From: Calditrichota bacterium
GTDB lineage: Bacteria > Electryoneota > AABM5-125-24 > Hatepunaeales > Hatepunaeaceae
DNA: 52,141 nucleotides
Reading direction: 5' to 3'
Assembly: GCA_016867855.1 (NCBI GenBank)
Contig: VGIO01000001.1
Span: 1 to 52,141, forward strand
Part shown: positions 1 through 52,141 of the stretch, piece by piece
How positions within the stretch are numbered: the stretch's first letter is position 1
Layout of the letters: each line of letters starts with the position of its first letter
Notes under the pieces: generated by a model
Told to the model about the DNA's origin: nothing
The model's database searches: none
What the model saw: the letters and a program-made list of their open reading frames with translations, nothing else
Program-made: the position numbers and the translations under genes

Positions 1-195
1 ATCGGCGCGGTTAGGGTTACTAATAAATAGACCAGCGGCGGCGCCCAATTACCGTCCAAAGCCCAGCCGAGGCTTATATTGGCGCGAACAGCGCGAATGT
101 AGGCGCGAAAAGTCAAAGTTGATTTATTAATGAAGAGAATACTGTGAACCAAGCGAACATATCAATCAGTCCGGCAATTCACGAATTTATAAAAC

Positions 196-1539
196 TTAAT
201 TTTCAGTCTGGCTGGTGAAATGAAAGTCGTTGACTTTCATCGCCGGGGTGACCGTGCCGCCGCCACCCCAAAAGGTCTCGGTCTTATATAACTGCCGTGA
301 TAAGGCTTCGACATTGTTTAAAATATGCAGCACAGATTCAGTGAAGCGCATATTTTTCAAACCTTTGGATATCCTGCCGTTTTCAATTAAGAACAAGCCG
401 TCGCGGGTCATTCCGGTGAGGGTAACCTTCATCGGGTCGAGGATGTTGCAATAATGCAGTCGGGTAACTAATACGCCCTTCCCTGTCGAAGATATCATCT
501 CATCGAGCGAAGACTCGCCGGGCGAGATGATGACATTTAAAGGTATAGGACCATTAGTATCCGGCTGGGGTAGAGCGTGTCCGGTCGAAGCGGCGCTGGC
601 TTTGGCGCCGGTATTTCGGTCGTGAACGACGCCTTTGAAAACGCCTTTTTCGATTAGCGGGACGGCGCGGCGCGGCATACCTTCATAGTCGAAGGGTATT
701 CCGGGCGTCAAGGGATGATAAGGGTCATCGACGATAGTGATGTTATCACCGAGGACTTTTTGTCCGATTTTACCGGTGAAAGGGCTGCGGCTTTCAACGA
801 AGGCTTTGCCGTTGAACGATTCCCAGATTAGAAATAGCATAAAATCAGCAACCGCGGCCGGTTCGAAGACGACCGTCCAGGCGCCGGGTTCGATGGAGGA
901 TGGATTGCGGCTGTCGAGCGCTTTCCGGGCGGCTGTTTGGGCGACGCGGCTGATGTCGATTTTCGCAATATCCGGGTCGGTGTCTTCGCACCAGCCGGAG
1001 GAGTCCTGGCTCATTGCGGAGATGGAGAAGGCGGCGTTAGTTTTACGGTGAAACGCCCAGAGGCCATTTGAATTGGCGATGGCAAAACCGTTGCCGCCGT
1101 TGGAAAATATACCGGCGCCCTCAAGTCCTTCTTTTTGAAAAAAATCGACGGCTTGGGCTATGCCGTCGGCACGCGCTTCAGGCGAGAATTCGACGGTCGC
1201 GTCGAAAAAGTTCGGTTTGGATTGGTAAGTTTGGGGCTCTATCAGCGGCAGCAAGTCCTTATCGACGGCGGAGACTTCTTGCGCGGCTTTGGCGGTCGCA
1301 ATGCAGCGCGCGATGCCGTCAGCGGTGAGATTGCCGGTGGAGGCTTTGCCCATTTTCCCGGCGCGCAGCAACCGCGCCGACATTCCGCCGCCGCCTTGCG
1401 AAACGTTTTGCGTGATACGGCTCTCGCCGAAGCGCGTCAACGCGCCTTCAGCAGATGAAAGCAGGATTTCCGTTTCATAACCGACGGCTAAATTCAACGC
1501 CTGGTCTGCCATAGCGCGTAGTTCGCTCTCAGTGAACAT
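196..1539 (-). CDS. pmbA: TldD/PmbA-family protein (PmbA/TldE-like)
   Basis: 447-aa ORF of family-typical size. Gly-rich C-terminal half (GMTRDGLFLIENG, GGGGTVTPAMKV). No HExxxH zinc site, so PmbA-like rather than TldD-like. No tldD partner in the window. Confidence 0.7.
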   Translation of the reverse strand: MFTESELRAMADQALNLAVGYETEILLSSAEGALTRFGESRITQNVSQGGGGMSARLLRAGKMGKASTGNLTADGIARCIATAKAAQEVSAVDKDLLPLIEPQTYQSKPNFFDATVEFSPEARADGIAQAVDFFQKEGLEGAGIFSNGGNGFAIANSNGLWAFHRKTNAAFSISAMSQDSSGWCEDTDPDIAKIDISRVAQTAARKALDSRNPSSIEPGAWTVVFEPAAVADFMLFLIWESFNGKAFVESRSPFTGKIGQKVLGDNITIVDDPYHPLTPGIPFDYEGMPRRAVPLIEKGVFKGVVHDRNTGAKASAASTGHALPQPDTNGPIPLNVIISPGESSLDEMISSTGKGVLVTRLHYCNILDPMKVTLTGMTRDGLFLIENGRISKGLKNMRFTESVLHILNNVEALSRQLYKTETFWGGGGTVTPAMKVNDFHFTSQTEN

Positions 1540-1581
1540 TTATATCCTCTATTTATGAGATTTACATTTATAATATAGTGG

Positions 1582-1681
1582 TAATTGCAAAAGTGTTGGA
1601 TTTATTAACTGATGGCAAGGCGGACGAGGGCATCCGCCTTGCCATCTGAGTTTTCTGGATTAATCATCACTTTTGCAATTA
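1582..1681. repeat. 100-bp nested palindrome. Outer perfect 14-bp stem TAATTGCAAAAGTG / CACTTTTGCAATTA; inner 14-bp stem GATGGCAAGGCGGA / TCCGCCTTGCCATC at 1611-1646.
   Basis: Read directly from the sequence. Lies between the queA 3' end and the pmbA 5' end. Confidence 0.85.
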
Positions 1682-1821
1682 GCTCAATATATTATATATA
1701 AAATCAGTCTCTATAGCAATTCATATCGTTGATTCTGGATTTTGAATTAGAGAATGAGGGATAAGTGGGCGAAATGAACATAGTGGACTAAGACCAACCT
1801 GCCAATTTGGGAACTTGCGAA

Positions 1822-2883
1822 CTATATAATCAGCATTGCATCGCCATAGGAATAGAACCGGAAGCCGCTTTCGAGGGCGGTTTGGTAGGCGGTATTCAGC
1901 AGGTCCCAGCCGAGGAAGGCGGCGACCAACTGCAGCAGGGTTGAATCCGGGCGGTGAAAGTTAGTGAGCAGGCGGTCGATGACTTTGAATTCGAAAGGCG
2001 GATAAATAAATAGGTCGGCTTCAGCGCTGCCAAATGTGAGTGGGATACTTTTTAGCGCGGCGGCTTCTAAGGCGCGCACTACGGTCGTGCCAACGGCGGT
2101 AATAGGCTGCCGATTTTGCCGGGCTGCGTTTATCAAGGCAGCGGTTTGGGGAGGAATGCAATACGACTCGGTGTGCATCTTATGCTGCGTTATATCATCG
2201 CTGCGAATCGGTTCGAATGTGCCTAAGCCAATATCGAGCGTCAGCCGTCCGATTTGGCAGCCGTGCGTCTGGAGCGCGGCGAATAGATCCGGTGTGAAAT
2301 GGAGTCCGGCGGTCGGCGCCGCCAGCGACCCTGGGGCAGCCGCATAGACCGTCTGATAGCGGTTGTAATCGTTCAATTCGTGCCGGCGTTTGATATAAGG
2401 CGGCAGCGGCGGCTTGCCGTAGAGGTTCAGCCAATCGAAGAGGTTTGGCATATCGACCGTCGGAGAAATTTTATCTATCCACTCGCCGCACCAGCCGCCA
2501 TCCTTATACCGCTGGCTCAATATAAAAGCCTTCCTCCCCGGCAAATCGATTTCGAGTCCTTCCCGCAGACGGCGGGATGGATTTATCAAAGCCGCAGCGG
2601 TCCGCGTCGATGCATCGTAAGTATCGGCTAAAAACAGCAGCCTAACCGCGCCGCCGCCAGGCCGCAGTCCCTCTATACAAGCGGGGATGACCCGCGTATC
2701 GTTCAGCGCAATCACATCGCCGGCGAGGAATTCAGTTAGGTCGCGGAAATAGCCGCTGTGAATTACGCGCTGCAATGTTCGGTCTATTACCAACAGGCGC
2801 GACGCATCGCGCTCGGCGGCAGGATATTGAGCCACGCGGTCGTCCGGAATGACGACCTTAAATTCTGGAGGAAAGCGAGACAA
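1822..2883 (-). CDS. queA: S-adenosylmethionine:tRNA ribosyltransferase-isomerase
   Basis: 353-aa ORF. QueA-like N-terminus (..PDDRVAQYPAAERDASRLLVIDR..) and C-terminus (..TNFHRPDSTLLQLVAAF.. YSYGDAMLI). Confidence 0.9.
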   Translation of the reverse strand: MSRFPPEFKVVIPDDRVAQYPAAERDASRLLVIDRTLQRVIHSGYFRDLTEFLAGDVIALNDTRVIPACIEGLRPGGGAVRLLFLADTYDASTRTAAALINPSRRLREGLEIDLPGRKAFILSQRYKDGGWCGEWIDKISPTVDMPNLFDWLNLYGKPPLPPYIKRRHELNDYNRYQTVYAAAPGSLAAPTAGLHFTPDLFAALQTHGCQIGRLTLDIGLGTFEPIRSDDITQHKMHTESYCIPPQTAALINAARQNRQPITAVGTTVVRALEAAALKSIPLTFGSAEADLFIYPPFEFKVIDRLLTNFHRPDSTLLQLVAAFLGWDLLNTAYQTALESGFRFYSYGDAMLII

Positions 2884-2948
2884 ATGAAATAATTCGATAG
2901 TTGACTATCACTTGCGAACTTGGGAACTTGCAAACTTACAAACTTGTT

Positions 2949-3848
2949 TCATCTATTGAACAACAATGCCGAACCGGCGACGGCGATGAGGGTGCCTGCG
3001 ATAGCGCGCAAGGTGACTTTTTCCTTATAGATAATTGCGACCCAAGGGACGATCATAATCGGGACCAGCCCCATCAAAGTCGCGGCGATGCCGGTTTCAG
3101 CGTAGCGCACCGAGACCAGCGACAGCCAGATGCCGATGAAAGGTCCGAATATCGAACCGGCCAGGGTTAGGGATATCCCTTTACGGTCGCCCAGCGAAGA
3201 TGCCATAATTTTATATTGACGGCTGATTAAAATAAATAACCACATCACGACCGCGCCGGAGATGATGCGCAGAAAGGTCGCGGCGAGCGGCGAGACGATA
3301 TTGTTCATACCGGCTTTTGCCAGGATTAATCCAACGGCTTGCCCTAAAGCCGCGACGACCCCCAAGGTCAAACCGAGCCAGGAAAATTTCTGATTCGCTT
3401 TTACGGTTGGATTGACGGTTCGTTCGAACACGACCCAAAATACGCCGACCGTGGTGATGATTATGCCCAACCAGGCTAATAAAGATAACTTTTCATCCAG
3501 CGCCCAGAGGGCAATCAAGGCTGTAAAGACCGGCGAAAAGGCGATAGTCAGAGTAGTTTTGCGTGGTCCAAACAGGACATAGGCATAGAACAGCGCGCTG
3601 TCGCCGACCGCCAGTCCGACGACGCCGGAGAGTATTAACCATAGCGGTTTGCCGCCCTGATACCAGAGACCCGGATTAGCGCCATAAGAGATTGAAGATA
3701 CTAAAAATAAGAGACCAGTTGCGATGGTCAGCCGCCAGACATTGACCGGCAGCGAGCCGATGCGCTGACCAGCGGATGTAAAAAAGATTGCCGTCCAGGA
3801 CCAGCAGAAGGCTGTGGCCAGCGCGGCAATTTCACCGAAATATGGCAT
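2949..3848 (-). CDS. EamA/DMT-family transporter
   Basis: 299-aa ORF, about ten hydrophobic helices, duplicated EamA-like halves. Confidence 0.75.
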   Translation of the reverse strand: MPYFGEIAALATAFCWSWTAIFFTSAGQRIGSLPVNVWRLTIATGLLFLVSSISYGANPGLWYQGGKPLWLILSGVVGLAVGDSALFYAYVLFGPRKTTLTIAFSPVFTALIALWALDEKLSLLAWLGIIITTVGVFWVVFERTVNPTVKANQKFSWLGLTLGVVAALGQAVGLILAKAGMNNIVSPLAATFLRIISGAVVMWLFILISRQYKIMASSLGDRKGISLTLAGSIFGPFIGIWLSLVSVRYAETGIAATLMGLVPIMIVPWVAIIYKEKVTLRAIAGTLIAVAGSALLFNR

Positions 3849-4281
3849 TATGAATAAAAATTGGGAATTTTAAGTGAAATTGGAAGAGAAACAAAAGCGT
3901 CCACTAACCGTAGATGAGCAGCGGATTTTGCTATTATCCTAATCCGGCGGCAAGACCTGCGCCGGGACATTCTGCCGCTGCCCGCTAAAGAGACAGGATA
4001 ATACGACCGTGTTAATTCAACAAATGACCGAGCGTTCAGCGCTGAATAGGAATTAAAATAGACAATATGATACTTAATGACAAGTCATTCGCTGGTTAAT
4101 AAGCCGGTTTGCCTAAATCGTTGACAAAGGCGATGAAAATTGTTTATTTTGAAATCTATGAAAGCGCTGAATATTGCATCAACAACTATGAAATGGGCTT
4201 CTACAATTTTATAAATGAATTTAAATGCGTATAATATTCATCTAGTGCCTCGTTGCAAATGAAACTGGCATTATAGTATAG

Positions 4282-4358
4282 ACAGGAGGACAGGCGTCCC
4301 TGCCTGTCCACTTTGCAGCCATATCTTCCGGGACAGGCAGGGACGCCTGTCCTCCTGT
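4282..4358. repeat. Perfect 28-bp inverted repeat (4282-4309 / 4331-4358). Each arm is itself a hairpin GGACAGGC-AGGGAC-GCCTGTCC.
   Basis: The reverse complement of the left arm equals the right arm exactly. It generates the spurious ORF 4271..4597. Confidence 0.9.
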
Positions 4359-4402
4359 TCGACATACTGGAAACCATTAATGCAAGTGAACGTTAGCGCT
4401 AT

Positions 4403-4563
4403 CTGTATTGACAATGAAGTAAGCACACGCTTTGTCATTCTGACCGAAGTGAAGAATCCCGTCCCCCGTACCCAGACGAGATGCTTCACTGCGTTCAGCA
4501 TGACATCCGCGAAATATGCGAACTGAATTATGTCGCTATGTATAATGTTACTTGTCAATACAG
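4403..4563. repeat. Compound REP-like element. Outer inverted repeat CTGTATTGACAA..TTGTCAATACAG encloses the GTCATTCTGACCGAAGTGAAGAATC..GATGCTTCACTGCGTTCAGCATGAC hairpin (4434-4504).
   Basis: Read directly. The inner hairpin belongs to the family also seen at 42623-42690 and 49859-49936. Confidence 0.8.
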
Positions 4564-4700
4564 CAATCGATGATATGAGTAATCGACGCCATCGCAATTA
4601 ACAGCAGATTTGAGATATAGACTCGTCGATTGGTGGGATTATTTCCGCTCGCCGGGCTCTCGCAAATCGGCTCTCAAAGTAATCCTTTGCACAATAAATA

Positions 4701-6011
4701 TTGATAATTAAAGTGCCTTTCACCTTAGATATAAATCTCTTCTACCTAGCCTTCGCCGCTTATTTCGCCGGCTTTATAACCTTCAGTCTCTACGCGGCTT
4801 TTAAGACCGATATTTGGAGCCGTATCGGCGTGTGGGCGATGCTGATGGGCTTAATTCCGCATACTTTCGGTTTCAGCGCGCGCTGGCTTTCAACTAACCA
4901 TATCCCGCTGTCTAATATGTATGAATATATGTCTCTGATGTCCTGGATGGCGGTGGTAACCTTGCTCATTGTCTATTATCGTTACCGGCGCCGGGCTATC
5001 GGGGTGTTCATATCGCCGGTGGTGTTTATGCTGATGGTAGCGGCGGCATTGCTGCCCAAAGAGGCGTCGCAATCATTGATGCCGGCGCTGCGCAGCGTTT
5101 GGCTGATGATACATGTCTCGCTGGCGGCGCTTGGCACCGGCTGCTTCTTGGTCTCGTTTGCTGCCAGCGCGGCGTATCTTCTCAAGCAACTCGACGCTGC
5201 CGGACTTGAGCCTAACCGGCGGATTAGAGCCTGGCGGAACGCGGCGATAAATCTAATTATCCTGCCGTTAGTCTTCGCGATATTGTTAACGGCGCTCGGT
5301 TGGCAGCCGCCGGCGCCGGCTTCTCATTTCGGTCCAGCCGGGGCTGGAATAAATGCCGGCGGATTCATAAGCCTGTTGGGTTTGGGCTTTGTAATCGGCG
5401 CAATTTACGCCGCGATGCAGCCTCTCTGGTCGAAGATAAACCGGTTCAACGGCTTTGGGACCTGGCTGTTCATCGCGGTTGTGATGACCTTCTTGAGCGG
5501 CGCGCTGGTCGAAGGTTTAACGCTGAAAAGCGGCTGGCTGGCACTGACATCCGAATTGCCGGGTCCGAGGGGAGGAACGGTCAAATCCTATTGGCTGATA
5601 TTCGAATTCATCGGCGCGGCTTATGTAATAGGTTTGATTTTGGCGATTGCACTGCTGCCGATGTTAGCCGGAGTCAGCCGGTTGACCAGCGAAAAGATGT
5701 CTCTGGCCCCCGATTTGTTGGATGAGATTTCCTATAAAGCCGTCTCGTTAGGCTATCCGCTCTACACAATCGGCGCCTTATTTGCCGGGGCGATTTGGGC
5801 TGAGCAGGCTTGGGGACAATTTTGGTCGTGGGATCCTAAGGAGGTCGGTTCGCTCATCACCTGGCTGTTCTATTCGGGTTATCTGCATGCACGGCATCAG
5901 CGCGGCTGGAGCGGCCGGCGCGCGGCGGTGTTAGCGGTCGCAGGATTCTTAGTCGTTTTACTTTCATTTTTTGGAAATTATTTCTTTGGCGGACTTCACG
6001 CCTATGGATAA
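4701..6011 (+). CDS. ccsA: Cytochrome c biogenesis protein CcsA/ResC (system II haem handling)
   Basis: 436-aa polytopic membrane ORF (TTG start). Carries the Trp-rich WWD-type motif WGQFWSWDPKEVGSLITWLFY. Confidence 0.8.
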   Translation: MIIKVPFTLDINLFYLAFAAYFAGFITFSLYAAFKTDIWSRIGVWAMLMGLIPHTFGFSARWLSTNHIPLSNMYEYMSLMSWMAVVTLLIVYYRYRRRAIGVFISPVVFMLMVAAALLPKEASQSLMPALRSVWLMIHVSLAALGTGCFLVSFAASAAYLLKQLDAAGLEPNRRIRAWRNAAINLIILPLVFAILLTALGWQPPAPASHFGPAGAGINAGGFISLLGLGFVIGAIYAAMQPLWSKINRFNGFGTWLFIAVVMTFLSGALVEGLTLKSGWLALTSELPGPRGGTVKSYWLIFEFIGAAYVIGLILAIALLPMLAGVSRLTSEKMSLAPDLLDEISYKAVSLGYPLYTIGALFAGAIWAEQAWGQFWSWDPKEVGSLITWLFYSGYLHARHQRGWSGRRAAVLAVAGFLVVLLSFFGNYFFGGLHAYG

Positions 6012-6040
6012 GAGATTGAATCAATTTAATGAAACTCCCC

Positions 6041-6249
6041 CCTCGCTTGCGGGGGGGATTAAGGGGGGGTGTATTACCAGTGGAAGATTTGGCTGTAAAC
6101 CACAGAGGATTGACAGCGCATTCGCATCGGGGACAGTCGACCGCGGCGGGTCAGCAGCGGGCAGGTTTTTTCCCTCGCCTGCGGGGGGGATTAAGGGGGG
6201 GTGTATTACCAGTGGAAGACTTGGCTGTCAACCACAGAGGATTGACAGC
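6041..6249 (+). repeat. Two direct copies of a 77-bp element (6041-6117 and 6173-6249, 3 mismatches). Each carries a G/C hairpin plus a GCTGTMAACC..GGATTGACAGC hairpin.
   Basis: Aligned by eye base for base. A partial inverted copy lies at 9467-9498. Confidence 0.9.
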
Positions 6250-6285
6250 CAAATCTACGTTGGCAGCTGCATCTTCATTGCCTTT

Positions 6286-9200
6286 ATGACAATATTAAGC
6301 CTTATACTTTTGACGATAGGCGTTTTATCTCCACTGCAAGCACAGACCTTCGGCAAAAATAAGGTTCAATATACCTATTTCAAGTGGCAGTATCTCACCT
6401 CCGAACATTTCAATATCTATTACAATCAAGGCGGACGGACGGTGGCGGATTTTGCTGCGGAGGCGGCTGAAGACGCCTATCGGAAATTGGCGCATAATTT
6501 TCGCTATACTCCCGAATCGCAAGACCCCATCACGCTCATAACCTATCAATCGCATAACGATTTTACCCAGACTAATGTAACCAGTGAACAGCCGGAAGAG
6601 GGCTTGGGCGGCTTCACTGAGTTTCTCAAAGCCCGCGTGGTAGTGCCATTCGAAGGCGACCACGAGAAGTTCCGCCATGTCATCCATCACGAATTGACTC
6701 ACGCTTTGATGCTGCGCATATTGTTCGGCGAGGGGTTCGGCGCGATTATCAGCGGCATCAGCCAGTCGAATCTACCGCTCTGGTTCACAGAAGGACTGGC
6801 GGAATATCAATCCCGCGGCGGATTAGACCGCGAGACCGAGATGTTCCTGCGCGACGCGGTCGTCAACGACCTGCTTCCCGAAGTTTATCAACTCGAAGAG
6901 CTCGGCTATTTAGGCGTGTATAAGTGCGGACAGTCGATTATTTACTACATCGCCGACCGTTACGGCGATGAAAAAGTCGGTGAGATTTTACATCAAATCA
7001 AAGGTTTGCGCGATTTCGACAAGGCGTTGAAAGCCTCTATCGGCATCGACAGCGAAGAGTTGTCCAAACGCTGGCGTCGCTGGCTGAAGGAACGGTATTG
7101 GCCGCAGGTCGCGCGAATGGATCCACCGGAAAAGTATGCCAACGCTCTGACTAATCATAAAAAGGAGTATTGTTATGTCAACAACAGCCCGGCGCTGTCG
7201 CCGGGTGGGGAATATATAGCCTTTCTCTCCGACCGCTCGGATTACTTCGATGTCTATTTGATGCGCACTATCGATGGGAAAATTGAGAGGCGCTTAATAC
7301 ACGGGCAGCGGTCGGGGCAATTCGAAGAGTTGCATTGGCTGCGTCCGGGCATCACTTGGTCGCCGGACGGCAGCCGTATAGCGCTGGCGGCTAAAGCCGG
7401 CAAGCGCGACGCGCTCTATATAGTGGATGTGAAGCGCGCCAAGGTCATCCGCCGACTGCAGTTCAAGTCCGACGGATTATTCAGTCCTGCGTGGTCGCCG
7501 CGCGGTGATGAAATCGCTTTCGTGCGGGTCCTCGACGGTCGGAGCGATATCGCTGTCGTTCACCTTGAGAGCGGGGATTTAAGGCTGCTGACCGACGACC
7601 TGTTCGACGACGACGACCCGGCTTGGTCACCGGACGGCGCGCGGCTGCTGTTCACTTCCAACCGCGGTGGCTGCGACAGCCTGCAAATCCATACCTTAAT
7701 TAATCGCCCTATCGACGAGTTCGATGTTTATGAAGTGGAATGCGCAACTGGACAAATCCGATGCTTGACCTTTGACCGGCAGGTCATTCGCACGCCGCTC
7801 TGGACGCCGCTCGACAGCACGATTTTATATGTCAGCAACATCAGCGGGGCTTTTAATCTCTACCTTCACAATTTGATTACCGGCGAGCGGCGGGCGGTCA
7901 ACAATATCGTCACCGGTTCGTTCCAGCCGACCATCTCGCCTAAAACTCAAGCGCTGGCTTTCACATCTTATTATAATAACGGCTACGACATATTTCTGAT
8001 GTATAGTGTATTCGACAACCAAACTTCCGGCGTAGCCACGACCCATATTCCACAGGCTGGAAAAATTATTTCCTCTGATAAACCGGCAGCGAGTTATGCC
8101 GTCCCGTTCAACGATTACAGCCAGTTCGTCTTCGACCGGCTGTTCAACCCGAAAGATACGACTAAGAAAAGCGAGACCGCTGTCGATTCGGCTACAGTCG
8201 CCAGTCGCGCGCGCAGCGAGGAGGGGCGCTATAGCAGTTACGATTATAAAGTTCAATTGACGCCGGACCTGTTCTATGTCGCAGCGTCGTATAGTCCTTA
8301 TTTTAAGACTCAAGGCACGATGACGATGCTGTTTTCGGATGTTTTGGGCAATCATCACATCTTTTTAGCCGCGGACATCAATCGTTCGACGGAGAACAGC
8401 AATTTCTTCACGGCTTATCAATACTTGGCGCGGCGTATGGATTTGAGCGTCGGCTTTTACCATTACGCCTATCCCTTTAATTACGGCTGGTGGCGCGACC
8501 GGAATTACGGGCTGTTCATCGGGTCGTCCTATCCTCTCAATCGCTATAACCGGTTCGAATTCAGCAGCGAGTATTCGGTCATCGAACGGGCGGCGCTGGT
8601 CGGCGAATGGCGAAACGGCGACTATCGAGAATACTATGAACCTCGCGAGCGGCGTTCCACGGTCATACCGCATATCGGCTATGTCCACGATACATCTATT
8701 TGGCATTCCCGTGTGGAGCCTGGCAATGGCGAACGTTGGCGCATCGATGCGCAGGTCTGTCCGGCGGTCGGCGTCGGCGACCAGAAGATCTCCTTCCGCA
8801 CATTGTCGTTCGACTGGCGTTATTATATCAACTATCGCAAGGATTACGCCTTGGGGCTGCGCTTCAGCGGCGCCGGCTCGGAAGGCACTAATCCGCAGCG
8901 ATTCTTTGTGGGAGGACTGGGCAATTGGTTTAATCCGCGCTATGATAATACGGAAGGCAAATTACTTGTAAATCGCGTCGAAGATATATATTTTTCAAGT
9001 TTTGAGGGACCTTTGCGGGGAGTCGGCTATTATAATCAGGTAGGTTCGCGTTATATTTTAAACAACCTCGAATTTCGGTTTCCGTTCATCCGGCATTTGA
9101 TGTTCGGCTTTCCGTTGCCGGCTTACTTTCGCAATGTGCGCGGTTGCTTCTTTACCGACACCGGCGTGGCCTGGGATCCGCACCGTGAGGCGACATCTTT

Positions 9201-9351
9201 TAAGAAGAGCCGCGCTACTTTCGGCTTCGGCTTTGGCATCCGGCTCGATTTGGGCATCTTTCCGCTGCAATGGGATGTGGCTTGGTCGCCGCACAATATC
9301 GGGCAGCAGATGGTGCCGCAGTATTATTTCTCGATTAATACGGGATTTTAA
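6286..9351 (+). CDS. Outer-membrane protein with three modules: HExxH peptidase-like domain, TolB/PD40-type beta-propeller repeats, and a C-terminal Omp85 (surface antigen D15)-like beta-barrel
   Basis: The in-frame ATG at 6286 gives a signal peptide (MTILSLILLTIGVLSPLQAQ). Motifs: HELTHAL; repeated WSPDG/WSPRG blades; aromatic-rich C-terminal barrel ending ..YYFSINTGF. ORF-track residues 1-105 are translated repeat DNA. Confidence 0.7.
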   Translation: MTILSLILLTIGVLSPLQAQTFGKNKVQYTYFKWQYLTSEHFNIYYNQGGRTVADFAAEAAEDAYRKLAHNFRYTPESQDPITLITYQSHNDFTQTNVTSEQPEEGLGGFTEFLKARVVVPFEGDHEKFRHVIHHELTHALMLRILFGEGFGAIISGISQSNLPLWFTEGLAEYQSRGGLDRETEMFLRDAVVNDLLPEVYQLEELGYLGVYKCGQSIIYYIADRYGDEKVGEILHQIKGLRDFDKALKASIGIDSEELSKRWRRWLKERYWPQVARMDPPEKYANALTNHKKEYCYVNNSPALSPGGEYIAFLSDRSDYFDVYLMRTIDGKIERRLIHGQRSGQFEELHWLRPGITWSPDGSRIALAAKAGKRDALYIVDVKRAKVIRRLQFKSDGLFSPAWSPRGDEIAFVRVLDGRSDIAVVHLESGDLRLLTDDLFDDDDPAWSPDGARLLFTSNRGGCDSLQIHTLINRPIDEFDVYEVECATGQIRCLTFDRQVIRTPLWTPLDSTILYVSNISGAFNLYLHNLITGERRAVNNIVTGSFQPTISPKTQALAFTSYYNNGYDIFLMYSVFDNQTSGVATTHIPQAGKIISSDKPAASYAVPFNDYSQFVFDRLFNPKDTTKKSETAVDSATVASRARSEEGRYSSYDYKVQLTPDLFYVAASYSPYFKTQGTMTMLFSDVLGNHHIFLAADINRSTENSNFFTAYQYLARRMDLSVGFYHYAYPFNYGWWRDRNYGLFIGSSYPLNRYNRFEFSSEYSVIERAALVGEWRNGDYREYYEPRERRSTVIPHIGYVHDTSIWHSRVEPGNGERWRIDAQVCPAVGVGDQKISFRTLSFDWRYYINYRKDYALGLRFSGAGSEGTNPQRFFVGGLGNWFNPRYDNTEGKLLVNRVEDIYFSSFEGPLRGVGYYNQVGSRYILNNLEFRFPFIRHLMFGFPLPAYFRNVRGCFFTDTGVAWDPHREATSFKKSRATFGFGFGIRLDLGIFPLQWDVAWSPHNIGQQMVPQYYFSINTGF

Positions 9352-9529
9352 AATTCAGTGTTCAGAGTTCAGACTTCAACCTGAATTATTGCTGAAACGA
9401 TGAACTCAAACCTCGCAATTTCATAGGAATCATCATCCCGCGGAGCGGTGCAACGTAAAATTAAAATACACCCCCTTCATCCCCTCGCAAGCGGGGGGAG
9501 AAAGTGCATCTATTTTCCGAGTAACATAA

Positions 9530-9784
9530 ATGACAGATAAAAAAGGTCAACCCAAGCGGCTCTTCCCACTGCTGCTCATCGGCAGGAAGAACCTTTTATT
9601 TTACATTATAGGCGTGGTCGTCCTGGCGTTAGGATTTATATTGATGTCCATTCCGCCATGGGATAGTTTTTTATCGCGCACTTTAGCGCCTCTGGCGCTT
9701 TTAGTGGCGTATGTAGTAATATTCCCGATTGCTATACTCTATAAATCCTGGGCTGAAAAGCCAAAAGGCGGCAGTGAGAAGTAG
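9530..9784 (+). CDS. Small two-TM membrane protein, DUF3098-like
   Basis: 84 aa. Basic N-terminus, two hydrophobic helices, and an FCB-typical DUF3098-like layout (..GFILMS.. then ..RTLAPLALLVAYVV..). Confidence 0.5.
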   Translation: MTDKKGQPKRLFPLLLIGRKNLLFYIIGVVVLALGFILMSIPPWDSFLSRTLAPLALLVAYVVIFPIAILYKSWAEKPKGGSEK

Positions 9785-9830
9785 GTAACTTTAGACATAC
9801 ATCCTTGGCGTAGTTAGGTTTGGGCTTTGG

Positions 9831-10141
9831 GCTTTACAGACAGTCCGAGAATGCGAAAATATCCGCCATCAACCGCCGCGGTCGACGGCAGAACATTGTC
9901 CATTAGATACTTCTTCAACCGACTACGGCGAGTCGGCAGCGGAAAAACTCATTCTCATACTAATTCGCATTCAAACGAATATGAATGTTCTGTATCAACA
10001 GCAGATTTAACGGATGAAGCAGATGATTAAAGCATTATTTCTGCTAAATCTGCTTTATCTGCTGTTAATTATAGACGGGCAACTAATCGAGATTATTAGC
10101 ATATAATCGAATGCCATTTGGTATCAGACAGTCTGTAAAGC
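9831..10141. repeat. MITE-like 311-bp non-coding element with 15-bp terminal inverted repeats (GCTTTACAGACAGTC / GACAGTCTGTAAAGC, 14 of 15) and an internal hairpin of phased 9-mers (about 9998-10066)
   Basis: Read directly. It ends 6 nt before tRNA-Val. It contains only the implausible 67-aa ORF. Confidence 0.45.
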
Positions 10142-10147
10142 CTACGC

Positions 10148-10222
10148 GGGCGATTAGCTCAGTTGGTCCAGAGCGCCTGCCTTACAAGCAGGAGGTCGTT
10201 GGTTCGAACCCAATATCGCCCA
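10148..10222 (+). tRNA. tRNA-Val (anticodon TAC)
   Basis: 75-nt cloverleaf folded by hand. Acceptor GGGCGAT/ATCGCCC, D stem GCTC/GAGC, anticodon stem CCTGC/GCAGG with loop CTTACAA, T arm GTTGG-TTCGAAC-CCAAT. No encoded CCA. Confidence 0.95.
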
Positions 10223-10226
10223 CGGC

Positions 10227-10265
10227 AAGTTGCGGCAGGTTAAAAGACCTGCCTCAACTTTTTTA
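10227..10265 (+). terminator. Rho-independent terminator after tRNA-Val
   Basis: 14-bp stem AAGTTGCGGCAGGT / ACCTGCCTCAACTT (13 of 14 paired), 6-nt loop, followed by a T6 run. Confidence 0.8.
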
Positions 10266-10605
10266 TAGTATTGACGCCGTGCGGTATCTCATCATCGATC
10301 CGCGCTAGACAATTCACAACGGATGGACAGATTAACGGCTGAGGATTGCCGAATGACCGCTTTATTTGTTTGAACTATTGTGCTTCTTTTTTAATTGTTC
10401 AATAATTTAACAATCTTTTCAATCTATCTAATAATCGAGCTGTCCTTAAGTCACGGTTTTCGGAATAATAATCGTAATATATTATGAATACGCTATATAG
10501 AAAATACATATCGGCTACGGCGACTAATGGTTCCAAGCTGTTAATAAATATTATTTAAAATCTGTCAAAAATTTAACGGAATATGTAAAATATTTCTCAA
10601 AGATC

Positions 10606-10634
10606 TTGACAAATGCTGTGAGCCGATATATCTT
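10606..10634 (+). promoter_or_regulatory. Candidate sigma70-type promoter for sat (TTGACA, 17-nt spacer, TATCTT)
   Basis: Perfect -35 hexamer with 17-nt spacing to a weak -10. The host promoter consensus is unknown. Confidence 0.3.
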
Positions 10635-10728
10635 ATACTCGCCTCGGAAAAGGATGCTTGTTCGACGGTATAAATGAATTTAAGCCTAAATAATCCCTAA
10701 ATTTAGCGTCATATTTTTTTAATAAAGA

Positions 10729-10746
10729 TTGTGAATTAATAAACAA
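10729..10746 (+). promoter_or_regulatory. Rex-like operator TTGTGAA-TTAA-TAAACAA upstream of sat
   Basis: 12 of 14 defined positions of the Rex consensus TTGTGAAnnnnTTCACAA. Lies 28 nt upstream of the sat start. Confidence 0.35.
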
Positions 10747-10773
10747 ACTATATAACCAGAGGTTAAATACCCA

Positions 10774-12018
10774 ATGGCCAAAGAAACACTGATAAGTCCG
10801 CACGGTTCAAAGACGTTGCGTCCCTTGCTATTAGTAGGCAAGGAACTCGCCGACGAGAAGAAACGCGCGGCTAAAATGCCGCAGTATAAAATCAGTTCGC
10901 GCGAGGTCGGCGACCTGATAATGCTTGGCATCGGCGGTTTCACCCCGCTGGAAGGTTTTATGACGTATGACGACTGGAAGGGCGTCTGCGTCAATATGAA
11001 AACGGCTTCCGGGCTATTCTGGCCCATCCCCATCACGGTCTCGGTGGACAAAGCCTTCGCCAATAAAATCAAGGCAGGCAAAGAGATTGCGCTTGTCAAC
11101 GAGGAAGACGGCGACTTGATGGCTACGATGACCGTAACCGATAAGTATTCCATCGACAAAGATTATGAATGCAAAGAGGTCTTTAAAACGACCGACCCGG
11201 AACATCCTGGTGTGCAGATGGTGATGGCGCAGAAGGAAATCAACCTCGGAGGTCCGGTCAGGGTTCTTTCCGAAAGCGCTTTTCCGGTCGAATTCAAAGG
11301 TCTCTATCAGCGTCCGGCTGAGAGCCGCGCGATCTTCCAGGAGCGCGGCTGGAAGACCATCGCCGCCCTCCAACTTCGCAATCCTATGCACCGCTCTCAC
11401 GAATACCTCGCCAAGATTGCCATCGAAATTGTGGATGGTCTTTATATCCATCAATTAGTTGGGAAACTGAAGCCCGGCGATATCCCGGCTGATGTGCGCG
11501 TCAAGTGTATCAATGCGCTGGTCGATGGCTATTTCGTGAAATCGTCGGTGCTGATGGGCGGCTACCCGCTCGATATGCGCTATGCCGGTCCACGCGAAGC
11601 GTTGCTGCACGCTGTCTTCCGCCAAAATTTCGGTTGCACGCACCTCATCGTCGGCCGTGATCACGCCGGTGTCGGCAACTACTATGGACCTTTCGACGCG
11701 CAGAAGATTTTCGACGAAATCCCGAAAGGCGCGCTGAAAATCGGTATTCTGCCTATCGACTGGACATTTTTCTGCTATAAGTGCGCCGGGATGGTCTCGA
11801 TGAAAACCTGCCCGCATGGCAAGGAAGACCGCCTGTTTTTGTCCGGCACGGCTTTGCGCAAAGGATTGTCCGAAGGCGCGCCAATTCCAGCCGAATTCAG
11901 CCGGCCCGAGGTGCTGGAAATCCTGCGCGACTATTACGCCGGGCTTGATAAGAAGGTCGAAATCAAGATGCACCAATACGCTACCGGCGAAGTCAAGAAG
12001 CCGGAAGCCAGAGCCTGA
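10774..12018 (+). CDS. sat: Sulfate adenylyltransferase (ATP sulfurylase)
   Basis: 414 aa. Motifs [11 protein letters not shown] and GRDHAGVG, with overall Sat architecture. Confidence 0.95.
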
Positions 12019-12271
12019 TGGGTTTTAGGCTTTGGCTTTAGATAATGATTAATACTAATTCAGTATTTATGGGTCGATTAGTGTTAGTCATTAAATAACT
12101 TATACTTAGGCTAAAATAAATGGTTTCTCGCCAAAGTCAAAAACCTAAAGCCCAAAGTCTACAGCCAAAAGCCAAAAATCAACAACCTGCGCTGAGCGAG
12201 GATTGTTAAGAAAGAAAATTCAGCAATGAATAATTAATCCACCCCCAATCAAATCGCAATGGGAGAAAACG

Positions 12272-12715
12272 ATGCCAAGTTATGTCATCAATGACAAGTG
12301 CGATGGGTGCAAGGCGCTGGACAAGACTGCTTGCCAGCATATTTGCCCCAACGACTTGATGGTCTTGAACAAAGAGACCATGAAGGCTTATAATCGCGAG
12401 CCGGAGATGTGCTGGGAGTGCTACAACTGCGTAAAGATTTGCCCTCAGCAAGCCGTCGAAGTTCGCGGTTATGCCGACTTTGTGCCGTTGGGCGCGACGG
12501 TTTCGCCGCTGCGCTCGACGGATTCGATTATGTGGACCGTCAAATTCCGCAACGGGTTGCTCAAGCGGTTTAAGTTCCCCATCCGGACGACCGCGGAAGG
12601 CACAGCCGTTCCCGATGGCGGATGGCCGACGGCCGGCGACGACCTTAAGAGCCCGGTGCTGTTCACCGAACCGGCCTCGCTTGGGTTGCCCGAAGTATTA
12701 ACCCTTAAAAAGTGA
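12272..12715 (+). CDS. aprB: Adenylylsulfate (APS) reductase beta subunit
   Basis: 147 aa. MPSYVINDKCDGCK..CQHICPNDLM..CWECYNCVKICPQQA ferredoxin core plus the AprB tail. Confidence 0.95.
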   Translation: MPSYVINDKCDGCKALDKTACQHICPNDLMVLNKETMKAYNREPEMCWECYNCVKICPQQAVEVRGYADFVPLGATVSPLRSTDSIMWTVKFRNGLLKRFKFPIRTTAEGTAVPDGGWPTAGDDLKSPVLFTEPASLGLPEVLTLKK

Positions 12716-12725
12716 GGTAAATCCA

Positions 12726-14606
12726 ATGGCTAACTTTGAAACTGTAACCGTCAAGACCGACCTGCTAATCGTCGGCGGCGGAATGGCAGCCTGCGGCGCG
12801 GCGGTCGAAGCCGCCTATTGGGCTAAAAAACACGGACTAAAAGTCGCCTTAGTCGACAAAGCCGCGATGGACCGCTCCGGCGCCGTGGCAATGGGTCTCT
12901 CCGCCATCAACCAGTATGTCGGTCTGAAGGACGGCGAGAACACCCTCACCGACTATGTCAACTATGTCCGTAACGATCTGATGGGCATCACCCGCGAAGA
13001 CCTCGTGGCGAATATTGCCCGTCATGTGGACTCCACCGTCCATCTGTTCGAAAAATGGGGTCTTCCGATATGGAAGGATGCCGAAGGCAAATATGTTCAC
13101 GAAGGCCGCTGGCAGTTGATGATCAACGGCGAATCTTATAAGGTCGTCGTGGCTGAAGCCGCCAAGAATGCCCTTGGAATGGAAAACATATACGAGCGCA
13201 TCTTCATCGTCGGACCGATTATGGATGGCGATAAGTGTATTGGCGCTGTCGGCTTCTCGGTTCGCGAGAACAAATTCTATGTCTTCCTTGCCAAAGCAGT
13301 ATTAGTAGCAATGGGCGGGGCGGTGCATGTGTTCAAGCCGCGTTCGGCTGGCGAAGGTCTCGGCCGCGCCTGGTATCCGCCGTGGAACTCCGGCTCTTCC
13401 TGCTATTTCACCCTGAAAGCCGGTTGTGAGATGACCTGTCAGGAAGTCCGCTTCATCCCGGTGCGCTTCAAGGACGCCTACGGTCCGGTCGGCGCCTGGT
13501 TCCTGCTGTTCAAATCCCGCGCTACCAACGGAGTAGGCGAAGACTATATGGTTACCCGCAAGCCGGAACTCGACAAATGGACACCTTATGGGCATGTCAA
13601 GCCGGTGCCGGCTAACTTGCGCAACTGGCTGATGCTGCTGGATGTCAAGGACGGCAAAGGTCCCATTTTTATGCGCACGGAAGAGGCGATTGGTAAACTC
13701 TCGGCCGCTGCCGCTGACGAGAAAGAGCGCAAGAAGAAGTTGAAGGAACTTGAGTCCGAAGCCTGGGAAGACTTCTTGGATATGACCATTTCGCAGGCGC
13801 TGCTGTGGGCTTCGACGAATGTCGCGCCTGAAGAGCGCGCTTCTGAAATCGCCGCCGCCGAGCCTTATTTCATCGGCTCGCACTCCGGCGCATCCGGCGC
13901 CTGGGTCTCCGGTCCAGAAGACTTGCAGACCTCGCAGACGAAGAACGAATACTTCTGGGGTTATGCCCATATGGCGACCGTTCCCGGTATCTTCTGCGCC
14001 GGCGATGCTTCAGGCGCTTCCTCGCATAAGTTCTCTTCAGGGTCGCACGCCGAAGGCCGCATCTGTGCCAAAGCCGCCATCGCTTACATTGTGGACCACA
14101 ATGTCGAGCCGAAGGTGGACAATGCGAAAATCGAAGCGATGAAAGCCGAAATCCTGAAGCCGCTCGATACCTTCGCAGAGCATAGCAAGTTAACCAGTGA
14201 TGCCGGCATCAATCCTAACTACATCCGTCCGAAGATGTTTATGTTCCGTCTGCAGAAGTTGATGGACGAATATGCGGGCGGCGTCTCGACAGCCTTCACG
14301 ACCTCCAAAGCCAACCTCGAAAAAGGTCTTGAACTGTTGAACTATCTGAAAGAGGATTCAGATAAACTCGGCGCCGAAGACTTGCACGAACTGATGCGCT
14401 GCTGGGAGAACATCCACCGGATGTGGCAGGCTGAAGCCCATGTCCGCACCATTCTCTTCCGCGAAGAGACTCGTTGGCCTGGCTATTACTTTCGCGCCGA
14501 CCTGCCTTCGATGAAAGACGAGTGGAAGGTATTCGCCAATTGCCGTTGGAATCCCGCCACCGGCGAATGGACGATGCTCAAGCGGCCGATTTATCAGATA
14601 TTCTAA
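12726..14606 (+). CDS. aprA: Adenylylsulfate (APS) reductase alpha subunit
   Basis: 626 aa. FAD fold LLIVGGGMAACGAA. AprA-typical sequence throughout. Starts 10 nt after aprB. Confidence 0.95.
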   Translation: MANFETVTVKTDLLIVGGGMAACGAAVEAAYWAKKHGLKVALVDKAAMDRSGAVAMGLSAINQYVGLKDGENTLTDYVNYVRNDLMGITREDLVANIARHVDSTVHLFEKWGLPIWKDAEGKYVHEGRWQLMINGESYKVVVAEAAKNALGMENIYERIFIVGPIMDGDKCIGAVGFSVRENKFYVFLAKAVLVAMGGAVHVFKPRSAGEGLGRAWYPPWNSGSSCYFTLKAGCEMTCQEVRFIPVRFKDAYGPVGAWFLLFKSRATNGVGEDYMVTRKPELDKWTPYGHVKPVPANLRNWLMLLDVKDGKGPIFMRTEEAIGKLSAAAADEKERKKKLKELESEAWEDFLDMTISQALLWASTNVAPEERASEIAAAEPYFIGSHSGASGAWVSGPEDLQTSQTKNEYFWGYAHMATVPGIFCAGDASGASSHKFSSGSHAEGRICAKAAIAYIVDHNVEPKVDNAKIEAMKAEILKPLDTFAEHSKLTSDAGINPNYIRPKMFMFRLQKLMDEYAGGVSTAFTTSKANLEKGLELLNYLKEDSDKLGAEDLHELMRCWENIHRMWQAEAHVRTILFREETRWPGYYFRADLPSMKDEWKVFANCRWNPATGEWTMLKRPIYQIF

Positions 14607-14624
14607 AGGAATATCTTTGTTCCT

Positions 14625-14662
14625 GCTATCGCTGTCAACCCTTTGTGGTTGACAGCGATAGC
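14625..14662. repeat. REP-like hairpin of the GCTGTCAACC..GGTTGACAGC family (16-bp perfect stem)
   Basis: GCTATCGCTGTCAACC-CTTTGT-GGTTGACAGCGATAGC, 19 nt after the aprA stop. Confidence 0.9.
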
Positions 14663-14753
14663 GCAATTTAATTGGACATAGTTGACTGAGTGGACATATT
14701 GGAAAATACGAACGCTGTTTGGCTCACAGTCCAATTTTCAGCGGCATAAGAAT

Positions 14754-15029
14754 ATGAATCCTGAAGCCTCCGATATACCGCATTGTCCGCACTGCTTCAA
14801 ACGACTGGCGAAGATGTCCGTCCCGCCCGACGGCGGCTACGACAGCGAGTTCCTCTATGTCTGCTTCAACGACGATTGTCCCTACTACATTCAGGGCTGG
14901 GACTGGATGTTCAGGCAGTATTATGTGCGCGCCTCTTATCGTTACCGCCTCAATCCGCTGACTGGCGGCGAAGGTCCGATAGCGGTTTGGTCGCCGGCCG
15001 CGATGAAAGACCGGATATTATTGGATTAA
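14754..15029 (+). CDS. Small C4 zinc-ribbon protein of unknown function
   Basis: CPHC..(22 aa)..CFNDDC. ATG at 14754 is preferred, because the longer ORF-track start (TTG 14682) lies in a 9-bp repeat block. Confidence 0.55.
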   Translation: MNPEASDIPHCPHCFKRLAKMSVPPDGGYDSEFLYVCFNDDCPYYIQGWDWMFRQYYVRASYRYRLNPLTGGEGPIAVWSPAAMKDRILLD

Positions 15030-15038
15030 GCGGCAGAG

Positions 15039-15869
15039 ATGGATTCACTCGCTAACTTAAAACAAACCATCCTTAAGGACTATCCCCGTTTAAGCGAGCA
15101 GGATGGCTTCGCCTTCGAATGCGGCGCGCATTTGGAATGCTTTAATGTCTGCTGCGCGGATGTGAATATCTTCCTGACGCCATACGATGTGCTGCGGATG
15201 CGGAAGGCAGTCGGATTAGGCTCGGGCGAATTCCTCGCCCGATACACCCTCGTGCCGTTCGATAAATCGCAGCATCTGCCCACACCGCTGCTTAAGATGA
15301 GCGAGACGGAGGGCAAAGCCTGCTATTTTGTGGATGCGTTTAAAGGCTGCACGATTTACAGTCATCGGCCTTGGCCCTGCCGTATGTATCCGTTAGGGTC
15401 GGCATCGCCGGGCGAGACCGAAAAGGACGCCGATCGGCTGTTCTATTTTATGATGCGCGAAGAGTTCTGCCAAGGGCACGGCTGCCCGCATATCTGGACG
15501 GTTGCCGAATGGCTGGAAGACCAAGGCGTCGCCAAATACGCTGAATTCGGCGAGATGTTCAAGGGCATCACCCTGCATCCAGCCTTCAGCAAGGGCTATC
15601 AACTCTCGCCGCAGCAGATTGAGATGTATTGGATCGCGTTGTTCGATCTCGACAAATTCCGTGGTTTTATATTCAGTTCCAGTTTTTTAAAGCGGTTCGA
15701 AATCCCGGCGGATTTTATCGAACTGCTTCGCATCGACGACGAGGCGCTTTTGAAATTCGGCTTCAGCTGGACGGCGCTGGCGCTGTTTGGCGACAAGACG
15801 CTCAATGTGCGCCCCGAGGCGGTTAAAATGCAGCCTCAATTTAATAATAAGAAAAGCAGCCGTGTCTAA
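15039..15869 (+). CDS. YkgJ/UPF0153-family cysteine-cluster (Zn- or Fe-chelating) protein
   Basis: 276 aa. ECGAHLECFNVCC and CYFVDAFKGCTIYSHRPWPCRMYP match the CxxCxxCC-family pattern. Confidence 0.6.
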   Translation: MDSLANLKQTILKDYPRLSEQDGFAFECGAHLECFNVCCADVNIFLTPYDVLRMRKAVGLGSGEFLARYTLVPFDKSQHLPTPLLKMSETEGKACYFVDAFKGCTIYSHRPWPCRMYPLGSASPGETEKDADRLFYFMMREEFCQGHGCPHIWTVAEWLEDQGVAKYAEFGEMFKGITLHPAFSKGYQLSPQQIEMYWIALFDLDKFRGFIFSSSFLKRFEIPADFIELLRIDDEALLKFGFSWTALALFGDKTLNVRPEAVKMQPQFNNKKSSRV

Positions 15870-15950
15870 GTGATTTTTACTGTATGCCGCGGTTAGTCTG
15901 CAGCGGGAATAGTAACCGACACTTAGCGGTAGCAGGATAAAGACCATTTC

Positions 15951-15976
15951 GCTGTCAATCACAGCGGATTGACAGC
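15951..15976. repeat. REP-like hairpin GCTGTCAATC-ACAGCG-GATTGACAGC
   Basis: Same family as 14625, 6092, 6224, 37430 and 37471. Confidence 0.85.
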
Positions 15977-16026
15977 CAGAGATAAGCCGCCATCGCCCGG
16001 CTGAGGTCGATGGCTATTATATTTCA

Positions 16027-16045
16027 TCAGATATAGAATATCTGA
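16027..16045. promoter_or_regulatory. Perfect palindrome TCAGATAT-AGA-ATATCTGA upstream of qmoC
   Basis: 8-bp arms with a 3-bp centre, 67 nt upstream of the qmoC start. Operator-like geometry. Confidence 0.3.
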
Positions 16046-16111
16046 TATAAAACAAACTTTAGTCAATTTGCTGCGGACCACCACAGGTCGGCAGCGGCAG
16101 GATTATCAGCA

Positions 16112-17248
16112 ATGTCTGATGTCAAGTTGCTGAAACCGGACAGCGATTTTCAACGCCGTCTGCGGTCTGCAGGCGGCGATTCGTTAAATAAATGCTACCA
16201 ATGCGCGACCTGCGCGGCGGTGTGCAATCTGTCGCCTGAGGCGAAGCCATTTCCACGCAAGGAGATGCTCGCGGCCGGCTGGGGACTCAAAGACGATTTG
16301 ATGACCGACCCGGATGTCTGGCTCTGTTATCAGTGCAACGACTGCTCGGTGCGCTGCCCACGTGGCGCCAAACCGGGCGAAGTGATGGCTGCCGTGCGCA
16401 GTTATGCTTTCGAACATTTCGCCGTGCCGTCGTTTATGGGCCGGGCATTGAACAATCCAGCAGCGCTGCCGCTCCTGTTTTTAATTCCAATTTTGGTCAT
16501 TGGCGCGTTGCTGTTCATTCACACCGGTTTCGATTTTTCGCCTTTACACGCCGGCGATGTAGAATACCGGCTGTTCATTCCCCACGGCTATATCGAGATG
16601 CTGTTCATCAGCGGCAATGTCTTTATCTTCGCTTTAGCGGCGCTGGGACTACTGAAATATTACAACGGGATGCAGCGTGCTTGGGGGAGCGGGCAGATAG
16701 GTTTTATACGCGCGGTTTATGAGACAATTTTAGAGATTATCACGCACAACCGCTTCGAAAAGTGCGATACCAATCGCTACCGAAAACTGGCGCATTTTCT
16801 CATATTCTTTGGCTTTATGGGCGCGATGGCGACCGCCGGACTGGCGCTGATAGCGATGGTTGTATTTCATTACGGCCCGCCGATTGAGATGTCGCATCCT
16901 ATCAAGTGGCTGGGCAACGCCAGCGGCATCGCGATGGTGGTAGGCTTGACGATTGTCATCGTCCAGCGCGGCGGCAATGCCGAACGTGCTGGAAAGCCAA
17001 ATTACAGCCATTGGCTCTTCATCTGGATGACCCTGTCGGTTGCTGCAACCGGTCTGCTGACGCAAATTATGCGGCTTATTAATGAACCGGTTTTAGCCTA
17101 TCCGATGTATTTCGTGCATTTAGTCGCGGTCTTTTTCCTACTATGGTATGCGCCTTACAGCCAGCTCGGACATATGTTTTACCGCACGATTGCGCTGGTC
17201 TATGCGCGCAGCATCGACCGGCAGCCGCGCGCCTTGAAAGCAGCGTAG
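16112..17248 (+). CDS. qmoC: Quinone-interacting membrane-bound oxidoreductase subunit C (HdrC-like 2x[4Fe-4S] N-terminus fused to an HdrE/NarI-like haem b membrane domain)
   Basis: 378 aa. Motifs CYQCATCAAVCNL and CYQCNDCSVRCPRG, followed by about six TM helices. Confidence 0.85.
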   Translation: MSDVKLLKPDSDFQRRLRSAGGDSLNKCYQCATCAAVCNLSPEAKPFPRKEMLAAGWGLKDDLMTDPDVWLCYQCNDCSVRCPRGAKPGEVMAAVRSYAFEHFAVPSFMGRALNNPAALPLLFLIPILVIGALLFIHTGFDFSPLHAGDVEYRLFIPHGYIEMLFISGNVFIFALAALGLLKYYNGMQRAWGSGQIGFIRAVYETILEIITHNRFEKCDTNRYRKLAHFLIFFGFMGAMATAGLALIAMVVFHYGPPIEMSHPIKWLGNASGIAMVVGLTIVIVQRGGNAERAGKPNYSHWLFIWMTLSVAATGLLTQIMRLINEPVLAYPMYFVHLVAVFFLLWYAPYSQLGHMFYRTIALVYARSIDRQPRALKAA

Positions 17249-17285
17249 GTTAAACACAGAGGCACAGAAGGCACAAAGTTATTAA

Positions 17286-17394
17286 GGGGTGCGGATTATA
17301 GCGATTTTTTTAATTGAATTATGGGCGATGACAAGTATCGCCCGTACGGGCGAACCTCGTGTTCGCCCTTAAAAATACCACTATAAACTACCCC
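17286..17394. repeat. Compound palindromic element between qmoC and qmoA. Hairpins GGGCGAT-GACAAGT-ATCGCCC (17323-17343) and GGGCGAAC-CTCGT-GTTCGCCC (17348-17368) sit inside an outer GGGGT..ACCCC stem.
   Basis: Read directly. Confidence 0.75.
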
Positions 17395-17443
17395 CATTAA
17401 TAATAATTTTTTATCCTTATTGTCCATTTTTAATTTTCAATAA

Positions 17444-18715
17444 ATGACCCCAACAAAATCTAAAACTCTCGAATGCGACCTGATGGTCATTGGCGGAGGG
17501 ATTGCAGGTATAACCGCTGCCGTCGAAGCCGCCGAGATGGGCAGGTCGGTCATGTTAGTCGAGAAGGAACATTACCTTGGCGGGCAAGTCGCCCGAATGC
17601 ACCGCTATTTCCCCAAGTTGTGTCCGCCGCTCTGCGGGATGGAAATCAACTTCCGCCGTATTAAGAATAATACTCTTATTACGGCGCTTACCGGCGCTGC
17701 GCCGGCGAAAATCGCCAGCGCAGGTTCAGGCTATCAAGTTGAGGTTATGGTCGAGCCGCGCTTTGTAACCGAAGCCTGCACGGCTTGCGGCGACTGTGAA
17801 AAAGTCTGCACGGTCGAAGCCCCGGATGCGTTCAATATGGGTCTAACTAGAGCCAAAGCCATCCGCCTGCCTTATGAAATGGCATATCCTTACCGCTATT
17901 ATGTCGATAAATCCGCCGTTCAGCATCCGTCGCTGCAGGCAGCTGCTAAAATCTGCCCGGCACAAGCCATCGACCTGTCGATGCAGCCGCTTTTAACGAC
18001 TGTTAAAACCAAAGCGGTGGTATGGGCTGCCGGCTGGCAATCTTACGACGCTGCCAAACTGCCCGAGTTGGGCTTCGATGTGCTGCTAAATGTGGTAACG
18101 AACCTGCAATTTGAGCGCATTGCCGCCAATGCTATTTTAGCGAATAATAAAATCGTCCGGCCGTCGGACGGCGCGCCGCTGGCCTCGGTCGCCTTTGTGC
18201 AGTGCGCCGGATCGCGCGACGACAACCACCTGCCCTATTGCTCCGCCGTCTGCTGTATGGCGTCGCTCAAGCAGAGCCGTTACATCCGCGAGCAATATCC
18301 CGACGCCGAAATTCATATATTCTTCATAGATGCCCGCACGCCGGGACGCTGGGAAGATTTCTATGTAAATGTTCAAGACGACCCGAAAACGATTGTTCAC
18401 CGCGGTAAAGTCGGCAAAATCGAGGCAGCCGATAATTCAAATCTTACGATTATCGCTGAAAATACCTTGACCGGCAACCTTGAGCGCGTTACGGTCGGGA
18501 TGGCGATACTCGCCGTTGGAATGGAGCCGGTTAGAGGCGCTAAGGAACTTGGCTTGCCTTTGGCGTTCGACAAATACGGTTTTGCTTATAGAAACGGCGC
18601 GGCTAATGTGATGCCGGCGGGAGTCGCCGCCGGACCTAAAGATGTCGCTGCCAGCGTGCAGGAAGCCACCGGCTCTGTGGCGCTGGCGTTAAGCGCCATC
18701 GGGAGGAGTATATAA
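17444..18715 (+). CDS. qmoA: Qmo complex subunit A (HdrA-like flavoprotein)
   Basis: 423 aa. FAD fold DLMVIGGGIAGITAA, HdrA-like Cys motifs, TAATG overlap with qmoB. Confidence 0.85.
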   Translation: MTPTKSKTLECDLMVIGGGIAGITAAVEAAEMGRSVMLVEKEHYLGGQVARMHRYFPKLCPPLCGMEINFRRIKNNTLITALTGAAPAKIASAGSGYQVEVMVEPRFVTEACTACGDCEKVCTVEAPDAFNMGLTRAKAIRLPYEMAYPYRYYVDKSAVQHPSLQAAAKICPAQAIDLSMQPLLTTVKTKAVVWAAGWQSYDAAKLPELGFDVLLNVVTNLQFERIAANAILANNKIVRPSDGAPLASVAFVQCAGSRDDNHLPYCSAVCCMASLKQSRYIREQYPDAEIHIFFIDARTPGRWEDFYVNVQDDPKTIVHRGKVGKIEAADNSNLTIIAENTLTGNLERVTVGMAILAVGMEPVRGAKELGLPLAFDKYGFAYRNGAANVMPAGVAAGPKDVAASVQEATGSVALALSAIGRSI

Positions 18716-20943
18716 TGGATGCGAAATTAGGTGTTTATCTTTGCACCGGCTGCGGCATCAAAGACGCTATGGACACCGACAAGTTGCTCGATTTCGCCCA
18801 AAAGGAAGTCAAACCTGTTGTGCGGCGCTGCGACCCGTTGGTCTGCAGCGCGGAATTTATAAACCAAATCAAGACCGATATCGCCGGGCAAGGTTTGAAC
18901 CGCGTCGTCGTCGCGGCTTGTTCACAGCGGTATTTTGCCGACCGCTTCGATTTTGGCGCAGATATATTAGTTGACCGCGTGCCGCTGCGGGAGTTTGTAG
19001 TTTGGACGCATCAGCCCAACGAGGAAGAGACGACCGCGCTAGCCGAAGACTACCTGCGGATGGCAGGAGTGCGGGCGCGCAACAGCGAGCCGCCGACGCC
19101 TCACATCGAAGAGGTGTCCAAAGATATTTTAGTCATCGGCGGCGGCGTCGCCGGGCTTAGCGCAGCCAAAGCCGCGGCTGAAGCCGGTTATAATGTCGTG
19201 CTGGTCGAGAAAGAAGCCGAATTAGGCGGTTGGGCGCGCAAATTCAAAGCCGTCTATCCAACGAAATCCCCATTTAACTTACTTGAGAAGTCGCCGCATC
19301 ACGAAATGATTGCAGCGGTGAAAGATAATCCATATATTAAAGTTTTCACAAATTCGACAGTCACTCTCACAAGCGGTCAGCCGGGACTGTTCGATGTAAC
19401 AATCGAGACTGGCGCCGAAAAGACCGAGTTGCGCGTTGGTGCGATCGTGCAGGCTACGGGTTGGCGGCCTTACGACGCTGGCAAGTTGATAAAATACGGA
19501 TTTGGCCTTTATCCTAATGTAGTGACAAATGTGCAATTTGAGGAGATGGCGCTGAATGGCGGGATTAAGAAGCCTTCCGATGGGAAAGCCCCGCAGAGCA
19601 TCGCTGTCATTCATTGCGCCGGTTCACGCGATAAAGAGCATCTGCCTTACTGCTCGGCGGTTTGCTGCCGGACCTCGCTTAAGCAGGCGCTCTATGTGCG
19701 CGAAGCGCTGCCACAGACCGATGTCTATCTGCTCTATAAAGACATCCGCACGCCCGGACTATATGAAGAGTTCTATACCTATGTACGCGAACAGGAGCAT
19801 ATTTACCTAACTAAAGGCGAAGTAATAGAGGTTGCGCAAGATAGCGACGGGATGTTGCGCATCACCCTCGACGACACCTTGTTCGGCGAGAGAGTTGCGG
19901 TCAAAGCCGATTTGTTAGTATTGGCAACCGGAATGGCGCCCTCGACGCTGCCTATGGAGGAGACGGTTGAGGAAACCACCGCCGAATCCCCGGCGACTAC
20001 AGCCGACGGTAAGAAAGCCGCCGCTTCAGCTGAAGTTGGCGCGAAGATACTCAACCTAACTTACCGTCTCGGCACCGACCTGCCGAATTTGAAATACGGC
20101 TTTCCCGATTCGCACTTTATATGTTTCCCTTATGAAACCCGTCGCACGGCGATATATGCCGCCGGCGCGACGCGCGCGCCAATGGATTTGTCCTCGGCGC
20201 AGAATGATGGACTCGGCGCGGCGCTTAAAGCGCTGCAAGCCGTCGAAGCCGTGGCGCGCGGCGCGGCGGTTCATCCTCGCGTCGGCGATGTCAGTTTCCC
20301 TGATTTCTTTCTACAGCGCTGCACCCAATGCAAACGCTGCACCGAAGAATGTCCTTTCGGCACGCTCGACGAAGACGACAAAGGCACGCCGAAGCCTAAT
20401 CCCAATCGCTGTCGTCGCTGCGGAATATGTATGGGCGCCTGTCCGGAACGGATTATTTCGTTTAAAAACTATTCGCCCAATATGATTTCACAGATGATAA
20501 AAGCCATTGAAATTCCCGAAGAGGATGAAGAGAAGCCGCGTATATTAACCTTTATGTGCGAGAACGACGCTGTCCCGGCGCTGGACATCGCGGCTTGGCG
20601 CCGCCGGCAGATTGATCCGACCATCCGCATCATCCCGGTGCGCTGCATCGGTTCGGTCAATACGATTTTCATCGCCGACGCGCTCTCCAACGGCTTCGAC
20701 GGCATCCTGCTGCTCGGCTGCCAGCGCGGCGACGACTATCAATGCCACTTCATCCGCGGCAGCGAACTCGCCAACCGGAGGATGGAGAATGTGCAGGAGA
20801 AGTTAAAGCAACTTGTTCTCGAACCGGAGCGCGTCAGAATCGAGGCTGTCGAACTGACCGATTGGGAGCGGCTGCCGAAATTGATGAACGACTTCGCTGA
20901 AGAGGTGCGCGGCTTGGGCGCGAATCCATACAAGGGATTTTAG
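18715..20943 (+). CDS. qmoB: Qmo complex subunit B (HdrA-like, ferredoxin insert, C-terminal MvhD-like domain)
   Basis: 742 aa. ILVIGGGVAGLSAA; CTQCKRCTEECP and CRRCGICMGACP; MvhD-like tail ILTFMCENDA..VRCIGSVN..GILLLGC. Confidence 0.85.
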   Translation: MDAKLGVYLCTGCGIKDAMDTDKLLDFAQKEVKPVVRRCDPLVCSAEFINQIKTDIAGQGLNRVVVAACSQRYFADRFDFGADILVDRVPLREFVVWTHQPNEEETTALAEDYLRMAGVRARNSEPPTPHIEEVSKDILVIGGGVAGLSAAKAAAEAGYNVVLVEKEAELGGWARKFKAVYPTKSPFNLLEKSPHHEMIAAVKDNPYIKVFTNSTVTLTSGQPGLFDVTIETGAEKTELRVGAIVQATGWRPYDAGKLIKYGFGLYPNVVTNVQFEEMALNGGIKKPSDGKAPQSIAVIHCAGSRDKEHLPYCSAVCCRTSLKQALYVREALPQTDVYLLYKDIRTPGLYEEFYTYVREQEHIYLTKGEVIEVAQDSDGMLRITLDDTLFGERVAVKADLLVLATGMAPSTLPMEETVEETTAESPATTADGKKAAASAEVGAKILNLTYRLGTDLPNLKYGFPDSHFICFPYETRRTAIYAAGATRAPMDLSSAQNDGLGAALKALQAVEAVARGAAVHPRVGDVSFPDFFLQRCTQCKRCTEECPFGTLDEDDKGTPKPNPNRCRRCGICMGACPERIISFKNYSPNMISQMIKAIEIPEEDEEKPRILTFMCENDAVPALDIAAWRRRQIDPTIRIIPVRCIGSVNTIFIADALSNGFDGILLLGCQRGDDYQCHFIRGSELANRRMENVQEKLKQLVLEPERVRIEAVELTDWERLPKLMNDFAEEVRGLGANPYKGF

Positions 20944-20995
20944 CAGCGGCAGACGCGTATTTCCCCGCGTCGACGGCAATTCAGAACAAAAGGTA

Positions 20996-21049
20996 ATGGA
21001 CAAGATGGACAGAATGGACTAAATCGGCACAGTGGATGAAATTGACTCA
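20996..21049. repeat. Six phased 9-bp units (ATGGACAAG ATGGACAGA ATGGACTAA ATCGGCACA GTGGATGAA ATTGACTCA) upstream of dsrA
   Basis: The TGGA core recurs exactly every 9 bp. Similar blocks lie at 1766-1792, 14672-14707, 31050-31078 (inverted) and 40909-40935. Confidence 0.8.
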
Positions 21050-21134
21050 AAATGTTGCTAATCCGCTTTAAAGAGGCGGATTGAGAGCAGCGAAATTTCT
21101 TTTTTACCAATAATACATTTTCTCTGGAGCAATA

Positions 21135-22307
21135 ATGCCAGAACAAAAATTTCCTGACAAATTACAAGAACTAAAATCCGGCGCGTGGCCGAGTTTCGTC
21201 AAAGAAATCGAAAACGCCGCCCAGACCAGCCCGATGGCTAAAGACCTCTATGGCCAACTCAATCAATCCTATAACGAAAAGATAGGCCATTGGAAGCATG
21301 GCGGCATCGTCGGGGTGCTGGGCTATGGCGGCGGCGTCATCGGACGCTACAGCGACCTGCCGGAGACCTGGCCGAATGTCTCCCATTTCCACACGATGCG
21401 CATCAACCAGCCGGCGGCTTGGTTCTACCGGGCTGAAGACCTGCGCAAAGTTTGCGACATCTGGGAGAAGCGTGGCTCTGGGCTGACTAATATGCACGGC
21501 TCGACCGGCGACATCATCCTCTTAGGCACCACAACCCCCGAACTGGAACCGATTTTCAATGAGTTGACCGCCATAGGTTTCGACTTGGGCGGTTCAGGCT
21601 CGTGTATGCGGACGCCATCCTGCTGCGTCGGTCCGGCACGTTGCGAATGGGCGATGTATGACACCCTGGCGCTGACCTACGACTTGACAATGACTTATCA
21701 GGATGAATTGCACCGGCCGGCGTTCCCCTATAAGTTCAAGTTTAAGATGGCCGGCTGCCCGAACGACTGCGTGGCGTCGATTGCCCGCGCCGATATGTCC
21801 ATCATCGGCATCTGGCGCGACGAAATCCAAATCGATCAGGACGCCGTGCGCGAATATGCCGAGCGCGGCTTGAACATTCAATCGGTGGTCGTCGGACGCT
21901 GCCCGACCCGCTGTATGGCTTGGGACAGCAAAGAGCTGTTCATCGACAATGAAAATTGCTCACGCTGTATGCACTGCATCAATGTGATGCACCGGGCGCT
22001 GCGCCCCGGCAACGACCGCGGTGCGACGCTGCTAATCGGATCCAAAGCGCCGATTATGGAAGGCGCCCTGCTCTCGAGCGTTTTAGTCCCGTTCCTCGAA
22101 ATCGTTCCACCTTACGATGACATAAAAGGTCTCGTCAATAACATCTGGGAACTATGGGCGGAAGAGGGCAAGAACCGTGAACGCGTCGGCGAATTTATTC
22201 AACGCGTCGGGCTGGCGAACTTCCTCGACGCAATCGGGTTGGAGCCTGAGCCTGAAATGATCGCCTTCCCGCGCGAAAATCCCTATGTGTTCTATCGCAC
22301 TGAATAG
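21135..22307 (+). CDS. dsrA: Dissimilatory sulfite reductase alpha subunit
   Basis: 390 aa. [31 protein letters not shown], sirohaem/FeS motifs CVGPARC and CPNDC, ferredoxin insert CPTRC..CSRCMHC. Confidence 0.95.
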
Positions 22308-22514
22308 ACAAGATTTGTCTTTTCAGCGTGTTTTTTCAAACTAAAGTTTAAAACCTGACCTAAGGTTTAATAAATCTATAAACGACTAACTGTTGGACAG
22401 TTAGTTGTCCCGCTTCATTTACAAGACGGGATTAGATTAAAGCGCTTTTAAAATTCAGCGCATATTCCTTGCGCTGCATATAAATAACAAGTTTATTGCT
22501 TAAGGAGACAGAAA

Positions 22515-23597
22515 TTGGCTGCTGAGCCTGTTAAACGGGTAACCGATATCGGTCCGCCGCACTACGGCAAATATTTGCCGCCGGTAGTGAAGGCGAATTA
22601 CGGCAAGTGGGTTGACCACGAGATACTCGAGCCGGGCGTAATGGTGCATATAGCCGAGTCCGGCGCTAAGGTTTATACTGTGCGAGCGGCTTCGCCGAGA
22701 TTAATTTCGGTCAACAAAATCCGTGCTTACTGCGATTTGGCGGATAAATACTGCGAAGGTTTTCTCCGCTTCACCAGCCGTAATAATGTGGAGTTCCTGA
22801 CCGCTAAGGCTGAGAATGTTGCGCCGATGAAGAAGGATCTCGAGGCGCTCGGACATCCAGTCGGCGGGATGGCGAACTCCATCTCTAACATTGTGCACAC
22901 GCAAGGCTGGGTGCACTGCCATTCGGCGGCGACCGACGCTTCGGGCATCGTCAAATCGGTGATGGACGCTTTGCACGAGGAGTTCACGCATATGCGGATG
23001 CCGGGCAAACTGCGCATCGCGCTGGCTTGTTGCTTGAATATGTGCGGCGCGGTGCATTGCTCTGACATCGCCATCCTCGGCATTCACCGCAAGCCGCCCA
23101 AAGTCGAGACCGAGCGTCTGCCGAAAATCTGCGAAATACCGACCGCTGTAGCCTCCTGCCCGACCGCCGCCGTGCGTCCAGCCAACATTAGCGGAGTGAA
23201 CACGGTGGAAGTCATCGAAGAGAGCTGTATGTATTGCGCGAACTGCTTCACCGTCTGCCCGGCGATGAAGTTGAACGACGCTGAAAACGACGGGCTCTCG
23301 ATTTGGGTCGGCGGCAAGGTGTCGAACGCCCGTCACGAACCGATGTTTTCCAAATTAGCCATCCCTTATATTCCTAACAATCCGCCGTGCTGGCCGGAAG
23401 TTGTCGATGCAGTCGTCAACATCGTCAAGATTTGGTCGAAGAATGCCCAGCCTTACGAGCGGATGGGCGAATGGATTGAGCGGATTGGCTGGCCTAAATT
23501 CTTTAAGATGGCCGGCATTCCTTTCAGCCGCGAGCATATCGACGACTTTAAGCATGCCGGTCTGACCTATAAACGGTCAACGCATATCCGGTTCTAA
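22515..23597 (+). CDS. dsrB: Dissimilatory sulfite reductase beta subunit
   Basis: 360 aa. TTG start 7 nt after [44 protein letters not shown]. Confidence 0.95.
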
Positions 23598-23614
23598 CCG
23601 GAAAGGAGAGCGAA

Positions 23615-23872
23615 ATGCCAGATATGGTATCTGTAGCCGAAGTCGCTGATACGATGTTCAAACTCGTCAAACAAGCCGCTGGACTTAAGAAGTATAAAGC
23701 GATGGACTTGGAGAAGGCGATGCGCGAACTTTACGGCGACCGGGTGGACAAGGCAGTTTCCAAAGCGGCGATTAAGGAATTAATCGACAGCGGGCGCTGC
23801 GTCTATACCTATTTCGGCGGAAGTTATATCGAAATACCGCATACGGAAGCCGCGGCTAATCCGCAAGGCTGA
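23615..23872 (+). CDS. dsrD: DsrD (small winged-helix protein of reductive dsr loci)
   Basis: 85 aa directly after dsrB. Lys-rich helix plus a ..IKELIDSGRCVYTYFGGSYIEIP.. pattern like the DsrD YWSSGSTTMY region. Confidence 0.75.
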   Translation: MPDMVSVAEVADTMFKLVKQAAGLKKYKAMDLEKAMRELYGDRVDKAVSKAAIKELIDSGRCVYTYFGGSYIEIPHTEAAANPQG

Positions 23873-25293
23873 TGCCGCTATTAAATGCCCCGCGTCTGGC
23901 GCTTGCCGGTAGCGGCGGCGACAGTGGTAAAACTCTCGCGGCGCTGGGCTTAATCCGTGCCTGGCGCCGCGAGGGCACGGTTGTCCAACCCTTCAAGAAA
24001 GGACCTGATTACATCGATTCGGCTTGGCTGTCGCGGGCGGCTGAGCGAACGGCGCGCAATCTCGACAGTTTCTTGATGGGCTTCGACGGCGTAATACGCT
24101 CTTTTGCCCGCTATTCCATCGCCGATGGTCTGAATGTCATCGAAGGCAATCGGGGATTGCACGACGGCGAAGACGCCGCCGGCTGTCATTCGACCGCCGC
24201 GCTGGCCAAGAAATTAAATGCGCCGGTCGTCGTGATTGTGCCGATTGTCAAAATCACACGCACGGCGGCGGCGATAGTCTTGGGCTTGAAGATGTTGGAT
24301 CCGCAAGTAAATATCGCGGGTGTCATCCTGAACCGCGTCGCAGGCGCCAGGCACGAGAGCGTAACCCGCAATGCGATTGAGGATGCGACCGGTATTCCCG
24401 TGCTGGGCGCGCTGCCCAAGTTGTCTGGTTTTCCTCTGCCGGTGCGGCATCTCGGTCTGGTGACGCCGGAAGAGAACGACTATGCGGCTTTTGTCGTCGA
24501 ACGCAGCGCCGACTTACTCGGGCAGTATGTTGACATAAAAACCATCCGCGGTTTTGCCGCCGGCGCGCCGCCGCTGGAGGTCGAAGCGCTCGCTGTGCCG
24601 CAAACTGTTGCAGCCGCAAAGCCGGAAGGTTTGCGCATCGGCTGGTTCAGCGGCCCGGCTTTCACTTTCTATTATCCGGAAAACCTCGAGGCTCTCGCTG
24701 CCTTAGGGATGGAGTTAGTTCCAGTCAATCCTTTGACCGACAAGCGGCTGCCGGAAATAGACGCTCTTTACATCGGAGGTGGATTTCCTGAAACGCACGG
24801 CGCGCATCTGGCGGGAAATGAATTTCTGAAGATGAGTCTGCGCGAGGCGGTGGGAACCGGCTTGCCAGTCTGGGCTGAGTGCGGAGGATTGATGTATTTG
24901 GCGCAGGCGATAATCTGGCAGGAGCGCCGTTTCGAGATGGCCGGTATGCTGCCGGTCGAAGTCGAAGTCGGCGATGCGCCGCAGGGTCACGGTTATACTG
25001 TGATGACGGTCGACAGTCCCAATCCGTTCTTTAAAGTCGGGACGGTTATCCGCGGCCACGAATTTCATTACTCGTTCATTCCGACGGAAATTCAATGCCG
25101 AACGATATTTAAAATGAGCCGCGGCGCAGGCGTCGGAGGTCAGCGCGACGGTCTTATGGTCAATAATGTTGTGGCGGTTTATTCGCATATCCACGCCTCT
25201 GCTACGCCTGGGTGGGCGGAAGGAATGACGCGCGCGGCTTCAGACTACAGACGATGGAAGACTGAGCCGCCCATAGAATCCAACCTATCATAA
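23872..25293 (+). CDS. dsrN: DsrN, cobyrinate a,c-diamide synthase-like sirohaem amidase
   Basis: 473 aa. P-loop GSGGDSGKT, glutamine amidotransferase Cys in WAECGGLMYL. TGATG overlap with dsrD. Confidence 0.85.
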   Translation: MPLLNAPRLALAGSGGDSGKTLAALGLIRAWRREGTVVQPFKKGPDYIDSAWLSRAAERTARNLDSFLMGFDGVIRSFARYSIADGLNVIEGNRGLHDGEDAAGCHSTAALAKKLNAPVVVIVPIVKITRTAAAIVLGLKMLDPQVNIAGVILNRVAGARHESVTRNAIEDATGIPVLGALPKLSGFPLPVRHLGLVTPEENDYAAFVVERSADLLGQYVDIKTIRGFAAGAPPLEVEALAVPQTVAAAKPEGLRIGWFSGPAFTFYYPENLEALAALGMELVPVNPLTDKRLPEIDALYIGGGFPETHGAHLAGNEFLKMSLREAVGTGLPVWAECGGLMYLAQAIIWQERRFEMAGMLPVEVEVGDAPQGHGYTVMTVDSPNPFFKVGTVIRGHEFHYSFIPTEIQCRTIFKMSRGAGVGGQRDGLMVNNVVAVYSHIHASATPGWAEGMTRAASDYRRWKTEPPIESNLS

Positions 25294-25322
25294 TTTTACT
25301 TGAAATTTACAATTCTATATAA

Positions 25323-27011
25323 ATGTGTCCACTTGTTTTAAAACCTAAAAAACCGCTTGTAACCACTGGGGCGCACGCGGCCGGCGGGGCGGTCGGCGGC
25401 GAAACCAGCAACCTGCGTCCTTATCAAATAGAGAAACTCGCTCCTTGTATGGACGCCTGTCCGCAAGGCACGGAAATACGCCGCGTCCTGACGACCATCG
25501 CCCAAGCAGAAAAGTATGAGAAGCCGCAGGACGAGGCTTTCGACGAGGCTTGGCGCATAATTGCGGAAAAGAATCCGCTGCCGGCAGTTTGCGGCCGCGT
25601 CTGTCCGCATCCTTGTGAAGAGAAATGTAACCGCGACAAGAAAGACGGTTCGGTAGGCATCAATAATATCGAACGTTTCCTCGGCGATTGGGGGTTGCAA
25701 CGCGGCTTGAAACCAACCTTTAAGACCGAGGAACATTATCCAGAGAAAATTGCCGTTATTGGCAGCGGTCCGGCCGGCCTGTCCTGCGCTTACTATTTGG
25801 CGCGCAACGGTTATAAAGTGACGATTTACGAAGCCTTTCCGCATCCGGGCGGAATGCTGCGCTACGGCATTCCGGCTTACCGTTTGCCACGTGACATTCT
25901 CGATGCAGAAATAGAGCGCGTGCTGGATTTAGGCGTCGAACTGAAGACCGGCGTCGTCGTCGGCAAGGATATTCCATACACCGGCTTGCAAGCGCAGTAT
26001 GATGCAATTTTCGTCGGCATCGGCGCGCATCAAGGCGTAAAACTGCGTGTGCCGGGCGAAGATGTCTCAAATGTCTATAGCGGCGTTACCTTCCTGCGGC
26101 TGGTCAATATGGATAAGCCGGTCGAGACCGGGGACAAGGTCGTGGTCATCGGCGGCGGCGATACAGCCATCGATGCGGCGCGCGTCGCGCTGCGCCTCGG
26201 CGCCAAAGTAACCCTGCTCTATCGCCGCACGCGCAACGAAATGCCGGCGATTGAAGAGGAGATTGTCGGCGCTGAAGAAGAAGGCGTGGTCTTTCATTTT
26301 CTCGCCGCGCCGTTGGAGATTATTACCGAGGATGGCAAGGCCGTCGCAATGCGCTGCCAGCGTATGGAACTCGGCGAGCCGGATGCATCCGGCCGGCGTC
26401 GTCCGGTGCCGATTCCCGGCGATGAATTCACCATCCCAGTAACCGCTGTCATCGCGGCTGTATCGCAAGAACCGGGCTGGGACGGTCTTGACCATTTGCA
26501 TACTGGACGCGACTGGGTCAAAGCGGACAAATTGGGCGAGACTTCTATCGAGAAGACCTTCGCCGGCGGCGATGTCTTAGACCTCGGCTTAGTGACGATA
26601 GCGCTTTATCAGGGCCGGCGCGCGGCTGAGACCATCCACCGCCGATTCCGCGGCTGCGAATTGAGTGAAGAATCTAAATTGCCGGTGATTCCCGCCGATA
26701 AAATTACTCTAACTTATTACGAGAATGTCCTGCGGCAGGAATGCGAGAAACTCGCAGTCGAAGACCGCTTTAAAGAGCCATGGGTGGAAATCGCCAAAAC
26801 CCTGCCGGAAGCGGCGGTCATCGCCGAGGCGAAGCGCTGTATGAGTTGCGGTTCCTGCTTCGACTGCGGTTCGTGCTGGAGTTATTGTCAGGATAATGCC
26901 ATCATCAAACCGCTGCAGGACGGTATGCCCTATAAATTCAAACTCGAATTCTGCAAGGGCTGCAATAAATGCGCTGAAAACTGCCCGTGCGGATATTTGG
27001 AAATGAAGTAG
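25323..27011 (+). CDS. dsrL: DsrL-like NAD(P)H:acceptor oxidoreductase (GltD/NfnB-like FeS flavoprotein with an extra C-terminal 2x[4Fe-4S] ferredoxin domain)
   Basis: 562 aa. CGRVCPHPCEEKC; dinucleotide folds VIGSGPAGLSCA and VVIGGGDTAIDAA; C-terminal CMSCGSCFDCGSC and CKGCNKCAENCP. Sits between dsrN and dsrC. Confidence 0.65.
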   Translation: MCPLVLKPKKPLVTTGAHAAGGAVGGETSNLRPYQIEKLAPCMDACPQGTEIRRVLTTIAQAEKYEKPQDEAFDEAWRIIAEKNPLPAVCGRVCPHPCEEKCNRDKKDGSVGINNIERFLGDWGLQRGLKPTFKTEEHYPEKIAVIGSGPAGLSCAYYLARNGYKVTIYEAFPHPGGMLRYGIPAYRLPRDILDAEIERVLDLGVELKTGVVVGKDIPYTGLQAQYDAIFVGIGAHQGVKLRVPGEDVSNVYSGVTFLRLVNMDKPVETGDKVVVIGGGDTAIDAARVALRLGAKVTLLYRRTRNEMPAIEEEIVGAEEEGVVFHFLAAPLEIITEDGKAVAMRCQRMELGEPDASGRRRPVPIPGDEFTIPVTAVIAAVSQEPGWDGLDHLHTGRDWVKADKLGETSIEKTFAGGDVLDLGLVTIALYQGRRAAETIHRRFRGCELSEESKLPVIPADKITLTYYENVLRQECEKLAVEDRFKEPWVEIAKTLPEAAVIAEAKRCMSCGSCFDCGSCWSYCQDNAIIKPLQDGMPYKFKLEFCKGCNKCAENCPCGYLEMK

Positions 27012-27142
27012 CCTCAAAGGCGGGACATTTTCGCCAAAGTCGAGGAATTAGGCGGTTGGTATGTCGCATAGATAATAGTATTCTTTATATAAAAATAACT
27101 TCGCGTTTCGATGCGAAGCCAACAACATCAAGGAGAAACACA

Positions 27143-27460
27143 ATGCCCAAATTTGAGTGGCAAGAAGTCAGTATCGATGTGGACGAGGATGGTTTTATCG
27201 AGGATCCCGCGCTCTGGAATGAGCAGGTCGCCTTAGCGCTCGCCAGCACCGAGGGTGTCGATGCTTTGACTGAGGATCACTGGAAATTAATCAACTACCT
27301 TCGCGAGTATTACGCCAAGTTCGGCATAGCCCCGATGATTCGCAAACTTTGCAAAGAAACTGGCTATTCGTTGAAGGAAATCTACGATTTATTTCCGTCC
27401 GGTCCCGCCAAGGGCGCCTGCAAAGTCGCCGGTCTTGCCAAACCGACCGGATGCGTATAG
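27143..27460 (+). CDS. dsrC: DsrC (two redox-active Cys on the C-terminal arm)
   Basis: 105 aa from the ATG at 27143, 6 nt after AAGGAGA. C-terminus ..GACKVAGLAKPTGCV has both conserved Cys. The 52-aa upstream extension in the ORF track has no support. Confidence 0.9.
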   Translation: MPKFEWQEVSIDVDEDGFIEDPALWNEQVALALASTEGVDALTEDHWKLINYLREYYAKFGIAPMIRKLCKETGYSLKEIYDLFPSGPAKGACKVAGLAKPTGCV

Positions 27461-27489
27461 TATTCTATCTTTGGCAAATTAGCGATTTA

Positions 27490-27527
27490 GGGGGGTATCG
27501 GCGGAATTTCGATTGGTACCCCCTTTT
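27490..27527 (+). terminator. Rho-independent terminator after dsrC
   Basis: GGGGGTA..TACCCCC stem followed by TTTT, 30 nt after the stop. Flanked by the direct repeats TTAGCGATTT. Confidence 0.6.
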
Positions 27528-27949
27528 AATTTAGCGATTTTGTTGCCAATCGTTATCTCATACCAATTTGCAATCAAATGATGAGTAATATGATTCTAAA
27601 TTAACAACGGATTGAACGGATAAAACGGATTAACATAGCGGCTTCACAAATTTATCCGTTTCATCTGTTTAATCTGTTGTGAATTTGTTTTTGACATTTA
27701 TCATCCGATTGATTGCGACTTGGTATCACCATAACTATACGAGATTGCTATATTACGGACGTTGGTCTCCATTGAGCAGCAACCGTATTGTGATTTAAGA
27801 ATGTTGCTATCGAAAAAAGAGTCTCGATAGCAAAACGCTTTATACATCAGTTTATCAGTGCAAACTGGCGACATCTTCGTTATTAAGCAAACGAGTTATT
27901 AGTTATTAAAATTATAGCCTTTAGGAAAACTCAAACCTTGAACCGTTAA

Positions 27950-28876
27950 ATGCCTTATCTATTATATTTAACTGCGGCTGTCTTCATTATAGGCAGTCTT
28001 TATCGCTTGATACGAATCATCCGGATGCCGGTTCATCTGCGCTGGGAACTCTATCCGGTGCCGCATGAACCGCCATCGAAAGTCCGCTACGGCGGTTCGT
28101 TTATGGAAGAATCAGACTGGTGGCTCAAAGCCAGATCGACGAACAAACTCGGCGCATTGGGAGTGATGCTGCCGGAAATCTTCCTGTTAAAAGTTGTCTG
28201 GGAGCGCAATCGACTTCTGTGGATTTGGTCATTCCTAATGCACTGGGGATTATACTTGTTCACTGCTGCGCTAGGACTTACTTTAGTCGGGAGCCTTATC
28301 GAACTTGCAGGGACACCTGTAGCGTCTGAAGGCGCTGTCGGAATCACGGCTTTATTATTCACTCTGATAAAAATCACCAGTTGGGCGGCCGGAATAACTG
28401 GCGCGGCAGGATGTATAGGAATGCTGCTCTTACGCATTTTCAGCCTAAGAATGCGACCTTTCACTTCTTTCGCCACAATTCTCAACCTCATACTCATCCT
28501 ACTGCTATTTGGGAGCGGATTAATCGCCTACTCTCAAGGTCCTCAAACCTTTAAGTGGCTTTTCGACTTGAGTAAGAGCGCCATATCGTTTAAGGCGGCT
28601 CCGCCTGTGTTTGGCTTCGCGGGAGTCCATTTTATCACTATTGCCATATTCGGTATCTATTTTCCCTTTACACATATGACTCATATGTTCGTCAAATACT
28701 TCACTTATCATCGTGTTCGATGGGATGACAAGCCGATGTCAGCTGGAAGCGTCCGTGAACAGCATATAATAAATTCGCTCAAGCAACCTGTAACCTGGGC
28801 TGCGCCGCATATTCGCGGCGATGGGAAGAAAAACTGGATCGATATTGTGTCTGCCAAAGGAGACGAAGTTGCCTAA
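27950..28876 (+). CDS. DsrM-like NarI/HdrE-family membrane cytochrome b (paralogue)
   Basis: 308 aa, about six TM helices. N-terminus ..YRLIRIIRMPVHLRWELYPVPHE typical of the NarI-gamma family. Coupled to the following HdrD-like gene. Confidence 0.65.
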   Translation: MPYLLYLTAAVFIIGSLYRLIRIIRMPVHLRWELYPVPHEPPSKVRYGGSFMEESDWWLKARSTNKLGALGVMLPEIFLLKVVWERNRLLWIWSFLMHWGLYLFTAALGLTLVGSLIELAGTPVASEGAVGITALLFTLIKITSWAAGITGAAGCIGMLLLRIFSLRMRPFTSFATILNLILILLLFGSGLIAYSQGPQTFKWLFDLSKSAISFKAAPPVFGFAGVHFITIAIFGIYFPFTHMTHMFVKYFTYHRVRWDDKPMSAGSVREQHIINSLKQPVTWAAPHIRGDGKKNWIDIVSAKGDEVA

Positions 28877-30476
28877 ATCACTTAAAGTCTCGGATATCAG
28901 CCATCCGGTCGAACAACTTGCCCAAGTTCGTCCCGATGAATTGATGCCTTTACCGCCGCCTTACGATAAAATCGAAGAGCAGCCCGGATGGAAAGAGATT
29001 AGTCCGGCACAACGTCAAAAATATGAAGCCTCATTAGACGGGGTTGTGGCTGTAGGCGTGCCAATACCCGCCACTGCCGAGGAAGAGGACCGACTCGTTG
29101 AAGGATTTCTATCCGGCCTAAAGAAGTTACTCACAAAGGAGAACAACTGGACTTTTCTACAACAGTTGATGCTCTCAATAGATCATTGCGCAAGATGTCA
29201 GAATTGTATCGAAACGTGTCCTATCTATGTCTCAAGTGGTTACAATGATATTTATCGACCAACTTTTCGCAGCGATCTTTTTAGACGGTTGGTTTCTAAA
29301 TACATAAAACCGGGCGGCAAGTATTTCGGCGAGTTAAAACAAGGCGCGATCGAGTTAAATTGGCGCACTGTCAGCCGATTATTAGAACTTGCTTATCGTT
29401 GCACACTTTGTCGGCGTTGTGCTCATGCCTGTCCTATTGGATTGGGAAATGCGCTAATAACTCATGAACTAAGAAAGTTATTTAGTATGGAATTTGGCTA
29501 CTCGCCAAAAGAGATACATGATAAAGGTTCGATGCTGCAACTCAAAGTGGGTTCATCTACGGGGATGAACAGATTAGCGGTAATGGATAATGTCGAATTT
29601 ATCGATGAAGATATGAGTGATCTTACCGGGCTTAGTGTTAAGAGCGTCTGGGATAAGGAAGGCGCTGATGTTTTATTGATACATAACGCCGGTGAATTTA
29701 TTTCCTGGCCTGAAAATCCTGGAGCATTTGCTTTAATTCTTGAGGCTGCCGGCATCAGTTGGACACTATCAAGTGAACTGGCTGGGTATGATGGTATAAA
29801 TTATGGGCTTTGGTATGACGACGCGCAGTTCGCCCGCGTAGCATTGTTGCACGCACAGGCAGCCAAGAAACTGAAGGTCAAGAAAATCGTAATCGGCGAG
29901 TGTGGTCACGCACATAAAGCCTTAACCGTCATTGCCGATCGCATTCTGACCGGCGACCTAAGCGTCCCTCGCGAGAGCGCGCTTGTCCTGTTACGTGAGA
30001 TTGTAATGTCCGGCAAACTCAAGTTGGACCCATCGCGCAATGACTTTCCGATAACACTCCACGATCCGTGTAATATGGTGCGTCTGATGGGCATCGTCGA
30101 ACCACAGCGGGAAATACTCCGTAAGATTGCCCCTAAATTCCGCGAGATGGAGCCACACGGGGTGTATAATTACTGCTGCGGCGGCGGTTCCGGCTTTGCC
30201 ATTATGTCGCCCTTCAACTTCCAGGACTGGCGGCTCTCAGTGTCCGGTCGAATGAAACTGAAGCAAATTGTCGAAGCCTTCGCCGATTGCCCAGGCCCAG
30301 AAACGCCCAAGTATCTTTGCGCACCCTGCTCCAATTGTAAGGGTCAAATCCGCGATCTATTCCGTTATTACGGCGTCTGGGAAAAGCAGCGCATCCTTTA
30401 CGGCGGACTGGTCGAACTCATCGTCAACGCGATGGTGGACATAAAAGAACCTTTTATCAAATGGGAATTTCATTGA
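28821..30476 (+). CDS. DsrK-like HdrD-family FeS protein with CCG domains (paralogue)
   Basis: CARCQNCIETCP, CTLCRRCAHACP, CCG motifs HDPCNMV and YCCGGGSG. The more likely start is TTG 28869, 6 nt after AAGGAG, giving an 8-nt overlap with the upstream stop. Confidence 0.7.
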   Translation: MGRKTGSILCLPKETKLPKSLKVSDISHPVEQLAQVRPDELMPLPPPYDKIEEQPGWKEISPAQRQKYEASLDGVVAVGVPIPATAEEEDRLVEGFLSGLKKLLTKENNWTFLQQLMLSIDHCARCQNCIETCPIYVSSGYNDIYRPTFRSDLFRRLVSKYIKPGGKYFGELKQGAIELNWRTVSRLLELAYRCTLCRRCAHACPIGLGNALITHELRKLFSMEFGYSPKEIHDKGSMLQLKVGSSTGMNRLAVMDNVEFIDEDMSDLTGLSVKSVWDKEGADVLLIHNAGEFISWPENPGAFALILEAAGISWTLSSELAGYDGINYGLWYDDAQFARVALLHAQAAKKLKVKKIVIGECGHAHKALTVIADRILTGDLSVPRESALVLLREIVMSGKLKLDPSRNDFPITLHDPCNMVRLMGIVEPQREILRKIAPKFREMEPHGVYNYCCGGGSGFAIMSPFNFQDWRLSVSGRMKLKQIVEAFADCPGPETPKYLCAPCSNCKGQIRDLFRYYGVWEKQRILYGGLVELIVNAMVDIKEPFIKWEFH

Positions 30477-30520
30477 AATGCAAAGTGTGGAATACAGAGT
30501 GTAAAGTAAAGGGGTAAAAA

Positions 30521-31036
30521 ATGAGAAACGCTGAATTGAACGCGGTTAAGGCGGCGATTTTGGAGCGCTGGCGCGAGGCGATTATAGCCACCTATCCGGT
30601 CGAGGCTCGCAGGTATCTGCAAGACAATCGCAGCCGGTTCAGCAACCCCATCGGGCTGGCGGTCGAACAAGCCAGCGCCGAAGTGTTGGACTACATTTTC
30701 GCCGCGGACGGCGCGGCGCTGAATTGCGAAGCGTTAATCGACCTCATCCGCATCCGCGGCGTGCAGGATTGGACAGCGTCGCAAGCGGTCGGCTTCATCG
30801 ACGAACTGCGCGACATTATCCACCGCCACTTATGGTCGCCTGTTTATATGCAAGGTCGGACGGAAGTCTATTTTCGCTGGCTGCGGCGCCTCGATGCCGT
30901 TGAACTGGCAGCGTTTGACATCTATGTCGCGCAGCGCGAGAAACTTGCCGATATTCGCGTCGACGAATTCCGGCGCCGCTATGCTAAAATTATTGAGAGA
31001 AGTGGAAAGTTTGAAAGTGAGAGAGTAAGAAAGTGA
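30521..31036 (+). CDS. RsbRD-N-terminal-domain-like protein in the DsrT position
   Basis: 171 aa directly upstream of dsrM. Pattern ..ILERWREAIIATYP..FSNPIG..IRIRGVQDW.ASQAVGF.. The last about 11 codons are read from an 8-bp repeat block. Confidence 0.5.
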   Translation: MRNAELNAVKAAILERWREAIIATYPVEARRYLQDNRSRFSNPIGLAVEQASAEVLDYIFAADGAALNCEALIDLIRIRGVQDWTASQAVGFIDELRDIIHRHLWSPVYMQGRTEVYFRWLRRLDAVELAAFDIYVAQREKLADIRVDEFRRRYAKIIERSGKFESERVRK

Positions 31037-31106
31037 GAATGAAACAGAGTTCACTATGTCCATATTGTCCAACAATCCTTGATTTTATAATCTCGGAGAT
31101 AACCTT

Positions 31107-32099
31107 ATGAGAATTTTGTTCTCTCTGGCGGCGGTTTTAGCGCTCCTATTAGTGGCTTATGTCGGAGTTGCAGCGGCCGGGGGGAGTTACTTTTTCCTGG
31201 TCGTATTTCCCTATTTAGCGCTGGCTGCCTTTTTCATAGGGATAATTTATCGCATTCTGAAGTGGGCTGGGGCGCCAGTGCCGTTTCATATCCCGACTAC
31301 TTGCGGGCAGCAGAAATCGCTGGGCTGGATTAAACCCGCCAAATTGGAAGCGCCATCTACGACCTGGCAGGTTATTGGTCGGATGGCTTTGGAAATCCTG
31401 CTGTTTCGTTCGCTGTTCCGCAACACCAAGGCAGAACGCGTGCCGGGCGAAAAGGTCGTCTATGGCTCCTGCAAATGGCTCTGGGCTGCCGGGCTGGCAT
31501 TCCACTGGTCCTTTCTTATCGTCTTTATCCGCCATCTGCGGCTGTTTCTCGAGCCGATTCCGCAAGCCATGATTTGGCTGGAGAACCTCGATGGCTTCTT
31601 TCAGGTCAGCGTGCCGGGCGTGCTGATTACGGATATAATACTGCTGTCGGCCATTACTTTCCTATTTCTGCGGAGGATCTTTAGCCGGCAGATACGATAC
31701 ATTTCGCTAGCGGCGGATTATTTCCCCCTGTTCTTAATCTTCGGCATCGCCGCCACCGGCGTCCTGATGCGGCACTTCTTCAAGGTTGACCTTAAAGCCG
31801 TCAAGCAATTCGCCATCGGGCTGGTATCGTTCAGCCCGTTGCAGCCGGAAGGACTAGGTATAATTTTCTATCTGCATATATTTTTAGTGTTCGTCTTAAT
31901 CGCCTATTTTCCGTTCAGCAAACTGATGCATATAGGCGGTATTTTCTTAAGTCCGACGCGCAATCTGGCTAACAACAGCCGCGCTGTGCGGCATATAAAT
32001 CTGTGGAATCCCAAAGTCAAAATGCACTCTTATCAGGAATGGGAAGATGAATTCCACGATTTAATCATCGGCGCCGGTCTGCCTTTGGATAAGGAGTAA
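31107..32099 (+). CDS. dsrM: DsrM, membrane dihaem cytochrome b of the DsrMKJOP complex
   Basis: 330 aa NarI-like membrane protein. GGAG RBS. First gene of a tightly coupled M-K-J-O-P series. Confidence 0.85.
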   Translation: MRILFSLAAVLALLLVAYVGVAAAGGSYFFLVVFPYLALAAFFIGIIYRILKWAGAPVPFHIPTTCGQQKSLGWIKPAKLEAPSTTWQVIGRMALEILLFRSLFRNTKAERVPGEKVVYGSCKWLWAAGLAFHWSFLIVFIRHLRLFLEPIPQAMIWLENLDGFFQVSVPGVLITDIILLSAITFLFLRRIFSRQIRYISLAADYFPLFLIFGIAATGVLMRHFFKVDLKAVKQFAIGLVSFSPLQPEGLGIIFYLHIFLVFVLIAYFPFSKLMHIGGIFLSPTRNLANNSRAVRHINLWNPKVKMHSYQEWEDEFHDLIIGAGLPLDKE

Positions 32100-32101
32100 G
32101 G

Positions 32102-33718
32102 ATGGCGGAAAAACTACCCAAACCATCGGAGATGGCGCAGGTCGAATTTAAGCCGCAGCCACAGGGCTGGATGGATCCGAAGGTTCAATTCCACAAAGGC
32201 ACCTTCAACTACGGCTTCAATCCGCGCAGCGCCGAGTATCTCGACCTTCCCAATCCACGCAAGTGGAATCCAACCGCGGAAGACTGGCATCTGCCGCCGA
32301 ATTGGAAGGAGATTATACTCGATGGGCTGCGCGATCGGCTGCAACGTTTTCGCAGCCTGCAGGTCTTTATGGACATTTGCGTGCGCTGCGGCGCCTGCGC
32401 TGACAAGTGCCACTACTTCATCGGCTCCGGCGACCCGAAGAATATGCCGGTGTTGCGCGCTGAACTTCTACGCTCGGTCTATCGCAAGGATTTCACTACC
32501 GCCGGAAAACTGATGGGCAAAATGGCTGGCGCCCGCGAGTTGACCGTCGATGTGCTGAAAGAGTGGTTCTATTATTTTCACCAATGCACTGAATGCCGGC
32601 GCTGCTCGGTCTTTTGTCCTTACGGCATAGACACAGCGGAAATCACCATCATCGCCCGTGAACTGTTGAATTTGGTCGGCTTGGGCATCGACTGGATTGT
32701 AACCCCAGCCGCGAACTGCTTCCGCACCGGCAACCACCTCGGCATCCAGCCGCACGGCTTCAAAGACTCGGTGGAATTCGCCGTCGATGATTTGGAAGAA
32801 ATCACCGGCGTGCGGGTTGAGCCGTCGATCAACCGCAAAGGCGCCGAAGCGCTGTTCGTTATGCCTTCCGCCGACTACTTCGGCGATCCCCATTACTTCG
32901 GATTTTTAGGCTATTTGGCTCTGTTGCACGAAGTCGGACTGGATTACACCTTCAGCGCTTTCGCGTCCGAAGGCGGCAACTTCGGTCTGTTTCACTCCAA
33001 CGAGATGATGAAGCGGTTGAATGCCAAAATCTACGAAGAAGCCAAACGGCTGAAGGTTAAATGGATTTTAGGCGGTGAATGCGGGCATATGTGGCGCGTG
33101 CTGCATCAATATATGGACACGATGAATGGTCCGGCGGATTTTCTCGAAGTTCCCCGCTCACCGATAACCGGCACGGTCTTCGATAACGCCCGCTCGACCA
33201 AGATGGTGCATATCTGCGAGTTCACCGCTGATTTGCTTTATCATAACAAACTTAAAATCGACCCATCGCGCAACGACGATTTCCGTGTAACCTTCCACGA
33301 CTCGTGCAACACGGCGCGGGCGATGGGCATTTTAGAGGAACCGCGATATATCATCAACAAAGTTTGCAACTATTTTTACGAGATGCCGGAGAACACTATT
33401 CGCGAGCAGACATTTTGCTGCGGCAGCGGGTCGGGTTTAGGCACGGATGAGAATCTGGAGATGCGCCTTCGGGGCGGCTTGCCGCGCGGCAGCGCGGTGA
33501 AGTTTGTGCGCGAGAAGCATAATGTGAACACTCTCGCTTGTATCTGCGCCATCGACAAAGCCACCCTGCCGGCTGTGATGGACTACTGGGCGCCGGGCGT
33601 GCAGGTCTGCGGCGTGCACGAATTGGTCGGCAACGCCCTGATTATGCGAGGCGAAAAGGCGCGCGCGACCAACCTGCGCGGCGAACCTTTGCCGGGAAAG
33701 GAGCAGACGGATGAATGA
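32102..33718 (+). CDS. dsrK: DsrK, HdrD-like catalytic FeS subunit
   Basis: 538 aa. CVRCGACADKC, CTECRRCSVFCP, CCG motifs FHDSCNT and FCCGSGSG. Confidence 0.9.
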   Translation: MAEKLPKPSEMAQVEFKPQPQGWMDPKVQFHKGTFNYGFNPRSAEYLDLPNPRKWNPTAEDWHLPPNWKEIILDGLRDRLQRFRSLQVFMDICVRCGACADKCHYFIGSGDPKNMPVLRAELLRSVYRKDFTTAGKLMGKMAGARELTVDVLKEWFYYFHQCTECRRCSVFCPYGIDTAEITIIARELLNLVGLGIDWIVTPAANCFRTGNHLGIQPHGFKDSVEFAVDDLEEITGVRVEPSINRKGAEALFVMPSADYFGDPHYFGFLGYLALLHEVGLDYTFSAFASEGGNFGLFHSNEMMKRLNAKIYEEAKRLKVKWILGGECGHMWRVLHQYMDTMNGPADFLEVPRSPITGTVFDNARSTKMVHICEFTADLLYHNKLKIDPSRNDDFRVTFHDSCNTARAMGILEEPRYIINKVCNYFYEMPENTIREQTFCCGSGSGLGTDENLEMRLRGGLPRGSAVKFVREKHNVNTLACICAIDKATLPAVMDYWAPGVQVCGVHELVGNALIMRGEKARATNLRGEPLPGKEQTDE

Positions 33719-34106
33719 CCGCGGGAAAATTGTCGCCGGTCTGATTATCTTCCTTGTTTTGATTACCACGCCGATTTGGATGAACCTCGTCGCTGAAGGC
33801 GACGCTGAAGGACCAGAAATCGAAATCCTCACCAAAGATGTTCCGGGACAGGATAAATGCGTCAAATCCAAGACCGAAATGGCCGCGCAGCATATGGACT
33901 TGCTGAACACCTGGCGAGACGAGGTCGTGCGGTCTAAGGCGCGGGTTTATCAAACCGCCGACGGACGCTATTATGCGAAAAGCCTGACGCATACCTGTCT
34001 GAAATGCCATTCCAACAAGGACAAGTTCTGCGACCGCTGCCATATTTATGTCGGCGTTAACCCTTATTGTTGGGATTGTCATAACGAGCCGAAGGAGTTT
34101 AAATGA
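33711..34106 (+). CDS. dsrJ: DsrJ, periplasmic trihaem cytochrome c
   Basis: 131 aa. N-terminal anchor and three CxxCH sites (CLKCH, CDRCH, CWDCH). Confidence 0.9.
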   Translation: MNDRGKIVAGLIIFLVLITTPIWMNLVAEGDAEGPEIEILTKDVPGQDKCVKSKTEMAAQHMDLLNTWRDEVVRSKARVYQTADGRYYAKSLTHTCLKCHSNKDKFCDRCHIYVGVNPYCWDCHNEPKEFK

Positions 34107-34870
34107 GCGATTTTACCAGACGGGATTTCGTTAAAGCCGCCAGCGTATCGCTCACGATTTTGGCTCTCAAGCCGGCAGCTAATTTGCTGGCTTTGGAGAG
34201 TCTGCCGGAGTTGTCGCCGCTGATGGCAAAACGCTGGGCGTTAGCCATCGACCTGCGCAAGTGTCTGGAAGAAAAGAACTGCGTCAAGTGCATCGAGATG
34301 TGCCATTTTGTTCACAATGTCCCGCATTTCGCCAAACCTAAGGATGAAGTGAAATGGATTTGGAAGGAGTCGTTTGAGGCGGCATTTGCCGAGCAGGACC
34401 ATCCATTTTTAAGCGCGGATGTCAAGGTCAGCCATCCGTTAGTGATGTGCAATCATTGCGCCAATCCGCCATGTGTTAAGGTTTGTCCGACGCAGGCGAC
34501 TTGGAAGCGCGAGCCGGACGGCGTGGTGATGATGGATTGGCATCGCTGCATCGGCTGCCGCTACTGCATTGCAGCGTGTCCGTACGGTTCGCGCAGTTTC
34601 AATTGGCGCGATCCAAAGCCGTTCATCAAGAAACTGCAGCCGGACTTTCCTTCGCGGATGCGCGGCGTGGTCGAGAAATGCAATTTCTGCGAGGAGCGGC
34701 TGGCTAAAGGGCAGTTGCCGGCATGCGTGGAAGCCTGCGAAGCCAAAGCGATGGTCTTTGGGGATATCGAAGACGCCGACAGCGACATCCGCTGCCTGCT
34801 GCAGACGCGTTTCTCGCTGCGGCGCAAGCCGTCGCTCGGCACACAACCCTATATCTACTACCTGGTGTGA
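34103..34870 (+). CDS. dsrO: DsrO, periplasmic FeS ferredoxin-like subunit (Tat signal)
   Basis: 255 aa. Twin-arginine signal RRDFVKAAS; CNHCANPPCVKVCP, CIGCRYCIAACP, CNFCEERL. Confidence 0.9.
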   Translation: MSDFTRRDFVKAASVSLTILALKPAANLLALESLPELSPLMAKRWALAIDLRKCLEEKNCVKCIEMCHFVHNVPHFAKPKDEVKWIWKESFEAAFAEQDHPFLSADVKVSHPLVMCNHCANPPCVKVCPTQATWKREPDGVVMMDWHRCIGCRYCIAACPYGSRSFNWRDPKPFIKKLQPDFPSRMRGVVEKCNFCEERLAKGQLPACVEACEAKAMVFGDIEDADSDIRCLLQTRFSLRRKPSLGTQPYIYYLV

Positions 34871-34877
34871 GGTGTAA

Positions 34878-36035
34878 ATGATTGAAAAAGCCTTACAAGG
34901 CGATAGACGTTATTGGACCTGGCTGCTCATTTTAGGGGCGGTCATCGCAGCCGGAACCGGCTTTTATCTCAAGCAGTTTCACACCGGCTTGACCATCACC
35001 GGGCTAAGCCGCGATGTATCATGGGGATTTTACATCGCCCAGTTCACCTTTCTGGTCGGCGTGGCCGCCTCGGCGGTGATGCTCGTGCTGCCTTACTATC
35101 TGCATAATTACAAAGCCTTCGGCAAAATCACCATCCTCGGCGAGTTCGTCGCCATCGCTGCGGTCATTATGTGCGTAACATTCATATTTGTCGATTTGGG
35201 TCAGCCTTTCCGGATGTTGAATATATTTCTGCATCCTTCGCCGAGTTCGCTGATGTTTTGGGATACGATTGCGCTGGGAGGTTATATGTGTTTGAATGTG
35301 CTTATCAGTTATATAACTTTAAAAGCCGAGAGTAAAACGCTGCCGCCGCCGAAATGGATTAAGCCGATAATTCTAATTTCTATTCCGTGGGCGATTAGCA
35401 TCCACACTGTTACGGCGTTTTTATATTCGGGTTTAGTTGCCCGGCCGTTCTGGATGACGGCGGTGCTGGCGCCGCGCTTTTTAGCCTCGGCGTTTGCCTC
35501 CGGTCCATCGCTGCTGATACTGCTCTGTTTGATTCTTAAACGTTTCGCCAGTTTCGATGTCGGCCGGGAGGCTTTGAGAAAATTGGCTGAAATTGTAACC
35601 TATGCGATGACGGTGAATGTGTTTTTCATCCTGATGGAGTTCTTCACGACCTTCTACAGCGGCATACCGGAACACGCCGAACATTTCGACTATCTCATCC
35701 ACGGGCTGGAGGGCAAGCATGGCTTGACGCTGTGGATGTGGATTTCGTGGATTATAGCGGCGGCGACCTTAGTGCTGCTCATTAATCCCGGCACCCGGCG
35801 CAGCGAGAAAATCCTGCCTTGGACGGCGCTGCTGGTCGTCGTTTCGATATGGATAGATAAGGGGATGGGGATGGTCGTAACCGGCTTTGTGCCGACGCCG
35901 CTGGGGCATATAACCGAGTATTTTCCGACTCTGCCGGAATTGATGATTTCACTGGCGATATACGGAATGGGGATGTTTATTGTGACGATATTTTACAAAG
36001 TGGCTCTTTCGGTGCGAAGCGCAGTCGCGAGATAA
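34878..36035 (+). CDS. dsrP: DsrP, NrfD/PsrC-family integral membrane subunit
   Basis: 385 aa, about ten TM helices, last gene of the dsrMKJOP series. Confidence 0.85.
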   Translation: MIEKALQGDRRYWTWLLILGAVIAAGTGFYLKQFHTGLTITGLSRDVSWGFYIAQFTFLVGVAASAVMLVLPYYLHNYKAFGKITILGEFVAIAAVIMCVTFIFVDLGQPFRMLNIFLHPSPSSLMFWDTIALGGYMCLNVLISYITLKAESKTLPPPKWIKPIILISIPWAISIHTVTAFLYSGLVARPFWMTAVLAPRFLASAFASGPSLLILLCLILKRFASFDVGREALRKLAEIVTYAMTVNVFFILMEFFTTFYSGIPEHAEHFDYLIHGLEGKHGLTLWMWISWIIAAATLVLLINPGTRRSEKILPWTALLVVVSIWIDKGMGMVVTGFVPTPLGHITEYFPTLPELMISLAIYGMGMFIVTIFYKVALSVRSAVAR

Positions 36036-36195
36036 TGATAAAGGTTTTATATTTAAAGTATGCAGAAAAAGTTATTTTACGGATTGGCGCGCGCTGTAAT
36101 TCAGGCCGGGAGCGCGGCAGGCAAGGATGTCCGCCTGGCGGTTTCTTGGGAGATTTCTCTTTCAGCAGACTCTATGATGCGGGGAATTTGAAATT

Positions 36196-37392
36196 ATGCA
36201 TATCATCTGCTGCGGTATAAGCCACCGAACGGCGCTGCTGGAGATGCGCGAGCATTTCCAACTCACGCCGCAGGAACTGACCGAGGCGACGAGCGCTTAC
36301 AAAGCGCTGACCGGCGCCGTGGAAGCCGTGCTGGTGGTCTCTTGCAACCGGATGGAATTCTACTCGGTAACGGACAAGAAGTATGATCCGCGGCTGAAAC
36401 TGGTCGAATTTTATCGAGCGCGCGGCATAGGGATGCCACCCGAATATGCCGAACTCTTTTTTGTGCGACACGGCGCGAGCGCGGCGCGGCACCTGTTTAA
36501 AGTGGCTTGCGGTTTAGATTCGTTAGTAATGGGTGAGAGCCAGATTCTCGGGCAGGTTAAGGACGCTTACAGCGCGGCTTGCGCCTGCGGAGGCCCGGGA
36601 CATCTGTTGCATAAACTGTTTCATAAAGCCTATTACACCGCCAAGAAAGTCCGCACCGAGACCACAATCAGCGAGGGCGTAACCGGCCTGGCCGGCGCGT
36701 CGGTCGATGTCGCGCGCAAGAAACTCGAAGTCTGCAATTCCTGCTGTAATGTCCTGCTCATCGGCGTCAACTCATCTACGGAAATTATCCTCTCGCGCCT
36801 GTCGCGCTTTGCGGATAGTTTTACCGTTGTTAATCGAACCTTGTCCAAGGCTGAACGTTTAGTGAGGTCTTATGGCGGGCGCGCTTTTAATCTGGATAAA
36901 CTACCGGAGTTGCTGGCTGAAACCGATGTGTTGTTCAGCGCGACCTCTTCGCGCGGTTATATTTTGACACCCGATATGCTGTCGTCGCGCTCGACGCGCC
37001 CCCTGCTGGCATTCGACTTGGCGGTGCCGCGCGACCTGCACCCGGGTGTGGCGAGCGTTCCAGGCGTTACATTAATCGATTTAGACGACCTCAAGCATTA
37101 TTTGGCGATGGTGTCGCGGCAGCGGGCGTCGGAAGTGCAATATGCTTTGCAGATAGTTGAGGAGCAGGTTGCCGAGTTCGAACAGTGGCGGCTGGCAGCG
37201 TCGCGAACGGATTCGGCGCTGCGGTTGTTGGTCGAACAGGACCGGCAGGCGTTTGTGGAGAAGTTCCACGCCAGTTTTGCGCCTAAAGAGCATAAGGCGC
37301 TGGAAGCCTTTTCGCGTCAAATCTGCCGCGCCGTGCTGCGGCGCTGCGCAGCCAAACCGCAGCTGGCGGCAAATGGAAATGAAGAACAATAG
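36196..37392 (+). CDS. hemA: Glutamyl-tRNA reductase
   Basis: 398 aa. MHIICCGISHRTA.., active-site SCNRMEFY, GLDSLVMGESQILGQVK. Confidence 0.9.
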   Translation: MHIICCGISHRTALLEMREHFQLTPQELTEATSAYKALTGAVEAVLVVSCNRMEFYSVTDKKYDPRLKLVEFYRARGIGMPPEYAELFFVRHGASAARHLFKVACGLDSLVMGESQILGQVKDAYSAACACGGPGHLLHKLFHKAYYTAKKVRTETTISEGVTGLAGASVDVARKKLEVCNSCCNVLLIGVNSSTEIILSRLSRFADSFTVVNRTLSKAERLVRSYGGRAFNLDKLPELLAETDVLFSATSSRGYILTPDMLSSRSTRPLLAFDLAVPRDLHPGVASVPGVTLIDLDDLKHYLAMVSRQRASEVQYALQIVEEQVAEFEQWRLAASRTDSALRLLVEQDRQAFVEKFHASFAPKEHKALEAFSRQICRAVLRRCAAKPQLAANGNEEQ

Positions 37393-37393
37393 A

Positions 37394-37495
37394 GAAGCGG
37401 ACAGACGTTATGACCTGTCCGCTTCGTATGCTGTCAACCGCGGAGGGTTGACAGCCAAGCCATTTTATTCGCTGTCAACTCTGGAGGTTGACAGC
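37394..37495. repeat. Three consecutive hairpins between convergent hemA and recA. GAAGCGGACAG..CTGTCCGCTTC (37394-37425) and two GCTGTCAAC..GTTGACAGC family copies (37430-37455, 37471-37495).
   Basis: Read directly. Probably a bidirectional termination and RNA-stability region. Confidence 0.85.
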
Positions 37496-37498
37496 GTT

Positions 37499-38542
37499 TT
37501 AAAAGTCTTCCCCGGCGGCAGAAGTGCGCACGGTCGAAACTGGGTGCAGGCTTAAGGCTTGGCGCACCTTGCCCTCGACCTCCTCGCGCAGCGAGGGATT
37601 TTCTGTCAGTAGAGTGATAACCCGGTCGCGGCCTTGACCCAGGCGCTCTTCGCCGTAGGAATACCAGGTGCCGCTGCGCTTCAGGACACCGGCTTCCGTC
37701 CCCAGGTCCACAATCTCGCCCAAACTAGAAATCCCCTTGCCGTAAAGTATATCGAACTCGACCTCCCTGAAGGGCGGCGCGACTTTATTCTTGACGATTT
37801 TGACGCGCGTGCGGTTGCCGATGACTTCGGCGCCGTCTTTGAGCGAGCCGATGCGGCGGATATCGACGCGCACCGTGGCGTGAAACTTCAGCGCTACGCC
37901 GCCGGGCGTCGTCTCCGGGTTGCCCCACATCTGCCCGATTTTCATCCGGATTTGGTTTATGAACACGAAGCAGGTGTTCGATTTGGAGACTGTGCCGGTC
38001 AACTTACGCAGGGCGCGCGACATAAGCCGCGCCTGCAGACCGACCTGCTGGTCGCCCATATCCCCCTCGATTTCAACCTTCGGCACCAGCGCCGCCACCG
38101 AGTCCACCACCACCACATCCACCGCTCCCGAACGCACTAAGGTCTCGGCGATGTCGAGCGCTTGTTCGCCGGTATCGGGCTGCGATATAAGCAAATTGGC
38201 GGTGTCAACGCCCAGCGCGGCAGCGTAAGATGGGTCGAGGGCGTGTTCGGCGTCGATGAATGCCGCTGTGCCGCCCTGACTCTGCGCGTTGGCGATGATA
38301 TGCAGCGCCAGGGTCGTCTTGCCGGACGCTTCAGGTCCGAAGATTTCAACCACGCGGCCGCGCGGCATCCCTCCGACGCCGAGCGCCGCGTCCAGCGCCA
38401 GCGAGCCGGTGGGAATGATATCCACCTTGATGCGCATCGACTCGTCGCCCAACCGCATCACCGAGCCGCGCCCATATTGCTTCTCTATCTCCGCCATCGC
38501 TAGTTCCAGCGCACGCGTGCGTTCGGATAGTTTATCGGCCAT
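37499..38542 (-). CDS. recA: Recombinase RecA
   Basis: 347 aa. Walker [13 protein letters not shown] and RecA core sequence throughout. Confidence 0.97.
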
Positions 38543-38630
38543 TGAAGTCCTTTGATATTTTTATTTTTCGCTCGGAGGCTGGATTATTCCCGCCTGTCAA
38601 GTTTAATAATGAATACTTAATTTAGACAAT

Positions 38631-39966
38631 TTATCTGATTATTACAACTTTTCTTATCGACGCTTTATCTTGCGTCGTCAATTTCATAAGGTAAATTCCC
38701 GCCGGGCGATCGCTGCCCTCAAATGTGATAGAGCGCTGGCCGAAGTGCATATTCTCACTCTCCATCGTTCGTATCAACCTCCCCTGCGCGTCGAATATCT
38801 GCAAACAGACACCTCCCGCCTTCTCAAGTTCAAACCTCACCGCTGTCGTTGAGTTGAACGGATTCGGCACAATCTCGAATTTGGAATTTGGAATTTGGAA
38901 TTTGGAATTTGGAATTATCCATCCAGTCGGGCGTCGAAACATTCACCGTCCATCTCTGGCTGTCGATAGCGGCGAACTCCCAATGCAGGCTGTCAATCTG
39001 CACTGAATCTGTAACGAACACGGTTAGGATATAATGTCCAAGATTGGGGAAGGAAGTTGTGAACTCGGCGGAATCATAAGCCAGTTCTTCGCTGTTTTCG
39101 GTCCAGCGGTAGAATTGACGCGAAGCCGGTCCGCGGTTAAACGGCGCGACGCCAAATGTAATCCTCCGGCCGGGTTGAAGTGAAATTATATCGTCAGTTG
39201 GCCAGTAGGCGCGGATAAGGCCGTGGACCGTTATCTCCCAAGTAATCGAATCTCGAGCGCCGTCCAGAACAGCCAAGCCTTCGACGGCATATCTACCGAC
39301 GCTTGAGAAGAATATCGAGGCGGTCGAATCCAGCCCGATTTCGGCGCGGCGGTTTTGGTCGATGCGGTCGATGAGCGTCCAAGTATAAGACGGGCGGCGC
39401 TGCCCATCGTTGACATAACCGATATGGAGCGCAAAATCGACCTGCGTATTGCGGCGGAGATTGAGAAACAGGTCCTCTGGTGTGTGCGAGCGGATGATAA
39501 AATCGTTGACCATCACATTCCAGCGCCGCACGGCTTCGTATTGGCCGTTAGATGCGCTGCACTGGACAATCTGCGCGCCCAATTCATCGAAAATAACTAA
39601 TTGCGTCGTATCATTGTCTAACCGCTCATCGTTGTAGAACCACTGGTGAGAAATATTCAGACCGCGCTGGTCGTTAGTTCGAACTTTGAATAAAATAGTA
39701 TCGTCCAACAACACGGTGAGCGTTGTATCCTCCGGCGACCAGGCGATGAACTGCGGAGCGGGCTGGAACTCGGCGAGCCTAACGAACATCGCGTCGGTTA
39801 GGTTTTGTTGATTTATCAATAAACTCGTGCCGACGGCTATTACTTTACCGGAGCGGGTTTGGATGACCGAGTTCAGTTCGCCAGGCCAATGCAAAGTGTC
39901 GCTGTCGAATTCATAATCGCGCCGTCCCCATAATAGTGTTCCATTATTTGCAAGGCAGACAGTCAT
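38631..39966 (-). pseudogene. T9SS-sorted surface protein (three Ig/PKD-like repeats plus a Por_Secre_tail C-terminal domain) interrupted by a frameshift inside a (CCAAATT)5 tract
   Basis: ORF 38830..39966 and ORF 38631..38942 both read NSKFQIPNSKFQ through the same repeat in different frames. The downstream frame continues VPNPFNSTTAVRFELE..GIYLMKL..KVVIIR, a typical T9SS sorting domain. Confidence 0.7.
38878..38912 (-). repeat. Heptanucleotide microsatellite, five units (AATTTGG on the plus strand, CCAAATT on the coding strand)
   Basis: Counted directly: 35 nt with period 7. Confidence 0.95.
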
Positions 39967-40892
39967 AGTCGAACCGTTGGCGTCTCCATTCCGCCGGGAC
40001 TATATCCCACGCCAATGACGCCCACTCCACGTAAAGTGGCGACCGACTTAACAAAGTTCATCGCGCTGCCGCGGTTGCCGGTCAAGTCGGAAATATACCG
40101 CACCCAAGCCGGCGTCCCGTCCTGGCGAACGCGATATATCCAACCGGTGGCGGTATTATTCACAATACAATGCACGCCGCCAAAGAAGAAGCCTCCTTCG
40201 CAGGAGACTAAACTATTGGCGTAATTATCGCCGGTGCCGCGGTATTCGTCTCTTGCCCAAATCCGGCGTCCGTCGAAATCGACCAGGGTTGTCCAATTCT
40301 TTCTGAAATAATCATAAGCGCCTAAAAGAAATAGACCATCTTCTGTCTCGCGCATCGCGTGAAAACAGACATAAAATTCATTTGCGAAGCCATAGCGAAA
40401 GGTATCGATGACTTCGCCGTCTTCGGTGGTAAAAACAAGCAAAGCGCCGAACCGGCGGTCCTCCGGGATAACGCCATGCCCGGCGAGGGCTAAAACACCG
40501 CTTTTCAATTCTATAACCGCATAGCAGCAACCGGGATAATAATCGTTTTGCCAGCGGATTTCGCCGGCCGGCGAGAGCCGCGCCGCGCTGAACCGGACAT
40601 GGCCAATATTCCCCGCGGCTATGATGTCGCCATCGTCGGTCTCGATGACGCTCTTAAAGCCGAAACTGTTATTTGGGAAAGTGCGCGTCCAGACAGTATC
40701 CCCTTCTTCATCGAGACGCAAAATCCACGGATGGCCGGCGCCGCAGCCGCAGACGACAGATCCCCCGTCGTCTAATACGAAGACATCATTGAAATAATCG
40801 TTCTCGCCGCCTTGGTCGTAGAAGCGCATCAGTTCGACGCGCGGTTGGGCGAAAAGCGGGACGCATATTAGAAGTGTCAGTAGATAACGCAT
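39963..40892 (-). CDS. Secreted repeat protein (signal peptide; beta-propeller-like DG..G..W repeats), ATGA-coupled to the downstream T9SS cargo gene
   Basis: 309 aa. MRYLLTLLICVPLFAQP signal; recurring ..DDGG/..DDGD..G... and ..G...W.. blocks. Confidence 0.55.
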   Translation of the reverse strand: MRYLLTLLICVPLFAQPRVELMRFYDQGGENDYFNDVFVLDDGGSVVCGCGAGHPWILRLDEEGDTVWTRTFPNNSFGFKSVIETDDGDIIAAGNIGHVRFSAARLSPAGEIRWQNDYYPGCCYAVIELKSGVLALAGHGVIPEDRRFGALLVFTTEDGEVIDTFRYGFANEFYVCFHAMRETEDGLFLLGAYDYFRKNWTTLVDFDGRRIWARDEYRGTGDNYANSLVSCEGGFFFGGVHCIVNNTATGWIYRVRQDGTPAWVRYISDLTGNRGSAMNFVKSVATLRGVGVIGVGYSPGGMETPTVRL

Positions 40893-40973
40893 TGTTCGGT
40901 TAAATTAAGTGGACATAGTGGAAGCTGTGGATCAACCGACCCTCACTCTCTTTAATATAATATAAAAATTCCC

Positions 40974-42512
40974 TCATCCCTTCGAATGTTCGCCCCATAC
41001 TTTCCTCAGCGCGTCTGCCACCTCCCCGACCGTCGCGTCCGCTTCCACAGCCGCGAGGATAGGATCCATTAACGGTGCGTTCGCTTCGGCTGCGGCTGAT
41101 TTAACATCTTCAAGGCGTGCTTGAGTCAGTCGATTTTCGCGCTGCCGTCGCAGTTTCTGCACGTTCGCGAACTGCTCCTTTTCAGCCGTCGGGGGGATGC
41201 GCAGAATTTCAGTTGGTTTTTCATCCGCCAAGATGAAACGGTTGACTCCGACGACGACGCGCCGGCCGGACTCGACCTCCTGCTGGAAGCGGTAAGCGGA
41301 TTTGGCAATAGCCTCGGTTTGGTAGCCGGCTTCGATGGCTTTGACAGCGCCGCCGAGCCGGTCGATGGCGGCAATTTCTTTGGACGCTTCTTCCTCCAGT
41401 CGGTCGGTCAACTGCTCGATGTAAGGCGCGCCGCCGAGCGGATCTGGCTCATCGACCACCCCTGACTCATAAGCGATGACCTGCTGGGTGCGCAATGCAA
41501 GCCGCGCCGTGGCTTCGGTCGGCAATCCAAGCGCTTCGTCCAGCGAATTAGTATGCAGGGATTGTGTGCCGCCCAAAACCGCCGCCAAGGCTTCCAAAGT
41601 CGTGCGCACGACATTGACTTCCGGCTGCTGAGCTGTCAGCGACGAGCCGGCGGTCTGGGTGTGGAAACGCAACTGCCAACTGCGCGAATCCTGAGCCTTG
41701 AAAAGTTCCTGCATTATTCTGCACCACATCCGCCGCGCGGCGCGGAACTTGGCGACCTCCTCGAGCAAGTTGATGTGAGCGTTGAAGAAGAACGAGAGCC
41801 GCGGCGCGAAGCTATCGACATCGAGACCGGCGTCTATCGCGGCTTGGCAGTAGGCAATCCCGTTAGCGAGGGTGAAGGCTAACTCCTGCGCAGCCGTCGA
41901 ACCGGCCTCGCGGATATGGTAACCGGATATGGATATTGTATTCCATTGTGGGACATTCAGCGCGCAAAAGCGCATTAAGTCAACCGCCAGTCTGAGCGAT
42001 GGCGCCGGCGGATAGATATAAGTCCCGCGGGCGATATATTCCTTTAAGATGTCGTTTTGGACTGTGCCGCGTAACTCTGATGATAATGATGATGATGATA
42101 AATTAGCATCAGAATATTGCGATTTTGCCGTCGTAATATACAGCGCCAGTAATATCGCCGCTGTGGCGTTGATGGTCATCGAGGTCGAGACATCTTTTAG
42201 CGGGATGCCGTCGAACAGGCGCCGCATATCTTCCAGCGAGGCGATTGAGACGCCGACGCGGCCGACTTCGCCGCGGGCGAGAGGATGGTCGGGGTCGTAG
42301 CCTATTTGGGTCGGCAGGTCAAACGCCACAGACAAGCCGGTCTGCCCTTCCGCCAGCATCCTGCGGTAGCGGGCGTTGGTCTCGGCGGCGGTGGCGTAGC
42401 CGGAATATTGGCGCATCGTCCAGAGGCGGCCGCGATACATATCCTTGTGGATGCCGCGGGTGTAGGGAGGAGAACCGGGAGGAGGAAATGATGGGCTATT
42501 ATAATCGGACAT
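40974..42512 (-). CDS. Methylmalonyl-CoA mutase-family (acyl-CoA mutase) catalytic subunit, without a B12-binding domain
   Basis: 512 aa. [44 protein letters not shown]. Ends before the cobalamin-binding module. Confidence 0.85.
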
Positions 42513-42622
42513 ATTAGGGCGAATACTTAAGTGTTACATTGATATCCTGCATTCGTTAACACTTAATGTTATATGCTTTTCTAAATATAACGATATAAAT
42601 ATCAGCGCATAAATAATAATAA

Positions 42623-42690
42623 GTCACACTGAACAGAGTGAAGAATCTTATCCCTGATTAGCCAATGGGATGCTTCACCGCATTCAGGGT
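42623..42690. repeat. REP-like hairpin GTCACACTGAACAGAGTGAAGAATC..GATGCTTCACCGCATTCAGGGT (family of 4434 and 49859)
   Basis: Read directly. Sits where a HEPN/DUF86 toxin gene would be expected. Confidence 0.75.
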
Positions 42691-42742
42691 AAAATATCTC
42701 TAATTTTTACTTTATCATTGTTCATAAATCACTTTACTATAC

Positions 42743-43035
42743 TTATCGGCGTAATAAACAAGATGATTGAGATTTTCGGTTGCGTTCGTATTCTTCGGGC
42801 GTTTTCAGAATAATATCGAAAGCCAGCCCCAATCTGCGTAAGGCACGATTGACGAACGGAAAGCGTTCTTCTGGCGGTAAATCGGTCTTCGCGACGATGA
42901 TCAGGTCGATGTCGCTGTTATAATTGGCTTCACCGCGGGTATAACTGCCGAAAAGAGTGATTTAAGCGGTTTCAGCCAATTTTTCGACCGTGAGACGAGT
43001 TCGGATTTATCTATAGTCGAGAACACAATTGGCAT
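42743..43035 (-). pseudogene. Minimal nucleotidyltransferase (MNT antitoxin-like), frameshifted
   Basis: The ATG frame gives MPIVFSTIDKSELVSRS.. A second frame gives ..ITLFGSYTRGEANYNSDIDLIIVAKTDL..FDIILKTPEEYERN... That second frame is closed by TAA just upstream of LFGSY. Neither piece reaches the ORF-track threshold. Confidence 0.55.
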
Positions 43036-43109
43036 AAATAGAAATTTCAATAGTCTTATCATATCAAGGAATTTTGTTTAAATAATTGCAATTTTGAGCA
43101 TTGAAATTC

Positions 43110-44039
43110 CTACTTCCCCAAAATCGCCAGCGCTTCGGCGTCGTCGTAGAAGAAGTCGAGCGGATTGACCGGTTTGCCGTTGATATGAACTTCGTAGTGC
43201 AAATGAGGGGCGGTCGAGCGGCCGGTGGCGCCGGTGGAACCGATACGCTGTTCGCGGGTTACTGACTGACCTTTGATGACATAGATACTGGAGAGATGGC
43301 CGTAAGCGGTTTTGAAGCCGTAGCCGTGGTCGATGACGATGAGGTTGCCGAGTCCGGGTGTGCGCTGGGCAAAGACGACCTTGCCGTTGGCTGTAGCGCG
43401 CACCGACGTGCCGCGTTCGATGGGAATGTCTATGCCGTTGTGGAACACCCGGCGTCCGCTGAACGGATCGCGCCGCATTCCAAAATTGCTCGAAATGTAT
43501 CCGCCGACAACCGGCCGGATGGAAGGCGTGTGGGCGAAAATTTCTATTCTGGATAGCATCCGCTTCTCGATTTCAGCATAACTGGCGAGTTGCAGTTTGG
43601 CAGAACGTTCGAGTTGGTCGAGTTGGGCGACCAATCCCCGCACGGTCTCATCGCTGATGCCATAGTCGGAAGGATGGTTCACCATACCGCCGATACCGAC
43701 CTGGCGCGTGTCGTTGTCGATGCGCGGCAGGTCGGCTGAGAGCCGTAGTTCGTCGTCGCGTTTTATGAGTTCAGCATATTGTCGGTTAACAGCATCGATG
43801 CGGACAGCCATCTGCCCTAACTGCTCCTGCAGCGTGCGGTTCTGGGCGAGGACTGATACCATCGCGGCGCGCGTCATATAGCCGGCGATGAGCCGGCTTG
43901 AGCCGTAAATAAGCCCTGAAATAGTCAAGGCTCCGGCAATGCATAAGGTTATAATTTGACGCGGCGACAGTCTGACGGCGCGCATCCTGGAGGCGCCGTC
44001 GCGGACCAGCATTAAGCGAACACCCGCGGTTTTCTTCAT
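43110..44039 (-). CDS. M23-family peptidoglycan metalloendopeptidase
   Basis: 309 aa. N-terminal TM, coiled-coil region, HNGIDI and HLHYEV zinc motifs. Confidence 0.9.
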   Translation of the reverse strand: MKKTAGVRLMLVRDGASRMRAVRLSPRQIITLCIAGALTISGLIYGSSRLIAGYMTRAAMVSVLAQNRTLQEQLGQMAVRIDAVNRQYAELIKRDDELRLSADLPRIDNDTRQVGIGGMVNHPSDYGISDETVRGLVAQLDQLERSAKLQLASYAEIEKRMLSRIEIFAHTPSIRPVVGGYISSNFGMRRDPFSGRRVFHNGIDIPIERGTSVRATANGKVVFAQRTPGLGNLIVIDHGYGFKTAYGHLSSIYVIKGQSVTREQRIGSTGATGRSTAPHLHYEVHINGKPVNPLDFFYDDAEALAILGK

Positions 44040-44380
44040 TCGGTAGGAAACCTGCTTTTTAAGTCTATATTTCCATTAGAATTACCTCCACCCTAAAAGG
44101 ACGGTCGGCGTTTATGCGGCGGGAAGATCCCCAGCTAAAAGATTTGGATTTTAAGTTAAAATGATTTTTTTCGCTTGTCAAGTCTTAAATCTAAATATTT
44201 TTAATTCTTCTTGATATTTTTTCATTACCCTCGTTATGACGGGAATTAATCTTAAGTATTTTTATCAACCGATTTGAAGCATTGTGTATTATCATTCAGC
44301 GCGTTGCTTAAAGTAACAGATGTTTCTATGGGCTTGGGTCGGCAACAGAACGAGAAGATGCGGGAATCGCCAGGCATTTC

Positions 44381-45115
44381 TTATTTCGTTTTAACGGCAT
44401 ATACAAAAAGATTAACGGCTAAAATAGGCACGGATGTTATATCGCTGCGAAACATTACCGTCTTTAGTAGTTTGCGCAGAAGCGAATCCGGCAGCACATC
44501 GAGAGGCGCCGTTATATAACCCCAGCGCAGCGGCTGCAAATTCGCCGATATGGTCAAATTCAAGGCTTGACGCAGGGTATAAATGCGGGCTTGGGCGATT
44601 TTGGAATGTAATTTTCGCGGCAACCAGGATACGAAGGGGATTCGATTCCAAGGTATGAAATTCAATCCCGGCACAATCGCCCCATGCGATTCGAACAACC
44701 ACCATTTATTCGGCACGCTGAAAAATATACCGCCTCCCGGCCTAACGACGCGCGCTATCTCCCTTAAAACTGCCAGGTCGTCGAGCGTATGTTCCAATAC
44801 TTCGAACGATACCGCCAAATCGCAGACCGCCTCCTGCAGCGGTAAAAATGCCAAATCGCCGCGCACATAACGAAATCCATTTTTATTAAGACTTAGCATA
44901 TCTGTCGGGAGCGCCAGATCCACACCGACGACCAACCTGTTGTCTTTAAGCAGAAGGCCCGATTGCGCGCCGTTGCCGCATCCGGCGTCAAGGATGGTTT
45001 TGCAGTCGGCAAAATCGACGGCTGTGCGGTTAAGTATCCGCCAGCGCCGCTCCAGTATCGATTGTCCTAGTTGAGCCGGATGACCCGGCTTAAGATGTGC
45101 TATTTCTCTATGCAT
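44381..45115 (-). CDS. Class I SAM-dependent methyltransferase
   Basis: 244 aa. Motif I ILDAGCGNG; VLEH..VRPGG. Confidence 0.75.
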   Translation of the reverse strand: MHREIAHLKPGHPAQLGQSILERRWRILNRTAVDFADCKTILDAGCGNGAQSGLLLKDNRLVVGVDLALPTDMLSLNKNGFRYVRGDLAFLPLQEAVCDLAVSFEVLEHTLDDLAVLREIARVVRPGGGIFFSVPNKWWLFESHGAIVPGLNFIPWNRIPFVSWLPRKLHSKIAQARIYTLRQALNLTISANLQPLRWGYITAPLDVLPDSLLRKLLKTVMFRSDITSVPILAVNLFVYAVKTK

Positions 45116-45345
45116 AATAGAAAATAATCATCTACATTCCAAAGGGCAAGGCAAATTCTATAGTAATCTTACTGGATTTGGTTTAAGATTATAGTATATT
45201 ACAAAGTGTCGAAAAGTTTGCTTAATAATGGTAGTAAATTGAAGCGTCTCATCCGGGTAAATGGGGATGTGGCTATCTTTCTGCCGGCATCAGGTCAGGC
45301 TGACCCGGCGCGAGTTTTATCGCCGAATTAGTATTTTAGTCAAAT

Positions 45346-45768
45346 TTGGCATCTAACACCTGGCCTCCTGCGACACCTTTGCTTACCGTTGACGCGGTCA
45401 TTCGCACATCGCAAGGCATCGTATTAGTGCATCGCAAAAATCCGCCGCTGGGCTGGGCGCTGCCGGGCGGATTCGTCGAGGTTGGCGAAACGGTTGAAAA
45501 CGCCATCCGGCGCGAAGCCTGCGAAGAGACCGGCCTGGTTATATCCGACCTGTGGCTGGTCGGCGTTTATAGCGACCCGGAGCGCGACCGGCGTTTTCAC
45601 ACTGTCAGCGTCGTCTTCGGCGCGCGCGCGGATGGAATCCCTGCCGGCGGCGATGACGCCGCCAGAGCCGAGGCTTTCCCCGAATACAACTTTCCCGCCG
45701 ACATCGTCTTCGACCACCGGCAGATTATCGAGGATTTTTTACGGTTAGAAATGACGCGGCAGAAATGA
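45346..45768 (+). CDS. NUDIX hydrolase
   Basis: 140 aa. Nudix box GGFVEVGETVENAIRREACEETGL. Confidence 0.85.
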   Translation: MASNTWPPATPLLTVDAVIRTSQGIVLVHRKNPPLGWALPGGFVEVGETVENAIRREACEETGLVISDLWLVGVYSDPERDRRFHTVSVVFGARADGIPAGGDDAARAEAFPEYNFPADIVFDHRQIIEDFLRLEMTRQK

Positions 45769-45846
45769 AATAGTTATCGAATATTGTTCTTTTTAATACA
45801 AATTCCTAATTTAAAGAAATGTCTAAATTAGAGGACAGGCATAGGT

Positions 45847-46137
45847 GGTAAGACGGGCAGGGACGCCCGCTCTCCTAAATCTTAAAGCCCAAAGCCTAAA
45901 GCCTAAAGCCTAAAGCCTAAAGCCAATATGGCGGGCAGGGACGCCCGCTCTCCTAAATCTTAAAGCCCAAAGCCAAAGCCTAAAGCCTAAAGCCTAAAGC
46001 CTAAAGCCAAAAGCCCAAAGCCTAAAGCCAATATGGCGGGCAGGGACGCTCGCTCTCCTAAATCTTAAAGACCAAAGCCTAAAGCCTAAAGCCCAAAGCC
46101 TAAAGCCAATATGGCGGGCAGGGACGCCCGTCTTACC
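45847..46137. repeat. Nested satellite. Three units (78, 105, 78 bp) plus a truncated fourth head. Each unit is the head GGCGGGCAGGGACGCCCGCTCTCCTAAATCTTAAAG, then 5, 9 or 5 CCTAAAG-type heptamers, then CCAATAT. The array sits inside a split hairpin GGTAAGACGGGC-AGGGAC-GCCCGTCTTACC.
   Basis: Unit boundaries at 45852, 45930, 46035 and 46113, counted by hand. Confidence 0.9.
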
Positions 46138-46168
46138 AGCGATAATAAATCAACTTGACGGAGATTCT

Positions 46169-47332
46169 TTGCGCGAATTAATCTATCTCGACAACGCCGC
46201 CACGACCTGGCCTAAGCCGCCGGAAGTGCTGGCTTATATGGTCGAATTTTACAAAGAGAACGGCGTTAATCCGGGCCGCTCGGGCTATGACCGCGCGCTG
46301 GAAGCCGAACAAATGGTGCATCGATGTAGGACGACGCTGTGTAAATTTTTCGGTGGCGGCGACCCTGACCGTCTAATTTTCGCTTATAACGCCACCGACG
46401 CCTTAAATCAAGTCATCCAGGGCGTTCTTTCGCCCGGCGGCCACGCCATCTCCACCAACCTCGAACACAACAGCGTCTTGCGCCCGCTGTGGCACCTCGC
46501 AACCGAACGTAATGTCGAAGTAACCTATCTGCCTTTCAGCGCTCAAGGCTTCATCGAGCCGGACGATGTCAAGAGAGCAATTAAATCCAACACTAAACTT
46601 GTGATAGTCAATCACGGCTCAAATGTCATCGGCACGGCGCAGCCGGTCGGCGAAATCGGGCGTATCTGCCGGGAGCGGGGCGTATTTTTCGCCATCGACG
46701 CCTCGCAGACCGCCGGCGTTGTCGATATCGATATGCAGTCGATGTGCATCGACGCCGTTTGCTTCACGGGACATAAATCGCTATTCGGGCCGACCGGCAT
46801 CGGCGGCATCTGCGTCGGCGATGATGCGGTCATCAAGTCCACCCGCTGGGGCGGCACCGGCGTCAAGTCGATTCAAAGAACCCACCTCGAAGAGTATCCT
46901 TACCGCCTCGAAGCCGGCACATTAAATTTAGTCGGCATCGCCGGACTCCTGAAAGGCCAGGAGTTCATCGCGGCGCGCGGCGGTCCGGCTTTAATCTATA
47001 AGCACGAAATGGAACTTTTACGAAAATTATGGGAAGGCATCAAAGATATCGACGGCGTGCAAGTCTATGCCGCCGAATCCTTGGATGAGCATATTCCTGT
47101 GCTGTCGATGAATGTCGAAGGCTTCGAAGCGATGAACACCGGCACGATTTTGGATGTTGACCACGACATTGCTACCCGCACCGGCTTGCACTGCGCGCCG
47201 CGCGTGCACGAACAACTCGGCACTGCCGAAATCCACGGCACGGTGCGCTTCTCGGTCGGACTTTTCAATAAACATGAAGATATCGATGCGGCTATTCACG
47301 GCGTGCAAGATATCGTGAGAATGCGAAAATGA
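46169..47332 (+). CDS. Class V aminotransferase / cysteine desulfurase family
   Basis: 387 aa. TTG start 5 nt after GGAG. IYLDNAATTWP and PLP-lysine motif HKSLFGPTG. Confidence 0.8.
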   Translation: MRELIYLDNAATTWPKPPEVLAYMVEFYKENGVNPGRSGYDRALEAEQMVHRCRTTLCKFFGGGDPDRLIFAYNATDALNQVIQGVLSPGGHAISTNLEHNSVLRPLWHLATERNVEVTYLPFSAQGFIEPDDVKRAIKSNTKLVIVNHGSNVIGTAQPVGEIGRICRERGVFFAIDASQTAGVVDIDMQSMCIDAVCFTGHKSLFGPTGIGGICVGDDAVIKSTRWGGTGVKSIQRTHLEEYPYRLEAGTLNLVGIAGLLKGQEFIAARGGPALIYKHEMELLRKLWEGIKDIDGVQVYAAESLDEHIPVLSMNVEGFEAMNTGTILDVDHDIATRTGLHCAPRVHEQLGTAEIHGTVRFSVGLFNKHEDIDAAIHGVQDIVRMRK

Positions 47333-48945
47333 ACAAATTAAACAATTACACATTGCTCATTGCCTTCATAGCAATGATACTTGCCTGTTCGGCAGCGGCT
47401 AAGAAGAAGCAAGCCGAGCCGGCGCTGCCGCCTTCACCGCCGGATGAAGCGGTCGCCGCGCAGTTTGTTTTGGGCGACCGGACGACGGCTGAAAGTCTAT
47501 TCGGGCGGTTGTCTTTAGCGTCAGCCGATAGTTTAGCCAGGTGGTTGGGGGATTTTAACGGCTATCCAAGGCCGGATACACTTGGCGGAATGGTTAAAAT
47601 CGAGCATAAAATATCCGATACGCTCATCGCGCCGGCTTTTCTCTTCGTGCCGGAAAAGTATAATCCAGATCTTCCGACACCGTTGATAGTGAACTTGCAC
47701 GGCGGCGTCAGCGGGCCTGAATTCCGCGATATGACAGATTATAACTGGCAGGAAGATGAGCGGCTGGTATTAAGCCAGCGCGAAGGCTGGCTGACATTGT
47801 TCCCGATGGGCAAAGTTGGCTGTCTGTGGTGGGATCCGGTCGGAATGGCGAATATAGATTGGCTGGTGCGCGAAGTTAAAAGACGCTACAATGTCGATGA
47901 CAATCGGGTGATAATGTGCGGCTTTTCAGACGGCGCTTCAGGGTCATTTCACTTTGGGATGCTCAATCCAACAGATTACGGCTTCTTTGCGCCGTGGTCG
48001 GGGCATCTGGCGGTCGGCTCGCTTGCCGGACCTTCGCAGGACTATATCAGCAACCTGCTGAACCGTCCAACCTATGCCACAGTCGGCGGACGCGACCAAC
48101 TCTATCCGACCGAGCGGATGGCGCCGCTATTGACGTTAGCCCTTGACGCCGGCGCTCCATTCTGGGTAACCTCATACGATACGGCCGGTCATAATGCAGC
48201 CTATATGATTTACGAATGGCCGCTCTTCGCCGAGCGGGTGCGCAACCGTCCGCGTGAGCCTTTCCCGATGCGCCTGTATTGGGAATTAGACGACCTGCGC
48301 TACAACCGCGTCGATTGGCTGGAGGTTACCGGCTTTGATACAACGCGTCTAACCGCCGATTGGCATAAAGACTACAACCTCAAATTAGTCGATGACCGCG
48401 TAACTATCGGCTTTATGCACGACCCTAAATTTGAAGGTCCCGGCGTCCGCATAAACGGACTGACAGATGATACTTTGCAGCCGGCGGTCAAGGTTGGATT
48501 CAAGCCAGGCGACATCTTAGTCGCCCTCGACAGCCTGGAGATTCCAGATATTGCCGGACTAAACCAAGCCAAATCGATAAAAAAACGCGGCGACCCGGTC
48601 CGGCTGACTGTCCTGCGCGACGGAGAGAAACTTACCTTCGAATCGTCCTTTCCGCCGGTTAAAGAATTCGACGCCTTCAAGCGTCATTATAAATCCGCCG
48701 CTGTCAAAGCGCAGCGAATGGGCAACCGCTTCTTTATTGAAACCTCGCGCCTAAAAGATTTTATTATTTATCTTAATTCGGAAATGACTCGCTTCGACCA
48801 GCCGGTGGTTATCGAGGTCGATGGTCGAATACTATTCGATGGCCTTGTGCAGCCAGACAGTCGGGTGATGTTGAGCCAATTTCTGCGAGATCGCGACCGA
48901 TGTAGGTTATGGTGGGGAAAAATCGAAGTTAAAGTTAAGGACTAA
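47329..48945 (+). CDS. Lipoprotein with an alpha/beta-hydrolase (esterase-like) domain and a PDZ domain
   Basis: 538 aa. Lipobox ..AMILAC; nucleophile elbow GFSDGAS; PDZ-like GFKPGDILVALDS..RLTVLRDGEKL. ATGA overlap with the upstream gene. Confidence 0.65.
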   Translation: MNKLNNYTLLIAFIAMILACSAAAKKKQAEPALPPSPPDEAVAAQFVLGDRTTAESLFGRLSLASADSLARWLGDFNGYPRPDTLGGMVKIEHKISDTLIAPAFLFVPEKYNPDLPTPLIVNLHGGVSGPEFRDMTDYNWQEDERLVLSQREGWLTLFPMGKVGCLWWDPVGMANIDWLVREVKRRYNVDDNRVIMCGFSDGASGSFHFGMLNPTDYGFFAPWSGHLAVGSLAGPSQDYISNLLNRPTYATVGGRDQLYPTERMAPLLTLALDAGAPFWVTSYDTAGHNAAYMIYEWPLFAERVRNRPREPFPMRLYWELDDLRYNRVDWLEVTGFDTTRLTADWHKDYNLKLVDDRVTIGFMHDPKFEGPGVRINGLTDDTLQPAVKVGFKPGDILVALDSLEIPDIAGLNQAKSIKKRGDPVRLTVLRDGEKLTFESSFPPVKEFDAFKRHYKSAAVKAQRMGNRFFIETSRLKDFIIYLNSEMTRFDQPVVIEVDGRILFDGLVQPDSRVMLSQFLRDRDRCRLWWGKIEVKVKD

Positions 48946-49006
48946 TCTTCTCGTCAAACCGCCATCTTTGAAAGGCGGATTTGAGGTATATTATCGGAGC
49001 AAACCG

Positions 49007-49816
49007 ATGAACGGTGTAATAAAACCAATAACTGTAAGCGATATACTTGCCAAGAAACGAGCGGGCGAAAAAATCGTCGCCTTGACGGCTTACGACGCGA
49101 CCTTCGCACGACTACTTGACCAAGCCGGCGTAGATATAATTTTAGTTGGCGACTCATTAGGAATGGTTATACAAGGGCTTGACACGACTCTGCCGGTAAC
49201 CCTTGAGGAGACGATTTATCATACCCGCTGCAGTGCGCAGGCTATCAGCCGGGCGCTGCTGGTCGCCGATATGCCGTTTATGTCCTATCAAGCCTCTGTC
49301 GAGCAGGCGGCGCTGAACGCCGGACGCTGTTTAAAAGAAGGCGGCGCGCAGGCTGTCAAATTGGAAGGCGGCGAGGAGTTTGCGCCTACGATACATAAAC
49401 TCGTTGCTGTCGGTATTCCGGTGATGGGGCATTGCGGTATGCAGCCGCAGCGTGTGCGGGAATACGGCGGCTATCTATTGCAAGGCGCCGACGAAGTGCA
49501 AGCCGAGCGGATAGTGCGCGACGCGCACGCCGTTGCTTCCGCCGGCGCGTTTAGCCTTGTGCTGGAGAAAATCCCGCGTGCGCTGGCGCGCCGTATTACT
49601 AATGAACTGCGCATTCCGACCATAGGCATCGCCGCCGGTCCAGACTGCGACGGCCAGATCTTGGTATCCTACGATATGCTGGGACTTGCCGACCAGTTCA
49701 AGTTCCGCTTCGTGCGGCGCTACATCGAAGGCGCGGAGTTGATAAGAAAAGCCGTGAAAGAATACGGCGAAGATATACGGGCGGGAAAATTCCCAAGCGA
49801 CAAGGAAGCGTTTTAG
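49007..49816 (+). CDS. panB: 3-methyl-2-oxobutanoate hydroxymethyltransferase
   Basis: The ATG at 49007 gives about 270 aa (MNGVIKPITVSDILAKKRAGEKIVALTAYD..VGDSLGMV). The ORF-track TTG start adds 13 unsupported residues. Confidence 0.9.
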   Translation: MNGVIKPITVSDILAKKRAGEKIVALTAYDATFARLLDQAGVDIILVGDSLGMVIQGLDTTLPVTLEETIYHTRCSAQAISRALLVADMPFMSYQASVEQAALNAGRCLKEGGAQAVKLEGGEEFAPTIHKLVAVGIPVMGHCGMQPQRVREYGGYLLQGADEVQAERIVRDAHAVASAGAFSLVLEKIPRALARRITNELRIPTIGIAAGPDCDGQILVSYDMLGLADQFKFRFVRRYIEGAELIRKAVKEYGEDIRAGKFPSDKEAF

Positions 49817-49828
49817 CCAAGTGGAGGA

Positions 49829-49961
49829 TAGTGTTATGTCAATCGTGCAATGTCGCATGTCATCCTGAACGAAGTGAAGGATCTCGTCTGGACAAGTAAA
49901 TCTTTAGGACGAGATCCTTCACTTCGTTCAGATGACGACATCTCACTTTGACACAACACTA
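49829..49961. repeat. 133-bp compound REP-like element. Outer 14-bp inverted repeat (13 of 14 paired) encloses a roughly 29-bp-stem hairpin GTCATCCTGAACGAAGTGAAGGATCTCGTC..GACGAGATCCTTCACTTCGTTCAGATGAC (49859-49936).
   Basis: Read directly. Lies between panB and prmC. Confidence 0.85.
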
Positions 49962-50001
49962 GCCAGTATCGATGTTTGCTCACTTTCTTTCAGTATGAAA
50001 G

Positions 50002-50934
50002 ATGCGAAACAATTTAATAAATCAGGACTTCGACATCTCCTCCGCGCTTCTATCCGGCGAACAGCGCTTGGCAGCGGCTGGATTTGTGCTGCGTCCGCGG
50101 CGGCACGCTGAACTATTGTTGGAGAAAGCGCTCGGCTTAGACCGCACAGCGCTTTATATACGAGCGAAGGACGCTATTTCGGCAGCGGCTTTAGAGCGTT
50201 ATGAACATTTGCTTCAGCGGCGCATTTCTGGCGAGCCGGCGCAGCATATCGCCGGCTGGTCGCCGTTCTACGGACTAAGACTGGAGGTCGGTCCCGGTGT
50301 TTTCATCCCGCGTTTCGACAGCGAAGCCGTCGTCGAAGTATTTTTAGAGCGGTTGAAAACTAACAATGCTATTGCTGATGCTGAAGCTGATTCACAATCT
50401 ACGATCAATACTCCGCATTTTGCGGCGCTTGACCTGTGCTGTGGCTGCGGAGCCATCGGGTTGGCAGCGGCGGTCGAGGCGATAAACTTGCATATCACGC
50501 TTGCCGACTCATCGCCTGCAGCGCTGGAATATACCTGCCGCAACATTCAGCAGCTCAATCTGGTGGCTCGGGCGACCGTCGTCGAATGGGATGCTTTAAG
50601 CGAGCCGCCGGTGGAATGGCGCGCCAAATTCCACTACATTCTTGCCAATCCGCCGTATATACCTATATCCGATTTGCCGCGTCTGCATCGCGATGTGAGC
50701 GAGGGCGAGCCGCGCGCCGCGCTCACCGACGGCGGCGATGGACTAACATTCTACCGCCGCTGGATGGAAACCCTGCCGCACATCCTGCGTAAAGACGGGC
50801 GATTGTTCGTCGAAATCGGCGACGACGCAGCCGCGAAAGTTCAAAGCATCCTCGCAAAATCATTTAATAATATTCTTATTCACAACGACCTGAGCGGGAT
50901 GCCGCGGGTCGTCGAAGGCTGGAGAACAAACTGA
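50002..50934 (+). CDS. prmC: Release-factor glutamine N5-methyltransferase
   Basis: 310 aa. LDLCCGCGAIG SAM motif and catalytic NPPY (ILANPPYIP). Confidence 0.85.
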   Translation: MRNNLINQDFDISSALLSGEQRLAAAGFVLRPRRHAELLLEKALGLDRTALYIRAKDAISAAALERYEHLLQRRISGEPAQHIAGWSPFYGLRLEVGPGVFIPRFDSEAVVEVFLERLKTNNAIADAEADSQSTINTPHFAALDLCCGCGAIGLAAAVEAINLHITLADSSPAALEYTCRNIQQLNLVARATVVEWDALSEPPVEWRAKFHYILANPPYIPISDLPRLHRDVSEGEPRAALTDGGDGLTFYRRWMETLPHILRKDGRLFVEIGDDAAAKVQSILAKSFNNILIHNDLSGMPRVVEGWRTN

Positions 50935-50954
50935 ATTCCATATTAATCCGCGAT

Positions 50955-51713
50955 ATGACGACCGATGACGAATACTTCGTCTCAACTTGCAGTCATACCA
51001 ATGAAAGTTCCGAGTTGGACGCGGCCGGGCAGCGCCGGCTGGCTTATATCAAATCGATGCAGCCGAAGGGACTTAAAATTAAAACCGCCTTACTGAACGA
51101 TAAGTTAGTCGGTTTAATCTATCTCTTTCCCGTCGAACACGACCCGTGGGGGATGCAGGGGCGGGAGATAATGACCTTTCCGTGCCTTTGGGTGACGATG
51201 GACAACTGGAAGCGTGGTGTCGGGACAGCGTTGCTCATAGCCGCCGAAGACGAGGCTCGCGCCTTGAAAGCCAAGGGCATCGCTACGATTGGCTTTTATT
51301 GGGATTTCTGGTTTATGGCGGCGGGATTTTTCGAGGCGAACGGCTACAGTGTTGTGCGGCGGCAGGGGACGCAGGCGCTGCTTTGGAAGGTCTGGGATAA
51401 TTTGGTCGAGCCGCCCGACTTTCCTCAGCCGCAATACTACTTCCAGCCGCAGCGCGGGAAAGTGGTGGTTGACCTATTCTATAATACTTTCTGCTTGACC
51501 AGCGATGTCGAAGCGCAGCATGTCCGGGAGGTTTGCGCCGCATTCGGCGACCAGGTCGTGTTAAACGAATATCCGGCTGATAATCCGGCTGTTCTGCGGC
51601 GCTTTTATCTACCGCGGGCTATTTTCGTCAACGGCGACAGCGCCTTCTGGGGCTATGAAGCCCCGCGCGAAGATTTGCGGGAAGCCATTCAAAAAGCAAT
51701 CGAATCATTATGA
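50955..51713 (+). CDS. GNAT-family N-acetyltransferase with a C-terminal YoaP-like extension
   Basis: 252 aa. Acetyl-CoA loop region ..WKRGVGTALLIAAEDEARALKAKG.., ..FFEANGY... The YoaP-like assignment of the C-terminal 90 aa is tentative. Confidence 0.6.
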   Translation: MTTDDEYFVSTCSHTNESSELDAAGQRRLAYIKSMQPKGLKIKTALLNDKLVGLIYLFPVEHDPWGMQGREIMTFPCLWVTMDNWKRGVGTALLIAAEDEARALKAKGIATIGFYWDFWFMAAGFFEANGYSVVRRQGTQALLWKVWDNLVEPPDFPQPQYYFQPQRGKVVVDLFYNTFCLTSDVEAQHVREVCAAFGDQVVLNEYPADNPAVLRRFYLPRAIFVNGDSAFWGYEAPREDLREAIQKAIESL

Positions 51714-52141
51714 TAACAAACATTATTACACTTTTCGTCTTCTTGAGTATATCGGCTCAATTTGCATCCGCCGACGACACTCTGCTGTTTCCCGGCGAAG
51801 AAAAACATCTGTCCAACGCTCGGATGCTGACTTATGGCGGTGAGAACGCCGAAGCCTATTTCAGCCCGGACGGCAAGTGGATTGCCTGGCAGGGGCGATG
51901 GCAAGGCACAGCGCCGGCCGACCAAATCTGGGTAATGCCGGTCGAAGGCGGCGAGCCTGAATTGGTCTCTACCGGCCAAGGCAAGACAACCTGCGCGTTC
52001 TTTATTCCCGGCAGCGAGCGGCTGGTCTTCTGTTCGACGCACGATTTTTCGCCGGAGCCGCCGCCGGAGCCAGACCGCAAAGCCGGTTATGTCTGGTCGC
52101 TGGACGAATACGATATCTATACCGTCAATCGCGACGGCAGC
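51710..52141 (+). CDS. TolB/PD40-repeat periplasmic protein, 5' partial (runs off the window)
   Basis: Open frame of 144 codons, not in the ORF track because it has no stop. Hand-translated as MITNIITLFVFLSISAQFASA (signal) ..GENAEAYFSPDGKWIAW..IYTVNRDGS. ATGA overlap with the GNAT stop. Confidence 0.65.
   Translation, partial: MITNIITLFVFLSISAQFASADDTLLFPGEEKHLSNARMLTYGGENAEAYFSPDGKWIAWQGRWQGTAPADQIWVMPVEGGEPELVSTGQGKTTCAFFIPGSERLVFCSTHDFSPEPPPEPDRKAGYVWSLDEYDIYTVNRDGS

Follow-up and report, generated by a model that had tools for sequence, protein, structure and literature searches.

How did an uncultured bacterium of the FCB group come to carry the genes for sulfate respiration in one unbroken procession, and has that procession travelled or stayed at home? 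The window analysed here is a stretch of 52,141 nucleotides from a Calditrichota bacterium, in which the sulfate-respiration run occupies positions 10774-37392 (26.6 kb, all on the plus strand) between tRNA-Val and recA. Its order is sat, aprBA, two small conserved open reading frames (ORFs), qmoCAB, dsrAB, an 85-aa DsrD-like ORF, dsrN, a type 2 dsrL, dsrC, a dsrMK paralogue pair, dsrT, dsrMKJOP and hemA (Table 1). A preliminary description of this DNA had recognised a single-strand sulfate-reduction pathway of about 26.6 kb, and NCBIfam matches together with gene positions bear this out: sat, aprB, aprA, qmoC, dsrA, dsrB, the dsrC family, hemA and all five genes of dsrMKJOP score above their cut-offs, the last five at equivalog level. 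The further claim that no unrelated gene interrupts the run holds for the pathway genes, which do lie together, but two ORFs without an assigned role stand between aprA and qmoC; orthologues of both occupy the same position in five related loci (L081, L082, L108, L118 and L185), two of which, L108 and L118, show sat, aprBA, the small ORF, the CxxCxxCC gene and qmoC. The C-A-B order of the qmo genes likewise recurs in relatives.

Table 1. Features of the sulfate-respiration cluster and its edges, in window coordinates.
Feature	Position	Strand	Evidence or remark
REP-like palindrome, left flank	6224-6249		degenerate copy 6089-6119
tRNA-Val (anticodon TAC)	10148-10223	+	ARAGORN; Rfam 73.5 bits; left neighbour, outside cluster
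AT-rich spacer with promoter-like sites upstream of sat	10224-10773	+	550 bp, 33.8% GC
tRNA terminator-like hairpin, then T run	10234-10253	+	within the spacer
sat, sulfate adenylyltransferase	10774-12018	+	NF003166, 504 bits (cut-off 387)
aprB, APS reductase	12272-12715	+	TIGR02060, 201 bits
aprA, APS reductase	12726-14606	+	TIGR02061, 905 bits
REP-like palindromes inside cluster	14631-14656; 15951-15976
115-aa ORF	14682-15029	+	no family; gene callers start shorter, 91 aa
276-aa CxxCxxCC protein	15039-15869	+	PF03692
qmoC	16112-17248	+	NF038018, 409 bits (cut-off 300)
qmoA	17444-18715	+	HdrA-like; by homology and position
qmoB	18715-20943	+	HdrA-like, MvhD/FlpD-type end; by homology and position
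dsrA, dissimilatory sulfite reductase	21135-22307	+	TIGR02064, 557 bits
dsrB, dissimilatory sulfite reductase	22515-23597	+	TIGR02066, 486 bits
85-aa ORF in dsrD position, DsrD-like candidate	23615-23872	+	no family at threshold
dsrN, CobB-type a,c-diamide synthase	23872-25293	+	TIGR00379, 406 bits
dsrL, type 2, NADPH-type iron-sulfur flavoprotein	25323-27011	+	NF009410, 579 bits
dsrC	27140-27460	+	TIGR03342, 112 bits; own ribosome-binding site; own terminator 27490-27528
dsrM-like paralogue	27950-28876	+	NarI match, weak
dsrK-like paralogue	28821-30476	+	318.6 bits, below DsrK cut-off of 400
dsrT-position gene, RsbRD_N domain	30521-31036	+	PF14361, E 2.7e-12
dsrMKJOP (dsrM, dsrK, dsrJ, dsrO, dsrP)	31107-36035	+	NF038037, NF045796, NF038038, NF045797, NF045798
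hemA, glutamyl-tRNA reductase	36196-37392	+	TIGR01035, 286 bits
recA junction: hemA terminator hairpin and REP-like palindromes	37393-37498		palindromes 37430-37455, 37471-37495

Before its history can be considered, the cluster has to be real. The pairing of such a pathway with FCB-type flanks, raised by the preliminary description, is the only oddity that might suggest a Desulfobacterota-type sulfur locus fused to them by faulty assembly or binning, and the chance of this is negligible. The window is matched colinearly, at 99.7-100% identity, by twelve contigs from other samples; the left junction (10.2 kb) is crossed by L088 and L090 and the right (37.4 kb) by L093 to L098. Both junctions are traversed without rearrangement in independent assemblies of no fewer than nine other samples, and the nearest relatives of DsrB, DsrP and Sat are FCB-labelled metagenome-assembled genomes (MAGs) with the same cluster. 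The contig is thus continuous, a chimera is effectively ruled out, and the 26.6-kb cluster is genuine. Its owner is no less consistent: the host's RecA falls within a clade labelled Calditrichota (FCB group) by NCBI, the best named matches of DsrB and DsrP come from Calditrichota, Zixibacteria, Electryoneota and Latescibacterota, and Desulfobacterota are absent among the named matches of RecA, DsrB and DsrP. Judged by these best named matches, marker and sulfur-gene affinities agree on Calditrichota-like FCB lineages. The FCB-like character ascribed to the flanks also stands, with a Por_Secre_tail domain at 38631-38942 (E 8.8e-11) and a PD40/Omp85 protein, alongside a weak DUF3098 match.

Read from its protein families, the cluster is predicted to encode the canonical dissimilatory sulfate-reduction pathway. 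Sat would convert sulfate to APS, which AprBA would reduce to sulfite with electrons from QmoCAB; DsrAB would then reduce sulfite onto DsrC, and the membrane complex DsrMKJOP would reduce the resulting DsrC trisulfide, releasing sulfide and linking the process to the quinone pool. The extra DsrMK pair probably also reduces DsrC trisulfide, DsrL-2 may pass electrons from NADPH to DsrAB, and DsrN and HemA would serve the siroheme cofactor, DsrN as a putative siroheme amidase to judge from its position. DsrC ends in GACKVAGLAKPTGCV, with both cysteines present. Assignment of DsrL to type 2 follows published criteria (PMC7596348): it carries the YRR motif (LLYRRT), the N-terminal Fer4_20 cysteine pattern and a C-terminal cysteine pattern for two [4Fe-4S] clusters.

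This metabolism presumably runs reductively. An oxidative or disproportionating pathway is rather improbable, even though DsrL-2 occurs also with oxidative DsrAB, in sulfur oxidisers and disproportionators (PMC7596348, PMC10591310), and even though DsrD, a marker of reductive operation, is here represented by a candidate alone. The preliminary description had called that ORF dsrD. Its position and conservation stand, for it is kept directly after dsrB in L081, L082 and L086, but the identity does not follow: the Pfam DsrD model matches one of four orthologues, at E 0.046, a PDB search returned no DsrD match, hhalign against DsrD gave E 0.5, and an AlphaFold2 model (pLDDT 53) has a topology of three helices and two strands. 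Against oxidation or disproportionation stand the lack of dsrEFH within the cluster, the gene in the dsrT position and the conservation of the dsrD-position ORF in all relatives. Furthermore, closely related DsrB sequences come from Zixibacteria and AABM5-125-24, phyla already scored as reductive and credited with a complete Dsr pathway that includes dsrD and dsrL-2 (PMC10591310).

If the pathway is orthodox, its arrangement is also shared. Calditrichota MAG GCA_042585405.1 (DsrB 76% identical to that of the window) carries on one strand sat, aprBA, a small ORF, a CxxCxxCC gene, qmoCAB, dsrAB, an 86-aa ORF, dsrN, dsrL, dsrC, dsrT, dsrMKJOP, an NSR-like gene, hemA and siroheme genes. Two metagenome contig lineages, L081/L083 (DsrB 86%) and L082/L084 (DsrB 81%), have the same gene order as the window, including the extra dsrMK pair, which is absent from the Calditrichota MAG L185/L086. 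Since one Calditrichota MAG and two metagenome contigs hold the same colinear cluster, the consolidation is old and shared, and it predates this genome. Of the 'lineage-specific consolidation' that had been offered as one reading, the consolidation is therefore real, but it is not confined to this lineage. What surrounds the cluster is more fickle: flanks vary among lineages, and in L100 a pyrophosphatase, with no tRNA, lies upstream of sat. After dsrP, relatives have an NSR-like gene, hemA, a siroheme-synthase N-domain gene and cobA/hemD, hemA thus heading a siroheme cassette; unlike these FCB relatives, the window has hemA alone, and no remnants of the NSR-like, siroheme-synthase or cobA/hemD genes were found in it.

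The other reading on offer was a transferable island at a tRNA. It has a certain surface appeal, given tRNA-Val at the left edge and behind it, as had been described, a terminator and then an AT-rich spacer (all confirmed, by ARAGORN, Rfam, the hairpin and a GC content of 33.8%), and given a sister contig, L179, with most of the cluster missing from the same site. Nevertheless, a recently acquired mobile island integrated at tRNA-Val is very improbable. A renewed search agreed with the preliminary description in finding no integrase and no second copy of the tRNA-Val 3' end in the window, nor did it find a transposase or conjugation gene anywhere in the 52 kb, or any att-like repeat. The spacer does not mark a boundary, because intergenic DNA elsewhere in both flanks is just as AT-rich (33-46% GC), such spacers being the rule in the window. 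No tRNA adjoins sat in 18 related loci, where the only tRNA is a tRNA-Arg in L122, about 1.4 kb upstream of a dsrC that precedes sat; in L179 tRNA-Val is followed directly by dsrC, itself a cluster gene. The tRNA would be an incidental neighbour and no integration site.

Composition points the same way. GC3 is 0.626 in the left flank, 0.636 in the cluster and 0.634 in the right flank. Tetranucleotide profiles of the cluster and its own flanks correlate at 0.959 (0.895 as z-scores), a closer match than that between left and right flank (0.934, or 0.787 as z-scores), and orthologous clusters of relatives reach 0.77, 0.77 and 0.20 against the window's flanks. Composition, a check that the preliminary description had proposed, is thus uniform and host-specific, which argues against recent transfer, although its reach is limited to excluding transfer that was recent or from a compositionally different donor. 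A REP-like palindrome (GCTGTCAAY-N-RTTGACAGC) has five exact copies in the window, against none expected, and none in any of the relatives' loci; these elements of the genome itself lie in the flank, at the recA junction and inside the cluster. A second hairpin family is likewise divided between flank (9994-10069) and cluster (27597-27685). The extra dsrMK pair is the one sub-block with anomalous GC3 (0.49-0.50, low for the window and deviant in this genome only), an observation that sits uneasily with an ancestral cluster. Synonymous sites are saturated in every comparison and supply no molecular clock.

The sharpest evidence on history comes from L179, the closest relative (RecA 90%, Mcm 84%, TolB/Omp85 77%, tRNA-Val 97% at nucleotide level). 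There the order is ccsB, TolB/Omp85, DUF3098, tRNA-Val, dsrC, recA and mcm, with flanks as in the window and dsrC, in the same orientation, as the sole cluster gene kept between tRNA-Val and recA; the locus therefore differs among relatives. The empty tRNA-Val/recA site that had been predicted was accordingly found as a site lacking most of the cluster, but not an empty one. This dsrC appears functional: it retains both cysteines, has a good ribosome-binding site and is followed by a terminator whose stem, GGGGGTATC, is common to the window and L179 only.

The reading we favour, with some confidence, is that of an ancestral, long-resident chromosomal supercluster from which the L179 lineage suffered loss or relocation. 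The colinear arrangement would be older than the split from other Calditrichota-like lineages, the ancestor shared by the window genome and L179 would have had the full cluster between tRNA-Val and recA, and L179 would later have lost or relocated both the block to the left of dsrC and the block to its right. In every other lineage seen, dsrC lies within the run, with dsrL on one side and dsrM or dsrT on the other, so that parsimony favours an ancestor with the full cluster; we infer the direction of the event from this, with the organisms of L081, L082 and L185 assumed to be outgroups. Loss has its price, for L179 would have had to undergo deletion or translocation twice, each time sparing dsrC.

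The converse, a gain in the window lineage after its split from L179, is unlikely, if less so than the other alternatives. The ancestral site would then have read tRNA-Val, dsrC, recA, into which the blocks sat to dsrL and dsrM2 to hemA arrived from another FCB lineage, or the whole cluster replaced dsrC, long enough ago for complete amelioration. Adjacent flanks in L179 with dsrC alone between them would suit this history, as would the existence of possible donors of similar GC (L081 51%, L082 56%, L100 56%), the scarcity in the database of RecA-clade members with a close DsrB (four DsrB of at least 79% against about a dozen RecA of at least 85%) and known transfer of dsr between phyla (PMC10591310). 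The DsrC of L179 (79%) is also more distant from that of the window than are the DsrCs of L081, L086 and L082 (83-86%), the reverse of the RecA relationship, and the window's dsrC could thus have come with a foreign cluster. However, the terminator stem shared only with L179 speaks for the window's dsrC as the resident orthologue, and two insertions around it would have had to recreate the dsrL, dsrC, dsrMK, dsrT order of independent lineages. The boundaries moreover lack repeats, no integrase is present, host-specific repeats lie inside the cluster, and in tetranucleotide profile the cluster bears the signature of its host, unlike the clusters of the candidate donors.

Set beside model sulfate reducers, the window's enzymes and pathway logic are the same, and so are the nearness of aprBA to qmo and the single dsrMKJOP operon. 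Desulfobacterota such as Desulfovibrio (Nitratidesulfovibrio) vulgaris scatter the genes over several loci, order qmo as A-B-C and lack dsrL; the window keeps everything on one strand within 26.6 kb, orders qmo as C-A-B, and has two additional ORFs ahead of qmoC as well as dsrL-2 and an extra dsrMK pair. In 2005 Mussmann et al. (J Bacteriol) reportedly described sulfate-respiration genes clustered on environmental fosmids as a 'metabolic island', and the clustering is said to have been taken to mean that the genes were transferred horizontally together. Like those fosmids, the window has sat, apr, qmo and dsr contiguous in an uncultured organism; in contrast to that reading, its composition, repeats and synteny speak for a cluster that has long been resident and was maintained mainly by vertical descent. 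It resembles tRNA-associated genomic islands in its edge tRNA and in a relative without most of the segment, but differs in having no integrase, tRNA-end repeat or compositional contrast, and in the dsrC left at the 'empty' site.

Its closest known counterparts are MAGs of FCB candidate phyla (Electryoneota/AABM5-125-24, Zixibacteria and Calditrichota; PMC10439189 Fig. 3; PMC9324843; PMC10591310), which share with it an FCB host and the set sat, aprAB, qmoABC, dsrABC, a dsrD-type ORF, dsrL-2 and dsrMKJOP. Two divergent dsrK copies, as found here, are reported also for Tariuqbacter, and GCA_042585405.1 is colinear gene for gene, the window differing by its extra dsrMK pair; tRNA-Val and recA as neighbours are seen in the window and one sister contig only. 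This kind of cluster is thus already known in FCB lineages, and the window adds another member.

The plus-strand run of sulfate-respiration genes between tRNA-Val and recA, from sat to hemA (hereafter the cluster), holds the canonical gene set for dissimilatory sulfate reduction, with Sat, AprBA, QmoABC, DsrAB, DsrC and DsrMKJOP all present and every long open reading frame (ORF) between 10774 and 37392 on the plus strand. NCBIfam cut-offs were exceeded by sat, aprB, aprA, qmoC, dsrA, dsrB, a DsrC-family gene, dsrM, dsrK, dsrJ, dsrO, dsrP and hemA, including the models for Sat (NF003166), AprB (TIGR02060), AprA (TIGR02061), DsrA (TIGR02064) and DsrB (TIGR02066), all five equivalogs of DsrMKJOP, and QmoC, at 409 bits against an equivalog cut-off of 300. 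QmoA (423 aa) and QmoB (742 aa), for which no dedicated model matched, are HdrA-like and of the expected sizes, QmoB with an MvhD/FlpD-type C-terminus, and the qmo genes adjoin aprBA in the order C-A-B. DsrC ends in GACKVAGLAKPTGCV and keeps both conserved cysteines; its gene is served by a ribosome-binding site and a terminator of its own, and the cluster therefore comprises several transcription units. The assignment of dsrN, a CobB-type amidase, is weaker; the gene in the dsrT position encodes an RsbRD_N domain; and in the additional pair of dsrM-like and dsrK-like paralogues (the dsrMK pair) the dsrK does not reach the DsrK cut-off, and the similarity of its membrane partner to NarI is weak. 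The left edge was recovered as the preliminary description had it, with tRNA-Val, a terminator hairpin and an AT-rich spacer, and an Rfam scan of the window gave no match besides the tRNA. Both flanks typically have AT-rich spacers (33-46% GC), which makes the one preceding sat an ordinary promoter region.

Positions of features in the window and in related loci (window coordinates unless another locus is named)
Feature	Position	Remarks
Heptamer-array piece	4282-4358	left flank; hairpin with 28-nt perfect arms
Duplicated 78-nt unit	6040-6249	between ccsB and Omp85 gene; unit contains REP-like palindrome; 96% identity
REP-like family, further copy	6089-6119	
REP-like palindrome, exact	6224-6249	left flank
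Contig L088	6408-16021	crosses left junction
Contig L090	8524-14508	crosses left junction
Heptamer-array piece	~9815-9840	left flank
~80-nt hairpin element	9994-10069	before tRNA-Val
tRNA-Val(TAC)	10148-10223	sole tRNA detected in window (ARAGORN and Rfam)
Hairpin and T run	10234-10253	directly 3' of tRNA-Val
~80-nt hairpin element, partial	10316-10345	
Spacer before sat		550 bp, 33.8% GC
Heptamer-array piece	12109-12188	sat-aprB spacer
REP-like palindrome, exact	14631-14656; 15951-15976	in cluster
Small ORF	14682-15029	between aprA and qmoC; role unassigned
CxxCxxCC gene (PF03692)	15039-15869	between aprA and qmoC; role unassigned
~80-nt hairpin element	27597-27685	dsrC-dsrM spacer
dsrMK pair	27950-30476	
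Contig L093	32871-46445	crosses hemA/recA junction
Contigs L094 to L098		cross hemA/recA junction
Sites of NSR-like, siroheme-synthase and cobA/hemD genes	36036-36195; 37393-37498	genes absent from window
REP-like palindrome, exact	37430-37455; 37471-37495	hemA/recA junction
GAATTTG x5, perfect run	38877-38911	within 38631-39966, minus strand
CCTAAAG/AAGCC heptamer arrays	45852-46160	105-nt higher-order repeat with GGCGGGCAGGGACGCCCGC hairpin
149-aa ORF	L083 384-833 (= L081 10772-11221)	between dsrN and dsrL; no family; no counterpart in window
NSR-like gene to cobA/hemD	L083 11155-16269	likewise in L084 and L086
Membrane pyrophosphatase	L100 11-2263	

The cluster had been described as free of unrelated genes, and the uninterrupted plus-strand run stands, but the strict claim does not, since two unassigned ORFs separate aprA from qmoC. 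Both are conserved ahead of qmoC in five related loci (L081, L082, L108, L118 and L185), more distant apr/qmo loci have a CxxCxxCC gene close by at 35-40% identity, and the two proteins may be accessory to the Apr/Qmo module. The name dsrD, given earlier to an 85-aa ORF directly 3' of dsrB, fits its position and its conservation there in relatives, but likeness to DsrD stayed below significance in all sequence and structure comparisons: Pfam DsrD at a permissive E-value (E 0.046, one of four orthologues), hhalign against an approximate D. vulgaris DsrD sequence (E 0.5), a PDB sequence search with the single sequence and with a profile (no DsrD match), and an AlphaFold2 single-sequence model of low confidence (pLDDT 53). 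The protein is divergent, and a candidate accessory part.

DsrL-2 has been described as an N-terminal ferredoxin, FAD/NAD(P) domains, a linker and a C-terminal 2x[4Fe-4S] ferredoxin (PMC7596348), and that source supplied our criteria, namely domain order, the YRR motif and the cysteine patterns of the iron-sulfur sites. The translated DsrL of the window has a Fer4_20-type N-terminus, a Pyr_redox_2 core and C-terminal CxxCxxCxxxC and CxxCxxCxxxCP, and the YRR motif of its NAD(P) domain reads LLYRRT; by cysteine patterns and motif it bears the defining features of type 2 and is predicted to belong there. Read from the gene families, Sat would activate sulfate, AprBA would reduce APS with QmoCAB as electron input, and DsrAB would reduce sulfite on DsrC, which DsrMKJOP, probably together with the extra DsrMK pair, may regenerate at the membrane; DsrL-2 would serve as the entry point for NADPH, and DsrN and HemA as putative agents of cofactor maturation. 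With no dsrEFH, with genes in the dsrT and dsrD positions, and with the published scoring of the nearest phyla, the pathway is probably reductive. Because DsrL-2 occurs in oxidisers too, operation in another direction keeps a small probability.

The window's Sat was found on 12 and its HemA on seven further contigs from other samples, and twelve such contigs aligned with the window at 99.7-100% identity without rearrangement. Colinear contigs span each boundary of the cluster, and these independent assemblies exclude a chimera. The JGI sample series 3300020074 to 3300020603 probably represents Lake Tanganyika water-column metagenomes. Housekeeping genes flank the cluster on both sides, with pmbA, queA, an EamA transporter, ccsB, a peptidase-PD40-Omp85 protein and a small DUF3098-like ORF on the left, and recA, a T9SS-tailed protein, methylmalonyl-CoA mutase, an M23 peptidase, panB, prmC and others on the right; the T9SS-tailed, DUF3098-like and PD40-Omp85 genes noted before were thus recovered. 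Independent assemblies also stop at common coordinates (10398 as the start of L087 and L089; 38110, in recA, as the end of L094 and L095; 38904 as the end of L096 and L097), and these shared breaks suggest strain variation or repeats there. L096 and L097 both terminate within a run of GAATTTG units lying between a 378-aa ORF and, in another frame, a 103-aa T9SS C-terminal sorting domain. ORF and domain resemble parts of a single cargo gene interrupted by this run, in which the gain or loss of one unit would alter the frame, making it a candidate for slipped-strand phase variation.

The affinities of the host and of its sulfur genes were compared through RecA, DsrB and DsrP. About 60 RecA sequences form a close group with that of the window, at 77-90% identity, and the next lie at 74% or below; those with names in this group come from 'Calditrichaeota/Calditrichota bacterium' MAGs (90% and 80%), while Zixibacteria and KSB1 RecA reach about 70%. 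Against species-representative genomes RecA was uninformative, the matches listed lying at 61-68% and coming from mixed phyla. The best named DsrB and DsrP matches come from Calditrichota (76%), Zixibacteria (73-77%), Electryoneota (Electryoneaceae, Hatepunaea) and Latescibacterota, with none from Desulfobacterota among them. Thus, marker and sulfur genes point to one FCB neighbourhood, within which submitter labels are not fully consistent, one DsrB cluster at 90% identity mixing 'Calditrichaeota', 'Hatepunaea' and 'Bacteroidota'. Zixibacteria and AABM5-125-24 have been reported to possess the complete Dsr pathway, dsrD and dsrL-2 included (PMC10591310), and Electryoneota to possess sulfate-reduction genes (PMC9324843); an NSR gene with two divergent dsrK copies has been reported for one Electryoneota dsr operon (PMC10439189). 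With the gene set already published for FCB candidate phyla, the pathway in an FCB genome is by itself surprising no longer.

Base composition sets the cluster apart from neither flank. Coding GC is 0.535 in the left flank, 0.540 in the cluster and 0.554 in the right flank, and GC3 is 0.626, 0.636 and 0.634, respectively. Tetranucleotide frequencies of the cluster correlate with those of its own flanks at r 0.959 (z-scores, r 0.895), compared with 0.934 (0.787) between left and right flank. The clusters of relatives fit the window's flanks worse, at 0.770 (0.585) for L081/L083, 0.773 (0.667) for L082/L084 and 0.197 (0.425) for L086, so the match is no by-product of gene content: the cluster bears the signature of its own genome and is fully host-adapted. 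The single outlier is the dsrMK pair, with a GC3 of 0.49-0.50 against 0.62-0.70 in its neighbours and the lowest tetranucleotide match of the window (r 0.83). No such deviation marks its orthologues within the clusters of L081 and L082, and patchwise replacement is possible. Repeats shared by cluster and flank tell a story that agrees with the tetranucleotide profile. A REP-like palindrome, GCTGTCAAY-N-RTTGACAGC, has five exact copies in the window against none expected and is absent from the loci of all relatives compared, and a hairpin element of about 80 nt with ACRGAT-type motifs, its copies about 70% alike, may represent either a MITE-like repeat or an array of regulator binding sites. 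Heptamer arrays, with scattered pieces, form a further repeat family in the window.

The preliminary description had proposed, as one of two readings, a laterally acquired island bounded by tRNA-Val, while recording neither an integrase nor a duplicated tRNA 3' end. Both absences are borne out: a survey of all ORFs of the window revealed no integrase, recombinase or transposase, and the 26-nt 3' end of the tRNA is unique in the window at up to three mismatches, its 14-nt end having just two 12/14 matches, both within distant genes. With foreign composition missing as well, three hallmarks of a tRNA-integrated mobile island are lacking, and a mobile island of that kind is rejected. Nor did a tRNA adjoin sat in any of 18 related loci, among which the single tRNA is a tRNA-Arg in L122, about 1.4 kb upstream of a dsrC that precedes sat.

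The other proposal, a lineage-specific consolidation, holds as regards clustering but not as regards this genome, as the order recurs in three further lineages. In L081/L083 (SRR13131472_67776; DsrB 86%) it runs aprA, two small ORFs, qmoCAB, dsrAB, the 85-aa ORF, dsrN, dsrL, dsrC, the dsrMK pair, dsrT and dsrMKJOP, followed by an NSR-like CoA-disulfide-reductase/rhodanese gene, hemA, a siroheme-synthase N-domain gene and a cobA/hemD fusion. The JGI contig L082/L084 (DsrB 81%) has the same order, and L185/L086, from the Calditrichota MAG GCA_042585405.1 (DsrB 76%, GC 46%), runs from sat to cobA/hemD on one strand, wanting the dsrMK pair only. Two Sat-anchored metagenome loci, L108 and L118, carry sat, aprBA, the small ORF, the CxxCxxCC gene and qmoC. 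Consolidation unique to this genome is ruled out by the colinear clusters, and the cluster joins a conserved sulfate-respiration supercluster known already from FCB-group MAGs. As the relatives place the NSR-like gene between dsrP and hemA, and the siroheme-synthase N-domain and cobA/hemD genes after hemA, hemA heads a siroheme cassette that is shortened in the window, where a search for fragments of the three genes found no remnants. In L100, whose Sat is 81% identical, an ion-translocating membrane pyrophosphatase that is missing from the window lies directly upstream of sat, which makes functional sense because pyrophosphate from Sat is removed.

A different arrangement is found in the closest relative by RecA, the contig L179 (FWPV01015799.1, GCA_900174595.1, GC 43%), whose RecA, P0242, pairs with that of the window in a neighbour-joining tree of the RecA clade. 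Its order is ccsB, PD40/Omp85 protein, DUF3098-like ORF, tRNA-Val, dsrC, recA (opposite strand) and mcm, with identities to the window of 71% for CcsB, 77% for the PD40/Omp85 protein, 97% for tRNA-Val (nucleotides), 79% for DsrC, 90% for RecA and 84% for Mcm. Farther out in the RecA clade the context is cinA, ligT, recA and recX instead, so that mcm and recA next to tRNA-Val represent a derived state common to the window and L179. The empty site looked for in sister genomes is therefore present in part: the flanks are adjacent, but dsrC, alone among the cluster genes, remains in this one relative, in the window's orientation; it encodes both cysteines, is preceded by a strong ribosome-binding site and is followed by a terminator. 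The GGGGGTATC stem of that terminator is common to the window and L179 and is not found in L081, L082 or L086, which supports orthology of the two dsrC units; beyond the tRNA and the dsrC unit, no breakpoint homology could be aligned between window and L179.

This sister lacks two blocks of the window. One, of ~16.9 kb, separates the tRNA from dsrC and runs from sat to dsrL; the other, of ~10 kb, separates dsrC from recA and runs from the dsrMK pair to hemA. All other lineages examined have dsrC between dsrL and dsrMK/dsrT in identical order, so that two insertions recreating this order would be a remarkable coincidence, whereas an ancestral cluster with loss or relocation needs none. We therefore lean towards a full cluster that was ancestral and of which the sister lost or relocated two transcription-unit blocks flanking dsrC, a reading that assumes L081, L082 and L185 to be outgroups. 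Synonymous-site identity is saturated in all comparisons (41-58%) and of no use as a clock. Two observations count against an ancestral cluster: the sister's dsrC looks functional, which would be odd were the pathway gone, and the window's DsrC is closer to those of L081, L086 and L082 (83-86%) than to the sister's (79%). For a gain of the cluster by an old lateral transfer within the FCB group, two independent insertions would have had to rebuild the dsrL/dsrC/dsrMK order around a resident dsrC, and we regard such a gain as unlikely. It is quite doubtful, in particular, that sulfate respiration is switched in and out of the tRNA-Val/recA site as two cassettes around a permanent, independently transcribed dsrC, both having been gained by the window's lineage from another FCB lineage after the split from the sister.

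Beyond the classical Desulfobacterota, sulfate reduction has come to be recognised in many phyla known from MAGs only, and the origin of the pathway in such lineages has mostly been argued from single-gene trees. The locus described here is a cleaner case, being complete, contiguous and independently re-assembled, with colinear counterparts and a sister site that holds dsrC alone. The second DsrMK pair, the small ORF, the CxxCxxCC protein and the dsrD-position protein are candidate accessory parts of the pathway. The new fact is the sister site with dsrC only, which makes gain versus loss testable within Calditrichota-like FCB lineages; were modular gain around a resident dsrC true, it would stand as a documented instance of a bacterium turning sulfate reducer.

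Follow-up and report, generated by a model that had tools for sequence, protein, structure and literature searches.

The window, by which is meant the whole stretch of 52,141 nt that was analysed, carries an apr-qmo cluster in which two genes for Cys-rich proteins, termed here ORF1 and ORF2, lie directly behind aprA. The features concerned are the following:

10774..12018, + strand: sat (ATP sulfurylase), which opens the cluster (Pfam ATP-sulfurylase, E 2.3e-88, and PUA_2)
12272..12715, + strand: aprB (Pfam APS-reductase_C, E 1.4e-34)
12726..14606, + strand: aprA (FAD_binding_2)
14624..14663, + strand: terminator-like 17-bp stem-loop just past the aprA stop codon, 9 of its 17 pairs being G-C
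14754..15029, + strand: ORF1, a 91-aa C4 zinc-ribbon protein (homologues, conserved columns, AlphaFold)
15039..15869, + strand: ORF2, a 276-aa YkgJ/PF03692-type protein (Pfam, homologues, AlphaFold)
15951..15976, + strand: second copy of the palindrome GCTGTCAA-N10-TTGACAGC, just 3' of ORF2
16112..17248, + strand: qmoC (NCBIfam NF038018, 408.6 bits, cut-off 300)
17444..18715, + strand: qmoA (HdrA-like flavoprotein domains)
18715..20943, + strand: qmoB (HdrA-like domains and an FlpD/MvhD domain, E 1.6e-39)
23615-23872: dsrD

The dsrAB genes lie 3' of qmoB, and both dsrD and dsrL are carried by the window. A preliminary description, made from the letters of the DNA, had two Cys-rich ORFs behind aprA, 10 nt apart on the same strand; both are where it put them and the strand stands, with the gap now measured at 9 nt. 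Their placement between aprA and the qmo genes also holds, except that the adjoining gene is qmoC and not qmoA. As to its statement that canonical loci pass straight from aprA to qmoA, this is right for cultured models, among them Thermodesulfovibrio sp. N1 with its aprAB directly adjoining qmoA (PMC5165239), and does not apply to the hundreds of species found here. That ORF1 and ORF2 share a reading frame is coincidence: a read-through fusion across the single stop codon between them is ruled out by the variation of the spacing or overlap between loci (mostly -4 to +21 nt).

The flanking proteins are of familiar type. AprB aligns end to end with the PDB AprB chains 3gyx_B and 1jnr_B (E about 2e-58) and is colinear with the solved AprB structures, with no insertion that might mark a docking site. 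Compared with the AprA encoded 5' of the pair in 80 genome loci, the AprA of the window is 73-82% identical in almost every case, the three lower values being HSPs cut at a contig end, and its QmoA is 42-64% identical to that of related loci, where lower values are cross-matches to qmoB in loci with qmoA cut off.

The stem-loop behind aprA includes a 16-nt perfect inverted repeat and holds one copy of the palindrome, so placed that this copy and the one 3' of ORF2 bracket the pair; the palindrome is present five times in the window, with zero copies expected by chance. Across loci the spacer between aprA and ORF1 measures 60-250 nt, and 56 of 61 related loci (92%, median z -4.35) show an unusual degree of structure in it. 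Given a stem-loop in this position, the pair is, from the predicted RNA structure, therefore probably made in smaller amounts than AprBA.

The longest open frame for ORF1 begins at TTG 14682 and comprises 115 aa, but ATG 14754 is the supported start because homologues begin 8-10 residues ahead of the CPHC motif. The resulting 91 aa accord with the C4 zinc ribbon of 'roughly 92 aa' described earlier, and its CPHC...CFNDDC is present as C11-PH-C14 ... C37-FNDD-C42, a CX2C...CX4C pattern, of which the second Cys pair is invariant and the first kept in at least 90% of the homologue alignment. The 104 database relatives have an invariant core, CFxxxC...G-W...SYRYR, in which SYRYR is an invariant strand. 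ORF1 is soluble, with a pI of 5.5 and no hydrophobic segment. Its AlphaFold model has a pLDDT of 90.1, and Foldseek comparison of the fold with PDB and BFVD gave nothing with E below 0.5.

ORF2 contains ECGAHLECFNVCC and CYFVD..GCTIYSHRPWPCRMYP. Residues 33-129 score 35 bits with PF03692 (CxxCxxCC, YkgJ/UPF0153), where 23 are required (E 2.4e-8); all 27 relatives tested also match, and by this profile ORF2 is a member of the PF03692/YkgJ family, as had been surmised for a YkgJ/UPF0153-type cysteine-cluster protein of 276 aa. The N-terminal motif is C28-x5-C34-x3-C38-C39 (Cx5Cx3CC) and the second, C104-TIYSHRPWP-C114-RMYP, corresponds to the half-motif C-x-[IV]-Y-x-x-R-P-x-x-C-R-x-Y-P. Among 120 aligned sequences C28, C34, C38, C39, C95, C104, C114 and C144 are invariant, and so are D41, D50, R110, R115, W158, Q162 and D205, with E141 conserved in at least 90%; the eight Cys presumably bind one or more Fe-S clusters. 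Such conservation, invariant residues included, rules out chance ORFs. There are 1538 database relatives of ORF2, its profile finds about 280 clusters (50%-identity representatives) at E <= 1e-30, and among those listed most of 150 clusters match it over nearly its full length. Whereas E. coli YkgJ, of about 110 aa, has nothing beyond the domain, ORF2 continues for about 150 residues as a conserved, helical C-terminal domain.

The protein is soluble and acidic, and the absence of a hydrophobic segment from both ORF1 and ORF2 rules out an AprM-like membrane anchor. The AlphaFold model of ORF2 has a pLDDT of 89.8 and a pTM of 0.86. Searching PDB sequences with its profile gave nothing meaningful (best E 0.68, a dioxygenase), and Foldseek comparison of the model with PDB gave nothing below E 0.5. 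No function can be transferred from fold for either protein; NCBIfam has no family for the ORF1 or ORF2 of the window. The profile searches and structure predictions suggested at the outset have thus supplied PF03692 for ORF2 and models of both proteins, without a PDB counterpart. Pfam searches of ORF2 gave no Fer4, ferredoxin-type or PF02754 (CCG) match, though AprB, QmoA-C and DsrK of the same window do match, and a ferredoxin or CCG-type ORF2 is ruled out accordingly; no DNA-binding domain was seen either. The FliB model NF038110 (Lys_methyl_FliB) does not match the ORF2 of the window at E <= 0.01 and matches 4 of 27 family members faintly (best E 0.0059). One relative (P0354) is fused to a radical-SAM domain.

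How constant is the association with aprBA? At least 591 species genomes, most of them from uncultured organisms, encode a relative of ORF2. Among the best 80 loci ORF1 is 5' of ORF2 in 79, and the order aprA-ORF1-ORF2 is present in 69, most of the others being cut by contig ends; where at least 4 kb is available on both sides, apr is present in 47 of 48 loci. The linked loci come from more than 10 phyla, including Zixibacteria, Ignavibacteria, Kryptoniota, Gemmatimonadota, Acidobacteriota, Planctomycetota, Omnitrophota and Elusimicrobiota, and in Acidobacteriota (L073, L077) the arrangement is aprA-ORF1-ORF2-qmoABC. While neighbouring qmo, sat, dsr and hppA genes rearrange, aprA-ORF1-ORF2 stays; qmo itself can be upstream, downstream, on the other strand or absent from the locus. 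Because qmo moves while aprA-ORF1-ORF2 is fixed, the pair is tied to aprBA rather than to qmo. The two genes are real, tightly coupled to each other and aprBA-linked. In mirror-tree comparisons the ORF1-ORF2 correlation is 0.66-0.83, and those of ORF1 and ORF2 with Sat, AprA, AprB and QmoA-C are all positive (0.39-0.96), with no partner singled out. The suggestion that the pair may serve the APS-reductase/Qmo module in an accessory, assembly or regulatory capacity gains support from these counts, and its vulnerable points, a want of conservation beside apr/qmo elsewhere or a housekeeping family in random context, have turned out the opposite way.

Paralogues of ORF2 (33-41% identity), sought in metagenomes with an 8-sequence alignment as query, recur in apr/qmo loci of Nitrospirota and Thermodesulfobacteriota MAGs, where they stand two in tandem behind aprA or singly behind qmoC. 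The Cys, Asp and Arg positions of ORF2 are kept in paralogues of 30-40% identity. The gene after qmoC is an ORF2 paralogue in L083-L089 and an ORF1 homologue in L140 (46% identity).

That something lies at this position has been seen before. In Ca. Thermonerobacter thiotrophicus the order is sat-aprBA-hyp-hyp-qmoC, with two conserved hypothetical genes (Thiel et al. 2019, PMC6338057), and peatland Acidobacteria have syntenic genes of unknown function by apr/qmo (Hausmann et al. 2018), with aprA and qmoA separated by two locus tags in SbA3 and by three in SbA2 (PMC6018796). Matched by position and host groups rather than by sequence, these are almost certainly the same pair as ORF1-ORF2; in both reports their existence is noted, and no family, distribution, structure or function is given. 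The window has what defines this 'hyp-hyp' module, namely a zinc-ribbon gene behind aprA and, within about 20 nt, a YkgJ-type gene of about 270 aa. We found no paper assigning a function to ORF1 or ORF2, the genes go unmentioned in the synteny study by Neukirchen et al. 2023, and a literature search for YkgJ, COG0727, PF03692, UPF0153 or cysteine-cluster proteins in connection with apr or sulfate found no functional study.

For the YkgJ-like group at large there are two instructive precedents. FliB of Salmonella, the flagellin lysine N-methyltransferase, has eight conserved Cys, binds an oxygen-sensitive [4Fe-4S] cluster with a Cx4Cx3CC motif related to PF03692, and has no recognisable S-adenosylmethionine binding motif defined for it (PMC8598068). 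ORF2 shares with FliB its nature as a soluble cytoplasmic protein, the number of conserved Cys and an N-terminal motif of the same type; it differs in that the motif is one residue longer (Cx5Cx3CC), in its genomic context and, for the window protein, in not matching NF038110. Phage DpdM (DUF3109), described as a YkgJ homologue, is a preQ1 N-methyltransferase and, like FliB, methylates a primary amine, the second experimentally supported activity in the wider group (PMC10516641). DpdM is, though, of another Pfam family, DUF3109, to which a Pfam search of ORF2 and its relatives gave no match, and it acts on phage DNA bases.

QmoABC and AprM, the known electron-transfer partners of AprBA, are, like the pair, encoded beside aprBA; they contain Fe-S centres and presumably exchange electrons with AprB. 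They have no sequence relation to ORF1 or ORF2, which are soluble, have no flavin, haem or ferredoxin motifs, and occur alongside Qmo instead of replacing it. DsrD, long unexplained, is now reported to be an allosteric activator of DsrAB (cited in PMC13047784); it and ORF1 are both small, soluble and encoded directly after the catalytic subunits of a partner enzyme, a likeness of position only, for DsrD is a winged helix and ORF1 a zinc ribbon and no sequence similarity was seen. DVU0851, which follows qmoC in Desulfovibrio vulgaris, is uncharacterised, co-transcribed with aprBA-qmoABC, and reported to have no homologues outside Desulfovibrio (PMC3125180), which sets it apart, by description and not by sequence, from the widespread ORF1 and ORF2.

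The reading put forward here, tentatively, is that an Fe-S enzyme and a zinc-ribbon adaptor act on AprBA and are made in smaller amounts than it. ORF1 and ORF2 would be translated together and form an accessory module of two proteins devoted to dissimilatory APS reductase. ORF2 would belong to the CxxCxxCC (YkgJ/FliB/DpdM) superfamily as a soluble iron-sulfur protein whose eight invariant Cys hold the metal centre(s) and whose C-terminal domain, large and helical, provides together with conserved polar residues a substrate or partner site, while ORF1 would be its small acidic zinc-ribbon partner, probably an adaptor. Transcription of the pair would be by read-through past the stable stem-loop after aprA, yielding less of it than of AprBA. 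We infer that the two proteins form a complex and that their target is AprBA itself, most likely its maturation, covalent modification or redox repair; that the pair carries respiratory electron flux is less likely. Counted in favour is what looks, from alignment, like the conservation of an enzyme, eight Cys together with invariant D, R, W and Q. Counted against are the weakness of the apparent relation to FliB, NF038110 being unmatched by the ORF2 of the window, and that model sulfate reducers, Thermodesulfovibrio sp. N1 among them, seem to obtain an active AprBA in the absence of the pair. To our knowledge no covalent modification has been described in the solved AprBA structures (1JNR, 3GYX).

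The main rival, somewhat doubtful in our view, is that a soluble Fe-S redox protein, ORF2 together with ORF1, works between AprBA and either QmoC/QmoAB or a low-potential cytoplasmic donor. It would then be the 'third partner' proposed when purified QmoABC could not be seen to pass electrons to AprAB (PMC3333476). Eight invariant Cys suffice for two clusters, and in 43 of 80 loci the pair has aprA on one side and qmoC or qmoA on the other. In its divergence ORF2 keeps pace with QmoA and QmoB (mean pairwise 0.44, with 0.44 for QmoA and 0.39 for QmoB), and it has qmoC directly 3' of it in 29 of 80 loci, both of which fit electron transfer equally well. Moreover, CP113000.1 and L133 each have two copies of aprBA, one with two YkgJ paralogues behind it and one with qmoABC, so that the paralogues hold behind one aprBA the position that Qmo has behind the other. 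On the other hand, no ferredoxin, rubredoxin or CCG signature is present, a conserved domain of this size outside the cluster part, with its invariant acidic and basic residues, is unusual for a simple carrier, and the genes are absent from model sulfate reducers with the same Qmo-AprBA chemistry. The pair behind its stem-loop is probably scarcer than AprBA, as Qmo probably is too. Some paralogues are encoded away from any redox partner, and the housekeeping contexts of several (L091, L099, L141) suit a trans-acting factor better than a fixed redox subunit. Might YkgJ-type eight-Cys proteins nonetheless constitute a novel class of Fe-S redox partner for dissimilatory APS reductase, passing electrons from Qmo and/or a low-potential donor to AprB in the majority of uncultured organisms that reduce sulfate or oxidise sulfur? 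In the FCB group, Acidobacteriota, Gemmatimonadota and Planctomycetota they would be represented by ORF2 plus ORF1, in Nitrospirota and Thermodesulfobacteriota by the tandem YkgA/YkgB. That version, with the missing third partner so identified, we regard as unlikely.

Improbable, too, is a regulatory pair, whether with ORF1 as an Ogr/Delta-like zinc-finger activator and ORF2 as an oxygen- or redox-sensing Fe-S protein over apr/qmo/dsr, or with ORF1 as an allosteric effector of AprBA in the manner of DsrD, whose gene just after dsrB and reported activation of DsrAB are the precedent (cited in PMC13047784). PF04606 (Ogr_Delta) matches 24 of 25 ORF1 relatives at E <= 1, the best at 2.7e-9, but the ORF1 of the window stays below the Pfam gathering score (16.6 bits, 26.3 required; E 0.0076), with residues 10-54 aligned to profile positions 1-45 of 47, and it has no structural match to phage proteins (BFVD) or PDB. 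Some homologues have long Lys-rich tails, which would favour this reading, but the core is acidic across the family (median pI 5.7) and the tails range from acidic to basic. Many hosts look facultative and encode dsrD and dsrL (PMC6338057), as the window does, and the FliB cluster is oxygen-sensitive (PMC8598068), both of which speak for a regulatory pair; however, ORF2 is without a DNA-binding domain, the pair sits inside a structural gene cluster, and identities of 47-72% to the window ORF2 across phyla, or of 70-85% among type II YkgA relatives, are unusually high for a regulator. Lastly, the genes could be passengers with a function apart from APS reduction, travelling with a laterally mobile sat-aprBA cassette, as might be argued from a Krumholzibacteriia locus (L011) where the pair has no apr within 10 kb and from 5 of 16 paralogue-seeded loci with full flanks where no sulfur gene is nearby. 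This is highly improbable in view of linkage across more than 10 phyla despite rearranging qmo, sat, dsr and hppA, of three paralogue classes each met in apr/qmo loci, and of strong purifying selection on the pair.

Reduction or oxidation of APS is central to the sulfur cycle worldwide, and the questions of how electrons reach AprBA and of what its further requirements are have stood for about two decades. The gene pair is a concrete candidate for an unrecognised helper of AprBA and, being two small soluble proteins expressible in another host, offers groups working on sulfur metabolism a cheap and concrete target; members of PF03692, for their part, gain a reproducible link to a pathway. Should the pair prove to belong to one direction of the pathway only, it could mark the apr lineage of organisms with both dsrD and dsrL, whose physiology, be it reduction, oxidation or disproportionation, is debated.

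The window carries a sulfate-reduction/sulfur-oxidation gene cluster, whose genes are set out here together with the repeats considered further on.

Genes and palindromic elements by position in the window
6224-6249, further palindrome copy
10774-12018, sat
12272-12715, aprB
12726-14606, aprA
14624-14663, 17-bp stem in the aprA-ORF1 spacer, holding palindrome GCTGTCAA-N10-TTGACAGC (14631-14656)
14754-15029, ORF1, the small C4 zinc-ribbon gene
15039-15869, ORF2, the YkgJ-type eight-Cys gene
15951-15976, palindrome copy 2, just 3' of ORF2
16112-17248, qmoC
17444-18715, qmoA
18715-20943, qmoB
21135-22307, dsrA
22515-23597, dsrB
23615-23872, dsrD (85 aa)
37430-37455 and 37471-37495, further palindrome copies

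Downstream of dsrD come dsrN, dsrL, dsrC, a second dsrMK-like pair, dsrT and dsrMKJOP. The preliminary description had the two ORFs wedged between aprA and the qmo genes, as indeed they are, though the gene that follows is qmoC and not qmoA. The qmo order at 16112-20943 is qmoC-qmoA-qmoB versus the textbook qmoABC, and in related loci qmoC often remains beside ORF2 with qmoAB upstream of sat or elsewhere. Also present in the one cluster (23615-27460) with dsrN and dsrC are dsrD and a GltD-like dsrL of 562 aa, a combination that has been termed unusual and is known from Acidobacteria and Ca. Thermonerobacter (PMC6338057).

Both ORFs are real genes, and what had been said of them from the sequence was correct. 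ORF1 encodes 91 aa counted from the ATG at 14754, taken as its start because homologues begin near there, 14682 being merely a mechanical TTG start; after a gap of 9 nt follows ORF2, with 276 aa and a match to Pfam PF03692 (CxxCxxCC, YkgJ/UPF0153 family) that scores 35 bits where the cut-off is 23. The protein database contains 1538 relatives of ORF2, and the best 120 share 47-72% identity with it from end to end. An alignment of 120 sequences has as invariant the eight cysteines C28, C34, C38, C39, C95, C104, C114 and C144 as well as D41, D50, R110, P111, R115, W158, Q162 and D205. Among the 104 relatives of ORF1, C37, F38, C42, Y44, G48, W49 and S61-Y-R-Y-R65 are invariant, with C11 and C14 kept in at least 90%. 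AlphaFold models of both are confident (ORF2, pLDDT 89.8 and pTM 0.86; ORF1, pLDDT 90.1). Both proteins are acidic and neither has a hydrophobic segment, and they are therefore soluble and cytoplasmic. The core of ORF1 is acidic and the tails of its homologues span acidic to Lys-rich: about 17 of 90 (P0148-P0197) bear Lys/Pro/Ala-rich C-terminal tails of 22-69 aa with a histone H1-like look, others have acidic tails, and the window ORF1 is tail-less.

How tightly is the pair tied to aprBA? A genome scan with one genome per species confirmed at least 591 relatives of ORF2 within the first 600 pattern matches, and the best 80 loci were retained with 10-kb flanks and searched by tblastn with the window proteins. 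In 79 of these 80 ORF1 immediately precedes ORF2, and in 69 AprA is encoded upstream, the loci missing AprA being mostly interrupted by a contig end; where at least 4 kb is available on both sides, apr is present in 47 of 48. By record title the hosts are Zixibacteria, Ignavibacteria, Bacteroidota, Kryptoniota, Gemmatimonadota, Acidobacteriota, Planctomycetota, Omnitrophota, Abyssobacteria, Elusimicrobiota, LCP-89, Deferribacteres and Ca. Hatepunaea (FCB group, phylum Ca. Electryoneota), the last being the closest named relative of the window among these titles. The sole clear exception is a Krumholzibacteriia locus (L011) with full flanks, its pair at 9574-10801 and no apr within 10 kb; its neighbours, judged by eye, are look-alikes of a NorB-like oxidase, an Rrf2-type regulator and an acetyltransferase. 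The qmo genes vary in position, being placed downstream, ahead of sat, on the opposite strand or not in the locus at all, and the order aprA-ORF1-ORF2 is constant, so the pair belongs to aprBA and not to qmo. Some Ignavibacteria have a gene for a membrane pyrophosphatase (688-691 aa, identified as hppA by eye) between aprA and ORF1. It is seen there in L012 (7629-9695), five other loci, some titled Ignavibacteria, have a gap of equal size, and in other lineages such a gene follows qmoC and precedes a YkgJ paralogue in L089 (5712-7778) and L094 (1769-3844). That the pair is an accessory module dedicated to AprBA is well supported, and the earlier suggestion of an accessory, assembly or regulatory component of the APS-reductase/Qmo module is supported as a candidate.

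ORF1 and ORF2 are mostly -4 to +21 nt apart across loci, which indicates translational coupling. The aprA-ORF1 spacer, of 60-250 nt, has in 56 of 61 loci a fold far more stable than that of shuffled sequence (median z -4.35). From this RNA structure aprBA transcripts would mostly be terminated or stabilised at the stem, with ORF1 and ORF2 at a lower level. The REP-like palindrome GCTGTCAA-N9/10-TTGACAGC has five copies in the window versus none expected by chance, two of them (14631-14656 and 15951-15976) flanking the pair; the copies may serve as terminators or RNA-processing sites, or may be a mobile repeat. All five appear intergenic; that at 6224-6249 falls inside a mechanical ORF (5971-9351), and those at 37430-37495 lie in an ORF-call gap. 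The mechanical ORF, of 1126 aa (TTG 5971), crosses repeats at 5971-6300 (GCKPQRIDS / GCQPQRIDS) among which the palindrome is located, and the large periplasmic/outer-membrane-type protein probably has its true start further downstream. Two long inverted repeats, both perfect, are at 4282-4358 (28-nt arms, 21-nt loop) and 49865-49931 (24-nt arms, 19-nt loop).

An exhaustive ORF2 profile search of 50%-identity clusters gave 2943 representatives at E <= 1e-3, of which 282 reach E <= 1e-30. Among the 150 representatives listed, most align with nearly the whole profile and are around 240-300 aa long, and all retain Cx5Cx3CC and C.[VI]Y..RP..CR.[YF]P; one of 690 aa (P0354) has a radical-SAM domain (88-238) fused ahead of a full-length ORF2-like domain (451-687). 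A metagenome scan was seeded with paralogues of just 33-40% identity to ORF2, and many of these too are in apr/qmo loci, where the neighbouring AprA is more distant (about 50% identity). With YkgA and YkgB denoting the often tandem paralogues, the arrangements are as follows.

Paralogue arrangements and the loci that have them
(a) aprBA-YkgA-YkgB-qmoABC, tandem paralogues, no zinc ribbon: L107, L110, L112, L115, L116, L122, L124, L140
(b) aprBA-qmoABC-(hppA)-YkgB: L083, L084, L088, L089, L094
(c) qmoABC then an ORF1 homologue, facing convergent YkgA-YkgB: L106, L126, L137
Resembling (c), but without qmo in the locus and with aprBA on the same strand as ORF1: L123

YkgA shares 41% identity with ORF2 from end to end and is 70-85% conserved among the hosts of (a), by database name Nitrospirota/Thermodesulfovibrionales and Thermodesulfobacteriota MAGs; in L140 an ORF1 homologue (46% identity) is located after qmoC. 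The complete MAG CP113000.1 has sat-aprBA-YkgA-YkgB-aprBA'-qmoABC. This arrangement, with two aprBA copies sharing one locus of a Thermodesulfobacteriota MAG, is seen both there (L162, 5199-18323, with a transposase fragment between aprB' and aprA') and in L133 (3370-16223), where AprA copies 1 and 2 are about 52% and 71% identical to that of the window. Of 16 paralogue-seeded loci with full flanks, 9 have apr and 11 some sulfur gene, the rest being in unrelated contexts.

Our literature search found no paper giving the ORF1/ORF2 genes a function. Thiel et al. 2019 note two conserved hypothetical genes, in the order sat-aprBA-hyp-hyp-qmoC, in Ca. Thermonerobacter thiotrophicus (PMC6338057). 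Conserved syntenic genes whose products have no assigned function are drawn by Hausmann et al. 2018, where the locus tags leave room for two genes between aprA and qmoA in SbA3 and for three in SbA2 (PMC6018796). Purified QmoABC could not be made to pass electrons to AprAB, and a third partner was proposed (PMC3333476). In cultured Thermodesulfovibrio sp. N1 aprAB adjoins qmoA directly (PMC5165239), and Desulfovibrio DVU0851 is reportedly without homologues beyond that genus (PMC3125180). The characterised proteins of the ORF2 motif class are just two N-methyltransferases: FliB, which has eight conserved cysteines, an oxygen-sensitive [4Fe-4S] cluster held via Cx4Cx3CC and S-adenosylmethionine-using methylation of lysines (PMC8598068), and phage DpdM, a preQ1 N-methyltransferase said to be homologous to YkgJ (PMC10516641). 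A FliB model makes only faint matches to the ORF2 family, in 4 of 27 relatives.

Tentatively, we favour ORF2 as an Fe-S enzyme with ORF1 as its zinc-ribbon adaptor, the two perhaps acting on AprBA by maturation, modification or repair. This is because conservation beyond the cysteines is enzyme-like, the family offers precedents in FliB and DpdM, one relative is fused to a radical-SAM domain, the pair is placed behind a stem-loop, some paralogues are encoded far from any redox partner and classical electron-carrier motifs are absent, ORF2 having no ferredoxin or CCG-domain match. Nearly as good, if still doubtful, is electron transfer: eight cysteines could accommodate two clusters, 43 of 80 loci place the pair between aprA and qmoC/qmoA, the YkgJ pair of the two-aprBA loci stands where qmoABC stands for the other copy, and ORF2 evolves at the rate of QmoA/B.

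Neither ORF matches a solved structure by sequence or fold, nor does ORF1 match predicted phage protein structures. An Ogr/Delta-type CX2C...CX4C zinc finger is recognisable in ORF1 below threshold (16.6 versus a cut-off of 26.3 bits), matched at E <= 1 by 24 of 25 relatives. A regulatory role, or an allosteric one like that of DsrD, is unlikely, and that the pair is a mere hitch-hiker on the cassette is very improbable. The finding is broader than could be seen from the window's sequence.

Follow-up and report, generated by a model that had tools for sequence, protein, structure and literature searches.

We analysed a stretch of 52,141 nucleotides, hereafter the window, from a genome labelled Calditrichota bacterium (GCA_016867855.1 VGIO01000001.1:1-52141). 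Genes of dissimilatory sulfur metabolism lie on its + strand throughout, in the order sat, aprBA, two unnamed genes, qmoCAB, dsrA, dsrB, an ORF of 85 amino acids (aa), dsrN, a gene for a 562-aa flavoprotein, dsrC, a second dsrMK-like pair, dsrT and dsrMKJOP:

10774..12018, + strand: sat, sulfate adenylyltransferase (NF003166, 504 bits)
12272-12715, + strand: aprB, APS reductase (TIGR02060, 201 bits)
12726-14606, + strand: aprA, APS reductase (TIGR02061, 905 bits)
14682..15869, + strand: two conserved unnamed genes 3' of aprA (115-aa ORF, no family; 276-aa ORF, CxxCxxCC domain, PF03692)
16112-17248, + strand: qmoC (NF038018 qmoC, 409 bits)
17444-18715, + strand: qmoA (matches HdrA-like families)
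18715-20943, + strand: qmoB (matches HdrA-like families)
21135-22307, + strand: dsrA (TIGR02064, 557 bits; 496-527 bits against solved reductive DsrA chains)
22515-23597, + strand: dsrB (TIGR02066, 486 bits; TTG start)
23615..23872, + strand: predicted dsrD of a divergent subfamily, 85 aa, winged helix (remote homology, position and fold)
23872..25293, + strand: dsrN, siroheme amidase, CobB-like (TIGR00379, 406 bits; GATase_3 and CbiA domains)
25323..27011, + strand: predicted dsrL type 2, NADPH-type iron-sulfur flavoprotein with a C-terminal 2x[4Fe-4S] ferredoxin domain (PRK12771, 579 bits)
27143..27460, + strand: dsrC, 105 aa (PF04358, 124 bits; 27143 is the likely start)
27489..27525, + strand: hairpin and U-tract, likely terminator of the dsrABDNLC unit (-23.5 kcal/mol, z = -3.6)
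27950..30476, + strand: second DsrM-like/DsrK-like pair, dsrM-2/dsrK-2 (DsrK equivalog 319 bits, below its cut-off; weak Nitrate_red_gam match)
30521-31036, + strand: dsrT (RsbRD_N domain)
31107-36035, + strand: dsrMKJOP (DsrM 498, DsrK 729, DsrJ 161, DsrO 296 and DsrP 460 bits)

An earlier note on this DNA had proposed that dsrD and a dsrL-like gene share one dsr operon, and every element of that arrangement is in place on the + strand. The 85-aa ORF is separated from dsrB by 17 bp and shares 1 nt with the start of dsrN; dsrC lies 131 bp downstream of the flavoprotein gene, with an AGGAGA ribosome-binding site ahead of its start. The N-terminal extension of dsrB is kept in relatives, as tblastn matches in other loci span residues 1-360. 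The C-terminus of the dsrC product reads ...GACKVAGLAKPTGCV, with two conserved Cys in the form Cys-x10-Cys-Val and CysA in penultimate position; with both C-terminal Cys present, the sequence identifies it as a bona fide DsrC and not TusE/RspA. The 115-aa and 276-aa ORFs after aprA are both syntenic in related loci, and the dsrM-2/dsrK-2 pair, which has been named previously (Thiel 2019, PMC6338057), is syntenic in Kapabacteria-like loci. The note had also reported no dsrEFH in the window, and this was borne out: family-model searches of all non-nested window ORFs of at least 100 aa gave no match to the DsrE, DsrF or DsrH families, and no intergenic gap in the window is big enough to hold a dsrEFH cluster, which could lie elsewhere in the genome, outside the window.

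The arrangement is not a product of chance, given the numbers of homologues (924 at E<=1e-3 for the 85-aa ORF, thousands for the flavoprotein) and the fact that four independent lake-water assemblies contain single contigs across 21387-27669. Genomes labelled Electryoneota, Calditrichota, Zixibacteria, Ignavibacteria, Kapabacteria, Acidobacteria and others share the order dsrA-dsrB-dsrD-dsrN-dsrL-dsrC; the conservation of the operon and the identity of its genes are direct observations. The host is an uncultured FCB-group bacterium from lake water, and the closest relatives with a name carry the labels Ca. Hatepunaea (Electryoneota) and 'Calditrichota'. Ca. Hatepunaea meridiana has the nearest named genome, with a DsrL 72% identical to the window DsrL, and since even the best-matching DsrL across all collections reaches just 84% identity, the host would be a distinct species or genus. 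Coexistence of dsrD and dsrL has been reported in AABM5-125-24, which is Electryoneota, the phylum of that nearest named genome (Diao 2023, PMC10591310).

The dsr locus of 'Candidatus Thermonerobacter thiotrophicus' and other Kapabacteria (UBA2268) has a near-identical order, namely sat-aprBA-hyp-hyp-qmoC, dsrAB-dsrD-dsrN-dsrL-dsrC-dsrM2-dsrK2 and dsrTMKJOP (Thiel 2019, PMC6338057), and Kapabacteria loci share 67-70% identity with the window in DsrA, 59-60% in DsrL and 58-63% in the small ORF. Unlike that locus, the window lacks an additional ORF between dsrN and dsrL, its qmoC is followed immediately by qmoA and qmoB and its dsrM2K2 by dsrTMKJOP, and it comes from another lineage, in lake water rather than a hot spring. 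A full Dsr pathway, dsrD, a type-2 dsrL and no dsrEFH are likewise found in the dsrD- and dsrL-2C-bearing genomes of AABM5-125-24 (Ca. Electryoneota), Zixibacteria and Acidobacteriota (Diao 2023, PMC10591310; Klier 2024, 'group three'). The coexistence of dsrD and dsrL-2 is real, ordinary and already known, with repeated reports from 2018 onwards (Hausmann 2018, as cited in Thiel 2019; Thiel 2019, PMC6338057; Löffler 2020, PMC7596348; Diao 2023, PMC10591310; Klier 2024) that read it as an NADPH-fed reductive pathway. With dsrD, dsrL-2 and reductive-type dsrAB documented together across many phyla and their components biochemically characterised, the locus carries little weight as a discovery; it does present the whole cluster cleanly and without interruption, in a little-studied FCB-group lake bacterium, and could supply genes for expression.

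The 85-aa ORF follows dsrB directly in 65/65 related loci, where the tblastn matches of the two are a median of 23 bp apart. Its AlphaFold2 model (pLDDT 88.6) places helices at residues 7-20, 29-43 and 46-59 and strands at 63-65 and 71-73, the helix-helix-helix-strand-strand layout of a winged helix. The earlier description of this ORF as DsrD-like stood as to its position and, through remote homology, as to a divergent DsrD, and failed as to a direct match: the Pfam DsrD model (PF08679) does not match the window protein even at E<=10 and matches 2 of 42 family members (E 0.046), and a narrow profile-profile comparison between the 85-aa family and DsrD was not significant (E 0.52). In a search of 1.8 billion proteins, the family profile matched the bridging proteins P0336 (E 6e-9), P0351 (E 8.5e-8) and P0381 (E 4e-5), which pass the PF08679 cut-off of 24.2 bits with 27.1, 26.2 and 27.3 bits, respectively; P0351 and P0381 are encoded directly after dsrAB. 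Alignment with DsrD, on which the note had staked its reading, failed with PF08679 and the narrow profiles and succeeded over the full length with a broadened profile, which scored 18.3 bits end to end against Desulfovibrio DsrD, compared with 9.6 bits for the best of 2400 shuffles; hhalign with the broadened profile gave E 1.9e-4 over 62 columns, with the helices and wing in register. On the winged-helix fold, the invariant position after dsrB and the bridging proteins, we assign the ORF as a divergent DsrD despite the missing PF08679 match.

Like the DsrD proteins of Desulfovibrio vulgaris (PDB 1UCR) and A. fulgidus (Ferreira 2022, PMC8794893), the window protein is small, Lys-rich, predicted to form a winged helix and encoded right after dsrB, and the profile alignment spans the whole domain. 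It differs from them in failing the Pfam DsrD model, in a longer second helix and in a conserved C-terminal IEIPHxE(A/G)AAN tail. Desulfobacterota DsrD is characterised by a YWSSGSTT motif and by having no Cys (Ferreira 2022, PMC8794893), whereas in the window protein this motif is absent, the aligned wing is VYTYFGGSY and there is a single Cys (C62); these features mark one DsrD clade and not the whole family.

For the slot between dsrN and dsrC, a 562-aa GltD/NfnB-like flavoprotein with a C-terminal ferredoxin domain had been described, and its domains, both Cys motifs and its position are all present. Fer4_20 lies at residues 40-127 and Pyr_redox_2 at 142-431, and the protein matches NCBIfam PRK12771, a model that includes the C-terminal ferredoxin domain, over its whole length. 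The Cys motifs are CMSCGSCFDCGSC (residues 506-518) and CKGCNKCAENCP (residues 544-555); C506, C509, C512, C515, C518, C522, C544, C547, C550 and C554 do not vary across 81 sequences, C556 is kept in 80/81, and Fer4_21 gives a weak match at residues 511-561. The AlphaFold2 model has a core pLDDT of about 85-97 and a poorly modelled C-terminal ferredoxin domain (pLDDT 42-64). Elsewhere in the protein, C42, C46, C94, C98, C102 and E117 are invariant or nearly so, and C90 is found in 73/81 sequences; such residues, along with the C-terminal Cys, belong to the description of DsrL-2 partnered with reductive DsrA in Löffler 2020 (PMC7596348).

Residues 300-302 (Y300, R301, R302) form a YRR motif that is invariant in 81/81 sequences. 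DsrL-1 lacks a YRR in its NAD(P)-binding domain, where the motif is predictive of NADP(H) specificity (Löffler 2020, PMC7596348), and this narrows the predicted cofactor to NADPH; the note's suggestion of NAD(P)H coupling to DsrAB likewise agrees with the DsrL biochemistry of that study. The S29-x2-R32 stretch, just upstream of C42/C46 and kept in 78-79 of 81 sequences, would correspond, by motif position only, to the Ser/Thr at the NfnB Cys39 position and the Arg at the NfnB Cys42 position of the DsrL-2 proteins that accompany reductive DsrA (Löffler 2020, PMC7596348); no alignment of the flavoprotein to T. maritima NfnB covered this stretch. DsrL-1A has a substrate-domain insertion of ~32 aa and a linker ~30 aa longer, both missing in DsrL-2 (Löffler 2020, PMC7596348). 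The window protein has 562 aa against a family median of 561 aa, and in alignment with NfnI-L it shows no large NAD(P)-domain insertion. All 80 of its 80 nearest genome loci are dsr loci, and the order B-D-N-L-C is kept in 62/65 related loci with dsrB and dsrL both present. Its nearest named relatives belong to Kapabacteria, Zixibacteria, Acidobacteria and AABM5-125-24, lineages typed DsrL-2 or DsrL-2C in the literature (Diao 2023, PMC10591310). Compared by published description, Desulfurella amilsii DsrL-2 (Löffler 2020, PMC7596348) shares the YRR motif, the C-terminal ferredoxin domain, an association with reductive-type DsrAB and, presumably, the short substrate-binding and linker domains. 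By these sequence features we classify the flavoprotein as DsrL type 2.

The reductive primers DSR1F/DSR4R presumably encode T-H-W-K-H-G and C-G-N-C-Y-T. At the corresponding sites the window reads G-H-W-K-H-G in DsrA and C-A-N-C-F-T in DsrB, and over these two short sites it is closer to the reductive type; the oxidative primers rDSR1F/rDSR4R encode x-G-Y-W-K and C-G-A-C-F/Y (Loy 2009). Loci labelled Kapabacteria, Zixibacteria, Ignavibacteria or Acidobacteria encode a DsrA with 64-78% identity to that of the window, and these lineages are typed reductive (Diao 2023, PMC10591310). A plasmid search, which gave no match, and a viral-contig scan, which gave no relative, yielded no oxidative-type rDsrAB sequence.

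We consider it likely that this is the central part of a complete gene cluster for dissimilatory sulfate reduction with a divergent DsrD and DsrL-2, working reductively, and we infer the enzymatic roles and the direction from characterised homologues and published work on relatives. Sulfite, formed from sulfate via Sat, AprBA and Qmo, would be reduced by DsrAB on DsrC. The divergent DsrD, by homology to characterised DsrD, would bind DsrAB and raise its sulfite-reducing activity, and DsrL-2 would oxidise NADPH at its flavin and pass the electrons via iron-sulfur clusters to DsrAB. The siroheme would be amidated by DsrN, and the DsrC trisulfide would be re-reduced from the quinone pool by DsrMKJOP, perhaps also by the second DsrMK-like pair. 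Consistent with this reading, the window contains sat, aprBA and qmo and no dsrEFH; reductive DsrAB with DsrD and DsrL-2C but without DsrEFH is regarded as an indicator of reductive operation (Diao 2023, PMC10591310; Klier 2024). Transcripts of the same gene order peak at night, under low oxygen, in a relative (Thiel 2019, PMC6338057), and the acidobacterium MAG CO124, with DsrD and DsrL-2, is reported to be sulfate-reducing (Dyksma 2023).

We judge it unlikely that the same genes run an oxidative or disproportionating pathway, in which the oxidation of sulfur or sulfide would feed electrons via DsrABL-2 to NADP+, with Apr and Sat working in reverse. Such a reading draws on the occurrence of DsrL-2 also in proven, genuine sulfur oxidisers and on the view that direction is undecidable from sequence (both Löffler 2020, PMC7596348), on hosts of a purely 'reductive' gene set that can oxidise sulfide or disproportionate sulfur (Thorup 2017, as cited in Löffler 2020, PMC7596348), with Desulfurivibrio and cable bacteria oxidising sulfide with such a set, and on the sulfite oxidation inferred for Ace Lake Electryoneota MAGs. 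However, known oxidisers with oxidative rDsrAB lack DsrD, the window contains no dsrEFH, its DsrL has, judged by motif position, the Arg ligand variant that is described for DsrL-2 alongside reductive DsrA, the two short DSR1F/DSR4R sites resemble the reductive type, and expression in relatives with the same operon is anoxic and nocturnal (Thiel 2019, PMC6338057). The earlier note had cautioned that direction cannot be read from gene content. This is the stated position of Löffler 2020 (PMC7596348), but the ambiguity is smaller than the note implied, given the reductive indicator of Diao 2023 and Klier 2024 and the night-time transcripts of Thiel 2019.

For the reductive pathway that we favour, it appears quite improbable that DsrL-2 goes beyond a simple NADPH-to-DsrAB wire and acts as a flavin-based electron-bifurcating or confurcating module, in which NADPH oxidation would drive sulfite reduction and a low-potential acceptor together. 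The separate DsrD subfamily of these lineages might, on this reading, have become adapted to a complex of DsrAB, DsrL and DsrD. The idea stems from the nearest solved relatives, which are NfnB-like subunits of bifurcating NfnABC/StnABC (PDB 9BOV_A, 8OH5_C, 9N5U_A), and from the unexplained role of the low-potential C-terminal ferredoxin domain. With these subunits, and with NfnI-L/SudA (5JCA_L), NfnB (4YLF_B) and GltD (2VDC_G), the window DsrL shares an N-terminal two-cluster domain together with FAD and NAD(P)H domains, at query-normalised Foldseek TM-scores of 0.65-0.79 and 30-42% identity (E 1e-33 to 1e-52 for NfnB, NfnI-L and GltD). Unlike them, it ends in its own small 2x[4Fe-4S] ferredoxin domain, not a formate-dehydrogenase-like module, and it sits in a dsr operon with no NfnA or GltB partner gene.

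There is very little probability, in our view, that the 85-aa ORF encodes an unrelated small winged-helix DNA-binding regulator within the dsr operon instead of DsrD. Foldseek with its model returned winged-helix proteins only, the top matches being generic, Fur, MarR and histone H1 domains, with the solved DsrD structure 1UCR absent from the top 50, and 24 of 42 family members weakly match the TBPIP winged-helix domain; together with the missing direct Pfam DsrD match and YWSSGSTT motif, these results would suit a regulator. Canonical DsrD is itself a winged-helix protein, however, and the position after dsrB, overlapping dsrN, is invariant across the 65 loci. An unbroken chain of homologues at the same locus position leads up to proteins that pass the Pfam DsrD cut-off, the profile alignment to Desulfovibrio DsrD is full-length and in register, and the gene is named dsrD in the literature for Kapabacteria, Zixibacteria and Acidobacteria (Thiel 2019, PMC6338057; Diao 2023, PMC10591310). 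PF08679 misses the DsrD of these lineages, and marker-gene screens relying on it would wrongly score such genomes as lacking dsrD. Public records naming the DsrD of these lineages use 'hypothetical' and, once, 'transcriptional regulator'.

We give next to no credence to the flavoprotein being an NfnB, GltD or SudA-type enzyme with a function unrelated to Dsr, the outcome that the note had named as counting against it: its core is homologous to these enzymes and its best solved matches are Nfn/Stn subunits, but the NfnB/GltA and GltD models all score below their cut-offs where the model with the C-terminal ferredoxin domain passes, the adjacent genes include no NfnA or GltB partner, and its nearest genomic relatives lie inside dsr loci in every case, occupying the dsrN-dsrC slot in nearly all of those that also hold dsrB.

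The window (52,141 bases) is a complete contig. A complete dissimilatory sulfate-reduction gene set is encoded between 10.7 and 36 kb of the window, on the + strand throughout:

First part of the 10.7-36 kb cluster (+): sat, aprB, aprA
14682-20943 region, ahead of the qmo genes: two conserved unnamed genes after aprA, one encoding 115 aa and assigned to no family, the other encoding 276 aa with a CxxCxxCC domain
Within 14682-20943 (+): qmoC, qmoA, qmoB, in that order
Downstream of qmo (+): dsrA, dsrB, an 85-aa ORF (23615-23872), dsrN, a 562-aa flavoprotein (25323-27011), dsrC
Downstream of dsrC (+): a second DsrM-like/DsrK-like pair (27950-30476), dsrT, dsrMKJOP, then hemA

The elements that the earlier note had listed, a DsrD-like ORF and a dsrL-like gene within one dsr operon, were all found in place. 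The 85-aa ORF begins 17 bp past dsrB, and its stop codon runs into the start of dsrN; 29 bp separate dsrN from dsrL, and 131 bp separate dsrL from dsrC. The likely start of dsrC lies at 27143, preceded by an AGGAGA ribosome-binding site, and its 105-aa product ends in Cys-x10-Cys-Val, as in true DsrC. Just 3' of the dsrC stop, a strong hairpin followed by a U-tract (UUUUAAUUU) occupies 27489-27525 (-23.5 kcal/mol, z = -3.6) and is likely an intrinsic terminator. It was spotted by eye and then folded; a promoter/terminator consensus scan, whose counts were no higher than in shuffled sequence, did not report it. Because of this hairpin and U-tract after dsrC, dsrABDNLC appears to form a single transcription unit. 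In four independent assemblies, individual contigs span 21387-27669, so the gene arrangement is not an assembly chimera. The reported lack of dsrEFH in the window also held: no DsrE, DsrF or DsrH family was found in any window ORF of at least 100 aa, and no gap in the window, as distinct from the rest of the genome, is large enough for such a cluster.

The sequence comparisons indirectly favour a reductive-type DsrAB. The window DsrA scores 496-527 bits against solved reductive enzymes, the only type of DsrAB represented among PDB structures. At the classical primer sites, the window carries GHWKHG in DsrA and CANCFT in DsrB. Reductive-type primers (DSR1F/DSR4R) correspond to THWKHG and CGNCYT. 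Oxidative-type primers encode xGYWK and CGAC(F/Y) (Loy 2009). The window DsrA also shares 64-78% identity with the DsrA proteins of loci that carry Kapabacteria, Zixibacteria, Ignavibacteria or Acidobacteria labels, lineages that the literature places in reductive bacterial DsrAB (including Diao 2023; PMC10591310). Oxidative-type DsrA references were sought by tblastn against plasmids, which gave no match, and by a DsrA-alignment scan of viral contigs, which found no relative.

The 562-aa flavoprotein is, by its sequence features, a DsrL of type 2 (DsrL-2). It has a full-length match to NCBIfam PRK12771 (579 bits, cut-off 516), and the NfnB/GltA, GltD, AegA and YgfK models all score under their cut-offs. 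The PDB holds no solved DsrL structure; the best matches there, by sequence and fold, are the NfnB-like subunits of bifurcating NfnABC/StnABC complexes, followed by NfnI-L/SudA, NfnB, Xfn and GltD. The defining feature of DsrL-2 is a YRR motif within its NAD(P)-binding domain, and in the Desulfurella enzyme this motif has been linked to exclusive use of NADP(H); in DsrL-2 proteins accompanying reductive DsrA, Ser/Thr and Arg replace two NfnB cluster cysteines, the cysteines of the C-terminal ferredoxin domain are strictly conserved, and DsrL-1A insertions are absent (Löffler 2020; PMC7596348). The window protein carries YRR at 300-302, S29-x2-R32 upstream of C42/C46 (Ser and Arg being assigned by motif position, not by structural alignment to NfnB), C90/94/98/102, E117 and eleven C-terminal cysteines. 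When it was aligned with 80 genomic relatives, YRR and 10 of the 11 C-terminal cysteines were invariant across the 81 sequences (median length 561 aa), with C556 present in 80, S29 in 78 and R32 in 79. The dsrL-like call of the earlier note is thus borne out by the PRK12771 match, the YRR motif and the C-terminal cysteines, with the NfnB and GltD models below cut-off.

A more distant DsrL, 42% identical, was observed in a JGI metagenome (3300003873; L084:8255-9946, the locus also being retrieved as L085). Its gene immediately follows that of a Pfam-type DsrD (gene order dsrAB-dsrD-dsrL-dsrC-dsrMK), and the protein has T-L-F in place of YRR and GGA-SALD versus GGGDTAID of the window protein, with the S-x2-R signature kept. 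This protein does not fit a simple DsrL-1/DsrL-2 motif rule.

Direct searches did not identify the 85-aa ORF as DsrD. Pfam and NCBIfam scans gave no DsrD match (for PF08679, none even at E<=10), and a PDB sequence search returned noise only. Among the 924 homologues, precomputed Pfam annotation shows nothing but one weak TBPIP match, and those with names are called "hypothetical protein" or, in one case, "transcriptional regulator". PF08679 was touched by 2 of 42 family members (E 0.046), and a generic winged-helix model was weakly matched by 24 of 42. The AlphaFold2 model is a confident winged helix of three helices and two strands (pLDDT 88.6), the fold class of DsrD; the top 50 Foldseek matches to this model were winged-helix proteins of a generic kind, such as Fur, MarR and histone H1, and did not include the DsrD crystal structure 1UCR. 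Comparison of two narrow profiles, of the ORF family and of the DsrD family, by hhalign was not significant (E 0.52).

Broader profiles and gene position argue for a link to DsrD. Searched against 1.8 billion representatives, the family profile reaches three bridging proteins, P0336 (E 6e-9), P0351 (E 8.5e-8) and P0381 (E 4e-5), each above the Pfam DsrD gathering score; the genes for P0351 and P0381 lie directly 3' of dsrAB on their own contigs. As reference, we collected the family of the D. vulgaris DsrD, a query 100% identical to PDB 1UCR. The earlier note had staked its DsrD-like call on whether the small ORF aligns with DsrD: once the profile of the window's family was broadened, it aligned Desulfovibrio DsrD end to end, scoring up to 18.3 bits where none of 2400 shuffles exceeded 9.6, and hhalign with this broadened query reached E 1.9e-4 across 62 columns. 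In the profile alignment, the wing motif YWSSGSTT of Desulfobacterota corresponds to VYTYFGGSY in the ORF family. Of the 80 related genome loci nearest to the window's dsrL, 65 include both dsrB and dsrL; in every one of these a homologue of the ORF comes right after dsrB, and 62 of the 65 have the order dsrB-ORF-dsrN-dsrL-dsrC. We conclude that the 85-aa ORF is the positional and remote-sequence orthologue of DsrD. The DsrD-like call therefore stands as a divergent DsrD, on the bridging proteins, broadened profile and position, and not as a direct PF08679 match.

The subfamily missed by PF08679 (23615-23872 and its homologues P0121-P0240) is found in FCB, Zixibacteria and Acidobacteria lineages. 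An exclusive tie between this subfamily and DsrL was considered and rejected, as the Pfam-type DsrD P0381 also adjoins dsrL; it is also countered by P0351, whose dsr locus lacks dsrL in the 8 kb retrieved on each side. The window's own called product at 23615-23872 is a 72-aa form starting from Met14, and the 13 N-terminal residues that it omits are conserved in homologues.

The dsrD and dsrL-2 configuration is already published. Thiel 2019 (PMC6338057) described it for "Candidatus Thermonerobacter thiotrophicus", with night-time, low-oxygen transcript peaks, and cites Hausmann 2018 for the same co-occurrence in Acidobacteria; a sulfate-reducing acidobacterium (MAG CO124) is also reported to encode DsrD and DsrL type 2 (Dyksma 2023). 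Löffler 2020 established DsrL-2 as a class specific for NADP(H). DsrD was shown to activate DsrAB allosterically, and was discussed together with DsrL-2, by Ferreira 2022 (PMC8794893). AABM5-125-24 (Electryoneota), Zixibacteria, Acidobacteriota and others combine a complete pathway with dsrD and dsrL-2, and DsrL-2C encoded beside reductive DsrAB has been proposed as an indicator of reduction (Diao 2023). Termed "group three", these lineages have lost dsrEFH and kept dsrD and dsrL, with reductive metabolism (Klier 2024).

The earlier proposal that NAD(P)H may be coupled directly to DsrAB/DsrC, in a pathway whose direction gene content alone leaves open, agrees with this literature. Electrons would most likely pass from NADPH through DsrL-2 to DsrAB, which would be activated by DsrD. 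Sulfite would be supplied by Sat, AprBA and Qmo, and the DsrC trisulfide made by DsrAB would be re-reduced by DsrMKJOP, giving sulfate reduction as the net process. We regard oxidative or disproportionating operation of the same pathway as unlikely. Electron bifurcation by DsrL-2, by analogy with its closest solved relatives, is speculative.

Nine lake-water metagenome runs from 2018 contain sequence near-identical to the window; no RNA sequencing runs turned up in a database search. Two findings fit an FCB-group host: a small ORF at 38631-38942 has a type IX secretion sorting domain, and the closest relatives that carry a name are "Calditrichota bacterium" and Ca. Hatepunaea meridiana, of the phylum Ca. 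Electryoneota. Beside this small ORF, adjacent 378-aa and 309-aa ORFs without Pfam or NCBIfam family lie on the - strand (38830-40892).

Several features of the layout were also observed. The order qmoC-qmoA-qmoB (14682-20943) differs from the usual qmoABC, and Kapabacteria-like loci have a qmoC-like gene immediately 5' of dsrA, without intervening qmoA or qmoB. The dsrA-dsrB gap (22308-22514) is unusually long at 207 bp; relatives, too, have gaps there, of ~70-180 bp as judged from tblastn match coordinates. The second DsrM-like/DsrK-like pair between dsrC and dsrT (27950-30476), whose listed ORFs overlap by 56 nt, is the counterpart of dsrM-2/dsrK-2 in Thiel 2019; its K-like protein, at 319 bits, falls short of the DsrK model's cut-off of 400. 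Between dsrC and dsrM-2, 27560-27726 holds a nested imperfect palindrome (outer arms 18 nt, 89% complementary; inner arms 36 nt, 83%), single-copy within the window. In four lake-water runs its unitig word depth is 425-697 versus 13-23 in the flanks, and assembled contigs break there, which points to a short MITE- or REP-like element with ~20-30 repeats in the genome or community.

Follow-up and report, generated by a model that had tools for sequence, protein, structure and literature searches.

A one-unit expansion of a conserved heptanucleotide repeat and a probable recent loss of function in a T9SS cargo gene of a lake Calditrichota bacterium

INTRODUCTION

Why should a gene for a secreted protein carry its type IX secretion system (T9SS) sorting domain in a reading frame other than that of the protein to be sorted, with the two frames crossing inside a perfect heptanucleotide repeat? 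The gene lies in a stretch of 52,141 nucleotides (VGIO01000001.1, positions 1 to 52,141; hereafter the window) from an uncultured lake bacterium of the Calditrichota. Repeat-driven frameshifts in surface-protein genes are textbook material in host-adapted pathogens. In free-living, uncultured phyla there is, to our knowledge, hardly any record of them, and a literature search found no paper joining type IX secretion with phase variation at simple-sequence repeats (SSRs). The original prediction, made from the DNA of the window, was that slipped-strand mispairing at the repeat may switch secretion and anchoring of the protein ON and OFF or, alternatively, that a repeat had been collapsed during assembly or the tract was polymorphic in the population. 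Here, we examine the gene, its relatives and the independent assemblies in which it occurs.

RESULTS

One ancestral gene in three open reading frames

The features of the locus are listed in Table 1. The alignment with colinear homologues indicates that a single ancestral gene of ~760 codons is now divided among three ORFs, here called ORF1, the body and the CTD. The intact homologues P0002 (757 aa), P0003 (772 aa) and P0006 (761 aa) run colinearly through ORF1, body and CTD in frames 1, 3 and 1, and the homologues that align over all three pieces measure 730-772 aa. ORF1 begins with a Sec-type signal peptide (MRYLLTLLICVPLFAQP), and its propeller was recognised from an AF2 model and Foldseek matches. 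The body opens with the last propeller blade (~65 aa), followed by three PKD/Ig-like domains, the heptamer tract and an out-of-frame tail of 16 aa (IRDCAESVQLNDSGEV; stop at 38830-38832). The sorting domain passes the curated cutoffs of both PF18962 (Por_Secre_tail; E 8.8e-11, 42.4 bits, cutoff 27) and TIGR04183 (8.8e-11, 41.6 bits, cutoff 23), as befits type A cargo of the T9SS. Signal peptide and sorting domain are found on one polypeptide in P0002, P0003 and P0006, and not in the window, where the peptide is present only on ORF1 and the three ORFs occupy two frames. Searches of ORF1 and body against Pfam and NCBIfam profiles gave no matches, and at E<=0.1 Pfam recognised no PKD domain in the ORF of the window itself; the PKD assignment is based on the homologues and on the structure model of P0002. 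An Rfam search of the window returned a tRNA and nothing else. The three pieces contain no further stop codons, ORF1 and CTD share one frame, and ORF1 and body overlap by ATGA. We considered whether ORF1 and body are two ATGA-coupled genes and rejected this, because the homologues are single ORFs and because ORF1 ends inside the propeller.

Table 1. Coordinates of the features of the gene within the window
Feature	Position	Strand	Remarks
ORF1, N-terminal piece	39963-40892	-	309 aa; codon starts mod 3 = 2; signal peptide and most of beta-propeller
Interval containing frameshift #1	39963-40002	-	Bounded by body-frame TAG (40000-40002) and ORF1 TGA (39963-39965)
Body ORF, middle piece	38830-39966	-	378 aa; codon starts mod 3 = 0; tblastn with intact homologues covers 39987-38878 in the body frame
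Perfect (CCAAATT)5 heptanucleotide tract	38878-38912	-	Site of frameshift #2 (+7 nt)
Tail ORF	38631-38942	-	Codon starts mod 3 = 2, +1 relative to body; stop codon 38631-38633
T9SS type A C-terminal sorting domain (EIVPNPFN...VVIIR)	38640-38870	-	Residues 24/25-101 of ORF 38631-38942

A frameshift in non-repetitive DNA separates ORF1 from the body. This frameshift (#1) is equivalent to the loss of 1 nt or the gain of 2 nt and falls within the propeller, at about residues 303-321 of P0002; the same split into ORFs of 309 and 378 aa is found at four further loci (L001, L002, L022 and L023). Since frameshift #1 parts the signal peptide from the body, restoration of the frame at the tract would yield a protein without a signal peptide, and the predicted fused ORF of ~440 aa could not, for that reason, be T9SS cargo. 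The gene would thus not be otherwise intact in an ON state, as a contingency locus should be. Instead, the window copy shows two frameshifts against the single ORFs of ~760 aa of its homologues, and more than one lesion is what a recent pseudogene would show.

The heptamer tract and its effect on the frame

On the minus strand the DNA at the tract reads GGATAATT(CCAAATT)5CGAGATT. TRF reports a repeat of period 7 at 38877-38916 (5.7 copies, 100% matches, score 80), and across 100 dinucleotide-preserving shuffles of the window the expected number of even a three-unit pattern is 0.00. The 52 kb contain just three perfect SSR arrays with units of 4-9 nt and at least three copies, the other two being intergenic (CCTAAAG)4 arrays. 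The CCAAATT tract is therefore an SSR within a coding region and has a unit length not divisible by three, as in contingency loci, and a change in unit number turns the interrupted frame into an intact one in silico: four units give an ORF of 442 aa and seven units one of 449 aa, both joined to the sorting domain, while with 3, 5, 6 or 8 units the frame stays broken.

Several elements of the original prediction were borne out here, namely the perfect five-unit heptamer on the minus strand (by sequence and by TRF), the change of frame at the tract with the sorting domain in the +1 frame (mod 3 = 2 vs 0), the fusion of body and sorting domain by four or seven units, and the presence of the T9SS sorting domain itself. 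Its statement that both frames encode the same peptide through the repeat holds for NSKFQIPNSKF and fails at the 12th residue, where the body has Q and the tail E. Likewise, of the body described as Ig/PKD repeats, the three PKD/Ig domains were recovered from the homologues and the model, and the first ~65 residues proved to belong to the last propeller blade. The extent assigned to the gene, body plus sorting domain, was too short: ORF 39963-40892 is also part of it and had been overlooked, as had the second frameshift.

Heptamers are the sole SSR class in the window, and intergenic heptamer arrays are also found at 45854-46130 and 12131-12188. Kinship of the CCAAATT tract with the intergenic arrays of the CCTAAAG type found no support, as the unit does not match CCNAAAN. 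Such arrays were absent from the 28 fetched loci, except for L001, which overlaps the window's own array.

Four units in the intact relatives

The homologues define a family of Calditrichota proteins of ~760 aa whose architecture marks them as secreted by the T9SS: the signal peptide is followed by a beta-propeller, three PKD/Ig domains and a disordered linker, with the type A sorting domain at the end. All homologues are encoded by single ORFs, L015 being a shorter form. The repeat is (CCAAATT)4 in L009, L010, L011, L013, L014 and L015 and CTAAATT(CCAAATT)3 in L008 and L012, so that all eight intact relatives carrying the CCAAATT unit (8/8) have exactly four units, in frame, and never seven or one. 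The (CCAAATT)4 tract occupies 2483-2510 in L009, 3284-3311 in L010, 4049-4076 in both L011 and L013, and 3854-3881 in L015. In the members that carry them, the units encode the linker peptide NSKFQIPNSKF, which in the structure model of P0002 lies in a segment of pLDDT<50 (residues 660-686) between the last PKD domain and the CTD. Relative to seven aligned homologues (alignment A4, which includes L008, L009, L011, L013, L015 and L016), the window has gained exactly one clean 7-nt unit. This single clean gap against four-unit relatives points to slippage by one unit in the window.

An orthologue at the matching locus was sought among the nearest RecA relatives (90% identity), in which either the gene is missing (L024) or the gene order differs (L025, L026). 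L024 is the closest relative with the mutase-recA arrangement (RecA 90% identical) and has no gene between mutase and recA; judging by L024, the window gene is dispensable. We also looked for OFF alleles among the homologues in the database. The CTD-less proteins P0005, P0008, P0017 and P0027 end in mid-domain, with no frameshifted tail past the tract, and NCBI marks three of these four as 'partial'. Outside the family, the Bacteroidales T9SS gene L021 carries a (CAGTCGT)~4.7 tract at the matching junction of cargo and sorting domain, a possible sign that other phyla share the arrangement.

The repeat is conserved as DNA

Three independent, deeply diverged lineages were counted, the window, L013 and the L008-L015 group; within the latter, DNA identity over the C-terminal ~250 aa is 85-100%, and the C-terminal module is a mosaic. 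Between lineages, conserved residues outside the tract are encoded by the identical codon in 0.39-0.52 of cases. Inside the tract, codon identity is 9/9 to 10/10 for most lineage pairs, with 9/10 and 8/9 in two pairs with L008, an excess for which P ranges from 4e-4 to 9e-3 per lineage pair when residue-specific rates are used. Recent gene conversion accounts for tract conservation within the L008-L015 group; it was rejected as the general source, since the excess persists across the three lineages. The repeat is thus kept in homologues beyond what coding for the protein requires, as would be expected of a contingency locus. Moreover, at matching position and length L016 has AATTGTA AATTGCA AATTGTA AATTGTA, all units being altered in concert. 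Codon conservation in the tract and the concerted change in L016 together imply that the repeat turns over as DNA. On these comparisons, the tract is a long-lived, self-homogenising repeat and hence a recurrent mutational hot spot.

Five units in independent assemblies

Five units are present in three independent JGI assemblies from three different samples (L001, L002 and L005), all at least 99.9% identical to the window; L001 and L002 carry different SNPs. In addition, Logan contigs of SRR7979709, SRR7989281, SRR16108674 and SRR7008372 start or end within the tract. The Logan graph presumably has k = 31, and breaks on both sides then indicate a periodicity of at least 38 nt, that is at least five units, since a four-unit tract of 33 nt would be traversed. 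An ON allele of 442 or 449 aa was absent from the protein database, and the differences in tract length that a contingency locus should show were not seen between the assemblies, for which unit counts come from consensus contigs only, so that any minority alleles of four or seven units would fall below that resolution. Of four SNPs that distinguish strains within the gene, three are nonsynonymous, one of them (G132S) at a glycine invariant in the family; in the neighbouring mutase and recA, none of three distinct SNPs is. The contrast hints at relaxed constraint and is not significant with seven SNPs overall. The other genes of the window are long intact ORFs, and the assembly is sound outside the broken gene.

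DISCUSSION

The window gene differs from its intact relatives by one repeat unit and by two frameshifts, these recur in several assemblies, and the tract in which one of them lies is conserved, and has changed in concert, at the level of DNA. We favour, with a probability of roughly 0.6, the view that the window copy is a slippage-made, recently fixed pseudogene or OFF-locked copy, not currently toggling, at a conserved heptanucleotide repeat of a T9SS family in which that repeat is a candidate contingency tract. Slipped-strand mispairing would have taken the tract from four to five units (+7 nt) in the window's population, placing the sorting domain in the +1 frame and causing the body to stop 16 codons past the tract. 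An ordinary frameshift in the interval upstream has also severed most of the propeller, with the signal peptide, from the remainder, and the gene has probably lost its function. The lack of extra stops and the perfect purity of the tract suggest that the copy was at most recently inactivated and could still revert at the tract; the presence of two lesions in the consensus of all assemblies reached makes a fixed pseudogene or OFF-locked copy most likely. The original prediction was right in ascribing the frame break to a change in repeat units in a gene for a surface or secreted protein, and the tract, when inspected in relatives, was conserved as expected of a contingency tract. Its ON/OFF switching of secretion found no support in the form proposed, as no ON allele was found in the assemblies or in the protein database, the relatives all have four units and frameshift #1 removes the signal peptide.

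An active contingency locus, in which high-frequency reversible switching yields forms with the CTD (secreted and anchored) or without it, and in which five units would be the majority phase at sampling, nevertheless explains part of the evidence. The unit is not a multiple of three, the gene encodes a surface protein and four or seven units restore the frame. The tract has remained pure at synonymous sites over three saturated lineages, as a selected contingency tract would, and the concerted units of L016 imply repeated gain and loss of units, each single step of which is a frameshift. Heptanucleotide tracts in coding regions also have precedents in neuO (PMC13001214) and in hmw1A and the HI1369 homologue of H. 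influenzae (PMC2651432). We nonetheless consider active switching unlikely. Frameshift #1 lies in non-repeat DNA, so that a reverted tract would still give a protein lacking the signal peptide; the unit number is five in every assembly, and two of these carry different SNPs; and the eight other genes bearing the tract are all ON with exactly four units, whereas neuO ranges over 3-53 units and is OFF in 66% of genomes. If ON and OFF were equally fit, at least eight ON copies out of nine would have a P of ~1e-3 (binomial, one-third of counts in frame; independence of the copies is incomplete). A heptamer tract of four to five units is also short for fast switching.

Two further explanations were weighed. 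Short tandem repeats are prone to mis-assembly and the Logan contigs break at the tract, as they might if the true tract had four (or seven) units and the fifth had been introduced by assembly or sequencing. However, the periodic stretch of 40 nt fits inside a single short read, the three JGI assemblies from different samples agree on five units, breaks on both sides themselves call for a periodicity of at least 38 nt, and frameshift #1, in non-repeat DNA, is reproduced in L001, L002, L022 and L023. Such an artefact is barely credible, and the collapsed repeat of the original prediction founders on the same three assemblies, on the breaks in four read sets and on the tract's length of only 35-40 nt. 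Scarcely more probable is a functional split, with three separate useful proteins translationally coupled through ATGA, or with +1 ribosomal frameshifting in the tract joining body and CTD. It would account for the ATGA overlap between ORF1 and body, for the absence of further stops in the three pieces and for the frame common to ORF1 and CTD. Against it, ORF1 stops before the last propeller blade, so that the fold cannot close, the body has no signal peptide, inspection of 39963-40002 and of the tract revealed no slippery site or known +1 recoding signal, and the homologues are all single ORFs (shorter in L015).

If the window copy is a recently inactivated gene, as we favour, it remains an ordinary pseudogene, one family member knocked out by the gain of a single unit, for which the cause could be traced with unusual clarity. 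The comparison with its relatives offers a clean natural case of a heptamer maintained and homogenised as DNA precisely where a cargo meets its T9SS sorting domain. For annotation the window copy is a caution, as three neighbouring ORFs are here one broken gene. In the intact members the tract may act as a contingency switch that uncouples the cargo from its secretion and anchoring signal. A broader and more tentative proposal is that this junction tract is a selected contingency switch throughout the Calditrichota T9SS family, slippage by one unit reversibly detaching the secretion and anchoring signal without abolishing the protein; such switching would then have left its footprint in the pure, concertedly evolving repeat, and the window copy would be a member caught in the OFF phase and later locked in it. 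Should the intact paralogues prove truly length-heterogeneous in reads, contingency loci would extend to the Calditrichota and to lake plankton. They would also, if this is true at read level, have a new use, the switching of localisation rather than of expression.

Heptanucleotides are reported to be the commonest among the longer classes of bacterial SSRs (PMC4679880). All SSRs of the window are heptamers, as are the TAACTGA arrays of Beggiatoaceae, Cyanobacteria and Bacteroidetes and the cyanobacterial STRR; those arrays, however, have other unit sequences, are mostly intergenic and have been proposed to be regulatory. Closer to the present tract is neuO of E. coli K1 (CUS-3 prophage), in which a coding-region heptanucleotide, 5'-AAGACTC-3', causes phase variation by DNA strand slippage, the unit number varying between genomes and mixed populations having been measured (PMC13001214). 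In both genes a 7-nt unit lies within the ORF, one-third of unit counts are in frame and translation of the repeat gives a heptad peptide. The neuO tract, however, is located 5' and governs the whole enzyme, whereas the window tract lies in a 3' linker and uncouples only the secretion and anchoring domain; moreover, the window has five units and intact carriers four, with no heterogeneity observed in consensus contigs. In Haemophilus influenzae, (AATTTTG)14 in hmw1A and (AACAACC)8-13 in the HI1369 homologue were proposed to be phase-variable from genome comparison alone (PMC2651432). These are likewise intragenic heptamers in genes for surface or outer-membrane proteins, and some strains are frameshifted by tract length. 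Unlike the present tract, they are much longer and strain-variable and belong to a host-adapted pathogen, while the bacterium here is a free-living lake member of the Calditrichota in which the count is invariant save in the broken copy. In comparison with T9SS type A cargo in general, the ancestral gene had the expected signal peptide and C-terminal domain, and the domain of the window allele is joined in frame to no ORF with a signal peptide. The opa genes of Neisseria carry a CTCTT pentamer in the region coding for the signal peptide; most copies are OFF, switching has been measured and the members recombine. As in opa, a coding repeat whose length sets the frame is found here in a multigene family of surface proteins, and the mosaic C-terminal module is akin to opa recombination. 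The opa repeat, however, is N-terminal and its copies are mostly OFF, whereas in the Calditrichota family the repeat precedes the sorting domain and eight of nine copies are ON.

Results

Two frameshifts in one gene

The minus strand reads GGATAATT(CCAAATT)5CGAGATTGTGCCGAATCCGTTCAAC at 38860-38930. A three-unit pattern has an expectation of 0.00 (100 shuffles of the window), and the tract is the sole perfect simple sequence repeat (SSR; unit 4-9, at least three copies) in the window besides intergenic (CCTAAAG)4 arrays. The sorting-domain frame is +1 relative to the body frame, and the tail, a T9SS type A sorting domain, scores above both profile cutoffs. When the unit number was edited in silico from 3 to 8, loss of one unit or gain of two fused body and sorting domain into one ORF of about 440 aa, as the original prediction had it (Table); sequence, TRF and ORF frames likewise bear out its description of the tract and its frame arithmetic. 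Of the peptide said to be shared by both frames, NSKFQIPNSKF is common, but the following residue differs (Q vs. E).

Single-ORF homologues, 730-772 aa long, turned up in Calditrichota MAGs when the repaired 442-aa protein was used as query. By tblastn, three of these (P0002, P0003 and P0006) match the window colinearly in three segments, with frames 1, 3 and 1: a 309-aa ORF (ORF1), the 378-aa ORF and the sorting domain. ORF1 carries a signal peptide, MRYLLTLLICVPLFAQP, with AQP conserved in the family, and encodes most of a repeat domain; the opening ~65 codons of the 378-aa ORF supply the last repeat of this domain (alignment A1). The break between these two ORFs (frameshift #1) lies in ordinary non-repetitive DNA, equivalent to P0002 residues 303-321, within the propeller. 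Because of it, repair of the tract alone would give a 442-aa protein without a signal peptide, and the proposal that the fused ORF is a secreted cargo does not hold. A T9SS cargo requires signal peptide and sorting domain in one polypeptide; the window copy has them apart. The other genes of the window are long intact ORFs, so the assembly is not generally error-ridden. In an AlphaFold model of the intact P0002 (mean pLDDT 81), the propeller is followed by Ig/PKD-like domains; the top Foldseek matches are beta-propellers (CylK; the YVTN propeller + PKD of an archaeal S-layer protein), with Ig arrays also among the best.

Table. Features of the gene (window coordinates, minus strand), of the edited tract and of the intact homologue P0002
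Feature	Position	Details
ORF1	39963-40892	309 aa
Frameshift #1	39963-40002	bounded by body-frame TAG 40000-40002 and ORF1 TGA 39963-39965
Body ORF	38830-39966	378 aa; codons start at coordinate mod 3 = 0
Sorting-domain ORF	38631-38942	codons start at mod 3 = 2
PF18962 match	tail	E 8.8e-11, 42.4 bits, cutoff 27
TIGR04183 match	tail	E 8.8e-11, 41.6 bits, cutoff 23
Tract (CCAAATT)5	38878-38912	TRF: 38877-38916, period 7, 5.7 copies, matches 100%
3 units in silico		broken
4 units in silico		fused, 442 aa
5 units in silico		broken (window state)
6 units in silico		broken
7 units in silico		fused, 449 aa
8 units in silico		broken
Beta-propeller	P0002 ~20-375	AlphaFold model
Three Ig/PKD-like sandwiches	P0002 382-658	AlphaFold model
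Linker	P0002 660-686	AlphaFold model; low confidence (pLDDT<50); tract peptide at 667-676
Sorting domain	P0002 686-757	AlphaFold model

The tract in the window's population

Exact look-up of the window RecA, ORF1 and body identified three JGI assemblies of the same population (L001, L002 and L005), from three samples and at least 99.9% identical to the window. All have five units (3/3); L001 and L002, which carry different SNPs, also have the 309/378-aa split. Logan contigs from four read sets begin (L003, L004, L007) or end (L022, L023) within the tract. Taking k of the Logan graph to be 31, as we assume, a break inside the tract implies a periodic stretch of at least 38 nt, that is, at least five units, whereas contigs would run on unbroken through four units (33 nt). 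These data speak against the collapsed repeat or assembly error, and also against the length polymorphism, that had been suggested, five units being found uniformly across assemblies (consensus contigs) from different samples. No 442- or 449-aa protein was found in the protein collection, nor a frameshifted tail after the tract in the four homologues without a sorting domain; all four break off mid-domain, and three are labelled 'partial' by NCBI. Three of the gene's four strain-level SNPs are nonsynonymous (G132S, which hits a family-invariant glycine, F173S and H328Y), against 0/3 in the flanking mutase and recA genes, a suggestive pattern in numbers too small for significance.

By its RecA, which is 90% and 80% identical to that of named MAGs, the organism belongs to Calditrichota. 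In the closest relative sharing the mutase-recA neighbourhood (L024; FWPV01015799.1, 2635-5308; RecA 90% identical), the T9SS gene is absent from the AT-rich, 107-nt spacer, and the window copy is thus dispensable or lineage-specific. In L025 and L026 the gene order is cinA-ligT-recA instead.

Family members and their tracts

A metagenome scan found nine family members (L008-L016), in varying contexts (adjoining PEPCK, a SIS-domain gene or asd/rhomboid), all in frame at the junction. Six have (CCAAATT)4 and two CTAAATT(CCAAATT)3. One clean 7-nt gap separates the window from the aligned members (DNA alignment A4), so that the five-unit allele is a one-unit gain on a four-unit ancestor, the outcome expected of slipped-strand mispairing. 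Family members are mosaics: they share 25-45% identity over the N-terminal half (~500 aa), whereas L008-L012, L014 and L015 have C-terminal stretches (~250 residues) with 85-100% DNA identity, which indicates that a conserved PKD-linker-CTD module has undergone gene conversion or shuffling beneath variable propeller heads. The last ~150 codons of L009 and L010 are 100% identical. L015 contains a short form at 2917-4128 (P0004), with PKD domains, tract and CTD, and without the propeller; no ORF of at least 120 aa occurs in the ~1 kb upstream (1900-2917), and the short form may have arisen by truncation or rearrangement.

Given this similarity of their C-terminal DNA, these seven members count as one lineage, leaving three independent ones: the window, L013 and the L008-L015 group. 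Synonymous sites between them are essentially saturated, with the same codon at 0.39-0.52 of conserved residues outside the tract; inside it, the same codon is used at 9/9 to 10/10 in most lineage pairs, and at 9/10 and 8/9 in two pairs involving L008 (P 4e-4 to 9e-3 per pair, residue-specific rates). The ninth member, from a different assembly (L016; FWPV01138629.1, 274-312), has AATTGTA AATTGCA AATTGTA AATTGTA AATTGCG, encoding ENCKLQIVNCKLRVVPNPFN, a repeat of AATTGTA/AATTGCA (5.6 copies, 90% matches) equal in place and length to the four-unit allele. The CC to G(T/C) change is common to every unit; depending on the reading phase, it gives S>C, F>L or P>V. This is concerted evolution of DNA units and not parallel selection on the protein. 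Directly downstream of the tract-bearing gene of L013 lies a second tandem paralogue (4412-6742; 776 aa, ~31% identical, with CTD), whose junction has degenerate heptamers (TCTAAAC TCCAAAA CCCAAAA TTCAAAA) and an unchanged linker length. From these comparisons the junction repeat is old and length-constrained, unit turnover keeping it pure in one subfamily.

Heptamers elsewhere

In an intergenic array at 45854-46130 of the window, CCTAAAG/CCCAAAG/CCAAAAG runs alternate with a GC-rich hairpin, GGCGGGCAGGGACGCCCGC, at a period of ~105 nt. The hairpin matches its exact pattern three times (45930, 46035 and 46113) and has a variant near 45854; three tandem CCNAAAN units were observed 19 times against 0.03 expected. 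L001 aligns across the array without gaps. The array has no Rfam match and recurs in degenerate form at 12131-12188. Heptamers at the junction may not be confined to the family: a Bacteroidales MAG (L021) has (CAGTCGT)4.7 in frame at 2972-3004, just upstream of the T9SS sorting domain in a 783-aa ORF, and, ~2 kb downstream (4971-5065), (AAATTCC)4.6 with CCCGGAA and other heptamers in frame in a 439-aa ORF. In a Bacteroidota MAG and an Ignavibacteria MAG, NLEFGISNLGFV / SLGFGISNLGFV directly follows PNPFNP in sorting domains (L017, ~3070-3110; L020, ~3020-3060), encoded by GGAATTT-like heptamers, the reverse complement of the window unit. A peptide-pattern scan of GTDB species representatives ([NH][SA]KFQIPN or W[TS][LF]IDR[LIE]D[DQ]) gave at least 590 matching stretches, with five sorting-domain relatives among the matches listed; (CCAAATT)n-like coding may thus be widespread in other contexts.

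Discussion

In the window copy, a conserved SSR tract, a candidate for a contingency tract, has generated a frameshift. Slippage would have added one unit to a conserved linker repeat, detaching the sorting domain; together with the independent upstream frameshift, this would make the gene a recently fixed pseudogene or an OFF-locked copy, to which we assign a probability of about 0.6. We call it recent because no new stop has arisen in any of the three pieces and the tract has kept its purity. An artefact is scarcely credible, and a functional split or recoding only marginally less so.

That the window copy itself actively switches is unlikely. Across the family, a tract kept pure where synonymous sites are saturated, and units that change in concert, imply that units were gained and lost repeatedly, and each single-unit gain or loss is a frameshift. 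However, the window copy also has frameshift #1; five units occur throughout the samples, in two assemblies across SNP backgrounds; and the eight other genes have strictly four units, with 7- or 1-unit alleles in 0/8. By contrast, neuO has 3-53 units and is OFF in 66% of genomes (PMC13001214). Of the suggested contingency locus, the SSR frameshift at a conserved candidate tract stands, but length polymorphism among the assemblies compared and the otherwise intact gene of such a locus are lacking. A family-wide switch at the junction tract is doubtful as well, if slightly less so than switching of the window copy.

The mechanism, a classical SSR frameshift, is already known. A literature search turned up no study in which type IX secretion is treated together with phase variation and simple sequence repeats. 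The nearest precedents, with a unit length of 7 like the window, are neuO, with the phase-variable heptamer AAGACTC at its 5' end (PMC13001214), and the intragenic heptamers of Haemophilus influenzae hmw1A and an HI1369 homologue (PMC2651432). Unlike these, the window tract is short and invariant, belongs to an uncultured lake Calditrichota and lies in a 3' linker, where it uncouples only the T9SS sorting domain.
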